From: an uncultured delta proteobacterium
GTDB taxonomy: Bacteria; Desulfobacterota; Binatia; Binatales; Binataceae
Direction: 5' to 3'
Assembly (NCBI GenBank): GCA_963724765.1
Contig: CAVRVY010000004.1
Coordinates: 640,001-704,000 of the forward strand
Length of the DNA: 64,000 bases
Shown: piece after piece, positions 1 to 64,000 of the stretch
Layout: each line of letters opens with the position of its first letter
Numbering within the stretch: the stretch's first letter is position 1
Position numbers and translations under genes: made by a program
The notes under the pieces: model-generated
The model's database searches: none
Told to the model about the DNA's origin: nothing
Seen by the model: the letters and a program-made list of their open reading frames with translations, nothing else

Positions 1-480
1 CAGCCCAGGGCAGGGTACGAAGTGTGGGACACGGCCAGCGACATATGGATCACGTCGGCCGTGAGAATACGCTTGCTGGCCGATACCGAGGTTCCGGGGC
101 TGGAAATCGACTTGGACTCGTGGGACGGGGTGGTGACGTTATTCGGGATTGTGTCTTCGCAGGAGGCCAAGGCCGCTGCTGAGGCCGACGCCCTCAAGGT
201 GAGCGGAGTAAAGCGCGTGGTGAACGAACTGCAGGTGGTGGCGAGCGCGAGACAAAAAGCCGTAAACGCGAGCGACGACGAGCTACAGCACGAGGTCAGG
301 AAGGCTCTCGACGAGCATGAGTTCAGAGACGTCGGCTCGGAGGTGAGAAACGGTGTCGTGCGGCTGACTGGGACCGTCCCAACCGGGGCGCGGAACCTGG
401 AGGCCGCAGTGGTGGCGCGCTCGATTCCGGGCGTGCGCGCGGTCGAGGACGATCTGCGCCTCCGGGCAGTCGAGGACTAA
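1..480 (+). CDS. BON (OsmY-like) domain protein, 5'-partial
   Basis: Frame open from base 1; two BON repeats (SDIWITSAVRIRLL..GVVTLFG..VSGVKRVVNEL; DDELQHEVR..NGVVRLTGTV..IPGVRAVEDDL). Confidence 0.9.
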   Translation, partial: QPRAGYEVWDTASDIWITSAVRIRLLADTEVPGLEIDLDSWDGVVTLFGIVSSQEAKAAAEADALKVSGVKRVVNELQVVASARQKAVNASDDELQHEVRKALDEHEFRDVGSEVRNGVVRLTGTVPTGARNLEAAVVARSIPGVRAVEDDLRLRAVED

Positions 481-606
481 CCCGATGCTGCAGCGCTCCG
501 ACACCACACGCATCCACTTTGTTTGCACGCGTGAGGACTCGAGCAAGCAGTGCGTTAAAGTGTGATCCGGGAACTTCTGCAAATTGCAGGCTAAGAGGTA
601 ACAACA

Positions 607-846
607 ATGACACTTGAAGAGACCGCAAAATCGACGGTGCGCGACGCGATGGATCAGGGTCGCGAAACCGCGGAGAAGGCCACGCAGGCAGTAAAAGGCG
701 GCTACAAGGCTGCGCAGCAGTACGCTGAGGACGGACGTTTCAATCTTGGCCTTGGCGATTTCGTTCGGCGCGAACCGTGGTTAGCTGTAGCAGCCGCTTT
801 TGCGATCGGATACGTCGCTGCGCAGATCGTCAGGCGTGTTTCCTGA
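607..846 (+). CDS. ElaB/YqjD/DUF883-like tail-anchored small protein
   Basis: RBS AAGAGG; helical charged N-terminus, then FVRREPWLAVAAAFAIGYVAA C-terminal anchor typical of DUF883. Confidence 0.7.
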   Translation: MTLEETAKSTVRDAMDQGRETAEKATQAVKGGYKAAQQYAEDGRFNLGLGDFVRREPWLAVAAAFAIGYVAAQIVRRVS

Positions 847-859
847 CGGAGTGTGTCCC

Positions 860-1051
860 ATGGATATTTCAGCCGATACCGCTCCGCAGCGCCGCCGACG
901 CCGTCGCGTGGATAGGTATGTTAGGGATGAGCCGCTCAGTTCTCTGGCGATTGCCGAGAGCTATCCCGTTGCCGCTTCCTTGGTGGCGGGCGCTTTGGGC
1001 CTTTTCATCGGCTCAGGGCGCTCAGGGCGGTTCGCGACTGAATGGTTGTGA
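860..1051 (+). CDS. Second DUF883-like small protein, possibly degraded
   Basis: ATG 860 after GGAG; RYVRDEPLSSLAIA..VAGALGLFIG resembles the DUF883 C-terminal motif. Confidence 0.4.
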   Translation: MDISADTAPQRRRRRRVDRYVRDEPLSSLAIAESYPVAASLVAGALGLFIGSGRSGRFATEWL

Positions 1052-1161
1052 GAGCGGGCGCTTATCCCCGAGGTGCAAGAGGCAACTGCGCAGCATGTGA
1101 GTTTGCCATAGCGGAACGGAAAAATAGTTTTGCGCCGCCCTGCGACAGTGCACAGACTCGC

Positions 1162-2472
1162 TTATCTCGCAGAACCGTTGCCGATAGTGAACGTCCGCGT
1201 GTCGTCATCGTACGTGAAAAGTTCGGCATATCGCGCCCAACCGATGACGGCGCGCAACGTCTTCTCCGTGTCGCTCGGATTCAGATGGTCTTCCAGTTCG
1301 GACTCAAATCTCACCCGAGGTGCGAGGTGACCCTCACGCTCATTGAGGACATGACGGATATGGGCGGCGAGAGGTACAAAGCGGAGCAGATGCTCGCTGA
1401 AGAGCCGCTTACGCTCTTCCGTCCCGCTCTGGGCGAATACGCGCCCGGCCGCGGTCAGCTTGATGGCGCCGTCCTTGAGCTCGGCGAATTCCAGGATGTG
1501 AAGAGCTTCGGCAATAGGGAAGAGGTCTCTGATATCCAGGGCGAGCGCGCCAGCAATCCTGGCCAGCTCGGCACACCCTTGGTAGGGGGTCGAAGCCAAT
1601 GCCTCGATGAATCCGGCGAGCCGATTGATCGGGACCGATGGCAGCGGCTGCACCAAACCCCCGTGGATTTGGCTTTGTGCTCCGATCGACTCCGTCGTGC
1701 GTGACGTAAGAATCGAATAAAACTCGTCAACAATATTGTGAAACTCGGCATCCAATCGGTTGCGCGGATGCGCCAAGGGAACCGGAATCTCAGCCGCGAT
1801 GCGCCCGGGACCCGAGGAAAGGACGAGGATTCGGTCACACATCATGACCGCTTCTTCGATGTTGTGCGTTACCAGCAGCACCGACTTGGTGGGAAGCTGA
1901 CGCTCGATCCAGAGATCGAGGAAGTCCGAACGCAAGGTCTCGGCCGTCAGAACATCGAGAGCGGAAAACGGCTCATCCATGAGAAGCAAAACCGGCTCGA
2001 TTACGATCGCCCGCGCAAAGCCGACCCGTTGGCGCATTCCGCCCGAGAGCTCGCGAGGATAAGCGGATTGGAACCCATCGAGACCGATCAAATCGATGGC
2101 TGACATTGCCCGGCGGCGAGCCTCGTCGTGAGCCAACCCGAGCGCATCGAGGCCGGCCTCGACGTTCTCGAGCACGGTAAGCCAGGGAAAGAGGGCAAAG
2201 CTCTGAAATACAACTGCGATACCTTCGGCCGGCTTAGACAACGGCTCTCCGCGATAGAGCACATCCCCGGAAGTTGGCGCAATAAGCCCTCCAGCGATGC
2301 GCAGTAGGGTCGACTTTCCTGAACCTGAACGGCCAAGGAGGCCGAGGATCTCGCCTTCTCGCAGTGCCAGGTTGATGTCGGCCAGGACTGGCAGCGGTTC
2401 GCCCGATGGCCTGGCGAAAGCTTTGCTGACCTTGCGCATTTCGATGATGGGGCTGTTCACCTGGCGGGCCAT
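1162..2472 (-). CDS. NitT/TauT-family ABC transporter ATP-binding protein with C-terminal AAA-associated domain
   Basis: Walker A GRSGSGKST, LSGGMRQR, LLMDEPFSALD, H-loop VTHN; C-terminal extension ending WARYAELFTYD. Confidence 0.92.
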   Translation of the reverse strand: MARQVNSPIIEMRKVSKAFARPSGEPLPVLADINLALREGEILGLLGRSGSGKSTLLRIAGGLIAPTSGDVLYRGEPLSKPAEGIAVVFQSFALFPWLTVLENVEAGLDALGLAHDEARRRAMSAIDLIGLDGFQSAYPRELSGGMRQRVGFARAIVIEPVLLLMDEPFSALDVLTAETLRSDFLDLWIERQLPTKSVLLVTHNIEEAVMMCDRILVLSSGPGRIAAEIPVPLAHPRNRLDAEFHNIVDEFYSILTSRTTESIGAQSQIHGGLVQPLPSVPINRLAGFIEALASTPYQGCAELARIAGALALDIRDLFPIAEALHILEFAELKDGAIKLTAAGRVFAQSGTEERKRLFSEHLLRFVPLAAHIRHVLNEREGHLAPRVRFESELEDHLNPSDTEKTLRAVIGWARYAELFTYDDDTRTFTIGNGSAR

Positions 2473-2481
2473 TAGTTCCTT

Positions 2482-4218
2482 TCAATCGAGCCGCGTTCGC
2501 CGTTGGGCAAAGGCGTAGAGCGGCCGCCATAGCAGCCGGTTCATCGTGATGACGAACACTGACATAACCGCAACGCCGAGGGCGATCCGAGGGTAATCGC
2601 CCGCTTCGGTCATCCGCGCGATATAGGCGCCGAGCCCTGACCCGCTCAGCTTTGTCGGTCCCCAGCTGACCGCCTCAGAAACGATGCTTGCATTCCAGGC
2701 GCCGCCGGAAGCCGTAATCGCCCCCGTCACGTAATAAGGGAAGATTCCGGGCAGTATCACCTGCCGCCACCAGCGCCAACCGCGGATTCGAAAGCTCGCT
2801 GCGGCTTCTCTTAAGTCGGTCGGAAACGCACTTGCGCCGGCGATAACGTTGAAAAGGATGTACCACTGCGCTCCGAGAATCATCAGCGGGCTAAGCCAGA
2901 TCTTGGGAGCGAGGGCAAACTTCACGATTAGGAAGACCGCTACGGGGAAGAGCAGGTTGGCCGGAAAGGCGGCAAGAAACTGCGCGACCGGCTGGACCTT
3001 CTCCGCGAGCTTCGGCCGTAGCCCGACACCTACTCCAATCGGGACCCAGATCACTGTCGCCAGGGCGATCAGGATCACGACGCGAAGCAGGGTAAGGACG
3101 CCGTTGCTTACGGCTATGGTAACGTCGCCCCAAGACAACTCAGGTTCGGCAAATTGCACGAGATTCCATCCCACATATGCGAGGCTGGCAAGAAGAAAGC
3201 CGAACCAAGCGAGATCAGCTGCCCGGCGAGGTAGCGCGAAAACCCGCAGCCAACGAGGTTTTCGGGGCAGAGCAAGCCGGGCTCGCACGGTGGCCTGCAC
3301 GCCTTTGCCGATCGGCTCGCCCAGGAGTCTTAGCAAGCTTGCTCCCCGAAACAGGTCAAGCGCCCAGCTCCTCGGCACGACCAGCGCAGCCGTCTGCTCG
3401 AACCGGAATTTGTCCGCCCAGGCTACCAACGGACGGAAGAGCAGCTGATCGTAAATAAGGATCGTGATGGTCATCGCGACGATTGCCCACCCGACCCCCG
3501 CGAGGTCACGCTGCTGGATTGCAAGGGCGACGTAGGACCCGATTCCGGGAAGCGTGATGTGGATGTTGCCGACGGAGATAGCTTCGGAGGCGACGACAAA
3601 GAACCAGCCGCCAGACATCGACATCATCATGTTCCAGATCAGCCCAGGCATGGCGAACGGCACCTCGAGGCGCCAAAAGCGTTGCCAACCCGAGAACCGG
3701 AAACTGCGGCTCGCCTCGTCGAGATCGGTCGGAATTGTTATCAGTGACTGATAGAAACTGAACGCCATGTTCCAGGCCTGGGCCGTGAAGATCGCGAAGA
3801 TCGCGGCCAGCTCCGGTCCCAGCGAAGTGCCGGGAAAAAGCGAGACGAAGAACACGACCGTGAAGGAGAGATAGCCCAGCACCGGCACCGATTGGAGGAC
3901 GTCCAGCAGCGGTATCAGCACTGTTTCGGCCCGCCGGCTCTTAGCCGCCGGCGTGGCGTAGGTGAACGTGAAGATTAGAGAGGCGACGAGCGCGGCCAGC
4001 ATGCGCATCGTCGTACGGAGAGAGTAGACCGGCAGGGCAGCCGGTGAGAGGGAGATCCTTGGCTGTTGCGCGGTAATGAAAGGCGCCACCATCTGGTGGG
4101 CGCCGGATCCGATGAGAATCACAATCGCCAGCACCAGCAGCGTGGCAGCAGCGTCCCGCCAGGTCGGGACGCGTTGATACCACTGTCCGCCGATCAGTAT
4201 CTCGGCGTGCTGCTCCAC
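2482..4218 (-). CDS. NitT/TauT-family ABC permease, two fused TM domains
   Basis: Two EAA loops (DLDEASRSF, DLREAAASF); multiple TM segments; directly upstream of the ATPase. Confidence 0.9.
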   Translation of the reverse strand: MEQHAEILIGGQWYQRVPTWRDAAATLLVLAIVILIGSGAHQMVAPFITAQQPRISLSPAALPVYSLRTTMRMLAALVASLIFTFTYATPAAKSRRAETVLIPLLDVLQSVPVLGYLSFTVVFFVSLFPGTSLGPELAAIFAIFTAQAWNMAFSFYQSLITIPTDLDEASRSFRFSGWQRFWRLEVPFAMPGLIWNMMMSMSGGWFFVVASEAISVGNIHITLPGIGSYVALAIQQRDLAGVGWAIVAMTITILIYDQLLFRPLVAWADKFRFEQTAALVVPRSWALDLFRGASLLRLLGEPIGKGVQATVRARLALPRKPRWLRVFALPRRAADLAWFGFLLASLAYVGWNLVQFAEPELSWGDVTIAVSNGVLTLLRVVILIALATVIWVPIGVGVGLRPKLAEKVQPVAQFLAAFPANLLFPVAVFLIVKFALAPKIWLSPLMILGAQWYILFNVIAGASAFPTDLREAAASFRIRGWRWWRQVILPGIFPYYVTGAITASGGAWNASIVSEAVSWGPTKLSGSGLGAYIARMTEAGDYPRIALGVAVMSVFVITMNRLLWRPLYAFAQRRTRLD

Positions 4219-4485
4219 CCTGCCTCACCCTTCGGCATTCGCCGACAAATCCTTTGCTTGGTCTCCTAACCAAGCGGTTGACCTCTATCTATCTTGAACG
4301 GAAAAAATCGCCTGCCGTCGGGCCTGCCGAAGCGGAGCGCGGACGTGCCGGATGACAAGCGCCATCATCCCTGAACCTTGCGAAAGTGCATTATTCCTGT
4401 GCGCGGGGTGCGCGACGCTGTTGCTCGGTGTCAGCCAGTGGCACACGTTCTCGCGTATTCCTAAACGGTCCGCGGGCGCTTGCAC

Positions 4486-6039
4486 TCACCGGTTTTGTGG
4501 TTTGGATTGCGCACTCTTAGTATCAGCAGGATCTTGGATTGATGAACCGCGCAGAGCGTCTTCCGGTGTGTTCCACCAGCCTCCGCCGAGAGCAACCAAA
4601 AGCGCGGCGGTATCTTGAAGACGTTGTCCCATCACCTGGATATAGCCAAGTCTCGCCTGCTGGTACTGATAGTCAGCGATTAGCACCTGCAGATAGTTGA
4701 CGGTGCCGGCCTGATAGTTTGCCTGTATCAGGTGCAGCGCCTCAGCCGCCGCGTCGAGCGCCTGCGATTGAGCACTGAGAGTCTGGGCATCATGCTGCAG
4801 CGCGTCCAGCGCATCCGCGACCTGTGCAAGCGCTGCTAGAACGATCTGGCGATAGTTTGCCAAAGCCTGTTGATACGCGTCGATTGCCGCCTTTCGTTGG
4901 TACCAGAGTGTGGGTCCCTGGATCAGCGGGGTTGCAAGAGTAGCGCCCATGGTCCAGAAGGCGGCGCTACTGGCGAACAGAGTGGAAAGCGTGGTGCTGT
5001 TCAAACCGTAGTCGGCAGTCAGGTTGAAGTTCGGGAGCATATTCGCAGTTGCCACCCCTATCTGAGCGCTGGCGCTATGTAGCTGGGCTTCCGCGATTAG
5101 GATATCGGGACGTTGACGCACCAACTCGGACGGCAGGCTGACCGGCAGGTCGTCGGGAAGTTTGAGTTCGGCCAGCGTAACCCGTGGCGGCGCCCAATCG
5201 CTCGGGGCCTGGCCTGCTAAGGTCGCGAGCAAGTGACGGGTGTGGGCCAGTTGCTGCTGAAGAGGCGGCAGCGTGGCCTGCGTTGTGGCCAGTTGAGTTT
5301 GGATGCTGAGTAAGTTCGCATAGGGAACGACACCCGCGCGCGCCTGCGCGCCCGTGATGTTGGTCTGCTCCTCAAGAAACCCAACGATCTGTTGCGTCGC
5401 TTCGATCTCAGCGCTGTACGCCGCCTCCGCCACAACCGCGTTGACAAGGTTGCCCGACAACGCGAGGTAGGAACCCTGGACGTTGTAATATTGCACGTCT
5501 ACCTGCGCGCCCAGCCCCTCTACGGTGCGTCGCTCGCCGCCCCACACGTCGAGGACGTAGCCGACCGTTGCCTGAAGGGTATAAAGATTAAAGATACTAG
5601 GGCCGGAACTCTCGCCGAAGCGGGCCGGGGAGAATTGCTGGCGCGTGGGTTGGAAGCTAGCGCCGAGCTGTGGGTAGAAGATCCCATAGCCGGCACGAAG
5701 GTTATCCTCACTTTGCCGCAGACTTGCCTGCGCGGCCTGCAGCGTCGGATTATTGGCGATGGATTGCATGACCAGCGCGTCCAACTTCGAGCAGTTGAAT
5801 AGCCGCCACCAGTCTGCGGCAATCTTCGCCCCGTGCTCGAAATGCTGCGCGCCACCCACCGTGGCAATCGTTCCGCCGGGCTCTTCCTTGTAGGTGTAGC
5901 GTCGACTGGCAGGTCCTTCGGGGCGCACAAAGTCCGGCCCCACGGCACACGCGGCAATCCAACATGAAAGAAGGACGCAGAGCGCCTTCAATACGTAATC
6001 GCACCCACGGCAGCGGCTATTTCTCGGCAACGTAGACAT
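4486..6039 (-). CDS. NodT/OprM-family efflux outer-membrane lipoprotein
   Basis: Lipobox IAAC-AVGPDF; DWWRLF, NPTLQAA, SLPSELVRQRPDI, ALGGGWW. Confidence 0.92.
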   Translation of the reverse strand: MSTLPRNSRCRGCDYVLKALCVLLSCWIAACAVGPDFVRPEGPASRRYTYKEEPGGTIATVGGAQHFEHGAKIAADWWRLFNCSKLDALVMQSIANNPTLQAAQASLRQSEDNLRAGYGIFYPQLGASFQPTRQQFSPARFGESSGPSIFNLYTLQATVGYVLDVWGGERRTVEGLGAQVDVQYYNVQGSYLALSGNLVNAVVAEAAYSAEIEATQQIVGFLEEQTNITGAQARAGVVPYANLLSIQTQLATTQATLPPLQQQLAHTRHLLATLAGQAPSDWAPPRVTLAELKLPDDLPVSLPSELVRQRPDILIAEAQLHSASAQIGVATANMLPNFNLTADYGLNSTTLSTLFASSAAFWTMGATLATPLIQGPTLWYQRKAAIDAYQQALANYRQIVLAALAQVADALDALQHDAQTLSAQSQALDAAAEALHLIQANYQAGTVNYLQVLIADYQYQQARLGYIQVMGQRLQDTAALLVALGGGWWNTPEDALRGSSIQDPADTKSAQSKPQNR

Positions 6040-7102
6040 CCACTAATTGGCCCGGGTACACGGCGAGATTTTTGGGCTTCGCGAACCGAAAGATGACCGG
6101 TAACACTCGAACATCGACCCTTTCGAGTCGCTGGTCGGACAATTCGATCTTTGGAGAGACGTACGGCTGTATTCTCACGTATTCAAGTGGAACGCTGACG
6201 TTCGTGCCTCGAATGAACATACGCGCCCGCATCTGAGGTCCTGGGGCCATCCTGTGTATCAGTATCTCGTCGATATAACAGCGAACGCTTATATATTCTT
6301 CTGAAGCTCCCATTACGATGATTGGGTCAGATCCCTGCGTATAGGTATCGTAAGTGCCCTGGGGGGCGACATAGCTGCCAACGGCCGCCTGAATCGCAAG
6401 GATTTTGCCATCGGCCGGCGCCCTGACCGTGTACCAGGCGAGCAGGGATTTGGATGACAGGTAAGCCTTTTCATCGGCTTCATAGGTTTTCTCCTGATTT
6501 CTAATATCGTAGATCCAGGCGCCGGCCTTGGTGAGGTCGTAATTCCTCTGTACTACTTTGAGGTTGGTCGCGGCGACCTTGACGGCGTTTTTCGCGTCGT
6601 CGAGCGTGTACTTGCTCACGGATTTGGGATCCAGCTGATAAGACGCCTCCTGCTTCTGGAGTTCGTCCTGCGCGTTCTTGAGTTGTGCTCGTGCGTACAC
6701 AACCTGGGCCTTGGAGACATCGAAGGTTTCTTTGCGAGGTTCGGCCTGGAGTTCTTCGAGCATGGCGTGCGCGGCTTCGGCTTGCGACCGCAGTTGCTCG
6801 GCGGTCGCCCTCTGGACCGAGTCGTCCATCCGCAGGAGTACCGTTCTTCCCCGGACAGACTGCCCCTCGTGGACCGGGATTTCTACAATCGTGCCGGCTA
6901 CGTTGGGATAGATGTTGATGTCCTCGCCGTTGTTCTGGTAGCTCTCGACGATACCCTCTGCATAGATACCCTTTGCATATGGGTTTGCCGCTGGGTTAAA
7001 TGCCGGCCCAAGTGGCGCGCCATGCAGCCCGTATAGGTATGCGCCAATCAAGCCGGCTGTTAGTCCAAGAAACGCCAGCAGGAGCTCGATCCTGGGCCTC
7101 AT
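6017..7102 (-). CDS. HlyD-family membrane fusion protein
   Basis: N-terminal TM anchor, lipoyl-like VAGTIVEIPVHEGQ and VRAPADGKI halves flanking a coiled coil; ERVDVRVLPVI, YPGQLVDVY. Confidence 0.9.
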   Translation of the reverse strand: MRPRIELLLAFLGLTAGLIGAYLYGLHGAPLGPAFNPAANPYAKGIYAEGIVESYQNNGEDINIYPNVAGTIVEIPVHEGQSVRGRTVLLRMDDSVQRATAEQLRSQAEAAHAMLEELQAEPRKETFDVSKAQVVYARAQLKNAQDELQKQEASYQLDPKSVSKYTLDDAKNAVKVAATNLKVVQRNYDLTKAGAWIYDIRNQEKTYEADEKAYLSSKSLLAWYTVRAPADGKILAIQAAVGSYVAPQGTYDTYTQGSDPIIVMGASEEYISVRCYIDEILIHRMAPGPQMRARMFIRGTNVSVPLEYVRIQPYVSPKIELSDQRLERVDVRVLPVIFRFAKPKNLAVYPGQLVDVYVAEK

Positions 7103-7797
7103 ACAATGCCCCCCTCCCGGAAGCCGGTTATCCGCCCGTCCTCCATCTCCATAATCCTGTTGCTGTACTCAAAGATTCTGCTGTCATGCGTGACGATGAG
7201 AATGCAGCGCTTTGCCGTCAGGATTTCGGTTTTGACGAAGGACACGATCCTGCGTCCGGTCTCGCCATCAAGCGAGGCGGTGGGCTCGTCGAATACAAGG
7301 ATCTCGGGTTGATGAACGATGGCGCGCGCGATTGCCACGCGCTGCTGCTCCCCACCGCTTAGCTTGGTCGGCGGAAGTTGCGCCTTGTCGGCCAAGCCCA
7401 CGACGTCGAGATACCGGGCTGCCTCTCGAAGCGCCTCGTCCCAGCTTCGCCTCTGCAGAATCAGCGGGATCGCTACATTCTCTGCGGTCGTGAGGCGGGG
7501 GAAGAGATGATAGTCCTGAAACACGAAACCGATCGTGTTCAGCCGGAAATCGGCAATTTCGTTGTCCGAGAGACTCCAGAGATCGCGATTGTCTATTTTC
7601 ACCGAACCGGAGTTCGGTCGTAGAATTCCTGAAATCATGCTCAACAAAGTTGTCTTGCCGCTGCCCGACGGTCCCACTATGTAAAGCATCTGGCCCCAAT
7701 TCGCCTCGAAGCTCACTTCTTTTACCGCGTGGGTTCTGGCTTCACCTTGTCCGAACCATTTCGAGATCTTGTCAGCCACGATTGCGGCCCCGAGCAT
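7099..7797 (-). CDS. ABC exporter ATP-binding protein (LolD/DevA-like)
   Basis: GPSGSGKTT, IGFVFQ, LSGGEQQRVAIARA, DEPTASLD. Confidence 0.93.
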   Translation of the reverse strand: MLGAAIVADKISKWFGQGEARTHAVKEVSFEANWGQMLYIVGPSGSGKTTLLSMISGILRPNSGSVKIDNRDLWSLSDNEIADFRLNTIGFVFQDYHLFPRLTTAENVAIPLILQRRSWDEALREAARYLDVVGLADKAQLPPTKLSGGEQQRVAIARAIVHQPEILVFDEPTASLDGETGRRIVSFVKTEILTAKRCILIVTHDSRIFEYSNRIMEMEDGRITGFREGGIV

Positions 7798-7798
7798 A

Positions 7799-8938
7799 TC
7801 AACCTCGGAAGATCTCGAACGGTTCGATCTTCAGCACACGGCGTACTCCCGCGTAACCGGAGACGCCTGCGATTATTAGGACCATCACTAAAGCCAGACC
7901 GAGGTTGGTGTAAGTTACACGGGACGCGTATTCCGGAAGCCTGAGCTGCGCGCCAGCTATGATGAGTGTCGACAGGCCAACTCCGAGCCCGTAGCCGACG
8001 AGCGCGGTAAAGCCGGCCTGGAAGATAATCACATATACCAACTCGCGCCCTTTGGCCCCCATGGCCTTAAGAGCGCCAAAGTGTTCGAGGTTTTCTATAA
8101 TGAAGGTGTAAAAGGTCTGACCGGAGATGGAAAGGCCTACGATGAAAGCGATCACTGTCATCAGCAGCGTATTGGTGCCGATGCCCGTTTTATATTTCAG
8201 GTAACTCGAAATCGCATTCTGGTACTCGGCGTTTGTCAGCGCGAGGTAGCCGAGTTGCGCAACCTGTTGTTTGATGTACGGGACATCGGAGGCGGTCTTT
8301 GGCTCGACCAAAATGTATGAAATAGTAAAGCGCATCGACGGAATGTACTGAATCGCTCTGTAGTAGGTGGTATAGAGCGTCGGGTTGCCAAATAAGGCCC
8401 CGGTCGGGACCCTGGCGATGCCAACGATGACGCCACGATAGTCATTCAGCTCGAATTCTGTTCCGATCTGTGGACTTTCAAGCTTGGGATACTCCTCATC
8501 CTTGACCACGACGAAGCCATTTTCCGCAAAGATATCATTGATATTCCCCGCCAGCAGTTTTGGCCTGCCAACTAAACTGGTGTCGTCAAGCCCGATCACG
8601 GTGACTGGCTGGTAAGTTCCGTCGTGCAGCCTCACCAGCGCCGCACCGGAGTAGAGAGGAACCGCGTATTTGACACCAGTAATGCTGCGCACCGCATCCA
8701 AAACGTAATCCGGCATCGGAACGTTGCTGAGAATGCCATTCGGCGCCGCGGGATCCATGACCCAGATGCTGGCGCCGATGTTAATGACGGTAGCGGACGC
8801 CTTGGTCAGGATACCCGCGAAAGACGAGGTCATCTGTACTATGAGAAAAACCGAGAATGTGGTTCCCACCAAGAGCGCGGTGTATTTGCCTTTGTCGGCG
8901 ACCAGAAGCTTATAGGCCAGGATCAAAATTTCTTTCAC
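7799..8938 (-). CDS. ABC exporter permease (MacB/FtsX, DevC-like)
   Basis: One TM, periplasmic domain, then three TMs with FGALKAMGA; GTG start at 8938 preceded by GAGG. Confidence 0.88.
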   Translation of the reverse strand: MKEILILAYKLLVADKGKYTALLVGTTFSVFLIVQMTSSFAGILTKASATVINIGASIWVMDPAAPNGILSNVPMPDYVLDAVRSITGVKYAVPLYSGAALVRLHDGTYQPVTVIGLDDTSLVGRPKLLAGNINDIFAENGFVVVKDEEYPKLESPQIGTEFELNDYRGVIVGIARVPTGALFGNPTLYTTYYRAIQYIPSMRFTISYILVEPKTASDVPYIKQQVAQLGYLALTNAEYQNAISSYLKYKTGIGTNTLLMTVIAFIVGLSISGQTFYTFIIENLEHFGALKAMGAKGRELVYVIIFQAGFTALVGYGLGVGLSTLIIAGAQLRLPEYASRVTYTNLGLALVMVLIIAGVSGYAGVRRVLKIEPFEIFRG

Positions 8939-9010
8939 TGTTGCTTTCCTCGCGTTTGCCAACGTATGCCCAGGACACGAGCCGTGGTGGATGCAGCGTG
9001 AACAGGAGCG

Positions 9011-9165
9011 TCATTCGCCCATCCTCGGATAAAGATGCGACGCGATCGCAACCAGGCCGGCAAAGGTCGTGATCAGAAGCAGGAAATCGAGAGCGATTCC
9101 AATAGTGCTGACGCCGTTGCGGAGCATGAAAGGCGCGCGCAATCCGCAACTTTCGTAGATCAGAC
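9011..9165 (-). pseudogene. 3' remnant of an ABC-2 permease paralog
   Basis: Minus strand reads MLRNGVSTIGIALDFLLLITTFAGLVAIASHLYPRMGE*, matching the C-terminus of 13704-14483 (..LVAIAARLYPRMGE*). Confidence 0.75.
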
Positions 9166-9211
9166 GAGCCGAGTTCTTCCTATAATTTTCCTCCGACTAA
9201 GAGGAGAACTG

Positions 9212-9227
9212 AGCAATATCAATGCCG
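9212..9227 (-). promoter_or_regulatory. Sigma-54 -24/-12 promoter candidate (efflux operon side)
   Basis: CGGCATTGATATTGCT, GG-N10-GC. Confidence 0.6.
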
Positions 9228-9273
9228 CAATTTCGGCCCGTTCTAAGACCAGAAATGCCTTTTCGGGATCGGC

Positions 9274-9314
9274 TGACTCCATTGGAGGCATTCAAAATGG
9301 CTCCAACGGAGTCA
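9274..9314. promoter_or_regulatory. Tandem palindromic enhancer (UAS) candidates
   Basis: TGACTCCATTGGAGGCA (9274-9290) and TGGCTCCAACGGAGTCA (9298-9314) between two divergent sigma-54 motifs. Confidence 0.65.
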
Positions 9315-9476
9315 GCCAAAGAATGATGCCACGGCCGGTCCCATCCACCGTACCCGCCTGAGTATCGGCGCTGAACGGTCGGGGCGGCGCCAACGAAACG
9401 CAGTCCCGACGAGTCTCGCAGAGCCGACCGCGAGACGCGCCCGAAAATGCAAGCCTCCTGCCGTTCGACTTCGCGC

Positions 9477-9492
9477 TGGCATGACAATCGCT
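9477..9492 (+). promoter_or_regulatory. Sigma-54 promoter candidate
   Basis: TGGCATGACAATCGCT, 23 bp before the ATG at 9516. Confidence 0.6.
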
Positions 9493-9515
9493 AGAAGATT
9501 AGGAGGCCTCAGCGA

Positions 9516-9698
9516 ATGCCGGTAAGCGTGGTCAGAACGCCCGAGGATGAAATCGCATGGGAGCGCGCGAAGGCTCGCGCCCGGGAAGAATATCCCGACG
9601 TTACCGGCGAGCGCTTCTACAGAATTGTGATGGCCATTTATAAGAAGATGATTCACTATCAGCCGCGGACGAGCCGCCCGCGCCGCGATCGAGGATAG
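9516..9698 (+). CDS. Small basic helical hypothetical protein (60 aa)
   Basis: Strong RBS AGGAGG; MPVSVVRTPEDEIAWERAKARAREEYP..FYRIVMAIYKKM. Confidence 0.75.
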   Translation: MPVSVVRTPEDEIAWERAKARAREEYPDVTGERFYRIVMAIYKKMIHYQPRTSRPRRDRG

Positions 9699-9702
9699 CT
9701 CG

Positions 9703-9902
9703 ATGCACGACCTTGATAAGCAACGGATGCGGATGGTCGAGAGGCACGTCACGAGCAGCTCGCCAAACTGGCCAGAAGACGCTTCGCCGAACTGGGCTAT
9801 AGCAACATCAACGTTCTCCACTGCGACAGCACTCTGGGATGGCCCGAGCATGCACCTTACGATCTGATAGTGGTGACCGAAACTTTTCCGTTCGGAGTAT
9901 AG
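9703..9902 (+). pseudogene. pcm: Protein-L-isoaspartate O-methyltransferase remnant (internally deleted, truncated)
   Basis: MHDLDKQRMRMVERH joined out of frame to RHEQLAKLARRRFAELGYSNINVLHCDSTLGWPEHAPYDLIVVT, the Pcm G(D)GTLGWPEHAPYD region. Confidence 0.8.
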
Positions 9903-9950
9903 GACGCTGTCGGCCGGAATTTATTTCCGTTGCCGCGATGAAGACGGGAC

Positions 9951-10856
9951 GTGGCTGCGAATATCAAGCGGGTTTTGGCGAAGCTTGGCTGGATGCGCGA
10001 ACAGGGCATTTGGCCCAATGGCCTTCGCTATCTGTGGACGGATGCTTTCGGCGTCGTCCTCCTCGTTTCGCTTTACCACGAATTGGGCCGGCCGGAGTTC
10101 GTCGAACAAGCTGAGCGGGTAGTCGCCGACGTGGAGCATGTCCTGGGACGGGGACGCGGTCTGCGCATTGGCGAGGCTGCCGATCGCGATGGCCAGTACT
10201 TCCACTATCTCGCGATGTGGATGTACGCGCTGGGGTGCCTCGGCAACGTGATTCCGGAATACCGCGAAAGGGCGATTAGGCTGGTCGAGGACGTTCATTC
10301 CGCCTTCGTCATTCCCGGCCAGGGCGTCGTCTGGAAAATGCAGGAGGATCTGAGCGCACCCTATCCTGGCTTCGGACTCGGCTCGCTCGATCCGTTCCAC
10401 GGATACGTTGTTTACCGGCTACTCGATGAACGAGCGCTCGCCGAAGAGATCCGGCAAATGAAAACCATAGTTGACCGCAGTTATCGGGATCTGGTGATCA
10501 ATCAAGACCTTGGTCTTGGGATGATGCTTTGGATGACGCACTTCTTTCCCGAAGAACGTTGGGCACGCGTCCAGCGCGAGAGGAGTCTAGCGATACTTGA
10601 CCGGATGTGGATCGATCCGCCGGGCTATTTCTGTCGGGAGCCAGATGCACCGAAAGTCAAGTTTGCTTTTACCAACTACGGTGTGTCGCTTGGCCTGCAA
10701 TCGCGGGGTTGCTGGCCGGAGCGCGTCGCGCGCCTGAATTCGTTTTTCGAGGGATACCGTTCCGGAGATGACTACGACAAGGATGCGATTACGCACGTGA
10801 TGGCGTGCGTGTCGTACTTTCCAGGCCAATTTATTGTGCGACCAAGTCCGCAGTGA
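9951..10856 (+). CDS. Uncharacterised protein with RYLWTDAF motif (possible helical-barrel enzyme)
   Basis: 301-aa ORF with coding-like composition; motifs RYLWTDAFGV, GLRIG, DRDGQYFHYLAMW, WKM..DLS, FTNYG. Confidence 0.8.
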   Translation: MAANIKRVLAKLGWMREQGIWPNGLRYLWTDAFGVVLLVSLYHELGRPEFVEQAERVVADVEHVLGRGRGLRIGEAADRDGQYFHYLAMWMYALGCLGNVIPEYRERAIRLVEDVHSAFVIPGQGVVWKMQEDLSAPYPGFGLGSLDPFHGYVVYRLLDERALAEEIRQMKTIVDRSYRDLVINQDLGLGMMLWMTHFFPEERWARVQRERSLAILDRMWIDPPGYFCREPDAPKVKFAFTNYGVSLGLQSRGCWPERVARLNSFFEGYRSGDDYDKDAITHVMACVSYFPGQFIVRPSPQ

Positions 10857-11021
10857 ACACGCCAGCTGGTTTGGAGCGGACGGACCCTAGTTGAGGTGGA
10901 TGGCTGGGTCCAGTATGCGAGCCGGGAACGAGCTGCATCCAACGGACGCACAAATCCAGGGATAACTGTCGCTGTCGGCCGCGCACTTCGCTGATTCCGC
11001 GCTACCGTTGGACTATTGTTC

Positions 11022-11037
11022 GGGCATAGCCTTTGCG
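11022..11037 (+). promoter_or_regulatory. Sigma-54 promoter candidate for rtcB
   Basis: GGGCATAGCCTTTGCG ending 15 bp before ATG 11053. Confidence 0.55.
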
Positions 11038-11052
11038 CAGTTTCTTGTTTGG

Positions 11053-12489
11053 ATGAACCTGGTCAAGATAAACGATTTTCTCTGGGAGATTCCCAGGCAG
11101 GGGGCGATGTTGGTCCCGGGGCGGCTCTACGTAAGCGCCTCAATGCTGGAAGATCTCCGCGACGATCCCGCTTTGACCCAGGTCGCCAATGTCGCTTGCC
11201 TTCCTGGAATCGTGGGCTACTCGCTCGCTATGCCCGATGTTCACTGGGGTTATGGTTTTCCGATTGGTGGTGTCGCGGCGATCGATGCGCGCACTGGCGT
11301 GATCTCTCCGGGCGGAGTGGGCTATGACATCAATTGCGGCGTCCGCCTTGCCCGCACCAACCTTCGTTACAAGGAGGTGGCGCCAAAGGTCGACCGGCTC
11401 GCCGACGCACTTTTCAACGCCATCCCGGCCGGAGTGGGCTCCGAGGAGGCCATACCGAGCCTCGGTATCGAAGAACTGCGGCAGCTCGTTCGGGAAGGCG
11501 CCGAATGGACGCTCCGCCACGGTTACGCGACCCAGGAAGACCTCGACCAAACAGAAGAAGGCGGCCGTCTGCCGATGGCTCAACCGGAGAAGGTCAGCGA
11601 GCACGCCTACCAGCGTGGCCGTAAGCAACTCGGAACGTTGGGTTCAGGCAATCATTTTCTGGAGGTCAGCCGGGTCGACCAGATCTACCAGCCTCGCGTT
11701 GCCGAAGCGCTGGGGCTCGAACTTGGGCAGGTTACCCTCCTGATTCATTCCGGCTCCCGCGGGCTCGGCCATCAAACCTGCGAGGATTACCTGAAGATAA
11801 TCGGCTCTGCGATGGCAGAGTACGAGATTGTCCTTCCCGACCGCCAGCTTGCGGCCGTGCCTATCGCCTCGCAAGAGGGACAGGACTACCTGGGCGCGAT
11901 GGCAGCGGCGGCCAACTTCGCATGGTGCAACCGCCAGGTCATGATGCACCTGGCGACGAACGCCTTCATGGAGGCGCTCGGGATTAGTCGGCGCGAGCTG
12001 GGGCTCACGCTCATCTATGATGTTTGCCACAACATCGCAAAGTTCGAGGACCATGTCGTCGACGGGGTGAAGCGGGTCCTGTGCGTCCATCGCAAAGGAG
12101 CGACTCGTGCGTTCGGCCCGGGCCATCCGGAGCTCCCCAAGGCGTACCGGCACCTCGGCCAACCCGTTCTGATCCCGGGTGACATGGGACGTTATTCATT
12201 CGTGCTCATCGGGCTGGAGGGAGCGATGCGCGAAACGTTCGGCTCGTCATGCCACGGCGCGGGACGCTTGATGAGCCGCACCCAGGCAAAGCGCAAGGCG
12301 CGCGGCCGCGATCTCTTTGCGGAACTTGGAGCCATGGGCGTGACGGTCCGCGCACAGAGTCGGGCGGGCGTGGCCGAAGAGATGCCGGAATCCTACAAGG
12401 ATGTCGCTGAGGTAGTTGAGGTGCTCGAGGCCGCGCGGGTTACGCAGAGAGTTGCCAGACTCAAACCCTTCGCGGTAATCAAGGGTTGA
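11053..12489 (+). CDS. rtcB: RNA ligase RtcB (long archaeal/eukaryal-like type)
   Basis: MPDVHWGYGFPIGGV, GYDINCG, LGSGNHF, IHSGSRG, HNIA, HRKGAT, PGDMG, HGAGR all intact. Confidence 0.96.
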   Translation: MNLVKINDFLWEIPRQGAMLVPGRLYVSASMLEDLRDDPALTQVANVACLPGIVGYSLAMPDVHWGYGFPIGGVAAIDARTGVISPGGVGYDINCGVRLARTNLRYKEVAPKVDRLADALFNAIPAGVGSEEAIPSLGIEELRQLVREGAEWTLRHGYATQEDLDQTEEGGRLPMAQPEKVSEHAYQRGRKQLGTLGSGNHFLEVSRVDQIYQPRVAEALGLELGQVTLLIHSGSRGLGHQTCEDYLKIIGSAMAEYEIVLPDRQLAAVPIASQEGQDYLGAMAAAANFAWCNRQVMMHLATNAFMEALGISRRELGLTLIYDVCHNIAKFEDHVVDGVKRVLCVHRKGATRAFGPGHPELPKAYRHLGQPVLIPGDMGRYSFVLIGLEGAMRETFGSSCHGAGRLMSRTQAKRKARGRDLFAELGAMGVTVRAQSRAGVAEEMPESYKDVAEVVEVLEAARVTQRVARLKPFAVIKG

Positions 12490-12507
12490 AACGTCGGCGA
12501 ATGTGCC

Positions 12508-12710
12508 GTGAGGCCCGCGCAACACAACGCTGCCCGCGACCTCGTTGACCGCCATGATGCCGGTGCGGCAGTCGAACGTATCGCCGAAATTTACACCGCC
12601 GGCGCGCGCGTCATCCGCAACGCCTTCGCCGCATTTACTGAGGGCAGGTTCGCACCGCCTACCTTGCGATCGGCGCCCATCTGCACGTGGACGTGCCTAT
12701 CCTACAGCGT
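12508..12710 (+). pseudogene. amn: 5' remnant of AMP nucleosidase
   Basis: DAGAAVERIAEIYTAGARVIRNAFAAFTEG, then frameshifted RGRAYP, resembles the Amn N-terminus (D..AAV.RL.EIY....LR.AF..F..G...RA.YP). Confidence 0.5.
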
Positions 12711-12805
12711 GCTGCTCGAACCAGCCGCTTACGAATGACGCTAAATGCACCTTGATTTCTGCGGACGCTATTACGCGGGAGGAAACGGACGGGCCACAAG
12801 CTGAT

Positions 12806-13693
12806 ATGGTAGTCACTCGGCTAGCCGGCAGAGGAGAGGCCGCTCTGAACGCAGTGTTTAATCGCAATAGCGGAACCACCACTTTGGAGCCGAATGCCGA
12901 GCCGGCAATCGTCACTGAAGCGCTCACGCGTTGCTTTCGTGATCTCGTCGCCGTGGCTGATGTCTCGATGACCGTGCTGCATGGCGAGATCTTTGGCCTC
13001 ATCGGCCCAAACGGCGCCGGCAAGAGCACGCTAATCAAGATGTTGACCACCCTCCTGCCGCCTTCATCCGGAACCGCGCGGGTCGCCGGCTTTGACATCG
13101 TCGCACGGGCTGCCGAAGTGCGCCGGCGCATCGGATATGTTCCACAGTTCCTGTCCGCGGACCGATCGCTCACGGGCTACGAGAACATGCTCCTCTCTGC
13201 CCGCCTGTATGCGATTCCGCGGCGCGAGCGCGCGCAACGCATCGCCGACGCGCTTGCCGCGATGAATCTGACGGAGGTCGCCGACCGCCTGGTGCATCAC
13301 TACTCGGGCGGTATGATACGAGCGCTCGAAATCGCCCAGAGCATGCTGCATCGTCCGAAGGTCCTAATGATGGACGAACCCACCATCGGGCTTGATCCGA
13401 TGGCCCGGCGGGTGGTGCGGGATCGTGTCCGCGCCTTGCGCGAGACTCTCGGGATGACGATGCTTGTAACCACGCATGACATGGTAGAAGCGAACGAGCT
13501 CTGCGACCGTATCGCGCTGATGCACAACGGACGGATCGAGGTGGTTGGTTCACCGGCCGAGCTCAAGGCGCAAGTAGAGCCCGGGGCGACGCTCGACGAT
13601 GTCTTTGCGCACTTTATCGGCGTCGAGATCCAACCCGGCGGCGGATATACACAAGCGCAGCGCGCGCGGCAGAGCATCCGCGAGCATCGCTAA
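12806..13693 (+). CDS. ABC-2/DrrA-family ATP-binding protein
   Basis: GPNGAGKST, YSGGMIR, MDEPTIGLD, TTHDM; start uncertain (ATG 12806 or TTG 12884). Confidence 0.9.
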   Translation: MVVTRLAGRGEAALNAVFNRNSGTTTLEPNAEPAIVTEALTRCFRDLVAVADVSMTVLHGEIFGLIGPNGAGKSTLIKMLTTLLPPSSGTARVAGFDIVARAAEVRRRIGYVPQFLSADRSLTGYENMLLSARLYAIPRRERAQRIADALAAMNLTEVADRLVHHYSGGMIRALEIAQSMLHRPKVLMMDEPTIGLDPMARRVVRDRVRALRETLGMTMLVTTHDMVEANELCDRIALMHNGRIEVVGSPAELKAQVEPGATLDDVFAHFIGVEIQPGGGYTQAQRARQSIREHR

Positions 13694-13703
13694 AAAGGCT
13701 CCG

Positions 13704-14483
13704 ATGTCCGCAATCTCTGACTACGGCTGGCAAATCTTCGCCGTCTCTGATGCCGAAGTGCGCAAGCTGCGCCACGACTCCCTGGAGCTCGCGACCCGGG
13801 CGGTGCAGCCTGCACTATGGCTTCTCCTGTTTGGCCAGGTCATGGCCCAAGTCCGGGGAATCACCAGCGGAGGAACGCGCTACCTCGACTTTCTGGTGCC
13901 CGGCATCCTTGGGCAGAGCGTGCTGTTCGTGGCGATTTTTTACGGTATCAACACCATCTGGGAGCGGGATTTGGGCGTTCTGCACCGCTACCTGGTGAGC
14001 CCGGCGCCGCGCAGCGCGCTCGTGCTCGGCAAGGCCTTGTCGTCGACCGTTCGAGGGCTGTCGCAGGCGATCGTCGTTTACGTGCTGGCGCTGATTCTAG
14101 GCATCCAGGTGAGCTTTCAAGTTCGACACGTCCTCGGCGTGATCGTCTTCATCGCGCTCGGCGCAGCTCTCTTCTCTACCTTTTCGGTGATTGTGGCTTG
14201 CATCGTACGAACCCGGGAGCGGTTCCTAGGCATCGGGCAAGTGCTGACGATGCCCATCTTTTTCGCCAGCAACGCTATCTATCCCATCCGCCTGATGCCC
14301 CGCTGGCTGCAGGTTATCTCTCGCCTCAATCCGCTAACCTACGAAGTCGATGCACTGCGTGGGCTGATGCTTCCCACCACGACAAGCCGGATCGGACTCT
14401 CGACGGATAGCGCAGTGCTGGTGGCCACATTCGTTGTTCTCGTCGCGATTGCGGCGCGCCTTTACCCCAGAATGGGTGAATGA
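13704..14483 (+). CDS. ABC-2 type permease (DrrB-like)
   Basis: QPALWLLLFG, YLDFLVPGI, WERDLG, NPLTYEVDALRGLM; about six TMs. Confidence 0.9.
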   Translation: MSAISDYGWQIFAVSDAEVRKLRHDSLELATRAVQPALWLLLFGQVMAQVRGITSGGTRYLDFLVPGILGQSVLFVAIFYGINTIWERDLGVLHRYLVSPAPRSALVLGKALSSTVRGLSQAIVVYVLALILGIQVSFQVRHVLGVIVFIALGAALFSTFSVIVACIVRTRERFLGIGQVLTMPIFFASNAIYPIRLMPRWLQVISRLNPLTYEVDALRGLMLPTTTSRIGLSTDSAVLVATFVVLVAIAARLYPRMGE

Positions 14484-14858
14484 GTGCAGAGATAGCTGGA
14501 ATCGGTGGGGTCACTTCATAGGGGATACAGTGCGCAACAAGGGGGTCGCTCAGTACGAGGAGGCAAATCTTCCTTCACAACAAACTCTTAATCAGCCCGA
14601 GTTCGTCGCGTGTGAGACGCGGCAGAAGGAAGTGGCGCCGCACCGTGTTCGCGTCCGGCGCGTCCAAGTCGGCCACGTTCGCCGTAATGCCGCAAGCGCC
14701 TGCTCCTTCCCATCCGCAATTCATGCCGCTCCGAGCGGCGTTAGAAGCCCCTCGGCGCGGCCCCACGCGTCCAGACCCATGGTCCTTTCCTTCCGCCCGC
14801 TTTGGCGCTGTCCGCTTCGCGAATGGCCGCAAAGCGTGTAATGGAAACTGTTATCTGA

Positions 14859-15287
14859 CTAAGACCGAATAGTTAGTACCGGGCAAGTGGCGCTACGCAC
14901 CACCGCTTCCGCGACGCTGCCAAGCAACAGATGAGGGAGCCCGGATCGTCCGTGCGTGGCCATTACGATAAGATCGGCGCCAACCTCGTGAGCCGTGGCC
15001 AAGATGTTCTTTGGAATATGCGCGGCGAACGCAAGCTTGGTGTGGAGCTGATTTTTGATTCCGACTAACTCGGCGTCCGCTATCCTCTGAAGGCGCTGAC
15101 GAGCCGACAGGTCACGTTGGGGCTCAAGACTTTGAACGATTTCGGGCGCCGTTGGGATGATGGTGATGACATGCAACAGATGCAGCGTCGCATCCATCTG
15201 TGCCGCAAGCTGCGCCGCATGCTTCACGGCCGCGAGGGAATTCTCGTCAAAGTCGACCGGGCAAAGAACAGTCTGATAGCGGTGCAT
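14859..15287 (-). CDS. Universal stress protein
   Basis: LCPVDFDENS..LLHV; ADLIVMATHGRSG..LLGSVAEAVVRSATCPVLTI. Confidence 0.95.
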   Translation of the reverse strand: MHRYQTVLCPVDFDENSLAAVKHAAQLAAQMDATLHLLHVITIIPTAPEIVQSLEPQRDLSARQRLQRIADAELVGIKNQLHTKLAFAAHIPKNILATAHEVGADLIVMATHGRSGLPHLLLGSVAEAVVRSATCPVLTIRS

Positions 15288-15352
15288 TAAGCGTTCGCTT
15301 TCTCGGTTCTGCTGGTTCTGGATGATGATGTTGTGCCATCGGCGCGGCTCGT

Positions 15353-16969
15353 TTACATCGGAGCGACGGACTGCTTCAGCTCTTTTGGTTCGGGTAGCTC
15401 GGTCAGCGTCGCCTCGCTGAGCAAAAGCAGGCTCGCCACCGAAACCGCGTTCTCCAGTGCGACACGCACGACTTTGGTCGGATCGATTATTCCCTTCTCG
15501 ACCAGGTTCACGTATTCCTTGCGCGCCGCATCGAATCCCAGATCGCCCTTGCCGGTCCGCATCTGGTGCACTACCACGCCCCCATCGACCCCGGAGTTTT
15601 CAGCCAACTGACGGGTAGGGATCTCCAGCGCCCGCTTGAGTATCTGGAGCCCGGTACGTTCGTCGCCCTCGCATTTGCTTTCCTCGTTTTCCAGAGCATC
15701 GATCGCGCGCAGCAGAGCGAGCCCGCCGCCCGGGATGATTCCCTCGGCCACGGCGGCTTTGGTCGCGCTGATCGCATCGTCGAAAGCCTCCTTGCGGCTC
15801 TTCATTTCGGCCTCCGACGGCGCACCGACGCGAATAACCGCGACTCCGCCGGAGAGCTTGGCCAGTCGTTCCTGGAGTTTCTCTCTGTCGTAGTCGCTGG
15901 TCGTCTTGTCGATCAGCTGGCGGAGCTGCAGCTTGCGCCCTTCGATGGCGCGCTTGTCGCCAAGACCGCCGATTATCTTGGTCGTATCGTGGTCGACCAC
16001 CACACGCTTTGCCCTCCCAAGTTGCGCGAGGTCCAATGCTTCGAGCCGGGCACCGATCTCTTCCGAAGCGACGCGGCCACCAGTCAGGATGGCGATATCC
16101 TCAAGTATCTCCTTGCGCCGGTCGCCGAAGCCCGGCGCCTTGACGGCTACACAGCGCAACGCGCCGCGAAGCTTGTTCACCAGCAACGTCGCCAGGGCTT
16201 CACCTTCGATATCCTCGGCGATGAGGAGCAGCGCCTGTCCGGCCTGGACAATCTGCTCGAGCACATGGACCAGATCCTTCATCACGGTTATCTTGTGGTC
16301 CGTAAGCAGAATGACTGCATCTTCGAGCACCGCCTCCATTTTGTCGGGGTCGGTCACGAAGTATGGTGACACGTAACCACGGTCGAACTGCAAACCCTCG
16401 ACGACCTCGAGGTTGGTCTCGGTGGTTTTCGATTCCTCCACCGAAATGACACCATCGCCGCCGACCTTCTCCATCGCGTCGGCCACCAGCTCGCCCATCG
16501 CGGGCTCGTTATGCGCCGAAATCGTCGCGATCTGCATCTTCTCCAGCCGGCTCTTGACCGGGCGGGAAAGCGCACGCAGGCTCTCGACAGCAATTCGAAC
16601 ACTACGGTCGAGCCCACGCTTTATGTCGATTGCGCTCGCGCCCGCAGCGACGTTGCGCACTCCATCGGCGAAGATTGCTTCGGCCAGCATGGCGGAGGTG
16701 CTGGTACCGTCGCCCACGCTGTCTCCCGTACGCTCTGCGGCCTGACGAATCATCTGGGCCCCAAGGTTCTCTATCGCATCCTTGAGGTTGATCTCCTTGG
16801 CGATCGTCACGCCGTCGTTGCAAACCAGCGGCGGGCCGAACGAGCGCTGGATAAGCACACACTTCGATTTGGGCCCGAGCGTGATCCGAACCGCGTCGGC
16901 CAGTGCCTTTGCCCCGCGGAGCAGCTTCTCCCGCGCCTCCGAACTGAAAAAGAGCTGGGTGTGTTCCAT
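15353..16969 (-). CDS. groEL: Chaperonin GroEL paralog (no adjacent groES)
   Basis: TLGPK, NDGVTIAKEI, GDGTST, EGLQFDRGY, KAPGFGDRRK, LQERLAKLSGGVAVI, GIIDPTKVVR. Confidence 0.96.
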   Translation of the reverse strand: MEHTQLFFSSEAREKLLRGAKALADAVRITLGPKSKCVLIQRSFGPPLVCNDGVTIAKEINLKDAIENLGAQMIRQAAERTGDSVGDGTSTSAMLAEAIFADGVRNVAAGASAIDIKRGLDRSVRIAVESLRALSRPVKSRLEKMQIATISAHNEPAMGELVADAMEKVGGDGVISVEESKTTETNLEVVEGLQFDRGYVSPYFVTDPDKMEAVLEDAVILLTDHKITVMKDLVHVLEQIVQAGQALLLIAEDIEGEALATLLVNKLRGALRCVAVKAPGFGDRRKEILEDIAILTGGRVASEEIGARLEALDLAQLGRAKRVVVDHDTTKIIGGLGDKRAIEGRKLQLRQLIDKTTSDYDREKLQERLAKLSGGVAVIRVGAPSEAEMKSRKEAFDDAISATKAAVAEGIIPGGGLALLRAIDALENEESKCEGDERTGLQILKRALEIPTRQLAENSGVDGGVVVHQMRTGKGDLGFDAARKEYVNLVEKGIIDPTKVVRVALENAVSVASLLLLSEATLTELPEPKELKQSVAPM

Positions 16970-17048
16970 AAGAAGTTAACTCTCGAGAAATTGAGACTTC
17001 GCGATCAAACCAAGGGCCTCAACTGTTCAACAGCGCGCAGGCCGCGTG

Positions 17049-17306
17049 CTAGGGAGTCGCGCTATCCTCGATAAATTCTGCATAACAAGCCTCGCACAGC
17101 GGCGTTATTTCGCCGGCCTCGTCCAAAATGGCGATCACCTCACTCGCAGGCTCCTCACTTGCCTTCGTATGCGCCCGCGCGACCGCGCATGGCCCGCAAC
17201 CGAATGCCCTGCCGGTTTTGCTTTCGTATTTGCGAGCGATCGCGGCCTGTTCGAGATCACTAAGACCATCGAGCAGGACAGCTTTTGCGGCGTATTTTGT
17301 GGACAT
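17049..17306 (-). CDS. Small hypothetical protein with two CxxC motifs
   Basis: RBS GGAGG; CGPC and CEAC; co-oriented between hsp20 and groEL. Confidence 0.65.
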   Translation of the reverse strand: MSTKYAAKAVLLDGLSDLEQAAIARKYESKTGRAFGCGPCAVARAHTKASEEPASEVIAILDEAGEITPLCEACYAEFIEDSATP

Positions 17307-17417
17307 TCCCATTCCTCCGAGGCCGGCGGCTACGCGGATTATGCCGCTGAAAGTAGTGAGCACTCCAGAGTGACTAAACGCTTTGGAGTGCCCTTCAATG
17401 GTTTGTCGCCGGTCAGC

Positions 17418-17855
17418 TCAATGCGCTGCTTCGAGCGGAATCTTCTTGGCCCCCACCTCCTTGGCGATAGGCATCGTGACCTCGACGACTCCGTTCTTGA
17501 ACGTGGCCTTGATCTTATCGGTCTGGGCTCCCTCGGGCAGAGTCGTGTGGCGCTCGAACGCGCCGTACGAAACCTCACGTCGGAAGTAGTTTTCCTTTTT
17601 CACTTCCTGTTTGTCTTTGCGCTCGCCCTTGATCATCAGGACGTTTCCAAGCACACTCACGTCGATATCCTTAGGATCGAGCCCCGGCACGTCCGCGCGA
17701 ACGACCACGTTCCCGTCCTTGACGTAGCTCTCGATGGGCAGCTTAAGTTCGCCCTCTTCCTCGAAGTCCTCGAAGAACCGTGGGAACCGAGTCTCGAAGC
17801 GCCGCGCCCAGCGCTCGAGGTCCGAAAACGGCCGCCATGGTTGTAGTTCTCGCAT
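17418..17855 (-). CDS. Hsp20/alpha-crystallin small heat-shock protein
   Basis: ADVPGLDPKDIDV, IKGERK, REVSYGAFER, ATFKNGVVEV, C-terminal IPL. Confidence 0.95.
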   Translation of the reverse strand: MRELQPWRPFSDLERWARRFETRFPRFFEDFEEEGELKLPIESYVKDGNVVVRADVPGLDPKDIDVSVLGNVLMIKGERKDKQEVKKENYFRREVSYGAFERHTTLPEGAQTDKIKATFKNGVVEVTMPIAKEVGAKKIPLEAAH

Positions 17856-17908
17856 CGTCGTCTCTCCATTTCTCTTTTTTTTTGAGTAGGGCCTGCGCCC
17901 AACTGCGG

Positions 17909-17924
17909 AGCAATCATCGGGCCA
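17909..17924 (-). promoter_or_regulatory. Sigma-54 promoter candidate for hsp20-ZnF-groEL-usp
   Basis: TGGCCCGATGATTGCT. Confidence 0.7.
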
Positions 17925-18073
17925 ATGAATCAACCGCATAGCCATCACATCTACTAGTTAAAAGTCGCACACTCCGGGGCGCGTGCTTCCGATCGACGCA
18001 CAGCCGAACAAGCCGGCTGTGTCCGATCGCACCACGGGAAATTCTGATTTCGGCCGATTGCAAGGCAATTGTA

Positions 18074-18089
18074 TGGCGCGTCTCTTGCG
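18074..18089 (+). promoter_or_regulatory. Sigma-54 promoter candidate for zinc-ribbon gene
   Basis: TGGCGCGTCTCTTGCG. Confidence 0.65.
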
Positions 18090-18150
18090 TCATAGTGGCG
18101 CGTCAAAGCCTTTGCAGGCGGCTCGGATCGATTCCTGAGAGGGCGACTCG

Positions 18151-18375
18151 ATGGCAAACCAGAACCCGATAACGTGTTCGCACTGCGGAAGCAGGAACAT
18201 GCATCTCGGCGAACGCGCAGAGGGCGGCATAAACGCCTACTGCGCCCGTTGCGGTATGCTTGCAAAGGAGTGCGCGCCTACTTTCTGCGGGCGCTGCGGC
18301 AAAAAAGTCGCCGAAGAGTTACTCGATCGTCACTATTTTTGCGCGCAGTGCCACGATCTTCCGTCCGCCGCCTAG
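18151..18375 (+). CDS. Small double zinc-ribbon protein
   Basis: 74 aa with four CxxC (CSHC, CARC, CGRC, CAQC); RBS GAGAGGG. Confidence 0.75.
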   Translation: MANQNPITCSHCGSRNMHLGERAEGGINAYCARCGMLAKECAPTFCGRCGKKVAEELLDRHYFCAQCHDLPSAA

Positions 18376-18494
18376 GCGGTGCGCTTTTTCTTAATCCGTG
18401 GGTTTGAAGAATGCACCGTCGGGGTCATCGCCGCTTCTGATGATTACGTTTCGTCTTCCTAGGCAGCCTGGTTCTTCGACGCCTCTAAGGCATA

Positions 18495-18965
18495 TCAAGC
18501 AGAGCCGGTCCGACGATGCGGCCGACAAATCCCCGCCAGCGTGCGCCCAACCTCGGCGTCGCAAACCTCGGGCTGCCATCCGCCGCGCGTGCGCTGAGCT
18601 TCGCGCGCGATGTCGTTGATGGAAATGATACCGACGAGGACGCCCTGATCATTTACGACTGGCAGACGCCTGACCTGGTTGTCATGCATCAATGCCTCTG
18701 CCGTCCTCAGGTCATCGCTCGCCCTACACGAGACAACATTGTGTGCCATCACGCTGGCAACGGCGATTTCAAAAAGCGGCCTTCGCTGTGTATATGCCGC
18801 CATACAAATATCGCGATCGGTCAACATCCCGACCGCGTGGCCGTCATCGCCGGCCACCGGCACGCATCCGCAATTGTTCTCCCACATAATCTGTGCGGCG
18901 GCGCTGAGTGCATCGTCATGCCCACAGACCTTGACGTCGGGGGTCATAACTCTTCGGACTTCCAT
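18495..18965 (-). CDS. CBS-pair protein (Hrp1/Rv2626c-like)
   Basis: VMTPDV, CGCVPV, GMLTDRDI, QVRRLPVV, GIISINDI; RBS AGAGG before ATG 18965. Confidence 0.92.
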   Translation of the reverse strand: MEVRRVMTPDVKVCGHDDALSAAAQIMWENNCGCVPVAGDDGHAVGMLTDRDICMAAYTQRRPLFEIAVASVMAHNVVSCRASDDLRTAEALMHDNQVRRLPVVNDQGVLVGIISINDIAREAQRTRGGWQPEVCDAEVGRTLAGICRPHRRTGSA

Positions 18966-19069
18966 GATTTTCCTCTTGCGACCCATGGGCAACATGGTGA
19001 ATCCTGCCGGATCTCACCGAAGAAAAGGTGCGAGCCCGGGGGCTCCCGTCCCGCGTGCGGCTATTTCGC

Positions 19070-19684
19070 CTATGGATGGACCGTGAGCACAGTAAAATTC
19101 TTGTCGGTCAGCATCCGAGCCACTCGATCTGCGTCAGCCGCGCGCAAACGCAGGTAAACCACCCTGCCTCTGCCTTCCGTTTGCTCGCCCCGATAGGTGC
19201 CCATTCCGAGAATCTCCCCATTCTCCTGGGCTACCAGCTGAGCGATTGTCGCAAGCTCAGAGGAGTCTCCCTCGAGCGACAGGTCGATTCTCGCAACGCC
19301 TTCTTCCGTGGTGCCGAGCACTTCGGCGAAGGCCCGCAGCAAGTCTGTCGCAGTGATGATTCCGACCAGCTTGTCGCGGTCGACGACAGGCAGCGCGCCG
19401 ATCTTGTGTTTGACCAGCAGGTTGGCCGCCTCCTCAAGCACGGTTGTGGGAGTCACGCTCACCACCGAGGTAGTCATTGCGCCATTGACCTTGACTCGCG
19501 ACAGAGCGCCCGTGTGTTGGCGCAGGTCGCGGTCACTCACGATGCCGACAAGTTTGCCGCCGTCGACCACGGGCACGCGATGAAAGTTTCGCTTGTCCAT
19601 CATCTGCCGGACCGTCGCGAGCGTGTCTTTTGATTCTACGACGACAGGATCTTTAGTCATCCAACGAGCTACGTTCATTAGCAT
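19070..19684 (-). CDS. CBS-pair plus ACT-like domain protein (AcuB-like)
   Basis: WMTKDP, VPVVDGGKLVGIVSDRDL, KIGALPVV..GIITATDLL, C-terminal ACT-like segment. Confidence 0.88.
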   Translation of the reverse strand: MLMNVARWMTKDPVVVESKDTLATVRQMMDKRNFHRVPVVDGGKLVGIVSDRDLRQHTGALSRVKVNGAMTTSVVSVTPTTVLEEAANLLVKHKIGALPVVDRDKLVGIITATDLLRAFAEVLGTTEEGVARIDLSLEGDSSELATIAQLVAQENGEILGMGTYRGEQTEGRGRVVYLRLRAADADRVARMLTDKNFTVLTVHP

Positions 19685-19744
19685 TCCCCTTATGGCTTCG
19701 TGTTTCTTATCGTCATCACACCGGCTGCGGGTTGGCAGGAACCA

Positions 19745-21001
19745 TCAGCGGTTGCCGCCCATTTCCTGTGACCACACAAGATCCGAATGGTTACTTAGGG
19801 GAATCATTTTTTGCGCGGCATTGTGTATGCTGAGCCCGTAGCGGTCGATCCTCGCATAGAGCTTCTTGCGAGATATTTTCAGAAGGCGCGCCGCTTGCAC
19901 CTTGTTTCCCCCAGTGCGCTCGAGCGCTTTGGTGATAACCTTGCGTTCGAATTCGGCATAGCTGCCGGAGCTCTCGATGGTCGTGGGCTCGTCATTGGGG
20001 TCTTCTTCGCTCGCCACTATTGTCGAGGAGATTGCGTGCGGCGCGGCTCGCCAGGCGTTCACGATCCTGGAGGGCAGATCATCCAGCGTAATGGTGGCGG
20101 AGGTACCGAATGTAAAGGCCGATTCGATCGTGTTGGCAAGCTCGCGGACGTTGCCGGGCCAATCGTACACTTGCAACGCCGCCATCGCTTCGGCGGCGAC
20201 GCCTACCAGAAACTTCCCGCCCTCGTTGCGCTCGTTGAGCAGCTTCAGGAAATGCTGAGCAAGCGTCGCAATATCGTCTGAACGCCCGCGCAGCGGCGCG
20301 ATTTCCAACACGTTCACTTGCAAACGATAATAGAGGTCGGCGCGCAACTGGCCCGTGCGGGCGGCCTCGGCCGGATCGCGATTGGTCGACGCAATGAGTC
20401 TGATGTCGACGGGGGTCTCGTGTGTCGAGCCGACAGGCCTCACGGCTCGTTCCTGGATCGCACGCAGCAGCTTCGCCTGCAGGTCCGGGCTCATCTCAGT
20501 AATCTCGTCCAGGAAGACCGTGCCGCCGTGTGCGGCGCGCAGGAGTCCCGGATGATCGGCGTTTGCGCCGCTGAAAGCTCCGCGCCGATGGCCGAACAGT
20601 TCGCTTTCGATTAGGTCTCTCGGAATCGCGGCGCAGTTAAAGGGAACGAATGATCCTCGCTGCGCGCCGCATTCATGGACGGCGCGCGCCACCAGCTCCT
20701 TACCGGTTCCGCTCTCGCCAACGATAAGGACGGTCGAGCGGGTGGCGGCGACCGCTTCAATCCGGCGAAACAGCCGCCGCATCGCAGCATTCGACCCGAG
20801 CAGACCGTGAAATGGCGTTGCTGCTTCCGCCTCGATGCCCGCGAAGCCCGCGGAAAGGTTCCCGTCAAACTGAGGTTGTCGGTCTTCTTCAGCCGAAGTT
20901 GCATTGATAGGCATGTGCCGCAAGGGAGCATACGACGTGCCATGTGTTTCCTTTCGATGCAAGCTCAGGATTTCCATCCGAGCATCGGAAACATGCGACA
21001 T
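19745..21001 (-). CDS. Sigma-54 enhancer-binding protein (AAA+ plus Fis HTH), no recognisable sensor domain
   Basis: GESGTGKE, ESELFGH, GAFSGA, FLDEI, RADLYYRL, WPGNVREL, GGNKVQAARLLKISRKKLY. Confidence 0.93.
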   Translation of the reverse strand: MSHVSDARMEILSLHRKETHGTSYAPLRHMPINATSAEEDRQPQFDGNLSAGFAGIEAEAATPFHGLLGSNAAMRRLFRRIEAVAATRSTVLIVGESGTGKELVARAVHECGAQRGSFVPFNCAAIPRDLIESELFGHRRGAFSGANADHPGLLRAAHGGTVFLDEITEMSPDLQAKLLRAIQERAVRPVGSTHETPVDIRLIASTNRDPAEAARTGQLRADLYYRLQVNVLEIAPLRGRSDDIATLAQHFLKLLNERNEGGKFLVGVAAEAMAALQVYDWPGNVRELANTIESAFTFGTSATITLDDLPSRIVNAWRAAPHAISSTIVASEEDPNDEPTTIESSGSYAEFERKVITKALERTGGNKVQAARLLKISRKKLYARIDRYGLSIHNAAQKMIPLSNHSDLVWSQEMGGNR

Positions 21002-21092
21002 CGATGCCTCACCTTGGGGAATGGAGTCCGCACCATCGCCTCGGGCTCGAACCCCTCAAGCGCCGCTTCGCCGCGCCGCAATGCGTCGCGCC

Positions 21093-21420
21093 TCACTCAG
21101 AGACCAGGATGCGGGGCTCGAGCCGAACGAATGCTGAAAGCGATGCGGAGAGGAAGCAGGCCTTGGCGCTCTTCTCCAGCACGCGCGCGGCCGCGCCGGG
21201 ATCGGAGCCAGCCGGCAAGCTAAGCACCGGTCTCAGCACGACCTCCGTGATGCGAACTACGCCCTCTTTACGTTCGAGCATTCCCTCGCCCAGGATGTCG
21301 ATCGACGTGTATCGACCTTGGAAGTAGCCGCCACCGCGCGCAGCGTGAACAGAAAGCAGCTTTCGACTGCTGCCACCAGGAGCTGTTCAGGGCTCCAGGC
21401 ATCTCCGGGGCCAGGGAGCG
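21093..21420 (-). pseudogene. OsmC/Ohr-family remnant (5'-truncated, frameshifted)
   Basis: GPGDAWSPEQLLVAAVESCFLFT, frameshift, then GMLERKEGVVRITEVVLRP..LEKSAKACFLSASL. Confidence 0.8.
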
Positions 21421-21431
21421 GCCTCAAGGGA

Positions 21432-21447
21432 TGGCTTATGTTTTGCT
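21432..21447 (+). promoter_or_regulatory. Sigma-54 promoter candidate for polX
   Basis: TGGCTTATGTTTTGCT. Confidence 0.7.
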
Positions 21448-21502
21448 CACGCGAAAGTAGTGCGTAACCCTTTGGTGTAGGACCGGCCGTCGAGTGACCG
21501 CG

Positions 21503-23206
21503 ATGATGCAAAACGAGGAAGTGGCAAAAGTTCTCGACGAGATCGGCGACATGCTCGAGGTCGAAGGGGAGAACTTTTTTCGGGTGCGCGCGTATCGGAA
21601 TGCCGCCCGCTCGGTGCGCGACCAGCCCGTTGCAGTTGCCGAGCTCTCTCCTCAACAGCTCGACGAAATTCCCGGAATCGGAGCGGACCTGGCCGGCAAG
21701 ATAAGTACGTTGATCAAGACCGGCGAACTGCCGCTGCATCGAGAGCTTGCTGAGAAATTTCCGCCTGCGCTCCTTGAATTGAGAGACATTTCCGGCCTCG
21801 GCCCCAAACGGCTCAAGCTGTTGATCGACCGCCTAGATATTCACGGCAAAGATGACCTCGAACGCGAAGCCAAGGCCGGGACGTTGCGCAAGCTCCGGGG
21901 CTTCGGGGCCAAAATGGAGGAAAGGATTCTCGAATCGCTGGCCCGTCGGGAACACGCAGCGGACAAACGGATTTCGTATGCGGAGGCGACGCGGATCGCC
22001 GACCGTCTCGTCGCGCATCTGCGCAAATGCCGCGCGGTCGAGCAACTTGAGGTCGCGGGCAGCTTTCGTCGCAGGCGCGAGACAGTGGGCGATCTCGATT
22101 TGCTGGCGGCTGCCGCGCGTCCCGACCCTGTCATGAAGCAGTTCGCAAGTTTCCCGGACGTGACAAAAGTTACCGGCTCCGGCGAGACCAAGGCCAGCAT
22201 GGTACTCAGGGGCGGCCTGCAAGTTGACCTTCGCGTAGTGCCGCAAGATAGTTTCGGCGCCGCGCTCATGTACTTCACCGGCTCGAAGTCCCACAACGTT
22301 CACCTTCGCCGCATCGCGCAGGCGCGCGGGCTTCTGCTCAACGAGTACGGGCTCTTTCGGGGCCGCTCGACGATCGCGGGAAAGACCGAGGAGCAGGTCT
22401 ATAAGACGCTCGGCCTTCCGTGGATGCCGCCGGAACTTCGCGAGGACCGCGGAGAGATCGAAGCGGCGCAATCAGGCCGCTTACCCAGCCTTCTAAGCCG
22501 AAGCGATCTTCGCGGAGATCTCCACACGCATTCGACTTACACGGACGGGCGAAGCTCGATTGAAGAGATGGCGCGCAAGGCAGGCGAGATGGGGCTTGAG
22601 TATTTCGCCGTCACCGACCATTCGCGGCGCATCGCGATGGCGCATGGGCTGGACCCCAAGCGGCTGCGCGAGCAGGGACGCGAGATCGAACGGATCGGAG
22701 GAAGCCTGCGCGGTATAAAACTGCTTCGCGGCATCGAGGTAGATATTCTCGACGATGGAAGCCTCGACCTGCCGGATCACGTGTTGGCCGAGCTCGATTG
22801 GGTGGTCGCCTCCGTCCACTATAAGCTGGAACAGAATCCGCGCGAGATGACGCGGCGGTTGATCAAGGCGATTCGCAATCCAAACGTCGACGTGATCGGC
22901 CATCCGAGCGGCCGTCTAATCGGACATCGGGAACCAAGTGAATTCGACCTGGGAGAGGTATTGCGCGTGGCGCGCGAGGAGAGGTGCGCGCTCGAGGTAA
23001 ATTCGCAACCCGAGCGGCTCGATCTCACCGACACCGCGTGCATCGCCGCCAAGCATGCCGGCGTGAAGCTCGTGGTATCGAGTGACGCGCATTCGCCGCG
23101 AGATTTCGAGCTGCTGGAGTACGGCGTGAACCAGGCGCGGCGCGGATGGATCGAGGCTGACGACGTCCTGAACACGCGAACTCTCAAGTCACTGCGGCAG
23201 CGCTAG
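21503..23206 (+). CDS. polX: DNA polymerase X with PHP domain
   Basis: FRVRAYR, AGSFRR, GDLD and QVDLR catalytic Asp, YFTGSK, NEYGLF; PHP motifs DLHTHS, TDHS, GIEVD, IGHP, SDAH. Confidence 0.95.
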   Translation: MMQNEEVAKVLDEIGDMLEVEGENFFRVRAYRNAARSVRDQPVAVAELSPQQLDEIPGIGADLAGKISTLIKTGELPLHRELAEKFPPALLELRDISGLGPKRLKLLIDRLDIHGKDDLEREAKAGTLRKLRGFGAKMEERILESLARREHAADKRISYAEATRIADRLVAHLRKCRAVEQLEVAGSFRRRRETVGDLDLLAAAARPDPVMKQFASFPDVTKVTGSGETKASMVLRGGLQVDLRVVPQDSFGAALMYFTGSKSHNVHLRRIAQARGLLLNEYGLFRGRSTIAGKTEEQVYKTLGLPWMPPELREDRGEIEAAQSGRLPSLLSRSDLRGDLHTHSTYTDGRSSIEEMARKAGEMGLEYFAVTDHSRRIAMAHGLDPKRLREQGREIERIGGSLRGIKLLRGIEVDILDDGSLDLPDHVLAELDWVVASVHYKLEQNPREMTRRLIKAIRNPNVDVIGHPSGRLIGHREPSEFDLGEVLRVAREERCALEVNSQPERLDLTDTACIAAKHAGVKLVVSSDAHSPRDFELLEYGVNQARRGWIEADDVLNTRTLKSLRQR

Positions 23207-23273
23207 GATGACGCGTCGCCGCGTCTCGCGCTACCACGAGCGTGAGACGGGCGCGGAGAAGAGGCAGGTCGCT

Positions 23274-23732
23274 TCAGGCGTGTGCGACCTTCTCGATGTG
23301 CTCACGCAGTTTCATCGTCCGGTCCGAAAGGCGCCTGTGGGCCTCCTCGCCGACCTCGAGTTCGGCTTTGATCGCGTTGAGGGGCTCGCCAAGTGCGCGG
23401 ACCCGTACCCTTAGTGCTCCGACCTGCAGATTGGCCTCGCGCTGCATGCCATCCAAATCCTTCAGCTCGTCCTCGAGGGTCGATATGAGAGCGGAATCGG
23501 CGCGGCCACGAACGAGGTCACTTATGTGATCTCGCAGCGCCTTTGCTTCCGTGGCAATGCGCTCGTGTTTCTGGATGGCAGCCGACTCCTGCGCCATGAC
23601 TACGTCGATCGCCAGTTGTGCCTGCTCCGCCTTTTCCCGAAGTTTCGCCATGCTGGCCGTATAAGTGATGCCGCTTTCGGTCAGCTTTCTCATTCCTTCC
23701 TGAAGGGCCCTAAGTAGTGTCTCGTTTTCCAT
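23274..23732 (-). CDS. Coiled-coil hypothetical protein
   Basis: RBS GAGGGG; heptad-rich E/K/R/L/A sequence; follows the PRTase fusion gene. Confidence 0.7.
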   Translation of the reverse strand: MENETLLRALQEGMRKLTESGITYTASMAKLREKAEQAQLAIDVVMAQESAAIQKHERIATEAKALRDHISDLVRGRADSALISTLEDELKDLDGMQREANLQVGALRVRVRALGEPLNAIKAELEVGEEAHRRLSDRTMKLREHIEKVAHA

Positions 23733-23757
23733 GGTCTTCCCCTCGTGGTTCCTGATG

Positions 23758-25098
23758 CTACGCGTGAAGGCGCCATTCCGCGGCGCGCCTGGCGGCAAGA
23801 ATCCGCTTGACCTCGTCGTCACCGACCTGGTGGAAATCCCGGTAGAATTGCCCTACGGCAAAGAAGTCCTCCGGGGTCTCAAGGCAAACGATCTCGTCGG
23901 TATCGCCGCGCAGCGCTTCTAGAGTTTCCGCAGGCGCGACCGGAATCGCCAGTATGAGCTTCTTCGGTTTCGCCCGGCGAACTCCCCGAAGCGCGGCTCG
24001 CACCGATGATCCTGTAGCGATTCCGTCGTCGACGACGATCACCGTTTTGCCCGCGAGCGCAACTGACGGCTCCCCGCCGCGATACGCAATCTCACGGCGT
24101 TTTATCTCTTTGAGCTGTCGCTCGATTTCGCGCGTGATATATTCGTCCTCGACGCCCAGCGATTCGATCACTCCCTGGTTGAAAATCGCGCGTGGATGAT
24201 CGCCGTCGACAACTGCGCCAATTCCGAGTTCTGGTTGGCCGGGCGCGCCGAGCTTTCGCACCACCACGATATCGAGGGGCGCTTGCAGAGCATCCGCGAC
24301 CTCGCGCGCCACGGGCAGCCCGCCCCGCGGAATGCCGAGCACGACCACATCCTTGCCCTTATAGGAGGAAAGCGCGGCTGCCAGCATCCGCCCCGCTTCA
24401 ACGCGGCTTGAAAACACAATCGGATCTCCGGCTGAGACGTGGGCTAGTGGCGCGCCTTTCATGTGGAGGACAAACCAATCGCTTGCGAGTTCTGCCACTT
24501 GCTCCAGCGTCCCTGATTCCTCGAACAAGTGGGTGGCGCCGGGCACGATCTTGAACGATTTGTGGCAGCGCAGCAGATTGTACGCCCTCTCGTTGAGCTC
24601 GATCACACCATAGTCCCGGCCACCCACGATAAGCAGGGTCGGCGCTCTGACCTCGGCGAGATGCCGAAGGGCAAGGTCGGGACGGCCTCCGCGCGAAACG
24701 ACAGCGCAGACCATAGGATCCTGGGCTGCCGCCGCCAGCGCAGCTGCGGCACCGGTGCTGGCACCGAAATATCCTACTGCATAGCCTCTCGCGTCCCGCC
24801 TTGCTCTCAGCCACCTCGTCGCGTCGCCAAGCCGATGCGCGAGGAAATCGATGTCGAAAACGTTCTCACGGTCAGCCGCCTCCTCGTCCGTGAGAAGATC
24901 CAGTAGCAGCGTGCCGATTCCGGCATTCTGAAGCGTCTGCGCGACGAGTTGGTTACGAGGGCTCAGGCGGCTGCTGCCACTGCCATGGGCGAACAAGACC
25001 ACCCCCATGGCGCCCTCAGGAATCGCCAGTTCACCCTCCAGGCGCACTGAATCCGAAGGTATGAGCTCCTGACTTCGGGCTATATGTTGCTTGGTCAT
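23758..25098 (-). CDS. Dienelactone-hydrolase-like alpha/beta hydrolase fused to phosphoribosyltransferase
   Basis: FAHGSGSSR, GYFGASTG, SRGGRPDL, PGATHLFEE; then GIPRGG, VRKLGAPGQPE, VVDDGIATG, AVGQFYRDFHQV. Confidence 0.92.
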   Translation of the reverse strand: MTKQHIARSQELIPSDSVRLEGELAIPEGAMGVVLFAHGSGSSRLSPRNQLVAQTLQNAGIGTLLLDLLTDEEAADRENVFDIDFLAHRLGDATRWLRARRDARGYAVGYFGASTGAAAALAAAAQDPMVCAVVSRGGRPDLALRHLAEVRAPTLLIVGGRDYGVIELNERAYNLLRCHKSFKIVPGATHLFEESGTLEQVAELASDWFVLHMKGAPLAHVSAGDPIVFSSRVEAGRMLAAALSSYKGKDVVVLGIPRGGLPVAREVADALQAPLDIVVVRKLGAPGQPELGIGAVVDGDHPRAIFNQGVIESLGVEDEYITREIERQLKEIKRREIAYRGGEPSVALAGKTVIVVDDGIATGSSVRAALRGVRRAKPKKLILAIPVAPAETLEALRGDTDEIVCLETPEDFFAVGQFYRDFHQVGDDEVKRILAARRAAEWRLHA

Positions 25099-25121
25099 GG
25101 CAAATACTCAATAGGCCTCTG

Positions 25122-25137
25122 AGCATCAGACGTGCCA
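25122..25137 (-). promoter_or_regulatory. Sigma-54 promoter candidate
   Basis: TGGCACGTCTGATGCT, near-consensus, 23 bp before ATG 25098. Confidence 0.75.
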
Positions 25138-25185
25138 CCGGAGGCGACGTTCGATTCGGCCGTTCCGAACCATTCGCAGATCCGC

Positions 25186-25223
25186 CCTGCCGAAAGGAGA
25201 CACCGCTGGTGCCATAGGAGTCA
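25186..25223. promoter_or_regulatory. Tandem UAS candidates
   Basis: CCTGCCGAAAGGAGACA (25186-25202, partial) and TGGTGCCATAGGAGTCA (25207-25223), 21 bp apart. Confidence 0.5.
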
Positions 25224-25261
25224 TCATTCTGAACCGAAAGTGCCGGGTCATTGCCTCGATC

Positions 25262-25567
25262 TCACGACTCTCCTTCAAGGCCCTCCGGGTTCTCTACTTC
25301 GGTGATAACGACAGCCTCAACGTCGGAGCCCGGCTCTTCGCTCTCGCCCATCAGGTCCCGTAGATCGTTCGCGATCTCGCGTAGTTCGCCCGTAATCGCC
25401 GCCAAATCAGCAATCGCAACGGCAAGGAAATCCCGCTCGGCGGGCTCCCGGGCCGCAATAGCCTTTCGTGCAGGGGCCCTCTCTCGCGCCATCTTCGCGA
25501 CCCGTTTCGCAGCCTTGGCCGGTTTCTTGGTCGCCGCAGGCTTCGTCCTTACTTTTAACTTTTTCAT
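25262..25567 (-). CDS. Hypothetical protein with K/A-rich basic N-terminus and acidic C-terminus
   Basis: RBS GGAGAG; MKKLKVRTKPAATKKPAKAAKR, an amphipathic helix, then EEPGSDVE..ENPEGLEGES. Confidence 0.7.
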   Translation of the reverse strand: MKKLKVRTKPAATKKPAKAAKRVAKMARERAPARKAIAAREPAERDFLAVAIADLAAITGELREIANDLRDLMGESEEPGSDVEAVVITEVENPEGLEGES

Positions 25568-25797
25568 GGTTTTCTCTCCCGCACTTCTCCAACAAGCAAG
25601 AACCGCATCCACGAAGTCGCGGCTCACGCGGACGGCGAGCCGATCCGATGTCCTACGTCAAAGGCCGATAAATTTGCGAGCACATGCGAGCAGCCTCGGT
25701 CACGGAGTGGCCGGCGCATTTGCCGACGCGGGATCCAGTTCGGCTCCTGCGACGTGTCCGGTGCGGAAGACGGTCTGCTACTTCTGCGGTGGCTCTG

Positions 25798-26253
25798 TTA
25801 CTTTTCCTGGATAGACTTGATGTAGTACACAAGAAGCTTGATTCTTGTGTCGACTTCATACTGGCTGCGCTTCGTGCTATTACCGAGACCGCCCTTGGCA
25901 AACGCCAGGCCCCAAATGGGCATCTCGCTGGTCCCATGCGCGGCAACCATCTCGCTGCCGTCGATATATTTCCGGACCCACTCCTCCGGAAATGTTCCGG
26001 CGTGGCCTTTTGTAATCTGCGTCAAGTCGGCTGGTTTCTTCGTCAGTACGGCGGCCACGGGGCCGTCGCCCTTCCCGTTCGGTCCGTGGCATTGAGCGCA
26101 ATAGCGGCGGTATTCGAGCTTGCCAGTAGTCACTTTTCCCGGAGGCACCATCTCAGGTTGTTCACCTTCCTGGGCCCATCCCGCGGCGGTAATCCCAAGT
26201 GCCATGCAGAGGACGAGAGAAGCAACCGGGAATAGCCATTTGATTCGGCACAT
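25798..26253 (-). CDS. Monoheme cytochrome c
   Basis: Signal peptide, CAQCH, PADLT, HGTSEMPIWG, YIKSIQ. Confidence 0.9.
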   Translation of the reverse strand: MCRIKWLFPVASLVLCMALGITAAGWAQEGEQPEMVPPGKVTTGKLEYRRYCAQCHGPNGKGDGPVAAVLTKKPADLTQITKGHAGTFPEEWVRKYIDGSEMVAAHGTSEMPIWGLAFAKGGLGNSTKRSQYEVDTRIKLLVYYIKSIQEK

Positions 26254-26379
26254 GTCTCGTAACTCCGTTAGTCTTTGTACCAGGCGCTCGGCGCACACCC
26301 GATGACGCCAATCGCAGAGGCGCGGAAAGACCTTCCCGCGCAGAGCAGCCTGTTCAAGGCGACAGGTCACCACCGAAAA

Positions 26380-26802
26380 TTACTTTGCCTGGATAGACTG
26401 AATGTATTGAACAATCTCTTGGGCGCTCCCTCGCACCGCCGTTTCGCGAGTATGGACGGCCGGGCTCTCGGCCTTAAAGCGCTCTCCCCAAACCGGCATG
26501 TCGCTGGTACCGTGAGCTCTCACCTCATCGCGCCCATCAATTGCACGCATGACCTTCACGCCAGGGAAGGTTCCTCCGTTTTGCTTGGCGATCTGCGTGA
26601 GGTCGGCAGGCTTCTTGGTGAGCAAATTGGCAAGCGGCCCATCACCCTTTGCATCAGTGCCGTGGCAGCTTGAGCAATACTGCTCGAACCTCGCCTTTCC
26701 AGTTGCGGCTTGTTGCGCCGACGAGGCACCCGGTAACACGCAGACGAACGTCACTACTGCCCAGGTGAGTGAAAAGCGGGACATAGGATTCCTGTCAGCC
26801 AT
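26380..26802 (-). CDS. Monoheme cytochrome c
   Basis: Signal peptide, CSSCH, PADLT, HGTSDMPVWG, YIQSIQ. Confidence 0.9.
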   Translation of the reverse strand: MADRNPMSRFSLTWAVVTFVCVLPGASSAQQAATGKARFEQYCSSCHGTDAKGDGPLANLLTKKPADLTQIAKQNGGTFPGVKVMRAIDGRDEVRAHGTSDMPVWGERFKAESPAVHTRETAVRGSAQEIVQYIQSIQAK

Positions 26803-26878
26803 TTCCAAAACCCTCCTGTTAAAGATCGCTGCGAAACGACAACTCTAACGAAAACGAACAGAATCATCGCGCATGGAA

Positions 26879-26894
26879 AGCAATCTTTAGGCCA
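26879..26894 (-). promoter_or_regulatory. Sigma-54 promoter candidate for cytochrome c pair
   Basis: TGGCCTAAAGATTGCT. Confidence 0.7.
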
Positions 26895-27227
26895 GTTCCC
26901 TGTGGAGCGAGCATTACAATAGATTTGTCGTGCGCAGAGCGGGGCCTGACGCATGAATGCTCGGGTGCGGCGCGGGCGAATTGCACCATCCAAACCTTCC
27001 TCTGTATCCAAAGGGAACAACCCGCACAGCGTGCGGTGGTGTTTTATTGTTTTCGTGCGCGCTCACGCATCGAAGCGGCAAGGGTGCTGAAGCCGAGAGC
27101 TCAAAGTCTTCAACCGAGTTATCGTTCATGGACTAGCGGATTGTGGCTCTCCAGGTAGCACGCCGGCATTTCAGCGGCGCCGGCCTTTGGCCTTCCGTGG
27201 GTCTCTTCTATCGAAAGATCCTGCCCA

Positions 27228-27243
27228 TGGCACAGGGAATGCT
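27228..27243 (+). promoter_or_regulatory. Sigma-54 promoter candidate
   Basis: TGGCACAGGGAATGCT. Confidence 0.7.
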
Positions 27244-27276
27244 CTTTTGTGCCAGAGCGCATCGAAGGGGCCAACA

Positions 27277-27768
27277 ATGGGGAACAAACAAATACCGGAA
27301 GCTGCAACCAAAGAGTCGCAGATGAAGTTCACGCTGGCCAAGCTGGCAGAGGAGGACATCAAGCTGAGGCGCCCGATTCTGGAGGCAGCCTCAGCGGCGG
27401 CGAGGCTTACGCTCGATCCCGGCAACAAGGAACTTCGTGAGAAGGCCGCCAAGGCATGGGTGCGGATCGACTCCGTCATCGCCAGACACCTCGGCAAGGA
27501 GGAATATACGCTGCTGCCCTGGGCCGAGTCGCTTGCACACTTTCCTCATCACCTTGTCGACCGGGCGCGCAAAAAGCACGAACAAATTCTGGCGCTTCAC
27601 GACATCATCGCCACGCATTCCTTCGAAAAAGGGAGCAATGAGGCTGTCGCCGCGGAGGCGAGGAATCTTTGCGTCTACGCGACCACTCTGGACGACCTCA
27701 TAGCTGGCGAGGAGCGCGAACTATTCCCCGTGATGCGCCGTGTCCTGTTCCATCGGCCGCAACCCTGA
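27277..27768 (+). CDS. Hemerythrin/HHE-like protein (degenerate ligands)
   Basis: HLGKEEYTLLP, KKHEQI, LIAGEERELFP four-helix pattern. Confidence 0.7.
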   Translation: MGNKQIPEAATKESQMKFTLAKLAEEDIKLRRPILEAASAAARLTLDPGNKELREKAAKAWVRIDSVIARHLGKEEYTLLPWAESLAHFPHHLVDRARKKHEQILALHDIIATHSFEKGSNEAVAAEARNLCVYATTLDDLIAGEERELFPVMRRVLFHRPQP

Positions 27769-27853
27769 GCCACGACAGACGGCGCTCGTAACCACACCTG
27801 GAAAACGATCGAGAATCCCAGCGGGACTGACCCGTTGTTCCCAACCTGAGCAA

Positions 27854-27990
27854 AGAACGCTTCTCGATTTCTTCCGCTGCTTCGCCGACTCTCCGGCTGA
27901 GTTCGTCGTATACGACGACGGCTACCGGCGGTGAAGATACTTCTAGCGGCAGATCGCGACAGCCGTGTCGACCGCGTGCTGCATCGCCGC
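27854..27990 (+). pseudogene. Possible 5' remnant of an AMP-binding (acyl-CoA ligase-like) gene
   Basis: RTLLDFFRCFADSPAEFVVYDDGYRR*RYF*RQIA resembles N-termini of such ligases; in-frame stops. Confidence 0.35.
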
Positions 27991-28160
27991 TCCAGGATGA
28001 TTCATCCGGGTACTGTCGAAGTGGTGTTTGGATTGCCGATGGAGCTCGAAGGCGACGACTACGTCGCGCTGGCACGTAAGGTCGAGACAGCTGTATGCGC
28101 ATAGTGAGGTTTCGCAAATACCAAGGGTCATCACTGAGGTCGCTCTCTCAGCACGATTTA

Positions 28161-28176
28161 AGGCATGCTTCATGCT
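28161..28176 (+). promoter_or_regulatory. Sigma-54 promoter candidate
   Basis: AGGCATGCTTCATGCT upstream of GTG 28204. Confidence 0.55.
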
Positions 28177-28203
28177 TGATTGTCCGTTCGTAAGGATTCT
28201 GCA

Positions 28204-28776
28204 GTGGAAACTCACCCGGTAAATAGCCCCCGCATCCTTCGCAATCGACCCAGATCGGCAGCGGTGTTTGCAGGAGTATTGCTGGCGCTCGCGACGGCCA
28301 ACCTTCTCATGGCGCTGGCTGGGGGTCTTGGCCTTTGGACATTCGGAATCTTCAATCTCGAGGGTATGCGCAATATAAGCTTGGGTCTCGGCGTCTGGAC
28401 AATTGCCGCATGGACAATCGCCGGGTTTGTCGGCGGACTCGTCGCGGTGACAGTATCTAGCTCATTCATCCGGCACGACGCCTATGTCTATGGTTTGGTG
28501 ACTTGGGCTGCCACGTGCATAACGGCTCTTGTTCTCATGTGGACCTGGCTGATGGTTTGCGTGGCGTCCGGCATGGCATCAAGAGACATGGTCAGCGGTA
28601 TAGGCAGCAGGATCATGTTGGGTTTCTTCATCGCAAACCTCACGTCTTTCGCTGGCACACTTTTAGGCGCGGCTTTTGGCGCCCGGCGGCAGGGAGCGCT
28701 ATTGGACTCCGAGATTAAGGCTCACGGCTTTTCTGCAAAGGCTGGACGTGCGTTTAGGCCCAGAGAAAAAACGTAG
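28204..28776 (+). CDS. Four-TM membrane protein of unknown function
   Basis: RBS TAAGGA; SAAVFAGV..ALAGGLG, W..AGFVGG, YGLVTWA segments. Confidence 0.75.
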   Translation: METHPVNSPRILRNRPRSAAVFAGVLLALATANLLMALAGGLGLWTFGIFNLEGMRNISLGLGVWTIAAWTIAGFVGGLVAVTVSSSFIRHDAYVYGLVTWAATCITALVLMWTWLMVCVASGMASRDMVSGIGSRIMLGFFIANLTSFAGTLLGAAFGARRQGALLDSEIKAHGFSAKAGRAFRPREKT

Positions 28777-28846
28777 AGAAGCTTCCCGGTGTTCTCGTGG
28801 GGAGCGGGTAACTGGTGCCCTATTCGCATCAGCCTCTTCAAGAGTC

Positions 28847-28863
28847 TGCCTCCATTGGCGCCA
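28847..28863. promoter_or_regulatory. UAS candidate upstream of acsA operon
   Basis: TGCCTCCATTGGCGCCA, about 115 bp before the acsA start. Confidence 0.5.
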
Positions 28864-28976
28864 CGGCGGATAAACGCCGCGCGCTGGGGTGTCTGACGAA
28901 GGTGTATTTCGATTCGCCGTCGGCGGCATGATCGGTGGATTCTGAAAACTTGGACAGATGAGGCTCGGAGCCACAC

Positions 28977-30749
28977 GTGACCTGGAAAACGATCGAGAAG
29001 CCGCGACGGGGCTGGGCTGTTATCCCCAACCTGTTGGATTATGAGCAGAGCCGGGCGGCCTTTTCCTGGGAAGACGCCCGGCGGGAATTAGACGGTCTTC
29101 CTGGCGGCGGGCTCAACATCGCCTACGAAGCGGTCGACCGGCACTGCCTAGGGCCGCGCGGTGATCGCCTGGCGCTGCGCTGGCTCGGCAAACGGGGCGA
29201 AGTGCGCGACTTCAGCTACGGGGATTTGCGCACGCTCACCAACCGCTTCGCCAACGTGCTCGGACGGCTTGGCATCGCCAGGGGCGAGCGAGTGTTCCTG
29301 TTGGCGGGGCGTATTCCCGAACTGTATATCAGCGCGCTTGGCACCCTGAAAATTGGCGGCGTCCTCTGTCCCCTGTTCTCGGCATTTGGCCCCGAACCGA
29401 TCCGTCAAAGGATTGGAATCGGCGATGGTCGGGTGCTCGTGACCACGGCCTCCTTTTACAAACGAAAGGTCGCAGACCTGCGCGCATCTCTCCCCGGTCT
29501 ACGGCACGTGCTCCTGATCGGCGCCCCGGAGGAGATTCGAGCGATTCCGGAGACGCTCGACTTCCATCAGCTGCTGACAGAAGCCGACGATCACTTCGAC
29601 ATCCCGCATACCGACCCAGAGGATCTGGCGCTGCTCCACTTCACCAGCGGCACCACCGGCAAACCCAAGGGAGCGATGCACGTGCACGAGGCGGTTGTCG
29701 CTCACCACATGACGGGCCGGTTTGCTCTCGACTTTCATCCAGAGGACATTTTCTGGTGCACGGCCGACCCCGGCTGGGTAACCGGAACCTCCTACGGCAT
29801 CATCGCTCCTCTCACCCATGGCATTACCAGCATAATCGATGAAGCAGAGTTCGATGCCGAGCGTTGGTATGCGATTCTCCAGAGCCAGCGAGTGACTATT
29901 TGGTATACCGCGCCGACCGCCGTGCGCATGATGATGAAGATCGGCACCGAAGTGATTCGTAAGTATGATCTTTCCCGGCTGCGCTTCGTGGCCAGCGTCG
30001 GCGAGCCGCTCAACCCCGAGGCGGTGGTTTGGGGGCAGGAAGCGTTCGGCCTCCCTATTCACGACAACTGGTGGCAAACGGAGACCGGCGGTATCATGAT
30101 CGCCAATTACCCCGCGATGGATATTCGTCCGGGTTCGATGGGCCGTCCGCTGCCCGGCATCGACGCGGCCATCGTCCGCCGTCACCAGGATGGAACCATA
30201 GAAGAATTGCCCGAAGCTGGAATCGAGGGTGAGCTGGCGTTGCGGCCGGGCTGGCCGTCGATGTTTCGCGGCTACCTGCATGAGGAAGAACGCTATCGAA
30301 AATGTTTCGCCGCAAGTTGGTATCTCACCGGCGACCTGGCGAAGCGCGATAGCGACGGCTACTTCTGGTTCGTCGGCCGGGCCGATGATGTGATCAAGTC
30401 ATCGGGCCATTTGATCGGTCCCTTCGAAGTGGAAAGCGCGCTGATGGAGCATCCTGCCGTCGCCGAGGCCGGCGTTATCGGCAAGCCCGACCCGATGGCT
30501 GGAGAAGTGGTCAAGGCATTTGTCTCGCTTAAGCCAACTTATTCTTCTAGCGAGGCGCTGCGGCGCGACTTGCTCGGGTTCGCACGCAAACGCCTGGGTG
30601 CTGTGGTGGCGCCCAAAGAGATCGACTTTGTCACCAACGTGCCGAAAACCCGCAGCGGCAAAATCATGCGCCGCTTGCTGAAGGCGCGTGAGCTTGGGCT
30701 GCCGGAAGGCGACACCTCCACGTTGGAGGGCGAGCCCGGCTCTACCTGA
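28977..30749 (+). CDS. acsA: Acetate--CoA ligase
   Basis: [62 protein letters not shown]. Confidence 0.95.
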
Positions 30750-30769
30750 AGGTCCGGAGTGAGCGCAGC

Positions 30770-31771
30770 GTGCCTCTACAAGTAAACTTGCCGCAACCGG
30801 CCCTGGAACGCGAACACGCGCTCTTCCTTCTACGCGAAATGCTTCGCATCCGCCGTTTCGAAGAGAAATGCGCGGAACTTTACAGCGCCGCCAAGATCCG
30901 CGGCTTCCTCCATCTGTATATCGGTGAAGAAGCGGTTGCCGTCGGCGCCATGCAAGCCCTGGAAGCCGGCGATGCAATCGTGGCGACTTACCGCGAGCAT
31001 GGACATGCGCTAGTTCGTGGCGTCTCGGCCGCATCGATCATGGCCGAGTTGTACGGCAAACACGAGGGATGCAGTCGCGGCCGGGGCGGTTCGATGCATC
31101 TGTTCGATGCGGCCACGCGCTTCTATGGCGGCAACGCGATCGTCGGTGGCGGACTACCGGTGGCTATCGGATTAGCGCTCGCGGACAAGATGCAGGGCCG
31201 CACGCGCGTCACGGCATGCTTCTTTGGTGAAGGTGCGGTGGCGGAGGGCGAATTCCATGAATGCATGAATCTCGCCGCGTTATGGAGATTGCCCGTCCTC
31301 TTCTTGTGCGAGAACAATCTTTATGCGATGGGGACGGCGCTTGCGCGCTCCGAATCCGAAATCGATCTGAGCCTCAAAGCGAGCAGTTACGAAATACCGG
31401 CGTGGCCCGTCGATGGCATGGACGTCGTCGCATGCGAGGAAGCGGCGCGCAAGGCGGTCGAGGCCGTGCGTTCCGGTGGCGGGCCGCACTTCCTCGAATT
31501 TCGCACCTACCGGTTCCGCGCGCACTCGATGTTCGATCCGCAGCTATACCGTACCAAGCAAGAAGTCGAACAGTGGAAGACGCGCGATCCCGTCGTCTCG
31601 TTTAAGGCGCGTCTGCGGCAAGAAGGACTGCTGAATGACGAGGATCTCAAGCCAATGGAGGAAGATGTTGCGGCGGAGATCGCCAAGGCGGTCGAATTTG
31701 CGGAGGCGGGGACCCTGGAGCCGGTCGAAGAGCTGACCAGGTTCGTTTACTCCGAAAGGACGACACCATGA
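30770..31771 (+). CDS. pdhA: 2-oxoacid (pyruvate) dehydrogenase E1 alpha
   Basis: [29 protein letters not shown] motif [15 protein letters not shown]. Confidence 0.92.
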
Positions 31772-32769
31772 CGGCGGATACGAAGGCCAGCCGCACGACC
31801 TACCGGGAGGCGACGCGACAGGCGATCAGGGATGCGCTCCAGCGCGACCCGCGCGTGTTCCTGATGGGCGAGGATGTAGGCCGTTATGGCGGTTGCTACG
31901 CGGTGAGCAAGGGATTGCTGGAAGAGTTCGGCCCCGAGCGCATCCGCGACACACCGCTGTCCGAGTCGGCCTTCGTCGGCGCCGGAATCGGTGCGGCACT
32001 GGGCGGGATGAGGCCGATCGTCGAGATCATGACGGTCAACTTCAGCCTGCTGGCGCTCGACCAGATTGTGAACAACGCCGCGACGATCCTTCACATGTCT
32101 GGTGGTCAATTCAACATTCCACTGGTGATTCGAATGACTACCGGCGCGGGGCGTCAGCTCGCGGCTCAGCACTCGCACAGTTTCGAGGGTTGGTATGCCC
32201 ACATTCCTGGCATCAAGATACTCACTCCCGCCACGTTGGAAGATGCCCGGGGCATGCTATGGACGGCCCTCCAGGATCCTGACCCGGTGCTTATTTTCGA
32301 ACACGGCACGCTCTACAACATGGAAGGCGAGTTGGCGGCGGATGCGGGCGCCGTGGAGATCGATAAAGCCGCGGTGCGCAAGTCCGGAACGGACGTGAGT
32401 CTCATCACCTATGGCGGTACGCTCGGCAAGACGCTGCAAGCAGCCGAGGAGCTCTCCAAAGTGCGGATCGATGCAGAAGTTGTTGACCTCCGCACTCTGC
32501 GCCCGCTCGACACGGCGACCATTGTGGATTCGGTTACCCGAACCCATCGAGCGGTGATTATCGACGAAGGATGGCGCAGCGGTAGCATCTCAGCCGAGAT
32601 CAGCGCGCGCATCATGGAAGGCGCGTTTTACGAGCTCGACGTGCCGGTGGAACGGGTTTGCAGCGCGGAAGTCCCGATGCCGTATGCGAAGCACCTGGAA
32701 GAGGCGGCGCTGCCCCAGGTGCGAACCATCGTCGAAACCGTGAGCCTCATGATGGGTGATCGTGGCTGA
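31768..32769 (+). CDS. pdhB: 2-oxoacid (pyruvate) dehydrogenase E1 beta
   Basis: [37 protein letters not shown]. Confidence 0.92.
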
Positions 32770-34051
32770 ATTTCGCATGCCCGCTCTCGGTGCCGACATG
32801 GAGGTCGGCACCATTCTCGAGTGGCTGGTCAAACCCGGCGATACGATCAAGCGCGGGGACATCATCGCCGTGGTCGACACGGAAAAGGCCACGATCGAAG
32901 TCGAGGTTTTCGAGACCGGGATTGTCCAAGAGATTTTTGTCCCGCTGGGCGAGAAAGTTCCGATCGGCACGCTCCTGGCTCTGATCCGCACCGATGGTGA
33001 AGTTGTCGCGCCGCCTGCGGCCAAGCCAAAGCCTGCCGCTGCGATACCGCCCCTGGTCGCGCCCGTCGCTCCTGCGCCGCCTCGACCGCCGATGCCCGCT
33101 CGCGTGGAGAAACCTCCGCCGCCCAAGATGCCACCGGCGGCGCCGGGCCGCCTGCGAATTTCTCCACTCGCGATGCGCACGGCTGTCGAACTGAAGGTGG
33201 ACCTCTGTACGGTGAAAGGAACGGGCCCGCACGGAGCCATTACCAGAGCCGATGTCGAGCGGGCGGCAGCGGCGCCTGCTGCGCCAGCGCCGCCGTCGGA
33301 AAAGGCGCCCGCTCTCGCGGCGGCGCCGGCAGTGGAGGCACCCAAGGCTGCGCCCCAGCGCAAACCATCCGTCGCCCCAGAGGAACGCCGTGCGACGATG
33401 CGGAAGGTGATCGCAGCGGCGATGGCACGCTCCAAGCGCGAGATCCCGCATTACTATCTCGCTACTCAGATCGACATGAGCCGGGCGATGGCCTGGCTGC
33501 AGGCGCAGAATCTCAAGCGACCGGTGACCGAGCGGCTGCTCTATTCAGTGCTTCTGCTGAAGGCTGCCGCCCTGGCCGCGCATGGGATACCGGAAATGAA
33601 CGGCTTTTGGGTGGATGAGGCGTTCAAAGCCAGCGCCGCAGTTCACGTTGGTGTTGCGATCTCGCTGCGCCAGGGAGGACTAATCGCGCCGGCGATCCAT
33701 GATGTCGACAAGAAGGGTTTGGACGACATCATGGCGAACCTGCAGGACCTGGTAAAGCGGGTACGCGCAGGAGTGTTGCGAAGCTCTGAAATCGCTGATG
33801 CCACTATCACGGTGACCAGCTTGGGCGAGCAGGGAGTCGAAACCGTGTTCGGAATCATCTATCCGCCGCAGGTTGCGCTTGTCGGGTTTGGCAAAATCAC
33901 CGAACGCCCGTGGGCAGCCAACGGAATGCTGGGAGCCAGGCCCGTCGTGATGGCGACGCTTGCGGCTGATCACCGCGCCAGCGACGGACATCGAGGCGGC
34001 CTTTTCCTCGCTACGATCGAGCGCCTTTTGCAGGAGCCAGAAAAACTGTGA
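32762..34051 (+). CDS. pdhC: Dihydrolipoamide acyltransferase E2
   Basis: Lipoyl domain VDTEKA, Pro/Ala linkers, [25 protein letters not shown]. Confidence 0.92.
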
Positions 34052-34296
34052 CGGACGATGAGATCAAGGCAATGGTCTTGCGGGAGCTTAAGAACATTGC
34101 ACCCGAATTCGAGTCCGAAATCGATCCGGCAATCGACTTGCGCGAGCAAATCGACCTCGATTCGATGGATATCCTCAACCTCATGATCGCCATTCATGAG
34201 GCAACAAGAGTGGATATTCCCGAGGCGGATTATCCCCAGATGTCCAGCCTCAATGGCTGTGTTTCGTACCTGCGCTCCCGCATCAAGTCGACGTAA
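34048..34296 (+). CDS. Acyl carrier protein
   Basis: 82 aa, acidic, DLDSMD phosphopantetheine site; start overlaps the E2 stop. Confidence 0.88.
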   Translation: MTDDEIKAMVLRELKNIAPEFESEIDPAIDLREQIDLDSMDILNLMIAIHEATRVDIPEADYPQMSSLNGCVSYLRSRIKST

Positions 34297-34592
34297 TCTC
34301 CCATGGAGCCTTGGGTGAGATATCTACAGGTTGCAGCTTCGAGGAATGCTACAGTTGAATACTCGCAGTAGGCAGTATCCCCTCGACATGGCGGGCGGGC
34401 ATATGTCGCGGGTCTGGATACTCGCCTGCACCCGGCGATGCCTTGCTTGCCCCTTTCCAATGCCTTGGCGCGTGTCGGGAACCGACATCGCTGGCGGCGC
34501 AGGTTCCAATCGGCGACACCGTGATGCATCCAGCGGAACCATCACAACACCGTGATGCTTTCTCCCTCGCTGATACGCGGCCGTGGGCGTTT

Positions 34593-34608
34593 TGGCATGT
34601 TCCATGCT
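34593..34608 (+). promoter_or_regulatory. Sigma-54 promoter candidate
   Basis: TGGCATGTTCCATGCT; partial UAS-like GGTTCCAATCGGCGACA at 34502-34518. Confidence 0.7.
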
Positions 34609-34636
34609 GAGCGTATTGATCAAGGGAGAGGGAACA

Positions 34637-35068
34637 ATGGATAAAAAGGCATTTTTCGAAAGGGTCGCTGGGCTTATGCGATGTGACGAGCATCGGGCTG
34701 AGTCGCTCACCTTCGCTGTGTTCCAGGAGCTTCGAGACAGTCTGACGTCGCGTGAGGCAGGCGACGTCGACGCCCAGCTGCCGGCCGGACTCAAGATACT
34801 ATGGGAAGCGCTCGACCGTCCGGGCAGGCATGTCCGCCGTGTGCATGAACCGCAGTTCGTCGGCGAGGTGCGGCTGATTGCGTCGCTGCCGGACGAAGCC
34901 GAAGCGGAACGCGCAGTGATCGCGGTCTTCGTCACGTTGCAGGAGCTGCTCGGCAGCCCGACCGGGATGGAGGGCGAGGCTTGGGACGTGATGAGCCAGT
35001 TGCCCAAGGACCTCAAGAAGCTTTGGATTAGTGCGCGCCAGCGCGCTGCTGAATTAGCGCAGGCTTAA
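34637..35068 (+). CDS. DUF2267-family protein
   Basis: Internal duplication F..RV..A...AVF..L......EA.DV..QLP..LK.LW; RBS GGAGAGG. Confidence 0.85.
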   Translation: MDKKAFFERVAGLMRCDEHRAESLTFAVFQELRDSLTSREAGDVDAQLPAGLKILWEALDRPGRHVRRVHEPQFVGEVRLIASLPDEAEAERAVIAVFVTLQELLGSPTGMEGEAWDVMSQLPKDLKKLWISARQRAAELAQA

Positions 35069-35324
35069 GACGCGGTTTTCAGCCGATGTAGTTAATACTC
35101 CGACCAGGCAGAGCCATCTCGGCGTACGGCTGGACTTCATCCGGCGCGGCAGATTGGTGGATTGATTTCAGGCCATTCATCTCAATTGTGTTATTCTGTG
35201 CTGACTGCTCGGTCGCGTGCGCCAGGGCCGAGTCGTCCATGTGGGCGATGTCGGCGCCCAGGGTCAGATCGCGCTGGTCGTCAGGGGTCATCACCGGGCA
35301 AGGGCCCGATCCATCACGACCTTG

Positions 35325-36308
35325 CTACCAGAAAGCGTCGCAATGGCGGAACTCGCGCCAGTTCGCTTTAGCTTGGAGTTCCGAACTGCTCGCGCTCTGC
35401 ATATACCAGCCTGCGACGACGCCAGCCGCGTTAGATAGACGGTCAGAGATTCTCCGATCGTCGCGTGCGGCGGACAGGCGCTTGAGCAGGTGTTCCGCCA
35501 CCACGATGTCATTCATGTGGCCCAGGCTATTCTGCAGCTGAGCGAGCGCGCGAAAATAGGCCTTCTCGCGCTTCCTCTGATAAAGGGAGCGAAAGAACTC
35601 CGCGGTGTACCGAAGCTTCTTGAGCGCGATCCGCAGTTGGTGGCGCTCCTGGGCTGAAAGCTTCTTAAAGTCGCGGCCTAGCTTGAGCACCGCCTTATGC
35701 CTCTTGGTCAACAACCGACCGGCTAATTTTACTGCGGGCTGGTCGAAAGATTTTCGCGTTCTGTTGCTACCTTGGCGCCAGGACTTAGCCGACAGCCATC
35801 GGCGCATCCGCGCCAGGAGCGCGGAATAGCGCGGTGACCCAATCGCGCGCCGCGCTGTTGTATAGCCCTTCTCCCTTTCCGTCTCGGCTGCCATCCGCAA
35901 TTTAGCCAGCCCAGCGTCTCCCGGTCGGGCAGCCTCAACCGGCGCAAGCAGTTCGGAGAGAAAGACGTCCCAGTCGCGGGCCATACCGAGACTTGTTAAG
36001 AGCCACTTGGTTTCGCGTTTCAGCCAAGCAACTTGGGCGACGGGAATGATTTCTCGGAAATCTGAGAGCGCCGCGCGTATGCGTCGCAGCGCCACGCGCA
36101 TTTCGTGAACTCCCTCAGGATCCAGACCACTCAGCGCCGCCGCTTCGTTCGCGGTCCAATGCCTTAGACATTCTGCGAAGACGACCGCGACTGCGTCGTC
36201 GACGGACGCATTCTTTGCGAGTTCTATCCGCTCCGCCTTCGTCGCTGCGGGCGGCGCTTTGGCGACCACCGCTAAAGCCTGCCCTATTCGGGCGCTCACG
36301 AAGGCCAA
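35325..36308 (-). CDS. CHAD-domain (polyphosphate-binding) protein lacking the CYTH domain
   Basis: DPEGVHEMRVALRRIR, LGMARDWDVF, RHQLRIALKKLRY, LQNSLGHMND. Confidence 0.88.
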   Translation of the reverse strand: MAFVSARIGQALAVVAKAPPAATKAERIELAKNASVDDAVAVVFAECLRHWTANEAAALSGLDPEGVHEMRVALRRIRAALSDFREIIPVAQVAWLKRETKWLLTSLGMARDWDVFLSELLAPVEAARPGDAGLAKLRMAAETEREKGYTTARRAIGSPRYSALLARMRRWLSAKSWRQGSNRTRKSFDQPAVKLAGRLLTKRHKAVLKLGRDFKKLSAQERHQLRIALKKLRYTAEFFRSLYQRKREKAYFRALAQLQNSLGHMNDIVVAEHLLKRLSAARDDRRISDRLSNAAGVVAGWYMQSASSSELQAKANWREFRHCDAFW

Positions 36309-36484
36309 CTCACACCTAAAATGGTGGCTTAGATCTTACGCAAGAATAGCATTGCACTTCCCGCGTATCGTAAGCGATGAGCAGGTTGAATTACGTAGCT
36401 GTTACGCTTGGCTTACCTGCTTCCAAAATACCGGCGTAACGCGCTGTTCATCAAACCGTAGAGCAAGATTCCCGAGAAACTGCT

Positions 36485-38362
36485 ATGGTCAAAGTTCCGC
36501 AGGCATTCCGATTGAAAGAAGCAGTGACGTCGACCGCGGTTCCTAAAGCGAAACTCGCCGATCTTATCAAGCGCTTAAGCGAGATCAGGCTGGCGCTTGC
36601 CGAGTCGGAGAGCGCCTTTGCCACGCGGGTTGACCGCATCGACCCGAGCTATCTGAAAAGCGCTCGTAACCTCGCGCATTACATCGCACTGCGCCATCGC
36701 GACGTCCGCAATCTGCAGGAGGAACTGGCCCAGTTGGGGCTATCCTCGCTGGGGCGCGCGGAAGCCCACGTGATGGCGACGCTTGACGCGGTGCTCGCGG
36801 CGGTCCACGGACTGGCCGGTCGCTCGTGGCAACATTTGCCCCGCACGCTCGATTTTTCAGAGGGCAACAGGTTGTTGCGTGAGCATACCGAGACGCTGCT
36901 CGGGCCCAGCCCGGCCAACCGTGCGGTGCGGATTATGGTGACGATGCCGAGTGAAGCCGCATCGGACTATCAACTGGTTCGCGATTTGGTCGCCGCCGGC
37001 ATGGACTGCATGCGCGTCAACTGCTCGTATGACGACCGCCAGGCGTGGGTGGCGATGGCCGAGCATCTCAAGCGCGCGAGGCACGAACTCGGCAAGAATT
37101 GCCGGCTGTCGATGGATCTCGCCGGCCCCAAACTGCGGGTTGGCCCGATGGAAACCGGCCCCGAAGTGATCAAAATCCGCCCCGAGCGTGATGTTACTGG
37201 AATGGTGCTCAAGCCCGCGCGAATCTGCCTTGTTCCACAAACGCATACGGGCGCGGTTGCGAACGGGGCGGAGTCCCTATCAATTCCCATCGCCGCCGGC
37301 GATCTAACCTCGCTCCGAGCCGGGGATCAGATCGAATTTACCGATGCGCGAGGATCTTCCCGGCGAATGGTCGTGACCGCGGCAACCGGCGAGCAGGTCG
37401 AAGCCGAGTGCATCCGCACTTCTTATCTCGCTTCAGGAATGGAACTGCGCCGCAAGGGCGAGTTCGATTGTGTCCTGCGCGTCGGACGGTTGCCCGCGCT
37501 GGATCAGCCCATCGTCCTTAAAAAAGGCGACACCGTGGTGCTGTCGGATAAACTACGCTTGGGCAGAGGCCCGGAGGTAGGCGAGGACGGACGCGTGCTG
37601 CGTCCGGCGGCGATAAACTGCACCATCCCGGAGATTCTCCGCGACATTAAGGCGGGCGAGCGGGTGTGGTTTGACGATGGCAAGATTGGCGGAGTTATCA
37701 AAAAAGTCGCCGATTTGGAAGCCACCATCGAGATTACCCACGCCGCCGCGGCAGGTAGCAAACTGCGCCCTAACAAGGGCATTAATCTGCCGGACAGCAA
37801 CCTGAGTATTGCTTCGCTCACGCCGAAAGACCTCGAAGACCTCCAAGTGGTCGCCGAGCAGGCCGACATCGTTGGCATGTCTTTCGTGCGCTCGCCTGGC
37901 GACGTGGAAGCGCTCGAGGCACAACTGGCGCGGCTTGGCCGTCCCGACATCGGCATCCTGCTCAAGATCGAAACGCGCAAGGCATTCGACAATCTCCCCT
38001 CCCTGGTGCTCGCCGCGATGCGTCGTCCCGCGGCGGGCGTGATGATCGCGCGGGGTGACTTGGCCGTGGAATGCGGCTATGAACGGATGGCAGAGATCCA
38101 GGAGGAGATCCTATGGGTGTGCGAGGCGGCCCACATGCCCGTGGTTTGGGCGACGCAAGTGCTGGAGAGTCTCGCCAAGAAGGGACTTCCATCACGGGCC
38201 GAGATTACCGACGCCGCGATGGGGGAACGCGCGGAGTGCGTGATGCTCAATAAGGGGCCGCACCTGTGCGAGGCAGTGACAGCGCTGGACGATATCCTCC
38301 AGCGGATGCAGGATCATCAGGTCAAGAAAAGCGCGATGCTCCGAATGCTCAAGCGCTGGTAG
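36485..38362 (+). CDS. pyk: Pyruvate kinase (long form)
   Basis: GLSSLGRAE, IMVTMP, DLAGPKLR, FDDGKI, KGINLP, LKIET, MIARGDLAVE, WATQVLE, CVMLNKG. Confidence 0.93.
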   Translation: MVKVPQAFRLKEAVTSTAVPKAKLADLIKRLSEIRLALAESESAFATRVDRIDPSYLKSARNLAHYIALRHRDVRNLQEELAQLGLSSLGRAEAHVMATLDAVLAAVHGLAGRSWQHLPRTLDFSEGNRLLREHTETLLGPSPANRAVRIMVTMPSEAASDYQLVRDLVAAGMDCMRVNCSYDDRQAWVAMAEHLKRARHELGKNCRLSMDLAGPKLRVGPMETGPEVIKIRPERDVTGMVLKPARICLVPQTHTGAVANGAESLSIPIAAGDLTSLRAGDQIEFTDARGSSRRMVVTAATGEQVEAECIRTSYLASGMELRRKGEFDCVLRVGRLPALDQPIVLKKGDTVVLSDKLRLGRGPEVGEDGRVLRPAAINCTIPEILRDIKAGERVWFDDGKIGGVIKKVADLEATIEITHAAAAGSKLRPNKGINLPDSNLSIASLTPKDLEDLQVVAEQADIVGMSFVRSPGDVEALEAQLARLGRPDIGILLKIETRKAFDNLPSLVLAAMRRPAAGVMIARGDLAVECGYERMAEIQEEILWVCEAAHMPVVWATQVLESLAKKGLPSRAEITDAAMGERAECVMLNKGPHLCEAVTALDDILQRMQDHQVKKSAMLRMLKRW

Positions 38363-38593
38363 ACTCACTGGCGTTAATCAGGGCCGTGTTGCGAGCCAAT
38401 GTGCGCTCGAAACAGCTGCGGTTCGATGCCGCCCGATGCGCCGGCGATTATGCCTATCGTTCCAGTGGGAGCATAAAAAACCCTGCCCCGCATTCCAATT
38501 GCCGGCTCCCAGCCTGCATCCAACCTCAGCACCGATCGCCAGGGTCGTTGGCTCTACTTGCATCGGGCGAGCAAATTCTGTGCAACGGCAGCG

Positions 38594-38631
38594 TGGCGCT
38601 AATGGACACAGCGCTGACGCCATCGGAGTCA
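38594..38631. promoter_or_regulatory. Tandem UAS candidates
   Basis: TGGCGCTAATGGACACA (38594-38610) and TGACGCCATCGGAGTCA (38615-38631), 21 bp apart. Confidence 0.6.
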
Positions 38632-38669
38632 TTAGATGCGAACGCCTGCGAGCACACGATATTCTGACG

Positions 38670-38685
38670 TGGTGTGATCATTGCT
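38670..38685 (+). promoter_or_regulatory. Sigma-54 promoter candidate for HPF-CSD gene
   Basis: TGGTGTGATCATTGCT. Confidence 0.6.
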
Positions 38686-38783
38686 TGCTTGTGGGCTCAT
38701 CAGGGTATCGCGGAAGTAACGATGCCGGTGCCCAGGTAGATGAAGAAGATGTTATCGCGCAAAAAGTGCGCTGAGGATGAGAC

Positions 38784-39329
38784 ATGCAACGCGATTTGCA
38801 AATCACCGCCCGCAATTTCACCTTGAATGCGGCCGCCGAAGCCGAAATCCGGGAAAAGGCCGCGAGACTTGAGCGCTATTACGAGCGTGGGCGTATCGGC
38901 GGTTGCCACGTCACCGTGGAAGGCGCCGTTGGCCATCGCCGCCATGGCGGTCCGTTCAAGGTGCGAATCGATCTAAGACTTCCGGGTGGCGAGTTGAGCG
39001 TTGATCGGCAGTCCGAGGATGACCTCGCAGTGGCGATTCGCGAGGCCTTCGACGCCGCGCGGCGCGAGCTGCAGGATTATGCCCGCAAGCAGCGGGGCGA
39101 CGTCAAGACTGTCGAGGCGCCGCCCCACGCGCGCGTGAGCAAACTGTTCCCACTCGAGGGGTATGGCTTTCTGACCACACCCGACAGCCGCGAACTTTAC
39201 TTTCATCGCAACAGCGTCCTAGGCGATGCGTTCGACAGGATGAAAATCGGTACGGAGGTCAGGTTCGCCGAGGAGATGGGTAATCAAGGGCCTCAAGCGA
39301 GCTCGGTCGCGATAGCCGGCAAATCCTGA
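38784..39329 (+). CDS. HPF/RaiA ribosome-hibernation domain fused to cold-shock domain
   Basis: LQITARN..KAARLERY..DLAVAIREAFDAARRELQ; then GYGFL, LYFHRN, GTEVRF, GPQAS. Confidence 0.9.
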   Translation: MQRDLQITARNFTLNAAAEAEIREKAARLERYYERGRIGGCHVTVEGAVGHRRHGGPFKVRIDLRLPGGELSVDRQSEDDLAVAIREAFDAARRELQDYARKQRGDVKTVEAPPHARVSKLFPLEGYGFLTTPDSRELYFHRNSVLGDAFDRMKIGTEVRFAEEMGNQGPQASSVAIAGKS

Positions 39330-39595
39330 CTGCTCGGAAAGGGGCCACTACCCGCATCACCTTCAGGTGAGCCGGCGCGCGGCGCGCCGGCCTCCAAACT
39401 CTAAACGATCTCGCCGTTCATCGGGATGCCTGAGTCGATACTCCGCGAAAAGACGCCGCCCATGAAGCGTAGCTTGTTGAGAAATTCCAGGAACTCTGGA
39501 GTGAAGAGCTTAAGGGAATCGAGGTAGTGCCCAGTGCTCATCGTTCCTCCACGATAAAGCTGAATTGCCCAAGTGAAGAGCTCGGATCGCGCCTC

Positions 39596-40177
39596 GTGAA
39601 GGTGTTACATTACTGCTGGCGAGGACGAGACGCGCACCGCGACTGGCGCGTGATCGCGATGATTGGAATGGCGCTGGCAGGTTTGATTGTCAGCGGATGT
39701 GTCACTGGTTCGCCTAAGCCGGAGTATATGCTCGCCGCGAATCCGGGTCTTGGCAAACAGATCCCAGGAGTGTTATCGGGCAAGACAGTTCTTGTCGGCG
39801 AGGTCGCGGGAGAGCGATCCCAACCTCAGCGGCCACTCCGTAACAGTTTTTGGTACGCACTCGTAAGAAGCGTCGAACAATCAGGGATCTTCAAATCGGT
39901 CGTGACAAATGGAAGCAGCGATTACCGGCTGGACGCTGAAATAGTCTCTCATCGCGAAATGGAAGCGTCTGCGATGTATACGTCGATCCTCCATGTCAAT
40001 TACCGGCTTGTTGAAGTCGCGTCCAACAGGGTTGTTTGGACCGACAACGTGGTTTCCCATCAGGACAGTGGGATCGACCTCTCCTCGGCGAACGAGGCCG
40101 CGGCGCGGACGAACCTGACTCGGATGCTCAAAGAAATGGTGGAATTCTCCGCGTCACAGCCTGAAGCTAGACACTGA
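39596..40177 (+). CDS. Putative lipoprotein
   Basis: Hydrophobic segment ending IVSGC lipobox; SGIFKSV, DYRLDAEI, YRLVEVASNRVVW; start uncertain. Confidence 0.7.
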   Translation: MKVLHYCWRGRDAHRDWRVIAMIGMALAGLIVSGCVTGSPKPEYMLAANPGLGKQIPGVLSGKTVLVGEVAGERSQPQRPLRNSFWYALVRSVEQSGIFKSVVTNGSSDYRLDAEIVSHREMEASAMYTSILHVNYRLVEVASNRVVWTDNVVSHQDSGIDLSSANEAAARTNLTRMLKEMVEFSASQPEARH

Positions 40178-40484
40178 GGTGCGCAAGGACGCCCTCTTCT
40201 GTTAGTCGGCGCAGGTAGCCCCCCTGTTTCAACTCCGAAACCCAGCGCCGCAGGCCACGTCAGATTCTACTTCGTTGGCGACTATGCGAATTCAGACAGC
40301 CGTTTGATGAATTTTTGAGAGTCTGGCTTCTTGCCCTTAAGAATTTGGCCGCATAGTCGCCTGAGACACAGCGGGCGTGTGAGCCCCGGCTCCTTTGCTT
40401 CCCGTTCGAGCCATCGGTATTCGAGTTGGCGCTTTTGGCAACAGGGAGGGCCGAACTTTTGGGAGCCTTCTGCGATGTTTCGAT

Positions 40485-40500
40485 TGGCGCGTTGCTTGCT
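40485..40500 (+). promoter_or_regulatory. Sigma-54 promoter candidate for hsp20-CBS-GYD-BON-prs-dksA operon
   Basis: TGGCGCGTTGCTTGCT. Confidence 0.75.
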
Positions 40501-40556
40501 CGACTTGAAGGTGTGCTCGAGCATCGAGCGCGGAAATCCAATCGAGGAGAAAATCA

Positions 40557-41024
40557 ATGGGAGCACTGTCACTGTGGAGGCCGTTTAGGGACCTCGAACG
40601 GCTGGCGAGAAGCTGGGAGTCGCGTTTCCCCAGCTTCTCTCAAGAATTCGAGGAAGCCGAGAAAGAGTTCGCCCCGCCGATTGAAAGCTACGTCAAGGAC
40701 GGCAATCTGCTGGTACGCGTCGACGTACCTGGGCTCGATCCCAAGGACATCGAAATCAACGTCCTGCAAAACGTCCTCACGATCAAGGGCGAACGCAAAA
40801 GCGAGAAGGAGGTCAAGCAGGAGAACTATTTGCGCCGCGAAGTCTCGTACGGCGCCTTCGAGCGGCGGATGAACTTGCCGGAGGGGGCAATGACAGACAA
40901 CGTCAAAGCCAACTTCAAGAACGGGGTGGTCGAGGTGACTATCCCGCTGGCCAAAGAGGTCGGGGCGAAGAAGATACCGCTCGAGATCGAGTCAGAAAAA
41001 AAGGCTGAACACGAAAAGAAGTAG
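40557..41024 (+). CDS. Hsp20 small heat-shock protein (paralog 2)
   Basis: RBS GAGGAG; VDVPGLDPKDI, REVSYGAFER, FKNGVVEV. Confidence 0.95.
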   Translation: MGALSLWRPFRDLERLARSWESRFPSFSQEFEEAEKEFAPPIESYVKDGNLLVRVDVPGLDPKDIEINVLQNVLTIKGERKSEKEVKQENYLRREVSYGAFERRMNLPEGAMTDNVKANFKNGVVEVTIPLAKEVGAKKIPLEIESEKKAEHEKK

Positions 41025-41084
41025 GGCTGTCGGCAAGCGCGCAGCCCTCGAAAAGTGATTTTGACTCAAGGGGAGGCAACGACC

Positions 41085-41564
41085 GTGAAGGTAAAGGATT
41101 TGATGGCGATCGAAGTGAAGAGTTGTGCAACCTACAACACTCTGAACACGGCCGCGCAGGCTATGTGGGACAACGACATCGGCTGCGTCCCGGTCGTGGA
41201 CAGTGACCGTCGTGTCGTTGGAATGCTCACGGACCGCGATGTCTGCATGGCGGCCTATATTCAGGGCGTGCCGCTTACGGGCTCGCTGGTGACTAGCGCG
41301 ATGTCTAAGCAGGTGTTTTCCTGTGCGCCTGACGACGACATCGCGTCCGCAGAGAAGTCGATGCGCGAGAAGCAGGTCCGGCGCCTGGCGGTAATCGACA
41401 CGCAGGGGCGCCTGGCAGGCATCATTTCGCTCAACGATATCGCGCGTGAGGGTGAACGGGAGACCGAGTTTAAAAAGACTCGCGAGGTAAGCGATGCCGA
41501 AATCGCGCGCGTTATGGCCTCGGTCTGCGCCCCCCGCCACCGCATCATTGAAGCCGCGGCGTAA
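41085..41564 (+). CDS. CBS-pair protein (paralog of 18495-18965)
   Basis: RBS GGAGG; IGCVPVV, GMLTDRDVCMAAY, QVRRLAV, GIISLNDIARE. Confidence 0.92.
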   Translation: MKVKDLMAIEVKSCATYNTLNTAAQAMWDNDIGCVPVVDSDRRVVGMLTDRDVCMAAYIQGVPLTGSLVTSAMSKQVFSCAPDDDIASAEKSMREKQVRRLAVIDTQGRLAGIISLNDIAREGERETEFKKTREVSDAEIARVMASVCAPRHRIIEAAA

Positions 41565-41660
41565 ACCGCCTGAGAACGGGTGGTGAAGTTTCCAGTGCGC
41601 CACCACGAGAGCAGGACCGCCAAGTCGGGTCCTGTTCCCGTGGGCCGCAGAGGAGGATTT

Positions 41661-41966
41661 ATGGTGGCCAATTACATAATGCTCACGAGGCTTTCACCCG
41701 AGGCGCTGACCCGTCCCGGAGCAGTCGCAAATCTCAACAAGAAGGTCGCAGAGCGCATTCGCCAGGAATGCCCTAGCGTAAAATGGCTCGCCAACTATGC
41801 CGTGCTCGGTCCATGCGATTATCTGGACATCTTCGAGGCGCCCGACGCCGATACGGCGACGCGAGTTGCGCTTCTCGTCCGATCCTTCGGGCACGCGACG
41901 ACTGAAACCTGGGTCGCGACGCCGTGGGACCGTTTCCTGAGCCTCGCTCAAGGTCTCAAAAACTAA
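41661..41966 (+). CDS. GYD-domain protein
   Basis: RBS AGGAGG; YIMLTRL, YAVLGPCDYLDIFEAPD, GHATTET. Confidence 0.88.
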   Translation: MVANYIMLTRLSPEALTRPGAVANLNKKVAERIRQECPSVKWLANYAVLGPCDYLDIFEAPDADTATRVALLVRSFGHATTETWVATPWDRFLSLAQGLKN

Positions 41967-42041
41967 GCGCAGGGCCGCGCAGGGTCGTTACGGCGAGTCT
42001 ATTCCAAAGAGCGCAGAGAACACGCCATTTCAGATTTCAAC

Positions 42042-42773
42042 GTGGATAGAAGCGAAACCATCGTTAAAGAGGTCAGCGCGGCGCTGGAACACGATCCGCG
42101 CATAAGCTTCCACAAACACCCGTTAGAAATTGTCATCGACCCGGATGGCGTTCTCGTTCTTGAAGGTGAGCTTGAAAACATCGCTGCGAAGAAACTTGCG
42201 CTCGAGCATGCAGCCGCGGTCGGCGGCGTGAGCGGCATTGTCGACCGCCTCCGGATTACGCCTTCAACCCCGATGGGCGACGGTGAAATCCGCGATCATG
42301 TTCGCGATGCCCTGCTCGAAGAGCCTGCAATCAATAACTGCGGCATCCGGATGATGAATAGCGGCCGCTGGGAGATTTTCAGGGAGTCGCAGGTGATCAC
42401 GCCGCGCTGCTCGATCAACATAATGGTTGATGAGGGCGTTGTGACGCTGGACGGTGAAGTGAGCAGTCTCTCCCACAAACGACTTGCAGGAGTGTTGGCC
42501 TGGTGGGTGCCGGGCAGCTGCGATGTCGTCAATGGCCTCGAAGTGGTGCCCATACAGGAGGATAGCGACGACGAGATTGCGGAGGCGGTGAAACTGGTTT
42601 TGGAAAAAGACCCGCTGGTCAATGCCTATCGCATCCGCGTGACCGTTCGCACTGCCGTGGTCACGCTGGAAGGGCTTGTCGTCAATAAGGCCGAGGGCGA
42701 GATGGCTGAGATGGATGCATGGTACGTCTTCGGCGTCGACCGCGTTGTCAATCGGCTTGAACACGAGCGTTAG
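42042..42773 (+). CDS. Triple BON-domain protein
   Basis: Three repeats with GVLVLEGE, GVVTLDGEV, AVVTLEG and VDRL/VVNGL/VVNRL ends. Confidence 0.9.
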   Translation: MDRSETIVKEVSAALEHDPRISFHKHPLEIVIDPDGVLVLEGELENIAAKKLALEHAAAVGGVSGIVDRLRITPSTPMGDGEIRDHVRDALLEEPAINNCGIRMMNSGRWEIFRESQVITPRCSINIMVDEGVVTLDGEVSSLSHKRLAGVLAWWVPGSCDVVNGLEVVPIQEDSDDEIAEAVKLVLEKDPLVNAYRIRVTVRTAVVTLEGLVVNKAEGEMAEMDAWYVFGVDRVVNRLEHER

Positions 42774-42794
42774 AGAACCAGTCGGGAGAAGGCG

Positions 42795-43733
42795 ATGGAT
42801 CCTGTCATTTTCGTTGGCTCCGCCAACCTCACGCTTGCCGCGGCGGTTGCGGAGCGGATGGGTTTGACGCTCGGAAGCCGGGCGCTCACTCGCTTTCCTG
42901 ACAGCGAACTTCACATTGAAGTTCAGGAAAGTGTACGCGGGCGCGACGTGTACTTGATTCAGCCGACAAGCCCGCCTGTGCACGAACATCTCTTCGATCT
43001 CTTCATGCTCGCCGACGCGTGCCGCCGCGCCGGCGCCGCGCGTCTGACTGCCGTAATTCCGTACTTTGGTTATGCGCGTCAAGACCGGAGAGCCACGGGC
43101 CGAGACCCGGTCGGCGCACGCCTCGTCGCCGACCTGCTCAGGACGAGCGAGATACAGCGCGTGGTGACGCTTGACCTTCACAGCGCCGCGCTCGAAGGGT
43201 TTTTCCCGTTTCCACTGGAACATCTGAGCGCTATTCCCATCTTGGCACAGGCAGCCGCTCCGGGCGTTCCGGCAGAATCGGTCATCGTGGCGCCGGACCT
43301 CGGCGCCGTGAAACTCGCGGAACGGTACGCGCGGATGCTCCATATGCCGATCGCGGTGGTCAACAAAACCCGCCTCAGCGGCGAGGAAGTTGAAGCGAAG
43401 GGGATCGTCGGCGATGTTCGCGGGCGGCCGATTCTCATTGTTGACGATATGATCACTACAGGAGGGACCATTGCGGCGGCTGTCAATCTGGTGAAAGCAG
43501 CCGGGGCCGCATCGGAGGTCACCGTGGCGGCAAGTCACGGCCTGTTCGTCGGTCCGGCGCAGGAACGGCTACGCGTCCTTGGAGTGAAGCGCTTCATAGT
43601 TACAGACAGCGTGGCGCTGGCCGCAGATTTGCACCTACCCGTCAAGGTAGTCAGCGTCGCTCCGCTTTTGGCGGAAGCTCTAAGGCGGCTGAATGGAAAC
43701 CAGTCCTTGAGTGACTTGATAGCGCACGTCTGA
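42795..43733 (+). CDS. prs: Ribose-phosphate pyrophosphokinase
   Basis: RFPDSE, IPYFGYARQDR, LDLH, VAPDLG, IVDDMITTGGT, HGLF. Confidence 0.95.
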   Translation: MDPVIFVGSANLTLAAAVAERMGLTLGSRALTRFPDSELHIEVQESVRGRDVYLIQPTSPPVHEHLFDLFMLADACRRAGAARLTAVIPYFGYARQDRRATGRDPVGARLVADLLRTSEIQRVVTLDLHSAALEGFFPFPLEHLSAIPILAQAAAPGVPAESVIVAPDLGAVKLAERYARMLHMPIAVVNKTRLSGEEVEAKGIVGDVRGRPILIVDDMITTGGTIAAAVNLVKAAGAASEVTVAASHGLFVGPAQERLRVLGVKRFIVTDSVALAADLHLPVKVVSVAPLLAEALRRLNGNQSLSDLIAHV

Positions 43734-43779
43734 TCGCAACCAAACGAGAGGCAAATGCTCTCAGGAAACAGGCTGAACA

Positions 43780-44364
43780 ATGAAATCATCACAAACCAGC
43801 AATAGTGAGCGCCTTCAGACCCTACGGAACCTTCTCGCTCATCAGCGCAATGAGGCACTTGCGCGGATTCGCGATTTTCGCAGAGCGCAGGAGGAAGATG
43901 CGGAGCCACTCCCGGGCGACGAACTTGATGCGGCCCGCGCTCTCGCCGAAGTAGAGACACACGCCGGCCTAATCGAACGTGCCGAATATCGGTTGAAGGC
44001 TATAGCCGCCGCTTTCAGTCGGGTCGAGGAGGGCCGCTATGGAATTTGCGAGGAATGTGGCGAGGACATCCCTGTTGACCGCCTCAAGGTGCTGCCCTTT
44101 GCGGCCTACTGCGTCGATTGCCAGTCGAAGCGAAATCACCGGCTTCGGCCTGGTGAAGGCCATATCGATGAGCCGTCACGCCATCTTTGGACCTTGCCCG
44201 AGGAAATGGATGAATCGCTGGAAAAGCAGGATGCGTTGATCGAGCCGGAAGAACGACTCGCAGTGCGCGACCAGCGGCCGTCAGGTCCGGAAGTGGGAGA
44301 ATTCGAGCAGCTGCCTCCCTCTCCTACAGCCCGCCGGCGCGGGAGACCGCGTGCCCCTGAATGA
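43780..44364 (+). CDS. DksA/TraR C4 zinc-finger protein with C-terminal extension
   Basis: Coiled-coil tip DELDAA; GRYGICEECGEDI..RL..LPFAAYCVDCQ. Confidence 0.9.
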   Translation: MKSSQTSNSERLQTLRNLLAHQRNEALARIRDFRRAQEEDAEPLPGDELDAARALAEVETHAGLIERAEYRLKAIAAAFSRVEEGRYGICEECGEDIPVDRLKVLPFAAYCVDCQSKRNHRLRPGEGHIDEPSRHLWTLPEEMDESLEKQDALIEPEERLAVRDQRPSGPEVGEFEQLPPSPTARRRGRPRAPE

Positions 44365-44521
44365 CCGTAGTGGACGCAGCGCATGGCTCGCGCGGCGCTA
44401 TAAGCACAGGACGCGTCCCGAGGCTATTTCCGCGAGTCACTGCCTGGCGCACGCTCGCACTCCTTGATCGCCCGCGCCGTCCTGTGCTCTCTAAAGAAAG
44501 CATGGCCCGGACCTGCTGCGA

Positions 44522-44926
44522 ATGACCAGATACAGAGCGATCCTGTTCTTCGTCTTGATGTGGGGGATGCCGATCGGAATCGCGTGCGCCGATTCCCCTG
44601 CCAAAGAGGCTTACCTCGCCGATTGTGCACGCTGTCATGGTTCCGACGGTAAGGGAAACGTCGCGGCGATGAGCGAGGTCCCGGGCTACAAGTCAGTCGA
44701 TCTGACCCAGCTCAGCAAAGAGAAGGAGGGCCGATTTCCACGTCAGAAGGTTTACGACGTGATCGAGGGCCGCAAGCGCTTCCCGGCGTATTTCATCGGC
44801 GACATGCCCACCTGGGGACTCCGATATAGCGAGGATGATGAGAAGCTTGGTCCGGAGGCCAAGGCGCGGGTCAAACGCAGGATCTCCGCTCTCGTGGACT
44901 ACATAAAATCGATCCAGGAGAAGTAG
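44522..44926 (+). CDS. Monoheme cytochrome c
   Basis: Signal peptide, CARCH, VDLT, DMPTWG, YIKSIQ. Confidence 0.88.
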   Translation: MTRYRAILFFVLMWGMPIGIACADSPAKEAYLADCARCHGSDGKGNVAAMSEVPGYKSVDLTQLSKEKEGRFPRQKVYDVIEGRKRFPAYFIGDMPTWGLRYSEDDEKLGPEAKARVKRRISALVDYIKSIQEK

Positions 44927-45467
44927 CAGCCGCCGCGCGGCGGCATGTAGAGGATGCGGTCGCGTGATTCCCGAGGGCGCGCCCTTCGTGCGCACGCGGT
45001 CATCTAGTCCTGCGCTGCGCAGGCGGGTTTCAGGGGCGAGGCGACTGCCGCCGCTTGCCAATTCAGGGATTCGGGCTGGTTTCGTTCTGTCCCGTTTTTG
45101 GCACGAGTGCCAGGATGATCTCGAAACCTTTATAAAACTGTGTGAATTTTCCCCCAACGAAGCGCGAATCGTCCGACAGGCTGAACCACGCGCGAATCTC
45201 AGGCACGAAGAGCGCTGCGACGAAGTTCAGCCAGCCGAAATCAGGTTTGATGTCGACTCGAGCCATCGTGCGTTCCAGCAGCGGAACGAACTCGCAGGCA
45301 GGCGGGAGAGCGCGTATATGTCGCGCCGACCTGCCAACGACTGAATGCAGCGCAGCGGTGACTTTTAAGGACCCATCCACCTTTGCGTCAGTGTTGCCGA
45401 TGAAATCAGGTCCGGACGTTTCGCAAACGCCAGAAGGTTTCTCATGGTAGGCTGGTGAGTTAGCCGC

Positions 45468-45483
45468 AGGCACACACATTGCT
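45468..45483 (+). promoter_or_regulatory. Sigma-54 promoter candidate
   Basis: AGGCACACACATTGCT. Confidence 0.55.
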
Positions 45484-45606
45484 CTAAGCTGCGTGACGTA
45501 AGGCCAGTTTGTGCGAATACGAAATGATGGGACGCGAATGGATTTGTTTCAGCCAGAGTCCGTCTCGCGACCCACGGTAGACCATTCGCGTTAAGGAGCG
45601 ACGCTG

Positions 45607-45831
45607 ATGAAACCGATTGCATGGCTTGGTGCGCTGCTCGCTCTTCTGGGGATCCTGGGACTGGCAATCCCCGAATTTACAACGTCACGGACCAGAGACG
45701 TGGCAAAACTGGGGGGTCTCAAGATCCAGAGCACCGAGCAATCTACGCACGTGGTTCCCCAGGCTTTGAGCGCTGGCGCACTCGTCTTAGGCGTCATTCT
45801 TATCGGCGCAGGACTTTACCAGAGGCGCTGA
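45607..45831 (+). CDS. Small two-TM protein (DUF3185-like)
   Basis: RBS AAGGAG; TM, loop with DVAKLG, TM. Confidence 0.8.
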   Translation: MKPIAWLGALLALLGILGLAIPEFTTSRTRDVAKLGGLKIQSTEQSTHVVPQALSAGALVLGVILIGAGLYQRR

Positions 45832-45859
45832 CAGTTAACGCGCTTGTTCTACCCGATCT

Positions 45860-46021
45860 TTACGGAAGCTTACCGATGACGGCGGTGATGGTGTGAACCA
45901 GAATGAGCGTGCCGTCATTCTGCCGAACGATACTTGCGGCCATGTCGACCGCTTCGAGCGAGCTATCATCAAAATCGACTGGGCACATGATCTTGCGATA
46001 TGGGAATGGCGTTGTGCTGAC
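45860..46021 (-). pseudogene. USP N-terminal remnant
   Basis: Minus frame reads PFPYRKIMCPVDFDDSSLEAVDMAASIVRQNDGTLILVHT then stop; compare LCPVDFDENSL in 14859-15287. Confidence 0.75.
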
Positions 46022-46051
46022 TTTTCGCTGAAACTATCGCCCATTTCCTTG

Positions 46052-46133
46052 AGCGGCGATCATGCCAATAGACTTTCCCCGATTTTGCGTCTTCTGTCGA
46101 TTCCTCGCGTCAGCCGTGTTTCCTTGGGAGACA
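46052..46133 (-). promoter_or_regulatory. Sigma-54 promoter plus UAS candidate retained upstream of USP remnant
   Basis: TGGCATGATCGCCGCT (46052-46067, minus) and TGTTTCCTTGGGAGACA (46117-46133). Confidence 0.5.
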
Positions 46134-46242
46134 CAGCTCCATAATGTGGAGTAAATTCTCATGGCCACCATCGCGTCGTCATCGATCTCGGCCACCGGAA
46201 CGGGTCGCAGCATGCGTTAATCATCGAGCGCGATGAAATCCT

Positions 46243-46308
46243 AGTGAAATACTCGACGAGAAGCGGCACATCTTCGAAACTCTCGCGCAGCGGCGGTAAC
46301 CGCATCCT
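46243..46308 (-). pseudogene. Short fragment of a sigma-54 activator AAA+ domain
   Basis: RMRLPPLRESFEDVPLLVEYF matches the lid motif LPPLRER.EDIPLLV.HF. Confidence 0.55.
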
Positions 46309-46459
46309 AGATGACCTCCCGTTTGCCGGATACTTCCGTGTCAACGATGCCGATACTAACATGGTCCGCATCCTCGACAATGTCGGCGATAAAAGTGTCG
46401 TTACTGCCGCGATAGGAAAAGAAGGTTGAACAACGCCGCCGCGAACCAAGGATAGACTC

Positions 46460-46879
46460 ATGCCATCGATGCAAAAGCGGATCGCTCCATTCCTAGGCCT
46501 TTTGTTCTTGGCCGGCACTGCGGCCGCTGCAGGAGCCGACGACGTCGCGCTAGGACGACAAATCTATCTCGAACGTTGCGCGTCGTGCCATGGACTCACC
46601 GGCGAGGGTGATGGTCCCGTGGCGCCCGCGTTGACCACGCCGCCGGCCAACCTCCGCCGGCTTTCGGAACGTTTCGGAAATCCGCTGCCCGAGGACCAGG
46701 TCGCCCGCTTCATCGACGGCCGCGCCGAGGTCAAGGCTCACGGCACGCGCGACATGCCAGTATGGGGCGCACGCTTCTATGCCGAGACGCACAACGAGCG
46801 CGCGGTCCGTGCAATGATCGCTGAGCTCATCGCCTATCTGCAATCGATCCAGAGCGGTGCGCGCCACGCGCGCCGATAG
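46460..46879 (+). CDS. Monoheme cytochrome c
   Basis: Signal peptide, CASCH, PANL, HGTRDMPVWG, YLQSIQ. Confidence 0.9.
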   Translation: MPSMQKRIAPFLGLLFLAGTAAAAGADDVALGRQIYLERCASCHGLTGEGDGPVAPALTTPPANLRRLSERFGNPLPEDQVARFIDGRAEVKAHGTRDMPVWGARFYAETHNERAVRAMIAELIAYLQSIQSGARHARR

Positions 46880-46899
46880 CCGCCTCGCGTTGAGGGTGA

Positions 46900-48651
46900 T
46901 TACGCGCGCCAGCAGGCGCGCACGATCCATTTCCGCACTTCTTCCGCGACGAACACCACGGCCGCGAAGGGCAGAATGAAAAGCCACGCCCGGGGGCCGA
47001 TCGGCGCGGTTCCGAAGATGGAATTGCCGAGCGGCGTGTAGCCAATCAGCGCGACCAGTGCGACCTCGACTATCACTCCGCCCCAGATAAGCGGATTTTC
47101 GAGAAGCCCGGTCCCGCAAAGATGAGATTTTCCTCCACTTCCGCGCGCTGCCAGTGGTCCTCGAGCGGCCAGTAGGACATTGCGATGACCCGCAAGCCCT
47201 GCCCGGCCATCGCTTCCTGCGCCTCGCGAACTTTGGCGCGCGATCCGGAATCGAACGGGCGTATTTCGCCGTCGACCAGTATCCGGTCGCACAGCGGGAT
47301 GACCATCTCCGGCGCGCCCTTGCAAAAGAGCATCGGGCCCTCAGGCGTCGCATGCACCGTCGATAGCCGCATGCGGCTGACGTCGAAAGGAATCTCATCG
47401 AGTTTTTTGCAAGCCGGAAGCGCGGAGAGGAACCGCTCGGCCGTTTCAACCAGCGCGATTTCTATCGGATCGCCCAGCAGCACCTTCCGCCCCTGCTGGT
47501 CGCCTTCCCTCAGATCGTGGCACAGACTGGCGGTCATAAAGAAAGGCCGGTACAGCGCCGCGGTCTCTTGCCCAGCGCCGGGATTGAGCTGGCATTCCAG
47601 GCCCGCCCCCAGCCAGACGCGCCTTACCGTCATCCGGTTCTGCGTCAGCGTGCCGGTCTTGTCGGTGCAAATCACGGTGGTCGAGCCGAGCGTCTCGACC
47701 GATGGCAGGTAACGGATCAGAACGTGGCGTTTCGCCATTCGCTGTGTGGCCAGGACCAGCGCAAGCGTCAAAGTGGGCAACAGTCCCTCCGGCACCATCG
47801 CGACGATGATGCCGATGGCGAAGATGAAATCCTCCCAGAAGGGGACACCGAGGATGCGGCTGATCGCGAAAAAAATCAGTCCGATCGCCACCGCCAGGAT
47901 GCCGATCAAGCGGCTTAGGTACGCGATCTGCTCGCGCAAAGGAGAGACGGCTTCGCGGCCGGTCTGCGTCAGGTGAGCGATCTTGCCGAATTCGCAATGC
48001 ATGCCGGTGGCAAAGACCACCGCCCGGCCTTCTCCGGAGACCATCGAGGTGCCGGCGAGCAAGATGTTCTCGGCGTGGATTGTTTCCTCCTTGGCGGAGG
48101 GTCCCGCGATTCGAAGTTTGGAAAGCGATTCCCCCGGTGATCGTCGCGTCGTTGACGCGAACTCCGAAGGCCTCGACCAGGCGGCAATCCGCCGCAATGT
48201 TGTTCCCTTGCTCCAGGAGGATGATGTCGCCCGGGACGAGCCGGTCTGCGAGCAACCGGACCGCCTTACCATCGCGCAACACCTCGACCTGTTGCGGCAG
48301 CAGCCCGCGCAACGCGGCCAGCGTTCGTTCGACCCGGAATTCCTGCCAGAAGGAAAACAGCCCGCTGACCAGGATAACGGCCAGGATCGCGTAACCGATC
48401 TTCGCCATGCCATGACCCGGATCGCTCCATTCGGCCACAAAGGCCAAGCCCGCGGCGAGCCACAGGATCAGGGCGAAAAAGTGAGTGAACTCCTTCAGGA
48501 AGCGCAGCAGTATCGATTCGCGCGCGACTGCTTCCACCCGATTGAGGCCATACTCGCCGAGCCTGCGCAGGGCCTCGACGGATGAGAGCCCTTGCGGGCT
48601 ACTGTTGAGGCTAGCGATGGCATCGGCGGCAGAGAGCTGGTGAATCTTCAT
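46900..48651 (-). pseudogene. Cation-transporting P-type ATPase, frameshifted and internally deleted
   Basis: GLSS.EA, TGES split by an extra base at 48131-48135, VPEGLLP, DKTGTLT, KGAPE; jumps from ENLIFAG to the last two TMs; TGD and GDGVND absent. Confidence 0.88.
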
Positions 48652-48744
48652 CGGGGACGATTCGAAAGATTCGACGTGAGGTGGTGTGGCTGCCAGCGTC
48701 TCCCATGAAATTGGTACTCCCCCGCCATATCGACCGCTGGTCAC

Positions 48745-48760
48745 AGCAAATAATGCGCCG
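48745..48760 (-). promoter_or_regulatory. Sigma-54 promoter candidate
   Basis: CGGCGCATTATTTGCT. Confidence 0.6.
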
Positions 48761-49105
48761 GGGACGAACGAAGGGAAACTTCACGGCTGGAGCGGCTTTC
48801 CAAACACGATCTGGCTGTCAAAGTGCTGCTTGGCTAGAGACGCTTGTTCTCTCCGCCGACAGTGATCTCAGCCATCGCTACTAAGTAGTGCACAGATTCG
48901 CAAGGAAATTTTCACACGCCAGCCCGAGATTATTCTCAAGGCCGGCAGCGGAACATCTTTTATCGCGCGATCCAAAGAACCGAGAGTTAGAACGGACGCC
49001 GACTGGGTCAGCCAACCAGTTGCCGTCCAGACCCGCTTGATGCTCTAGACCGTAGCGCAAAAAAGCGCTTTCATCGAGATTGCCGTACCCGCAAATAGGA
49101 GGACG

Positions 49106-49847
49106 CTCGCGACCCACGCACGCAGGGGTGTCAAGCGTGTGCTGCTAGGCAGCGTCGCCGAGACCGTGCTGCGCGAGGCCGCGTGCCCGGTCCTCACGGT
49201 GCGCTGTGGCGAGGCCGACGTGCATACGGTCGCCAAATCGACCCAGGCACGCAGAATCGCGGATTGTTTCGGCTTCGATTTGCTGCGCTCGGACGTGGTG
49301 CGCAAGCGCCTGGCCGGCGTCGCGCCGACGGCCCGGCTGTCCGCGGACTGCCGTAAGGGAATCTACAGCGAGGAGTTCCACGCAACAGACTTACGCAACG
49401 ATGCTCGCCGAGGCTTTCGCCCGTCTGCACGATGGCGTGGATGTGATCGTCGATGCGACCTTCGGGGCGCCCGCCTATCGCGCTGAGGCGCGCGAGGTTG
49501 CGGCGCGTGCGGGCGTGCCGGTGCTGTTCGTCGAATGTAGGGCCGACGAGGAAGAGATCGTACGCCGGCTCGCCGAACGCGAGACTCACTCGGGTGAGGT
49601 GTCGGACGCCGGCGTCGCGGTCTACCGGCGCCAGCGCGACGAATTCGCCGCGCTCGCCGAGATCCCCGAACGCTGCCATTTGGTGATCGACACGAGCGGT
49701 GGCACCGGACCTGCGCTGGCGCTAATCAGAAAGCGGCTCGTCGACCTGCGTGAAGCATCCAGGAGCGGCCCGGCGCGGACTGGCGCGCCAGGCCCGCAGC
49801 ATGCGGCGCTGTCGAGCGCTGAAGCCGGGCAATCGCGCCGCGGTTGA
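49106..49847 (+). pseudogene. Collapsed USP C-terminus joined to AAA_33/gluconate-kinase-like domain (Rv2004c-like C-terminus)
   Basis: ATHARRGVKRVLLGSVAETVLREAACPVLTVR, then KST..RSDVVRKRLAG..GIYS, +1 shift at 49378, VIVDATF, RLAER, SDA. Confidence 0.8.
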
Positions 49848-52440
49848 GCACACCTCGCGTATCGCGCAGCGTGAAACAGTCGATGGCTGAGGGCGAAGCA
49901 GGGCTGGGGGGCCTCAGCAGCGGCGAGGCGAAGTCGCGGCTGCGCGAGTTCGGTCCCAATCTGCTCGTGCGCCGCGAGCGCGGCGCACGCGTGGTGCAAG
50001 TGCTCCGGATGCTCGCCGACCCGATGGCGCTGATGCTGGCCGGCGCGGCAGTGCTGTACCTGATGCTGGGAAAGACCCGCGAAGCGGCCGTGCTCGCGGT
50101 GGTGATAGTTCCTGTGCTCGGCGTGGACGTGCTAATGGAGGCGCGCTCGCGCGGCGCGCTCAAGAAGCTGGCGAGCGCGGTCGCGCCGTGGGCGCTGGTG
50201 ATGCGCGATGGCCAGGCGGCCGATGTTCCGACCGCCAACCTGGTGCCGGGCGACCTGCTGGTGATTCGCGAAGGCGACATCCTTCACGCCGATGGAATCG
50301 TCCGGCGCGCATCCAACCTCGCCATCGACGAGTCGCAACTGAGCGCGAGTCGGAGCCCCAGGAGAAGCTGGCGCATGCGAGTGCGCCGGGTCCCGAAGTC
50401 CAGGAGCGATACCGCTTTTTTGCGGGCTCGATGGTCGTGGCTGGAAGCGGCCTTGGCGAAGTGACAGAAACCGGCCAGCGCACGCGTTTCGGCAACATCG
50501 CGCGGCTGGTCGGCGAGGCCAACTTTCAGGCGACGCCACTGCAGATCAAAACCGGGCGCCTGGTGCGACGGCTGGTCATCGTTGCGCTCGGGTTGTCGGT
50601 CGTGCTCTTCGCGTTGCGCGCGCTCAGCGGCGCGCCGCTCGACGAGGCTTTCCTCTACGCCATCAGCCTTGCGATGTCAGCCGTGTGCGAAGAGGTCGTT
50701 CTGGTCCTGAGCCTCTTTCTGACGCTTGCCGCCATGCGCCTTGGCCGAGGCGGAGTCCTGGTCAAGCGGCTGGCGAGCGTCGAGACGTTGGGCGCGACCA
50801 CAGTCATCTGCATGGACAAGACCGGCACACTCACCGCCGGAAAATTCGCGATGCAGGTGCACGTCGCGCTCGGCAACGGGCTTGGAGATGAGGCCCTGCT
50901 CGAAGCAGCGGCGCTGGCTTGCGAGCCCGGCGCGGTGGATTCGCTGGAGCGCGAGATCGTGGAGCATTGCCGCAGTCACAACGTCGACGTCGACGCGTTG
51001 CATGCGCGCTGGCGGCTCGCCTACGACTACCCTTTCGACATGGTCGGCAAGCATATGTCGCACGTCTGGATGCGCGCGCGGCGCGAGGATGGCGCCGCGC
51101 CGTCCCGAATCGCCGCCAAGGGCACGCTCGAGGGGATCCTCGAACATTGCAAACTCGGGCCCGGCGAACGCGAGCGGGCGCTCGCCCTGAACGCGGAGCT
51201 CGCCGATCAGGGTATGCGCGTGATCGCGGTCGCGGGCCGCTTCGCGCATGGCGACAATCAGGAGACTCCGGCCGGCGATAGTCAGTCGTGCGCAGCTCGC
51301 ACGGCGGCGGGCGGGGCGGAGCTCAGCGGCGTACGCGAGCACGATGAGCGCGACCTCGAACTGTACGGGCTCCTGGGCTTCCGCGATCCACTGCGGCCCG
51401 AGGTTCCGGCGGCCGTTGCACAATGCCAGTCGGCCGGCGTGAAGCTCAAGCTCATCACTGGCGATCACGCACTCACTGCTCATGCAGTCGCGGAGGCGGC
51501 CGGAATAGCCCACGACGACGCGTTGATCGTGACGGGCGCCGAGCTCGCCAGTATGCCCGCCCGGCAAGCGGCCGAGGTCGCGCGCAAGGCCAGTATCTTT
51601 GCCCGAGTGCAGCCCGAGCAGAAGTACCAGATCATTGACGCGCTGGTGCGCGCCGGCGAGGTGGTGGCGATGATCGGCGACGGTATCAACGATGCACCGG
51701 CGCTGCGCCGTGCACACATCGGCGTAAGTATGGGGCAGCGCGGCACCGAAGTCGCGCGCGCGGCCTCGGACCTCATCCTGCTGGACGACAACTTTGCTTC
51801 CCTGGTGGCGACCGTGCGCGAGGGCCGGCAAGTCTTCGGGAACATCCAGCACTCGCTACGCTACCTGACGGGATTCAAATTCGCCCTGGTCGGCGTGGCG
51901 ATCCTTGCGCCGCTGTTCGGACTGCCGATTCTTCTTTTGCCGGTCGACCTCGTGTGGCTCGAGCTGATCGTGCATCCAGTCTCCGCACTGGCTTTCGAGG
52001 GCGAGCCGGCGCCGGACGACCTGATGAAGTGTCCGCCACGCGATCAGAAGGCGCCGCTAATCGGGCGGGCGCGGACAATCCGCTCGGTTCTGTGCGGCGT
52101 ATTGCTGACCTCCGCGGCGCTCGCTGTCTATGCCGCCCGGCTCGACCGTGGCGAGTCCTATGCGCGCGGCGTGGCGATGGCGGTCATCGTTCTTGGAAGT
52201 CTTCTCCTGATGTGGGCGGAACTTGCTGGCGACCGACCGTGGTGGAGAACGCCGCCGCCCGCACGGGTGGTCTTCTGGGTGGTGTCCGTCCTGGTCGCTG
52301 CGAGTCTTGTGCTGTTCATGACGGTTGGCCCGATCGCTGCGCTCCTCCGCATCGAACCGATCGCTCCCGGAGACTGGGCGATAGCCGGTCTGCTCGCCAT
52401 TCTCGCGGTACTATGGCGTGCTGCAGGAAACCGGAATTAG
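49844..52440 (+). pseudogene. Cation-transporting P-type ATPase with a single -1 frameshift (may be a sequencing error)
   Basis: GLSSGEA, VPGD, DESQLS[G]ESEP missing one G at about 50345, DKTGTLT, DPLRPEV, ITGDH, FARVQPEQK, GDGINDAPAL. Confidence 0.88.
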
Positions 52441-52502
52441 CGCAGTGTCCGAGAAAATGACGAAAACCTGAACTGAACCGGACTTGCCCGTCTGTCGGGG
52501 CG

Positions 52503-52715
52503 TGGTCTGCTCCCAATGCCCGTCAGATCATAGGTAGAGTCTTTGGTTGTTTTCCCCCGCAGGGGGCGGAATCAGTTTCTCCGTTGTGAGCTGTGCGAAC
52601 TCGACTGGTGTTAGTGCGCCGAGACTCGAATGGGGACGATGGTTGTAGTGCTCGCGCCAGGCTTCGATGGTCCCGCGGGCCTCGGCGAGGCTCAGGAGGC
52701 AGGCCATCGCCCCTG
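52503..52715 (-). mobile_element. IS3-family (IS407-like) right-end remnant
   Basis: SLAEARGTIEAWREHYNHRPHSSLGALTP integrase C-terminus; terminal IR-like TGGTCTGCTCCC at 52503. Confidence 0.8.
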
Positions 52716-53033
52716 AGCGCCGAAGTAGCCAAGGGCCCTTCGGATAGCGATGAAGCTCGCCGCCAAAGTCGCGATCGCGATGAGGCTCCTTATTACGAAA
52801 TTGCATCGGCCGTCGACTCCTTGACCCGGAATGCATTCGGAGATTCGGTCAGCTATGGGGTGAAGATCTTGCTATATCGGCAAGAATTACAGCCTGGCAA
52901 GGTGTCGCGATCGCGGCGAAAGACGATGGCCGAGAGCGAGTTCGCGAATAAAAAGCGCCGCAGCATGGCGTAAACTCGTCAGGTTTTCCCGCTTTGGCGT
53001 CGGCCGCGATATTCAGAAGGTTTGGAAATCCGT

Positions 53034-53049
53034 TGGCACGTTCTCCGCA
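53034..53049 (+). promoter_or_regulatory. Sigma-54 promoter candidate
   Basis: TGGCACGTTCTCCGCA. Confidence 0.6.
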
Positions 53050-53125
53050 TTGGTACAGTCCGCGCGTCAGCCATCTCCATGTGGACATTGGTAAGCCGGG
53101 CTTCAATGAACAAAGAGGGTTTCCG

Positions 53126-53356
53126 ATGAAATCGCTTCTTATTATCGGAGCAGTACTCGCTCTTCTAGGTATCGTGGCCCTGGTGTTCCCGGCGTTTTGG
53201 ACCAGTGAGACAAAGGACGTTGCGAAACTCGGCGATGTTACCGTCGAAAACCAGGAAAACGTCCTGCATGTCATCCCTCCAACTGCGAGCATAGTAGCAA
53301 TCCTGCTTGGCGGTGGACTGATCGTGGCAGGTGTCGCTTTGAAGGGCAGAGATTGA
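53126..53356 (+). CDS. Small two-TM protein (paralog of 45607-45831)
   Basis: RBS AGAGGG; IGAVLALLGI..TSETKDVAKLG..HVIP..GGGLIVAG. Confidence 0.8.
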   Translation: MKSLLIIGAVLALLGIVALVFPAFWTSETKDVAKLGDVTVENQENVLHVIPPTASIVAILLGGGLIVAGVALKGRD

Positions 53357-53444
53357 AGCTCCCTGGTCCGCAGATTCTCAAACGGACAGGTTTCAGCAAC
53401 ACCGTACAGGGCACGCGCGTGTCTACAGCTAACGAGGTTGAGTC

Positions 53445-56384
53445 TTGTCAATAAGCGCGCGCATTCCTTCTGCTACCTATCGCCTCCAGCTCAACAGCGA
53501 ATTCACGCTTATCGACGCGACCGCGATAGTTGATTATCTCAATCGGCTCGGCATCAGCGACTGTTACACTTCTCCCATTGCTCAGGCCCGCAAGGGCAGC
53601 CCCCATTGCTATGACGTGACGGACCATCGAAGTCTCAACCGGGAAATCGGTGGTGAGGGTGGATTTCGTGAGTTCGCCCGCAACGTGCAGCATTATGGCA
53701 TGGGCATCATCGTCGACACCGTCCCGAACCACATGTGCGTCGCCGACGCTTCCAACCAATGGTGGTTTGACGTACTCGAGAACGGACCGGGCTCTCCATA
53801 CGCGTCTTTCTTCGACATCGACTGGCAGCCGCCAAAGGCCGACCTTGCAAACAAGGTCCTGCTCCCGGTGCTCGGCGATCAGTTCGGACGCGTTCTCGAA
53901 AACGGTGAAATTTCGATCGCCCACAAGAACGGAGCTTTCGAAGCAGCCTATTACGATCACATCTTTCCGGTCGCGCCTCGCACCTGGACCGCAATCCTCG
54001 AGCCTGCCCTGGCCCGCCTGGAGAATGAGCTGGGCGCGTCCAGCCGCGAGTTTTTGGAACTGGCCAGCATAGTCACCGCGCTTAGTCACCTTCCTTTGCG
54101 CACCGAAACCGAGGCCGCGAAAGTTCGTGAGCGTCAACGCGAAAAGGAAATCATCAAGGTGCGGCTGGCCGCTTTGATGGATACCAATGCGGCCGTGCGG
54201 TCGGCGGTCGAGGCGTCACTCGCCGGCCTCAACGGGACCAAGGGTGAGCCGCACAGCTTCGATCGGCTGGAGAAGCTGCTGGGTGACCAGGCGTACCGCC
54301 TGAGCTTCTGGCACGTCGCCGCAGACGAAATCAACTATCGCCGCTTCTTCGATGTCAACGATCTGGCCGCGATCCGTGTCGAACATCCCGACGTTTTCAG
54401 GGCGACGCACGAACTCATTGTGGGCCTTATCCGCGAAGGGCTGGTCAGTGGACTGCGGATCGACCACGTTGACGGCCTGCGCGATCCCGGACAATACCTC
54501 AATCTACTTCAGCACGAATGTGCGGTTGCGCTTGGCGGGGGAGAAACGTCTTTCGTTCCGCACGACGGAAACGACACGGAAAGCGATCCGGCGGCGCGTC
54601 CACTTCCATTTTATATCGTCGTCGAAAAAATTCTCGGCGCGCATGAGCGCCTGCGTGCGGATTGGCCGGTGAATGGCACAACCGGCTACGAGTTTCTGAA
54701 CGATCTGAACGGGCTCTACGTTGACGGCGCCAAGTGCAGACGGCTGATGGACTTTTACTCGCGTTTCACCCGACATCGGCGCAAGTTTTCCGACGTGGTT
54801 TACGACTGCAAGAAGCTCGTGCTGCGCGCCTTGATGTCGGGCGAGCAGAACGTGCTGGCGCGTAAGCTCGACCGCATTTCAGAGCAGCATCGATGGTCGC
54901 GGGACTTCACCCTGAGCAGTCTCGGTCGCGTGCTGGCCGAGGTAATCGCGTGCTTTCCCGTCTATCGTTCGTACGTCACCAGCGAAGGTTCGGTGAGTGA
55001 CGAGGATCGCGGCCAGGTAATGGCCGCGATCAATTCCGGCAAGCGCAGGAATGCCGCGCTTAGCGAATCGACCTTCGACTTTCTCGCCTCGGTGCTCCTG
55101 CTGGCTCATCCCGATTCCCTGGACGACGCCGCGCGCGAGGTGCGACTCGATTTCACCTTGCGCTTCCAGCAACTTACCAGCCCGGTGATGGCGAAGGGTT
55201 TCGAGGACACCGCCTTATACCGCGTTTATCCGCTTGCTTCGCTCAACGAAGTCGGCGGCGATCCAACGTCATCAGGCATTTCCGTCGAGACGTTTCATTC
55301 TCGCAATCAGCGCAGGCTTCAGGATTGGCCGCACGCACTGTCCGCCACTTCGACGCACGACACCAAACGCGGCGAAGACGTGCGTGCGCGAATCAACGTG
55401 CTTTCGGAAATACCCGGCGCCTGGGCGCAAGCCGTCCATCGATGGAACAGACTTAACGCTTCGCTGCGCGTCGAATGGGAAGGAACCTGCGCCCCCGATA
55501 CCAACGAGGAGTACCTCTTCTACCAGACGCTCGTAGGAACCTGGCCGCTCGAGCGGATGACCCCCGATGAGCACGAGCGATTCGTCAGTCGTATCCAGGA
55601 CTACATGCATAAGTCCTCAAAGGAAGCCAAGTTCCACACCAGTTGGATCAGCCCGAACGCCGCTCACGATGAAGCGCTCGCAGAGTTCGCGCGTGTAGCG
55701 CTCCGGCCCGATCCGGCTAATACCTTCCTCGCCGATTTCGTTAGCTTTCGCCGGTCCATCGCGACGGCAGGAATACTCAATTCACTTTCGCAAACTTTGA
55801 TAAAAGCAGGATCGCCTGGAGTTCCCGACTTCTATCAGGGGAGCGAATTATGGGACTACAACCTGGTCGATCCAGATAACCGCAGGCCGGTGGACTTCGC
55901 CCTCCGCCGAGCGATGCTCGAAGAAATTATCCACGAGGCCGATCGCAACAGGGTCAAGCTGGTTGAAACACTCATTGCCGCTCCACAGGACGGCCGCATC
56001 AAGCTGTACGTGATCCATCGCGTCCTGCAATTTCGCCGCAGCCATCCCGAGTTGTTCGCAACCGGAGCCTACGCGCCGCTCGAGGCAGCCGGCGAAAACG
56101 CTCGACGCGTGGTCGCCTTCGTGCGACGCGCCGAGCGTGAAAGTGCGATCTTCGCCGCCGGCCGCTTTTTCACCAGCCTCTTGAACGACGCGGATTCGTT
56201 TCCGGCCGGCACGGCGTGGTCAGACACGAAACTCATACTGCCAGCCGATCTTGCGGCGCGACGCTACGTCGATCTGTTCACGGGTTGCGAGGCCAGCGTG
56301 CAGCCGGGGGAAGGCGCGGCGTGGCTGCCGATGGAGGAGGCGTTCGCGCGAATGCCGATCGCGATGCTCGTGCCGGCGGCTTGA
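53445..56384 (+). CDS. treY: Malto-oligosyltrehalose synthase
   Basis: [84 protein letters not shown]. Confidence 0.96.
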
Positions 56385-56394
56385 GAGAAGCCTG

Positions 56395-58275
56395 ATGAAT
56401 TGTCGAAAGAAGGAAGACCGGATTCGGCGTCTCGAATTCGGCGCCAATTTGACCGAGGGGGGCGTCCTCTTTCGGGTGTGGGCGCCGCTGGCGGCGCGTC
56501 TCTCCGTCGGCCTTACCAGCCCGCGCCGCGCGGTCCTGCCTATGGATCGGGACGCGGACGGCATCTTCAGCGCATTCGCAAAAGATCTGGCGGCCGACGC
56601 GGAGTACTACTATGAATTTGCGCCCGACCGCCGGCGTCCCGATCCGGTCTCGCGTTTTCAGCCGCGCGGAGTCCATGACGCTTCTCGAATCGTCGACCCG
56701 GACGCCTTCATCTGGACCGATCAGGACTGGAAAGGGCGTGCTCTGGAAGATTTCATAATCTACGAACTTCATACCGGAGCCTTCACGCCCCAGCGAACGT
56801 TCGAGGGCGTAATCGACCGGCTAGCCTACCTGCGCGAACTCGGCATCACGGCGATCGAGCTTATGCCGGTTGCGGCGTTTCCCGGCTCTCGCAATTGGGG
56901 TTACGACGGCGCCTATCTTTATGCCCCGCATGCCGAATATGGAGGACCTGTCGGACTCAAGCGGTTGGTCGACGCCTGTCATCGCGAGGGACTCGCCGTC
57001 GTGCTTGACGTCGTCTACAACCACCTGGGCCCGGAAGGAAATTATCTTGGCGAGTACGGCCCATACTTTACCGACCGCTATCGAACGCCATGGGGCGCGG
57101 CGATCAACTTCGACGGTCCGCAGAGCGACGCGGTAAGACGCTTCTTCATCGACAATGCTCTATACTGGCTCACTGAGTACCACGTCGACGCGCTACGGCT
57201 CGATGCGGTTCACGAGATCTTCGACTTCGGCGCGTGGCATGTACTGCGCGAGATGGCCGAGGCCTTTCATCGGCAGGCACGGCTGCTCGGGCGCAATGCG
57301 TGGCTTATCGCCGAGAGCGATTTGAATGATCCACGCGTGATCAATTCATCCACAATAGGCGGTCATGGGCTCGATGCTCAATGGAATGACGATTTTCACC
57401 ATTCACTACATACCCTGCTGACCGATGCCAGGAATGGCTATTTCGCCGACTTCGGCCGGATCGCGGATCTGCGCAAGGCGATAACGGAGGGATTCGTCTA
57501 TGACGGTCGCCGATCGGCTTATCGTCAGCGCCGCCATGGGGCTTCGTCCGCGTCGAATCCCGGCCGGCAATTCGTCATGTTCAATCAGAATCACGACCAG
57601 ATCGCCAATGCGGATGGGGGGCGGCGCCTCGCCGAGCTACTTGTGCCCGACCAGCAGAAGCTTGCGGCGGTGATCCTGATCTGCGCGCCTGGCCTGCCGA
57701 TGCTCTTCATGGGCGAGGAGTTCGGGGCCTCGTCACCCTTCAACTATTTTACCAGCTTCACCGAGCCGACGCTGGCCAACGCGGTATCCGAGGGACGCAG
57801 GCGCGAATACGGGGCCTTTTTCACGGACCGGGCCTTCCCCGATCCCCAGGCGCCCGAAACTCTCGCCGGCTCGCAAATTGATTGGGCGGAACCCGCGCTC
57901 TCGCCGCATCGCGAGTTGCTCGCTCTCCACCGCGCGCTCATCGTGCTCCGCAAGGGGAATCGTTGCTTGTCCAACTGCCGCAAAGACTTGACTGACGTTA
58001 GCTTCAGCGAGGATGAGCGATGGATGGTAATCCGGCGGGGCGATCCGTCGGGTAAAATCACCCTGGTATTGTGCAACTTGAGTTCGGAGACGCGCACAAT
58101 ACCGATGCCGTGCGAGGGTTCGGACTTCCGGCTCGCGCTCTTTACGGGCGAGCCGCGATTCGGTGCAATGGCTGCGGCTGCGTCGCCGCCTGCCCTCCTC
58201 CATTCTTCCAGCGCCGGAATCGATCTCGATCCATTCAGCGCGGCCATTTATTTCGGCGGTACCAGCCACTCATAA
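56395..58275 (+). CDS. treZ: Malto-oligosyltrehalose trehalohydrolase
   Basis: FRVWAP, PDPVSRFQP, IYELHTG, NWGYDG, DVVYNHLGPEGNYL, LRLDAVH, QWNDDFHH, QNHDQI, MLFMGEE. Confidence 0.96.
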   Translation: MNCRKKEDRIRRLEFGANLTEGGVLFRVWAPLAARLSVGLTSPRRAVLPMDRDADGIFSAFAKDLAADAEYYYEFAPDRRRPDPVSRFQPRGVHDASRIVDPDAFIWTDQDWKGRALEDFIIYELHTGAFTPQRTFEGVIDRLAYLRELGITAIELMPVAAFPGSRNWGYDGAYLYAPHAEYGGPVGLKRLVDACHREGLAVVLDVVYNHLGPEGNYLGEYGPYFTDRYRTPWGAAINFDGPQSDAVRRFFIDNALYWLTEYHVDALRLDAVHEIFDFGAWHVLREMAEAFHRQARLLGRNAWLIAESDLNDPRVINSSTIGGHGLDAQWNDDFHHSLHTLLTDARNGYFADFGRIADLRKAITEGFVYDGRRSAYRQRRHGASSASNPGRQFVMFNQNHDQIANADGGRRLAELLVPDQQKLAAVILICAPGLPMLFMGEEFGASSPFNYFTSFTEPTLANAVSEGRRREYGAFFTDRAFPDPQAPETLAGSQIDWAEPALSPHRELLALHRALIVLRKGNRCLSNCRKDLTDVSFSEDERWMVIRRGDPSGKITLVLCNLSSETRTIPMPCEGSDFRLALFTGEPRFGAMAAAASPPALLHSSSAGIDLDPFSAAIYFGGTSHS

Positions 58276-58293
58276 TCTATCGTATCGGGCGTC

Positions 58294-61200
58294 TCATTCC
58301 TGATTTCGCGCCTGATTCCGCTCCTGATTCCGCGCGATTCCGCGAAGCGGCGGACGATCGTCGTCGCCGCTCTCGGCCACTATCAGATGCGGCAGATATA
58401 ACCGCACGGTGGTGCCCTGCCCCTCCTCGCTATCGATCTTCACGTGGCCGCCGGATTGCTTGACGAACCCGTACACTTGCGAAAGTCCGAGACCGGTGCC
58501 CTGCCCGATTTCCTTGGTGGTGAAAAAGGGATCGAAGGCGCGCTCGAGGACTTCCTTGCTCATCCCGATACCATCATCGGTGACCGCGATCATCACGTAC
58601 CGGCCCTCCGGCAATTCGTCGTGCCGGGACGAGTATTCGCCGTCAAGGTAGGTATTGGCGGTTTCGATTGTAACTTTACCGCCATCCGCCATCGCATCGC
58701 GGGCGTTGACGGCGAGGTTCAAAATCGCGCTTTCGAGCTGATTATGGTCGGCGGAAACTCGCCACAGGTCCGGCCGCCAGCACCATCTCGACTTCAATAT
58801 TATCGCCCACCGTGGTGCGCAACAGTTCTGACATGCCGGTGACGAGCCGATTCACATCGAGGGATTCGGGTCTGAGCGGCTGCTTGCGGGCGAAAGCCAG
58901 CAGGCGCTGGGTCAGAGTCGCGGCGCGCTGTCCGCCGCGCGTGGCGGCATCGGTGAGCCGGAGCAAATCCTCACCGACCGCGAAGTCGGACCGCACGACG
59001 CGGCGGCGCAAGGCGTCAAGGTTGCCCATGATCACCTGCAGCAGATTGTTGAAGTCGTGAGCGACGCCGCCCGTGAGCTGTCCGATCAGCTCCAGCTTCT
59101 GCGCCTGGCGAAACGCCTCCTCGGCCTGCAGCCGCTCCTGGATTTCGGCCGCCACCCGCTGCTCGAGGGTTTCGTTCAGGCGCAGCAAATTGTCCTCCGC
59201 CAGGCGGCGATCGTTGATGTCCTGCACGATCAGAACCACGTATTGCGCTCCACCATCGGGGTCGGTCTAGCAGCGACACACTATTGGCAATCCAGGCGAT
59301 CGATCCGTCGGGGCGCACCTTGCGCACCTCGATCGTAAAGGGCCGCCCCATTTCGAACATCCGATCCAGCAGTTCGTTGAAGCGGGGAACGTCCTCGGAA
59401 TAGGTAAGCTCGATCAGCCGCATGCCGAGCAGCTCCTGCATCGAGCGGCCGACGATCTCGCAGTATTTCCGGTTCACCAGCACGTAGCGGCCCGAAAGAT
59501 CGATCTGCGCGATCCCTACGTTGGCTTCGGCGAAAATCGACCGGAGCCGCTGCTCGCTGTCCTGCAGGATGCGCGCGGCGCGGCGGCGTTCGCCAGCGAG
59601 ATTGATGTTGCTGCGCACCCGGGCGAGCAGCTCGCGCGCGCTGAAGGGCTTGAGCAGGTAATCGTCGGCGCCCGCCTCGATCCCCTCGATGCTGGCCTCC
59701 TCGCCGGCCCGCGCCGACAGCAATACCACCGGCACGTCGCTTAGCGCCGGATCGGCCCGCACCTCGCGCAGCACACCGAAACCATCGAGCCGCGGCATCA
59801 TCACGTCGCTCAGGATCAGATCGGGGCGGCGGCGCCGTGCCGCTGCCAACGCCTCCTCGCCATTGACCACGGTCTCGACTGTGTAGCGGTCCGAGAGCAG
59901 CTGGCACAGGTAGTCGAGCATATCGCCGTTGTCATCGGCCACCAGCACGAATGGCCGCTCGCCGCCCGGCATGGTAACTGTGACCGGCTCGAGCAGTTCT
60001 GCTTGAATTTCGATCTCCGGCCGCAACTGCTCGCCCGGCAACCATCGCAGCGCCTCTTCCACAAAGGCCTCGGCGCGATGTGCCGTCGAGGGCACTGTAC
60101 GCGCCGCGCCGATAGCCGCGGCTGGCAAATGAGCTTTGCCCACCGGGATCGAAACCGTAAAGCATGAGCCCTGCCCGGGAGCGCTGGTGACCTCGACGGT
60201 GGCACCGTGCAGGCGCGCCAGCTCCTGGACCAACGCGAGCCCAATGCCAGTGCCCTCATGCGTGCGGCCGTGCTGGCCCTCGATCCGGTGAAATCGCTCG
60301 AAGAGCCGCGGCAGTTCTTCCCTGGGAATTCCCCGTCCGGTGTCTCGAACGCGCAGCTCGACGCGGCGGTGGTCGGCGGACTCGCCCAGCGAAACCTCGA
60401 CCTCGCCTTCGAAGGTGTACTTGAACGCGTTCGAGATCAGGTTGAGGACGATCTTCTCCCACATGTCACGGTCAACGAAGGTCGGCTCCGTCACTGGTCG
60501 GCAATCGATCAAGTAGCGCAAGCCGGCCTTGTCCATCGCCGATTGAAACGTGCCGGCGAGGTCGGCGGTGTAGGCGGCAAGGTCAATCGGCTCGTAGAGC
60601 GCTTGAATCCTGCCCGCCTCCAGGCGCGAGAAATCGAGCAGCGTGTTGACGAGCTTCAAGAGCCGCAGACCATTGCGATACACCAGGTCAATCCATCCCC
60701 GCTCGACGGTGACCACACCGGGCTGAGTACTGCGCGACAGCACCTCCTCGAGCGGACTTAGCATCAGGGTGAGCGGCGTGCGGAACTCGTGGCTGGCATT
60801 CGAAAAAAAGGCGGTCTTCGCGCGGTCGATCTCGGCCAGCGCCTCTGCACGGCGCTTCTCGCGCTCATAGGCGCGCACGTCAGCCAGACCTGCCGCAATC
60901 TGCCCGGCCAGCAGATCGATAAATCCGCGGTACTCGTCATCCAGCGGACGGTGCGGGTTCAGGCCGATGATCATCACTCCGGCAGGCTGGTTCTGCGCCT
61001 GCTCCGCGATCGGAACGACGATCGCCTGTCGCGGCGGGATATTCCAGTCTCCGGTCGGCAAATCGCCGAAACGCACAGCCAGATCGTCAACGATCACGGC
61101 CTTCGAATCCGCAAGCGCCCGCTTAATCGGCCACTCGCCCGCATCCAACAGCAGTACGGAAGGCGCAGCGCGATGATTCGCGTGAATCCCAGAGCTGCAG

Positions 61201-61862
61201 GCCAGCTCAGCGTGCTCGCCGTCTTTCTGCATCAGATAGACGAGCGTGAACGGAACGTCGCGCTGATTTGTGGCCAGGCATTCGCTTACCGCGGCGAACA
61301 GGTTTGCGGCAGTCTGCCGGTTTGCGATCCGCGCACCGATGTCACGCAACAGGTGCAGACGCCGCTCGCCGATGAAGCGATCCGTGTCCTCGATAACCAC
61401 GCAAAGATGCCCGCCGATACCGCCCTCGTCGTCGGGCAACGGACTGTAAGAAAAAGTATGGAAGGTTTCTTCGGGATATCCCGAACGGTGAAGAATCAGC
61501 GGTAGATCTTGGTCATAAGTGGCGCGGCCGGTCGTCATGACCCCTTCGATCCGAGGCCCGATATCGTTCCAGATTTCATTCCATACCTTGCGCGAGGGCT
61601 TGCCCAGGGCCCACGGATGCTTGGTCCCAAGCGTCGGCTGGTAAGCATCGTTGTAGAAAAATGTCAGCTCGGGGCCCCATCCCATCCACATCGCGTAGCG
61701 GGAACCAAGCATGATCTGAACTGCCGTCCTCAGGCTCTGCGGCCACGACGTGGGCGGGCCGAGCGGCGTCTGCGACCAATCGAACTCGCGCATGCGCCGC
61801 ACCATCTCGCCGCCGCCCCCGAACAACTCAGCGCGCCTGGTTCTGCCGATGGCCGATCCCAT
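58294..61862 (-). pseudogene. Large hybrid sensor histidine kinase (PAS-GAF-HK-REC-PAS-HK) with two +1 frameshifts; final receiver absent
   Basis: DWSQTPLG, SHEFRTPL, NLISNAFK, GTGIGL, DVMMP, GGVAHDFNNLL, NLAVNARDAM, FDPFFTTK, GTGLGL; shifts at about 59268 and 58767. Confidence 0.88.
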
Positions 61863-62068
61863 TATGATATCCAGCCGAAAATTTGGACCTCTTCCTACCA
61901 GGTGATCCAGCAATCAGTCTATCCGATGCGCGCGAATCAGACGAGCAAGCGGCGTGATAGCGCACGATTGCGGCGGTACGCAATTCGCATCCGTGCACCG
62001 ACACAGCCGCTTCTTTAACGTAGCGAAATCAATGCCGAGGGACAGCACTAGACCGTGATCTCATCGGG

Positions 62069-62135
62069 ACAGAAATACTGATTCATTGGAAACAGAAATA
62101 CTGACTCATGGAGACGAAAATACTGACTGCGATGG
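62069..62135. repeat. Three imperfect 22-23 bp direct repeats in the HK/RR divergent intergenic region
   Basis: ACAGAAATACTGATTCATTGGAA / ACAGAAATACTGACTCATGGAG / ACGAAAATACTGACTGCGATGG. Confidence 0.85.
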
Positions 62136-62276
62136 CGCTAGAGGGATCTTTAGACATTGCAACGGCGCTTATTTGCTTGACGACCCGTTTACTTACGCTT
62201 AATTGCCTGTCAGCATGAATCTGATTCCACAGCCAACCGCAAACCTGTGCTGACATTTTTACATAGAGAAAACGGA

Positions 62277-62648
62277 TTGAGTGCAGCCAGCCTTTTGTTA
62301 GTTGACGATAACGACGACGTTCGCGAAGTTACCGCATTGCTGTTGCGCGATAGCGGATACGATGTGATCGAGGCACCCGGCGGCAGCGCCGCCTTGGCCG
62401 AGATCGACGCCAATCCTGCGATCGATCTGCTGATTGTCGATTTTGCAATGCCGGGGATGTCGGGAATCGAGCTGCTTGAACGAGCACGCGCCAAGCGTCC
62501 GGAAATCAGGGCGGTGTTCATCACCGGTTATGTTGATCACACTTCGGTCAAAGGCAAGTTCACCGACGAAATCGTGGTCAGAAAGCCCTTTACGATGGAC
62601 CAGCTCGCGCCCGCGGTGCGCAAGGCGTTGGGCCAATCAGAGGGGTGA
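62277..62648 (+). CDS. Stand-alone response regulator receiver
   Basis: LLVDDN, DLLIVDFAMPGMSG, FITGY, RKPF. Confidence 0.92.
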   Translation: MSAASLLLVDDNDDVREVTALLLRDSGYDVIEAPGGSAALAEIDANPAIDLLIVDFAMPGMSGIELLERARAKRPEIRAVFITGYVDHTSVKGKFTDEIVVRKPFTMDQLAPAVRKALGQSEG

Positions 62649-63053
62649 ACGCACCACTTGCGCCAGGGGCCAGCGCCTGCCCCAAATTAATCGCGCTTCG
62701 GAAAACCTTACCGGCACCAACCATTTCCAAGCCGATTTTATGGCTCTGATATCGATACCTGCATTTAACTGTCGCGATTTTTCCATCGCTCAGGTCACCG
62801 GCTCAGCCCTCGAGCACGTTGTTCGTCGCACTCGACATTGTTGATGCACCTCGTCGATAGGACCGAGTTCGGCTCTATCGAACTGTAGGTTGATCCGCGC
62901 GAGCCGGTACTTGATCCATACGCCAGGCTTTCAGTCCTCGATCATTCTTCACATGGCTGGGCCTCCCGGACTTCTTTCAAGCGAGCTGAAAAAGATTCAA
63001 CGCGTCAGCACGGTCATCAACATTTCTCACAATTCATAATGGGGTCTTTCCGA

Positions 63054-63069
63054 CGGCACAATTGTTGCT
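63054..63069 (+). promoter_or_regulatory. Sigma-54 promoter candidate for csbD
   Basis: CGGCACAATTGTTGCT. Confidence 0.7.
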
Positions 63070-63130
63070 CACCTTTACTTTGATCGCGAAAAACAACCTC
63101 TGCCGCGCGCAGACCAAAGGGGTAGACCTA

Positions 63131-63322
63131 ATGAATCAGGATCAAATCAAGGGCAAATGGAATCAGCTCAAGGGCGAAGTCAAGAAGAAGTGGGCCAAGA
63201 TGACCGACGATGACTTTCTGGAAGTCGAAGGCGACATGGACAAGCTCACCGGCAGAATCCAGGAACGGACTGGCGACAAGAAGGAAGACATCCGTAAGTG
63301 GCTTAACGAGCAACATCAGTAA
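63131..63322 (+). CDS. csbD: CsbD/YjbJ family stress protein
   Basis: MNQDQIKGKWNQLKGEVKKKWAKMTDDD..GRIQERTG. Confidence 0.93.
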   Translation: MNQDQIKGKWNQLKGEVKKKWAKMTDDDFLEVEGDMDKLTGRIQERTGDKKEDIRKWLNEQHQ

Positions 63323-63329
63323 TTGTGGT

Positions 63330-63386
63330 GTGGGCGCGGCGTTCAGTAATCTTTGTGCTCTACTCTTTCTGGGCGCCGCGCCCCAC
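63330..63386 (+). other. GC-rich RNA stem-loop between csbD and the small-protein gene
   Basis: GTGGGCGCGGCGTTCAG pairs with CTGGGCGCCGCGCCCCAC (about 17 bp, with G-U pairs and a bulge); no U-tract. Confidence 0.6.
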
Positions 63387-63409
63387 TAACTACTCTAAGA
63401 GGTAAACAA

Positions 63410-63490
63410 ATGCGATATCTGATAGCATGGCTGCTCGGAGTCCCTATTTCAATACTTGTGCTGTGGTATGTAATCGTTCATTTACTTTAG
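63410..63490 (+). CDS. 26-aa single-TM microprotein (WLLGVP motif)
   Basis: RBS AAGAGG; MRYLIAWLLGVPISILVLWYVIVHLL*; below the ORF-track cutoff. Confidence 0.75.
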   Translation: MRYLIAWLLGVPISILVLWYVIVHLL

Positions 63491-63742
63491 CGAGTTTGCC
63501 TGAACGACTTCGAACACTTGCGGAATACAATACCTCGCCTACAGGACACGGCACAATCCCACAAATGCGCCAATTACCTGCTAAATGAAGCGAGTGCGGT
63601 TGATACTTTCGGCCTACCATGCATTTGAAGAGTTTTGCGTTGCCGCGAATGGGTACCGATCTTAATTGGAAGGATGTCGGGAAGTATGTCGAACCGATCT
63701 CGGGCTTCAATCTTGGGTCGGAACCGAGGATTGGTCGGCAAG

Positions 63743-63937
63743 ATGAAAGACCGAGTTCCGTACATCGATGCCGTACAAGGTCTGTCCGAACCCATTTTCA
63801 TAGTGACTTCGCACGGCGCTCTGTTGAATGCCAACTCCGCCGGCCTCAGCATGGTCGGGCTAGCGGCCGTCGCCAGCACACTCCTCCGGGTGTGCGCAGA
63901 ACATTCTCTCGCTATTCCGGCCGAAAACCCATTGTAG
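63743..63937 (+). pseudogene. Possible PAS-domain N-terminal fragment
   Basis: DAVQGLSEPIFIVTSHGALLNANSAG..MVG is PAS-like; the frame ends early near the window edge. Confidence 0.35.
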
Positions 63938-64000
63938 ATCGGGTTCGCGAACCCCCGGCCCGCTCCTGAAGCTGCGATATTCCCGAGCGATACTCACACC

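Follow-up and report, generated by a model that had tools for sequence, protein, structure and literature searches.

A regulon for low oxygen that depends on sigma-54 has been described before, in Myxococcus xanthus, where the sigma-54 activator NmpR works from tandem palindromic enhancers and counts a CBS protein, a USP, a P-type ATPase and a hemerythrin among its targets (PMC11841059). This published precedent qualifies the first-pass annotation of the DNA studied here, which had held that the parallel regulons (DosR, FixK/FNR) are not sigma-54 driven. Two further systems invite comparison, namely the DosR (DevR) dormancy regulon of Mycobacterium tuberculosis and the Lxa locus of Burkholderia cenocepacia, an island of ~50 kb and about 50 genes that is induced as a block by low oxygen, both described in a review (PMC12071387).

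A gene set that is under DosR control in mycobacteria appears, as judged from sequence, to be wired differently in the locus described here, on sigma-54 and one activator site. The host is an uncultured soil bacterium of the family Binataceae, with a genome of 5.4 Mb. The window, by which we mean the whole stretch of 64,000 nt that was analysed, spans positions 640,001-704,000 of contig CAVRVY010000004.1 (assembly GCA_963724765.1). It carries about 15-19 predicted sense-oriented -24/-12 promoters, and the operons behind them encode Hsp20, GroEL, USP, CBS-pair proteins, HPF, a PRTase-hydrolase fusion, hemerythrin, cytochromes c and DUF2267, together with BON/OsmY-like and DksA-like proteins, RtcB, PolX, TreYZ and CsbD. 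It is likely that the window forms the core of an RpoN regulon for stress/dormancy-type genes, and that a palindrome upstream of its promoters is the enhancer of a four-paralog activator family. The central idea of the earlier annotation, that a stress- or dormancy-type gene set has been placed under RpoN and an enhancer-binding protein, is supported by the presence of rpoN, an activator within the island, the orientation bias of the promoters and a shared, recurring palindrome.

Candidate promoters of the -24/-12 type and their genes

The sigma-54 matrix, with scores in bits, was built from the general consensus TGGCACG-N4-TTGCW and is therefore independent of the window. All 18 GG-N10-GC motifs listed by the first-pass annotation are present at the positions and on the strands that it gave and, together with the activator-gene promoter 20927(-), which its list lacked, satisfy the 10-nt spacing between GG and GC in a TGGCAC-N5-TTGCW-like context (Table 1). 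The 18 sites score 9.8-15.7 bits, with 12 of them at 12 bits or more and 53034, 18074, 46052, 11022, 38670 and 48745 making up the remaining six. Site 48745(-), with its low score and no UAS, is doubtful, and an additional site that we found at 9448(-) is probably spurious. A plain scan for TGGC-N8-TGCT with at most one mismatch recovers 16 of the 18 (11022 and 53034 have two mismatches); it yields 94 matches in the window as against 63.6 +/- 8.2 expected, a count reached by none of 100 shuffles.

Table 1. Candidate promoters, candidate UAS palindromes and the activator gene of the window
Feature	Position (strand)	Bits	Sequence	Context
-24/-12	9212..9227 (-)	12.2	CGGCATTGATATTGCT	UAS 55 and 79 bp upstream; FtsX/ABC/HlyD/OEP efflux operon, start codon 250-274 nt away (weak point)
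Two tandem UAS	9274..9314	21.3, 20.2		Centres 9282, 9306; common to 9212(-) and 9477(+)
-24/-12	9477..9492 (+)	13.7	TGGCATGACAATCGCT	60-aa ORF (9516-9698), 301-aa unknown (9951-10856)
UAS	10934..10950	18.0		80 bp upstream of RtcB promoter
-24/-12	11022..11037 (+)	10.9	GGGCATAGCCTTTGCG	RtcB (11053-12489), ABC ATPase, ABC-2 permease
-24/-12	17909..17924 (-)	14.0	TGGCCCGATGATTGCT	Hsp20 (17418-17855), then 104-aa ORF, GroEL (15353-16969), USP (14859-15287)
Two UAS	17984..18034	16.1, 13.3		Centres 17992, 18026; common to 17909(-) and 18074(+)
-24/-12	18074..18089 (+)	11.7	TGGCGCGTCTCTTGCG	58-aa zinc-ribbon-like ORF (18199-18375)
Activator gene	19745..20914 (-)			Sensor-less sigma-54 activator, 389 aa; AAA+ with GAFSGA loop, lid, HTH_8
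-24/-12	20927-20942 (-)	15.7	TGGCACGTCGTATGCT	Activator gene
UAS-like palindrome	20945-20961	17.1		Adjoins -24 box of activator promoter (element 20927..20961 (-))
-24/-12	21432..21447 (+)	13.6	TGGCTTATGTTTTGCT	PolX (21494-23206); no UAS
-24/-12	25122..25137 (-)	15.7	TGGCACGTCTGATGCT	Phosphoribosyltransferase-hydrolase fusion (23758-25098), 152-aa ORF
UAS	25207..25223	16.9		78 bp upstream of 25122(-)
-24/-12	26879..26894 (-)	13.2	TGGCCTAAAGATTGCT	Two cytochrome c genes (26380-26802, 25798-26253)
UAS	27003..27019	17.3		Between 26879(-) (117 bp) and 27228(+) (217 bp)
-24/-12	27228..27243 (+)	15.2	TGGCACAGGGAATGCT	Hemerythrin-like protein (27277-27768)
-24/-12	28161..28176 (+)	12.3	AGGCATGCTTCATGCT	190-aa unknown (28204-28776); no UAS
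Orphan UAS	28847..28863	17.8		Centre 28855; before acetate-CoA ligase (28977-30749) and E1/E2/ACP genes
UAS	34525..34541	16.5		60 bp upstream of 34593(+)
-24/-12	34593..34608 (+)	15.5	TGGCATGTTCCATGCT	DUF2267 (ATG 34637, end 35068)
UAS	38615..38631	17.6		47 bp upstream of 38670(+); weaker site centred 38602
-24/-12	38670..38685 (+)	10.6	TGGTGTGATCATTGCT	HPF-cold-shock-domain fusion (38784-39329)
-24/-12	40485..40500 (+)	14.0	TGGCGCGTTGCTTGCT	Weak UAS only (9.3 bits, centre 40435); Hsp20, CBS, GYD, BON, PRPP synthase, DksA-like, cytochrome c (40557-44926)
UAS	45392..45408	13.3		68 bp upstream of 45468(+)
-24/-12	45468..45483 (+)	13.9	AGGCACACACATTGCT	74-aa membrane protein (45607-45831)
-24/-12	46052..46067 (-)	11.4	TGGCATGATCGCCGCT	Faces only a 42-codon USP-like remnant (45860-45988); weak point
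UAS	46117..46133	18.0	TGTTTCCTTGGGAGACA	Exact consensus match; 58 bp upstream of 46052(-)
Weak -24/-12	48745..48760 (-)	9.8	CGGCGCATTATTTGCT	P-type ATPase N-terminal piece (47446-48706); no UAS
-24/-12	53034..53049 (+)	about 12.0	TGGCACGTTCTCCGCA	76-aa membrane protein, TreY (53445-56384), TreZ (56395-58275); no UAS
-24/-12	63054..63069 (+)	13.4	CGGCACAATTGTTGCT	CsbD (ATG 63116, end 63322); no UAS

The position and orientation of the matches are strongly biased. With gene models checked by Pfam, matches of at least 12 bits in the window fall 13 times sense-upstream, once in other intergenic DNA and once within a gene, and at 13 bits or more there are 11 sense-upstream and none in other places. 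When the intergenic DNA was shuffled 500 times with its dinucleotides preserved, 0.38 matches arose on average (sd 0.61, maximum 4). Across the genome, with genes taken from our own crude gene caller, matches that reach 12 bits number 170 per Mb sense-upstream, 42.8 per Mb in other intergenic DNA and 14.5 per Mb within genes. The window accounts for 10 of the 116 sense-upstream matches of the genome, as against about 1.7 expected, and when the genome is cut into 64-kb windows (n=1292, mean 1.39, sd 1.9), those richest in matches, with 10-11 each, are all located at C4:616-720 kb. The span 9212..63069 first proposed for the island does hold the promoters, but the island is wider, since a promoter and UAS pair lies to the left of the window at C4:638200.

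One copy of rpoN is present in the genome (Sigma54_DBD 203.8 bits, an intact frame of 527 aa), along with 28 strong matches to Sigma54_activat (PF00158; 31 at E <= 0.001), one of which is in the window. The box TTGAT-N4-ATCAA, no copy of which had been seen by eye, matches twice in the window against 1.26 expected, in keeping with that first impression. At the level of Pfam, the inventory of the window comprises USP, Hsp20, CBS, HPF, PRTase-hydrolase, AAA_33, P-type ATPase, hemerythrin, BON, CsbD and TreYZ. The label of hypoxia or dormancy is drawn from this Pfam-level inventory only, and general stress fits about equally well.

A palindrome shared across the window, the genome and relatives

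An expectation-maximisation (EM) motif search revealed a 17-bp palindrome, TGTnTCC-N3-GGAnACA, situated 47-217 bp upstream of the -24 box in 13 of 20 candidate promoters at a threshold of at least 9 bits, where chance predicts 0.04 per promoter. The window contains 10 copies of its consensus where 1.55 would be expected, a number that none of 100 shuffles attained. Promoters with this candidate UAS carry one or two copies, one UAS often serves a divergent promoter pair, and tandem pairs in this genome and its relatives are spaced by 21-34 bp. The genus alignment at 25122(-), a promoter conserved in the genus orthologs, shows a second conserved TGTCTCC block ~21 bp closer to the promoter. No UAS was found at five of the 18 promoters listed earlier (21432, 28161, 48745, 53034 and 63054), which may answer to another activator, a sixth (40485) has a weak UAS only, and no -24/-12 match follows the orphan UAS at 28847..28863.

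When a matrix was trained exclusively on 9 window sites, it gave 111 matches outside the window, 32 of them intergenic. A sigma-54 match of at least 11 bits lies within 30-230 bp of 19 of the 111 (12 of the 32 intergenic ones), as compared with 0-7 so paired among the 64-175 matches of ten column-permuted palindromic control matrices. The module of UAS and promoter stands before paralogous stress genes at roughly ten further places in the genome, where the targets include DUF2267-Hsp20-Hsp20-DnaJ, PFOR, CBS-acetyl-CoA hydrolase-Hsp20, hemerythrin (twice), USP-CBS with an AAA_33 kinase-like protein, PRTase-hydrolase, and Crp/Fnr-like with BON; these matches are not fully independent because the targets may have duplicated along with their promoters. 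Among other genomes, UAS and promoter pairs occur at 6 of 12 loci (13 pairs) where the activator is 55-60% identical, and at 1 of 68 loci with more distant activators. The paired targets in other Binataceae are Hsp20, CBS, USP-CBS, HPF-CSD, DUF2267, cytochrome c and P-type ATPase. Upstream of the PRTase-hydrolase genes (six regions from five genus genomes), the conserved blocks are the palindrome or palindromes and the -24/-12 elements.

This pairing of palindrome and promoter across the window, the genome and other Binataceae is new here. We infer that the palindrome is a candidate enhancer of one sigma-54 activator family, a link drawn from co-occurrence only, and it could be bound by some other DNA-binding protein.

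The activator family and a possible globin-gated switch

The AAA+ domain of the window activator begins near residue 38, and an N-terminal regulatory domain is absent; two CBS-pair genes (19070-19678 and 18495-18995) lie downstream. The family has four paralogs in this genome, with the recognition helix ISRKKLY common to all and a GAFSGA or GAFTGA loop. Two are full-length proteins of about 500 aa with an N-terminal globin-fold domain and two are without it, one of the latter being that of the window. None of these four proteins was found to carry a Response_reg domain, in contrast to the receiver domain of NmpR, and their N-terminus is either globin-fold or missing. The AAA+/HTH part of the window activator has its best NCBIfam match in RtcR at 318 bits, far under the cut-offs of RtcR (650 bits) and PspF (443.55 bits).

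The N-terminal domain of the full-length activator was modelled by AF2 (pLDDT 88.4) and compared by VIA and Foldseek. The best VIA matches are the RsbR N-domain (Z 15.3), BpeGReg (15.0), DosC (14.6), AfGcHK (14.2), GsGCS (14.0) and HemAT (13.6), with an rmsd of 2.3-3.1 A over 128-144 residues, and the best 50 structural matches listed are all folds of the globin superfamily (globins, globin-like sensor domains and phycobiliproteins). Foldseek alone gave no match for the domain at E <= 0.001 and no Pfam model matches it in these activators; one distant family member reaches the Pfam Protoglobin threshold. Of 81 Binataceae genomes sampled, 66 have the domain, as do 4 of 201 genomes from the phylum as a whole. 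In the fifth predicted helix (residues 89-105), equivalent to the F helix by helix order, no histidine is conserved, which weakens a simple reading of heme and oxygen. All 12 sequences have Leu103 at the presumed position of the proximal histidine, the lettering being taken from helix order and not from residue-level superposition, so that sensing in a non-heme, RsbR-like manner has the same likelihood as oxygen sensing through heme. Conserved histidines are found elsewhere in the domain (His57, His118 and His145), and the invariant Tyr54 presumably occupies the position expected of the B10 tyrosine.

The ATG of the window activator at 20914 is only 12 nt past the -24/-12 motif, and a near-leaderless mRNA is therefore predicted. 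Sensor-less copies are kept in the genus with an identical layout of promoter, palindrome and ATG at 6 of 6 loci, and the palindrome, at about -37 of these genes, is closer than classical looping allows. The full-length copies are probably produced constitutively and signal-switched because they are without a sigma-54 promoter of their own.

In the mechanism that we propose, a signal, for which oxygen, redox state and energy state are candidates, would switch on the globin-type activator, which would then gather on the enhancers and open the RpoN promoters, including those of the sensor-less copies. With a strong sigma-54 promoter, a near-leaderless mRNA and a palindrome adjoining the -24 box, all predicted, the sensor-less copies would be expected to be constitutively active and hence to amplify the response or lock it in, and the promoter-proximal palindrome may restrain their synthesis. 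As a tentative extension, Binataceae could run a survival programme on RpoN and not on regulators of the RpoS, SigB or DosR type, through a one-component, globin-gated AAA+ switch in which the sensor-less paralogs act as a bistable latch with a brake. If true, the latch would provide positive feedback via sigma-54-transcribed leaderless mRNAs, the brake being an operator that adjoins the -24 box of the sensor-less genes themselves, and a divergent, possibly non-heme globin domain would gate a sigma-54 AAA+ motor.

Rival readings and comparison with described systems

A real contender, if short of an even prospect, is that the island represents a general stress response, the Binataceae counterpart of RpoS/SigB/EcfG, in which the globin domain senses in a non-heme, RsbR-like manner and oxygen is not the signal. 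RsbR, whose N-domain is non-heme, heads the structural matches (Z 15.3), a leucine is invariant where the proximal histidine is expected, and no RpoS is found in the genome at the TIGR02394 cut-off (best 284.5 against 378.7 bits). The targets include CsbD, OsmY/BON-like, OsmC, TreYZ, HPF, DksA/YteA-like, Hsp20 and GroEL, which are typical general-stress genes. However, heme-binding sensor globins score nearly equally (Z 14.0-15.0), and the conserved histidines 57, 118 and 145 could ligate a cofactor. Moreover, low oxygen or redox is suggested by the PRTase-hydrolase fusion, the Rv2004c-like AAA_33 protein and the P-type ATPase, and also by hemerythrin (three copies), c-type cytochromes, PFOR and nitroreductase, a combination reminiscent of NmpR (PMC11841059) and of DosR.

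Rather unlikely is a patchwork of genuine sigma-54 promoters that respond to various unrelated activators and signals, such that the island would be a set of separate small regulons. It would accommodate the promoters without a palindrome (those of PolX, the unknown at 28161, the ATPase piece at 48745, TreYZ and CsbD), the 28 strong Sigma54_activat matches in the genome, a response-regulator activator of the NtrC type that lies together with a hybrid kinase 3-6 kb to the right of the window, and a hybrid kinase with a receiver protein at 59016-62648. It is harder to reconcile with one palindrome at enhancer distance that is common to 13 window promoters and about 10 elsewhere, with a palindrome-promoter module that travels with one activator family across genomes, and with the stress theme that the gene families have in common, whether or not their promoters carry the palindrome. 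That the motifs are chance or non-productive RpoN binding sites and not working promoters, for which E. coli with its many intragenic, non-productive sigma-54 sites offers a precedent (PMC4591121), is highly improbable in view of their bias in sense and position (13/1/1 against a shuffle maximum of 4 in 500), their conservation upstream of orthologs and their pairing with an enhancer-like palindrome.

An RpoN regulon under one activator family, the reading that we prefer, would resemble the NmpR system in that a globin-type sensor tops the pathway and the regulator genes belong to their own regulon (PMC11841059). However, NmpR is a response regulator supplied by phosphorelay from a separate globin-coupled kinase, whereas the globin fold of the Binataceae proteins is fused to the AAA+ domain or absent, and the 7 promoters and 23 genes described for NmpR (PMC11841059) compare with about 25-30 promoters and a far wider stress inventory here. 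The NmpR site GCGCA-N5-TGCGC is not enriched in the window (8 matches against 11.7 expected). The likeness to DosR (DevR) is one of target families only, namely USP, Hsp20 (HspX), CBS (Hrp1), HPF-like, PRTase-hydrolase (Rv0571c-like), Rv2004c-like AAA_33 and P-type ATPase (CtpF-like), with a nitroreductase outside the window. DosR is a response regulator of the NarL/LuxR type that acts at sigma-70-type promoters; those of the Binataceae island are of the -24/-12 type with an AAA+ activator. The Lxa locus is likewise an island with many USPs as well as genes for metabolism, electron transfer and regulation, but the control proposed for it is FixLJ/FixK and not RpoN, and the review, where it deals with Lxa, describes no shared enhancer or globin-type activator (PMC12071387).

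The globin-coupled sensors and the RsbR stressosome (PDB 2bnl, 4uiq, 4zva, 5ohe, 2w31, 1or4) share the N-terminal sensor-globin fold with a long helix leading to the output, which in the Binataceae proteins differs in being a sigma-54 AAA+ and HTH_8 module. Our literature search found no description of a sensor-globin fold fused to sigma-54 AAA+/HTH_8. Sensor-less activators are represented by PspF and HrpR/HrpS, and the RtcR-rtcBA module is a known point of comparison. The window activator resembles PspF in being without an N-terminal regulatory domain, and RtcR-rtcBA in having RtcB among its predicted targets; we know of no PspA-like antagonist for it. It differs from PspF, HrpR/HrpS and RtcR-rtcBA in that it would be expressed from a sigma-54 promoter as a predicted near-leaderless mRNA.

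Predicted sigma-54 promoters of the island

The first-pass annotation had placed 18 -24/-12 motifs here, and every one of them is found where it was reported and on the strand reported. A scan of the window for TGGC-N8-TGCT with at most one mismatch recovers 16 of the 18 (the sites at 11022 and 53034 carry two mismatches each) and gives 94 matches against 63.6 ± 8.2 expected, a count reached in none of 100 shuffles. A 16-position sigma-54 matrix, written from the consensus TGGCACG-N4-TTGCW and not from a database source, scores the 18 sites at 9.8-15.7 bits and adds a 15.7-bit site at 20927-20942(-) that had been overlooked. Iterative retraining at a 9-bit threshold made the matrix drift and was dropped, and all sigma-54 counts come from the initial matrix.

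The assembly comprises 5.4 Mb in four contigs at 62% G+C, and the window is C4:640001-704000; its genes were called genome-wide with a crude codon-usage caller made for this analysis, and the calls in the window were corrected with Pfam. At 12 bits or more, match density is 170 per Mb in sense upstream DNA, 42.8 in other intergenic DNA and 14.5 in genes, and since it falls in this order, the matrix detects a real RpoN signal in this organism. With the crude calls, 10 of the 116 genome-wide sense matches lie in the window, where about 1.7 are expected. With curated genes, the window holds 15 sense, 2 other intergenic and 3 genic matches at 11 bits or more, 13, 1 and 1 at 12 bits, and 11 sense matches with none elsewhere at 13 bits. 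Across 500 dinucleotide-preserving shuffles of the intergenic segments, the count at 12 bits averaged 0.38 (sd 0.61) and never exceeded 4, so that density stands above both background and the antisense orientation. In a sliding 64-kb count (mean 1.39, sd 1.9 over 1292 windows), the twelve highest windows listed fall without exception within C4:616-720 kb and hold 10-11 matches each; the dense run thus includes the left flank (C4:616000-640000), starting 20 kb or more ahead of the window. The genome carries the machinery for such promoters: rpoN occurs once as an intact 527-aa frame, and Sigma54_activat is matched 31 times, strongly in 28 cases. The FNR/FixK box TTGAT-N4-ATCAA, which the earlier reading had failed to see by eye, was rejected as a candidate, with 2 matches against 1.26 expected in the window.

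Promoters of the window with the genes behind them, and other features of the island
Position (strand)	Feature	Genes behind it, or remark
9212(-)	promoter, weak case	efflux operon 250-274 nt away
9477(+)	promoter	two unknowns
11022(+)	promoter	RtcB, then ABC transporter
17909(-)	promoter	Hsp20, 104-aa ORF, GroEL, USP
18074(+)	promoter	small zinc-ribbon-like ORF
20927(-)	promoter	activator and two CBS-pair proteins
21432(+)	promoter	PolX
25122(-)	promoter	phosphoribosyltransferase (PRTase)-hydrolase fusion
26879(-)	promoter	two cytochromes c
27228(+)	promoter	hemerythrin-like protein
28161(+)	promoter	unknown
34593(+)	promoter	DUF2267
38670(+)	promoter	HPF-cold-shock-domain (CSD) fusion
40485(+)	promoter	Hsp20, CBS, GYD, BON, PRPP synthase, DksA-like, cytochrome c
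45468(+)	promoter	small membrane protein
46052(-)	promoter, weak case	only a 42-codon USP remnant downstream
48745(-)	promoter, weak case (9.8 bits)	truncated P-type ATPase downstream
53034(+)	promoter	small membrane protein, TreY, TreZ
63054(+)	promoter	CsbD
21093-21400(-)	possible decayed OsmC	upstream of activator gene; frame end resembles OsmC-type C-terminus; only a 62-aa ORF open, without Pfam match
28847-28863	palindrome (centre 28855), 17.8 bits	114 bp before an acetate-CoA ligase / 2-oxoacid dehydrogenase E1-E2 / ACP-like cluster
46550-48744(-)	P-type ATPase, interrupted	N-terminal domains only (47446-48744), then 299-aa frame without Pfam match
49883-52440(+)	P-type ATPase, interrupted	split into overlapping frames at 50431-50464
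52528-52806(-)	integrase-core (rve_3) fragment, 92 aa	between ATPase and TreYZ operon
58294-58797(-)	lone HATPase_c piece	adjoins the hybrid kinase
59016-61862(-)	hybrid kinase, 948 aa	GAF-HisKA-HATPase-REC-PAS
62247-62648(+)	single-domain receiver protein	

The interruptions of both P-type ATPase genes could be frameshifts, decay or assembly errors, and the rve_3 fragment is a transposase remnant within the island. An intact OsmC gene is present in a paralogous island (C4:932254-932691).

A palindrome shared by most of the promoters

Exact dyads (half-sites of 4-5 nt, spacers of 0-14) recurred in no set of four or more upstream regions, so a search tolerating mismatches was needed, and expectation maximisation, run on 245 bp of upstream DNA per site, settled on a palindrome of 17 bp, TGnnTCC-N3-GGAnnCA, with TGTATCC-N3-GGATACA as its best consensus. 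With at most two mismatches allowed, the window contains 10 copies of the consensus TGTNTCCNNNGGANACA, where 1.55 ± 1.3 would be expected; none of 100 shuffles reached 10. Palindromes of at least 9 bits are centred 47-217 bp upstream of the TGGC at 13 of 20 candidate promoters, at a chance rate of 0.04 per 255 bp; they are common to the divergent pairs 9212/9477, 17909/18074 and 26879/27228 and often stand in tandem, 21-34 bp apart. The 17.8-bit palindrome centred at 28855 is followed by no -24/-12 match. The window's kinase and receiver genes, together with an NtrC-type activator and hybrid kinase 3-6 kb to its right (locus L087), are possible regulators of the promoters without a palindrome.

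Because expectation maximisation always returns something, the motif was tested on DNA on which it had not been trained, with a symmetrised matrix from nine window sites. Outside the window it matches 111 times in the genome, 32 of them intergenic, and a sigma-54 match of at least 11 bits lies at 30-230 bp for 19 of the 111 and 12 of the 32, as against 0-7 of 64-175 (intergenic, 0-5 of 11-32) for ten palindrome-preserving column permutations. The outside targets belong to the same gene families as those in the window: DUF2267-Hsp20-Hsp20-DnaJ, pyruvate:ferredoxin oxidoreductase (PFOR), CBS-acetyl-CoA hydrolase-Hsp20, two hemerythrin paralogs, a USP-CBS fusion with an AAA_33 (Rv2004c-like) protein, a second PRTase-hydrolase, and a CBS protein near HPF-CSD and nitroreductase. 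One more such target lies just outside the window's left edge, where a promoter at C4:638200, with a palindrome at 638077, stands ahead of an operon made up of a Crp/Fnr-like gene, a small ORF rich in glycine and the BON gene whose end occupies window positions 1-480. These matches are not wholly independent evidence, since duplication of the genes could have carried their promoters along.

In other genomes, palindrome and promoter occur together with one family of activators. The closest relatives of the window's activator, a sensor-less sigma-54 AAA+ protein, are encoded in Candidatus Binataceae MAGs (55-60% identity), and among 80 loci compared, palindrome-plus-promoter pairs were found at 6 of the 12 with such close activators (13 pairs) against 1 of the 68 with more distant ones. 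Behind the relatives' pairs lie genes for Hsp20, CBS, USP-CBS, HPF-CSD, DUF2267, cytochrome c and P-type ATPase. The motifs are also conserved upstream of orthologs: an alignment of six PRTase-hydrolase upstream regions, taken from five genomes in the genus, is diverged except for three invariant blocks, namely the palindrome, another TGTnTCC block that lies 21 bp downstream, and TGATGC in the -12 element. The ortholog at L103 (genome G319) has lost about 58 bp relative to other genus members, which sets its second palindrome directly against a CGGCAC-N6-TGCG promoter in a layout similar to that of the sensor-less activator genes.

Five further loci (L066, L026, L064, L053 and L063, from Paraburkholderia panacisoli, Ralstonia mojiangensis, Noviherbaspirillum humi and MAGs) encode receiver-type sigma-54 activators that share 42-45% identity with the activator of the window, and around them lie 6-7 sigma-54 matches of at least 12 bits per 21 kb. 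The genes behind these encode CsbD, DUF883, a short-chain dehydrogenase, a glycine-zipper protein and hemerythrin, and cultured Burkholderiales may possess a sigma-54-wired cluster resembling a general stress response.

Sensor-less and globin-fold activators

If the window's activator began at the ATG at 21001, its 15.7-bit promoter would sit inside its own frame. Its alignment with a paralog of 79% identity (C1:339543-340700), which starts at the matching residue behind the same promoter, begins at Met30 (ATG at 20914). At all six sensor-less loci, the window's and those of five other genomes of the genus, a promoter of 14.7-15.7 bits has a palindrome ahead of it, whose centre is 10-12 nt from the TGGC, and the start codon 9-12 nt past the motif, and the C1 paralog has the same layout. 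Given this spacing, the activator mRNA is predicted to be near-leaderless, its start codon at about +1 to +3. A CBS-pair protein of 202-204 aa (77-89% identity) is encoded right after the activator gene at three of the six loci (19070-19678(-), L092:2764-3372 and L093:2720-3334), and a paralog of it heads another operon of the regulon (C1:345837-346445). Being co-transcribed with the sensor-less activator, the CBS protein might control it.

All orthologs in other Binataceae genera carry an additional N-terminal domain of about 185 aa, as do two paralogs here (C4:1718391-1719920 and C1:243091-244593), whose genes have no sigma-54 promoter in front. The four paralogs have in common the recognition helix ISRKKLY and a GAFSGA or GAFTGA loop, and none reaches an NCBIfam equivalog cut-off (best, RtcR, 318 bits against 650).

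The N-terminal domain has no name in Pfam or NCBIfam. Its AlphaFold model (12-sequence alignment, mean pLDDT 88.4) found nothing in the PDB at E <= 0.001 with Foldseek, and the rows at E of about 0.01 are all globins or phycobiliproteins. In a wide VIA-align search, the 50 rows shown all belong to the globin superfamily (globins, globin-like sensor domains, phycobiliproteins), among them the RsbR N-domain (Z 15.3, rmsd 2.3 A over 128 residues), BpeGReg (15.0), DosC (14.6), AfGcHK (14.2), GsGCS (14.0) and HemAT (13.6), all above the Z of about 13 below which helical models can match unspecifically. A profile search of 1.84 billion representatives returned 233 relatives at E <= 0.001; among 47 run against Pfam, 33 carry Sigma54_activat, 7 GAF and 1 a fused hemerythrin, and 4 are histidine kinases, one of which reaches the Protoglobin model and so ties the family to sensor globins. 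The fifth predicted helix, which by helix order would be the F-helix equivalent, has an invariant Leu103 and no conserved His; Tyr54, His57, His118 and His145 are conserved in the domain, which may bind heme. In a profile search against PDB chains, nothing came up beyond weak matches to S100/EF-hand proteins (E 0.0035-0.1) and a single one to an anti-anti-sigma factor (E 0.11), residues 43-110 or so of the domain alignment (W-x3-Y-x2-hFGD-x-R-x-LS-x2-EF) being S100- or pseudo-EF-hand-like by profile; the predicted fold is a globin, and an EF-hand was rejected. Among the Binataceae genomes sampled, 66 of 81 encode the domain, in 28 of 30 genera (62 of 77 and 27 of 29 without four unpublished genomes, G216, G241, G243 and G258, with one match each); in an even sample of the phylum, 4 of 201 genomes do.

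Proposed circuit, significance and comparison with known systems

The reading of the island as a dormancy-type gene set placed under RpoN and an enhancer-binding protein is supported at the level of wiring, where computation shows the promoters, the palindrome, their joint occurrence with this activator family and the activators' domain make-up; for its signal and physiological role, we infer from gene content and likeness to known proteins. The activators would bind the palindrome, and in those of full length the globin-fold domain would gate the AAA+ motor. For the sensor-less forms, analogy with PspF and with N-terminally truncated NtrC-, XylR- and DctD-type activators suggests constitutive activity once they are made, which could amplify the response or latch it. 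Their own promoters have the palindrome at about -37, too close for looping, and there it may act as a brake. The three hemerythrins, cytochromes c, PFOR, nitroreductase and an inventory resembling those of DosR and NmpR suggest low oxygen or redox as the signal. CsbD, BON/OsmY-like proteins, OsmC, TreYZ, HPF, DksA/YteA-like proteins and chaperones speak for a general stress response, as do RsbR as the best structural match and the lack, in a genome with 11 sigma-70-family matches, of any RpoS that reaches the TIGR02394 cut-off (best 284.5 bits against 378.7).

Binataceae are widespread, uncultured bacteria of soil and sediment, and to our knowledge nothing is known of their gene regulation. 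Sigma-54 promoters are silent without an activator, which suits genes kept off during growth. The main genomic paper of the phylum mentions neither sigma, RpoN, dormancy, universal stress, hypoxi- nor trehalose (PMC8262859). The cis-code of palindrome and -24/-12 element, with its candidate master activator, should make a survival programme readable in metatranscriptomes and is amenable to testing in a heterologous host. The case also illustrates clearly how one set of dormancy and stress genes has been rewired onto different transcription machinery, adds the pairing of a globin fold with a sigma-54 AAA+ domain to the known sensor-output combinations and, as far as the gene layout indicates, introduces an unusual circuit element in the sensor-less, sigma-54-transcribed, leaderless paralog.

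The DosR regulon has gene families in common with the island but differs in its transcription machinery. The same holds for the Burkholderia Lxa locus, as far as it is described in PMC12071387. The closest published system is NmpRSTU of M. xanthus, in which, according to PMC11841059, the sigma-54 activator NmpR acts through tandem GCGCA-N5-TGCGC sites at 7 promoters on 23 genes, including those for a CBS protein, a USP, a P-type ATPase with cbb3 oxidase, and HemN with a hemerythrin, and sensing falls to a separate globin-coupled kinase. The activator here, in contrast, has no receiver domain and in its full-length forms carries the globin fold itself, and the NmpR box is not enriched in the window (8 matches against 11.7 expected); the system therefore works like Nmp and is not a member of it. 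In the literature searched, mostly outside subscription journals, we found no globin domain fused to a sigma-54 activator and no sigma-54 DosR-like regulon other than Nmp. A stress regulon run by sigma-54 and its activator is a known kind of system; less usual here are the fusion of a globin-fold sensor to the activator, the unusually large and clustered regulon, and the sensor-less paralogs that sigma-54 appears to transcribe as leaderless mRNAs.
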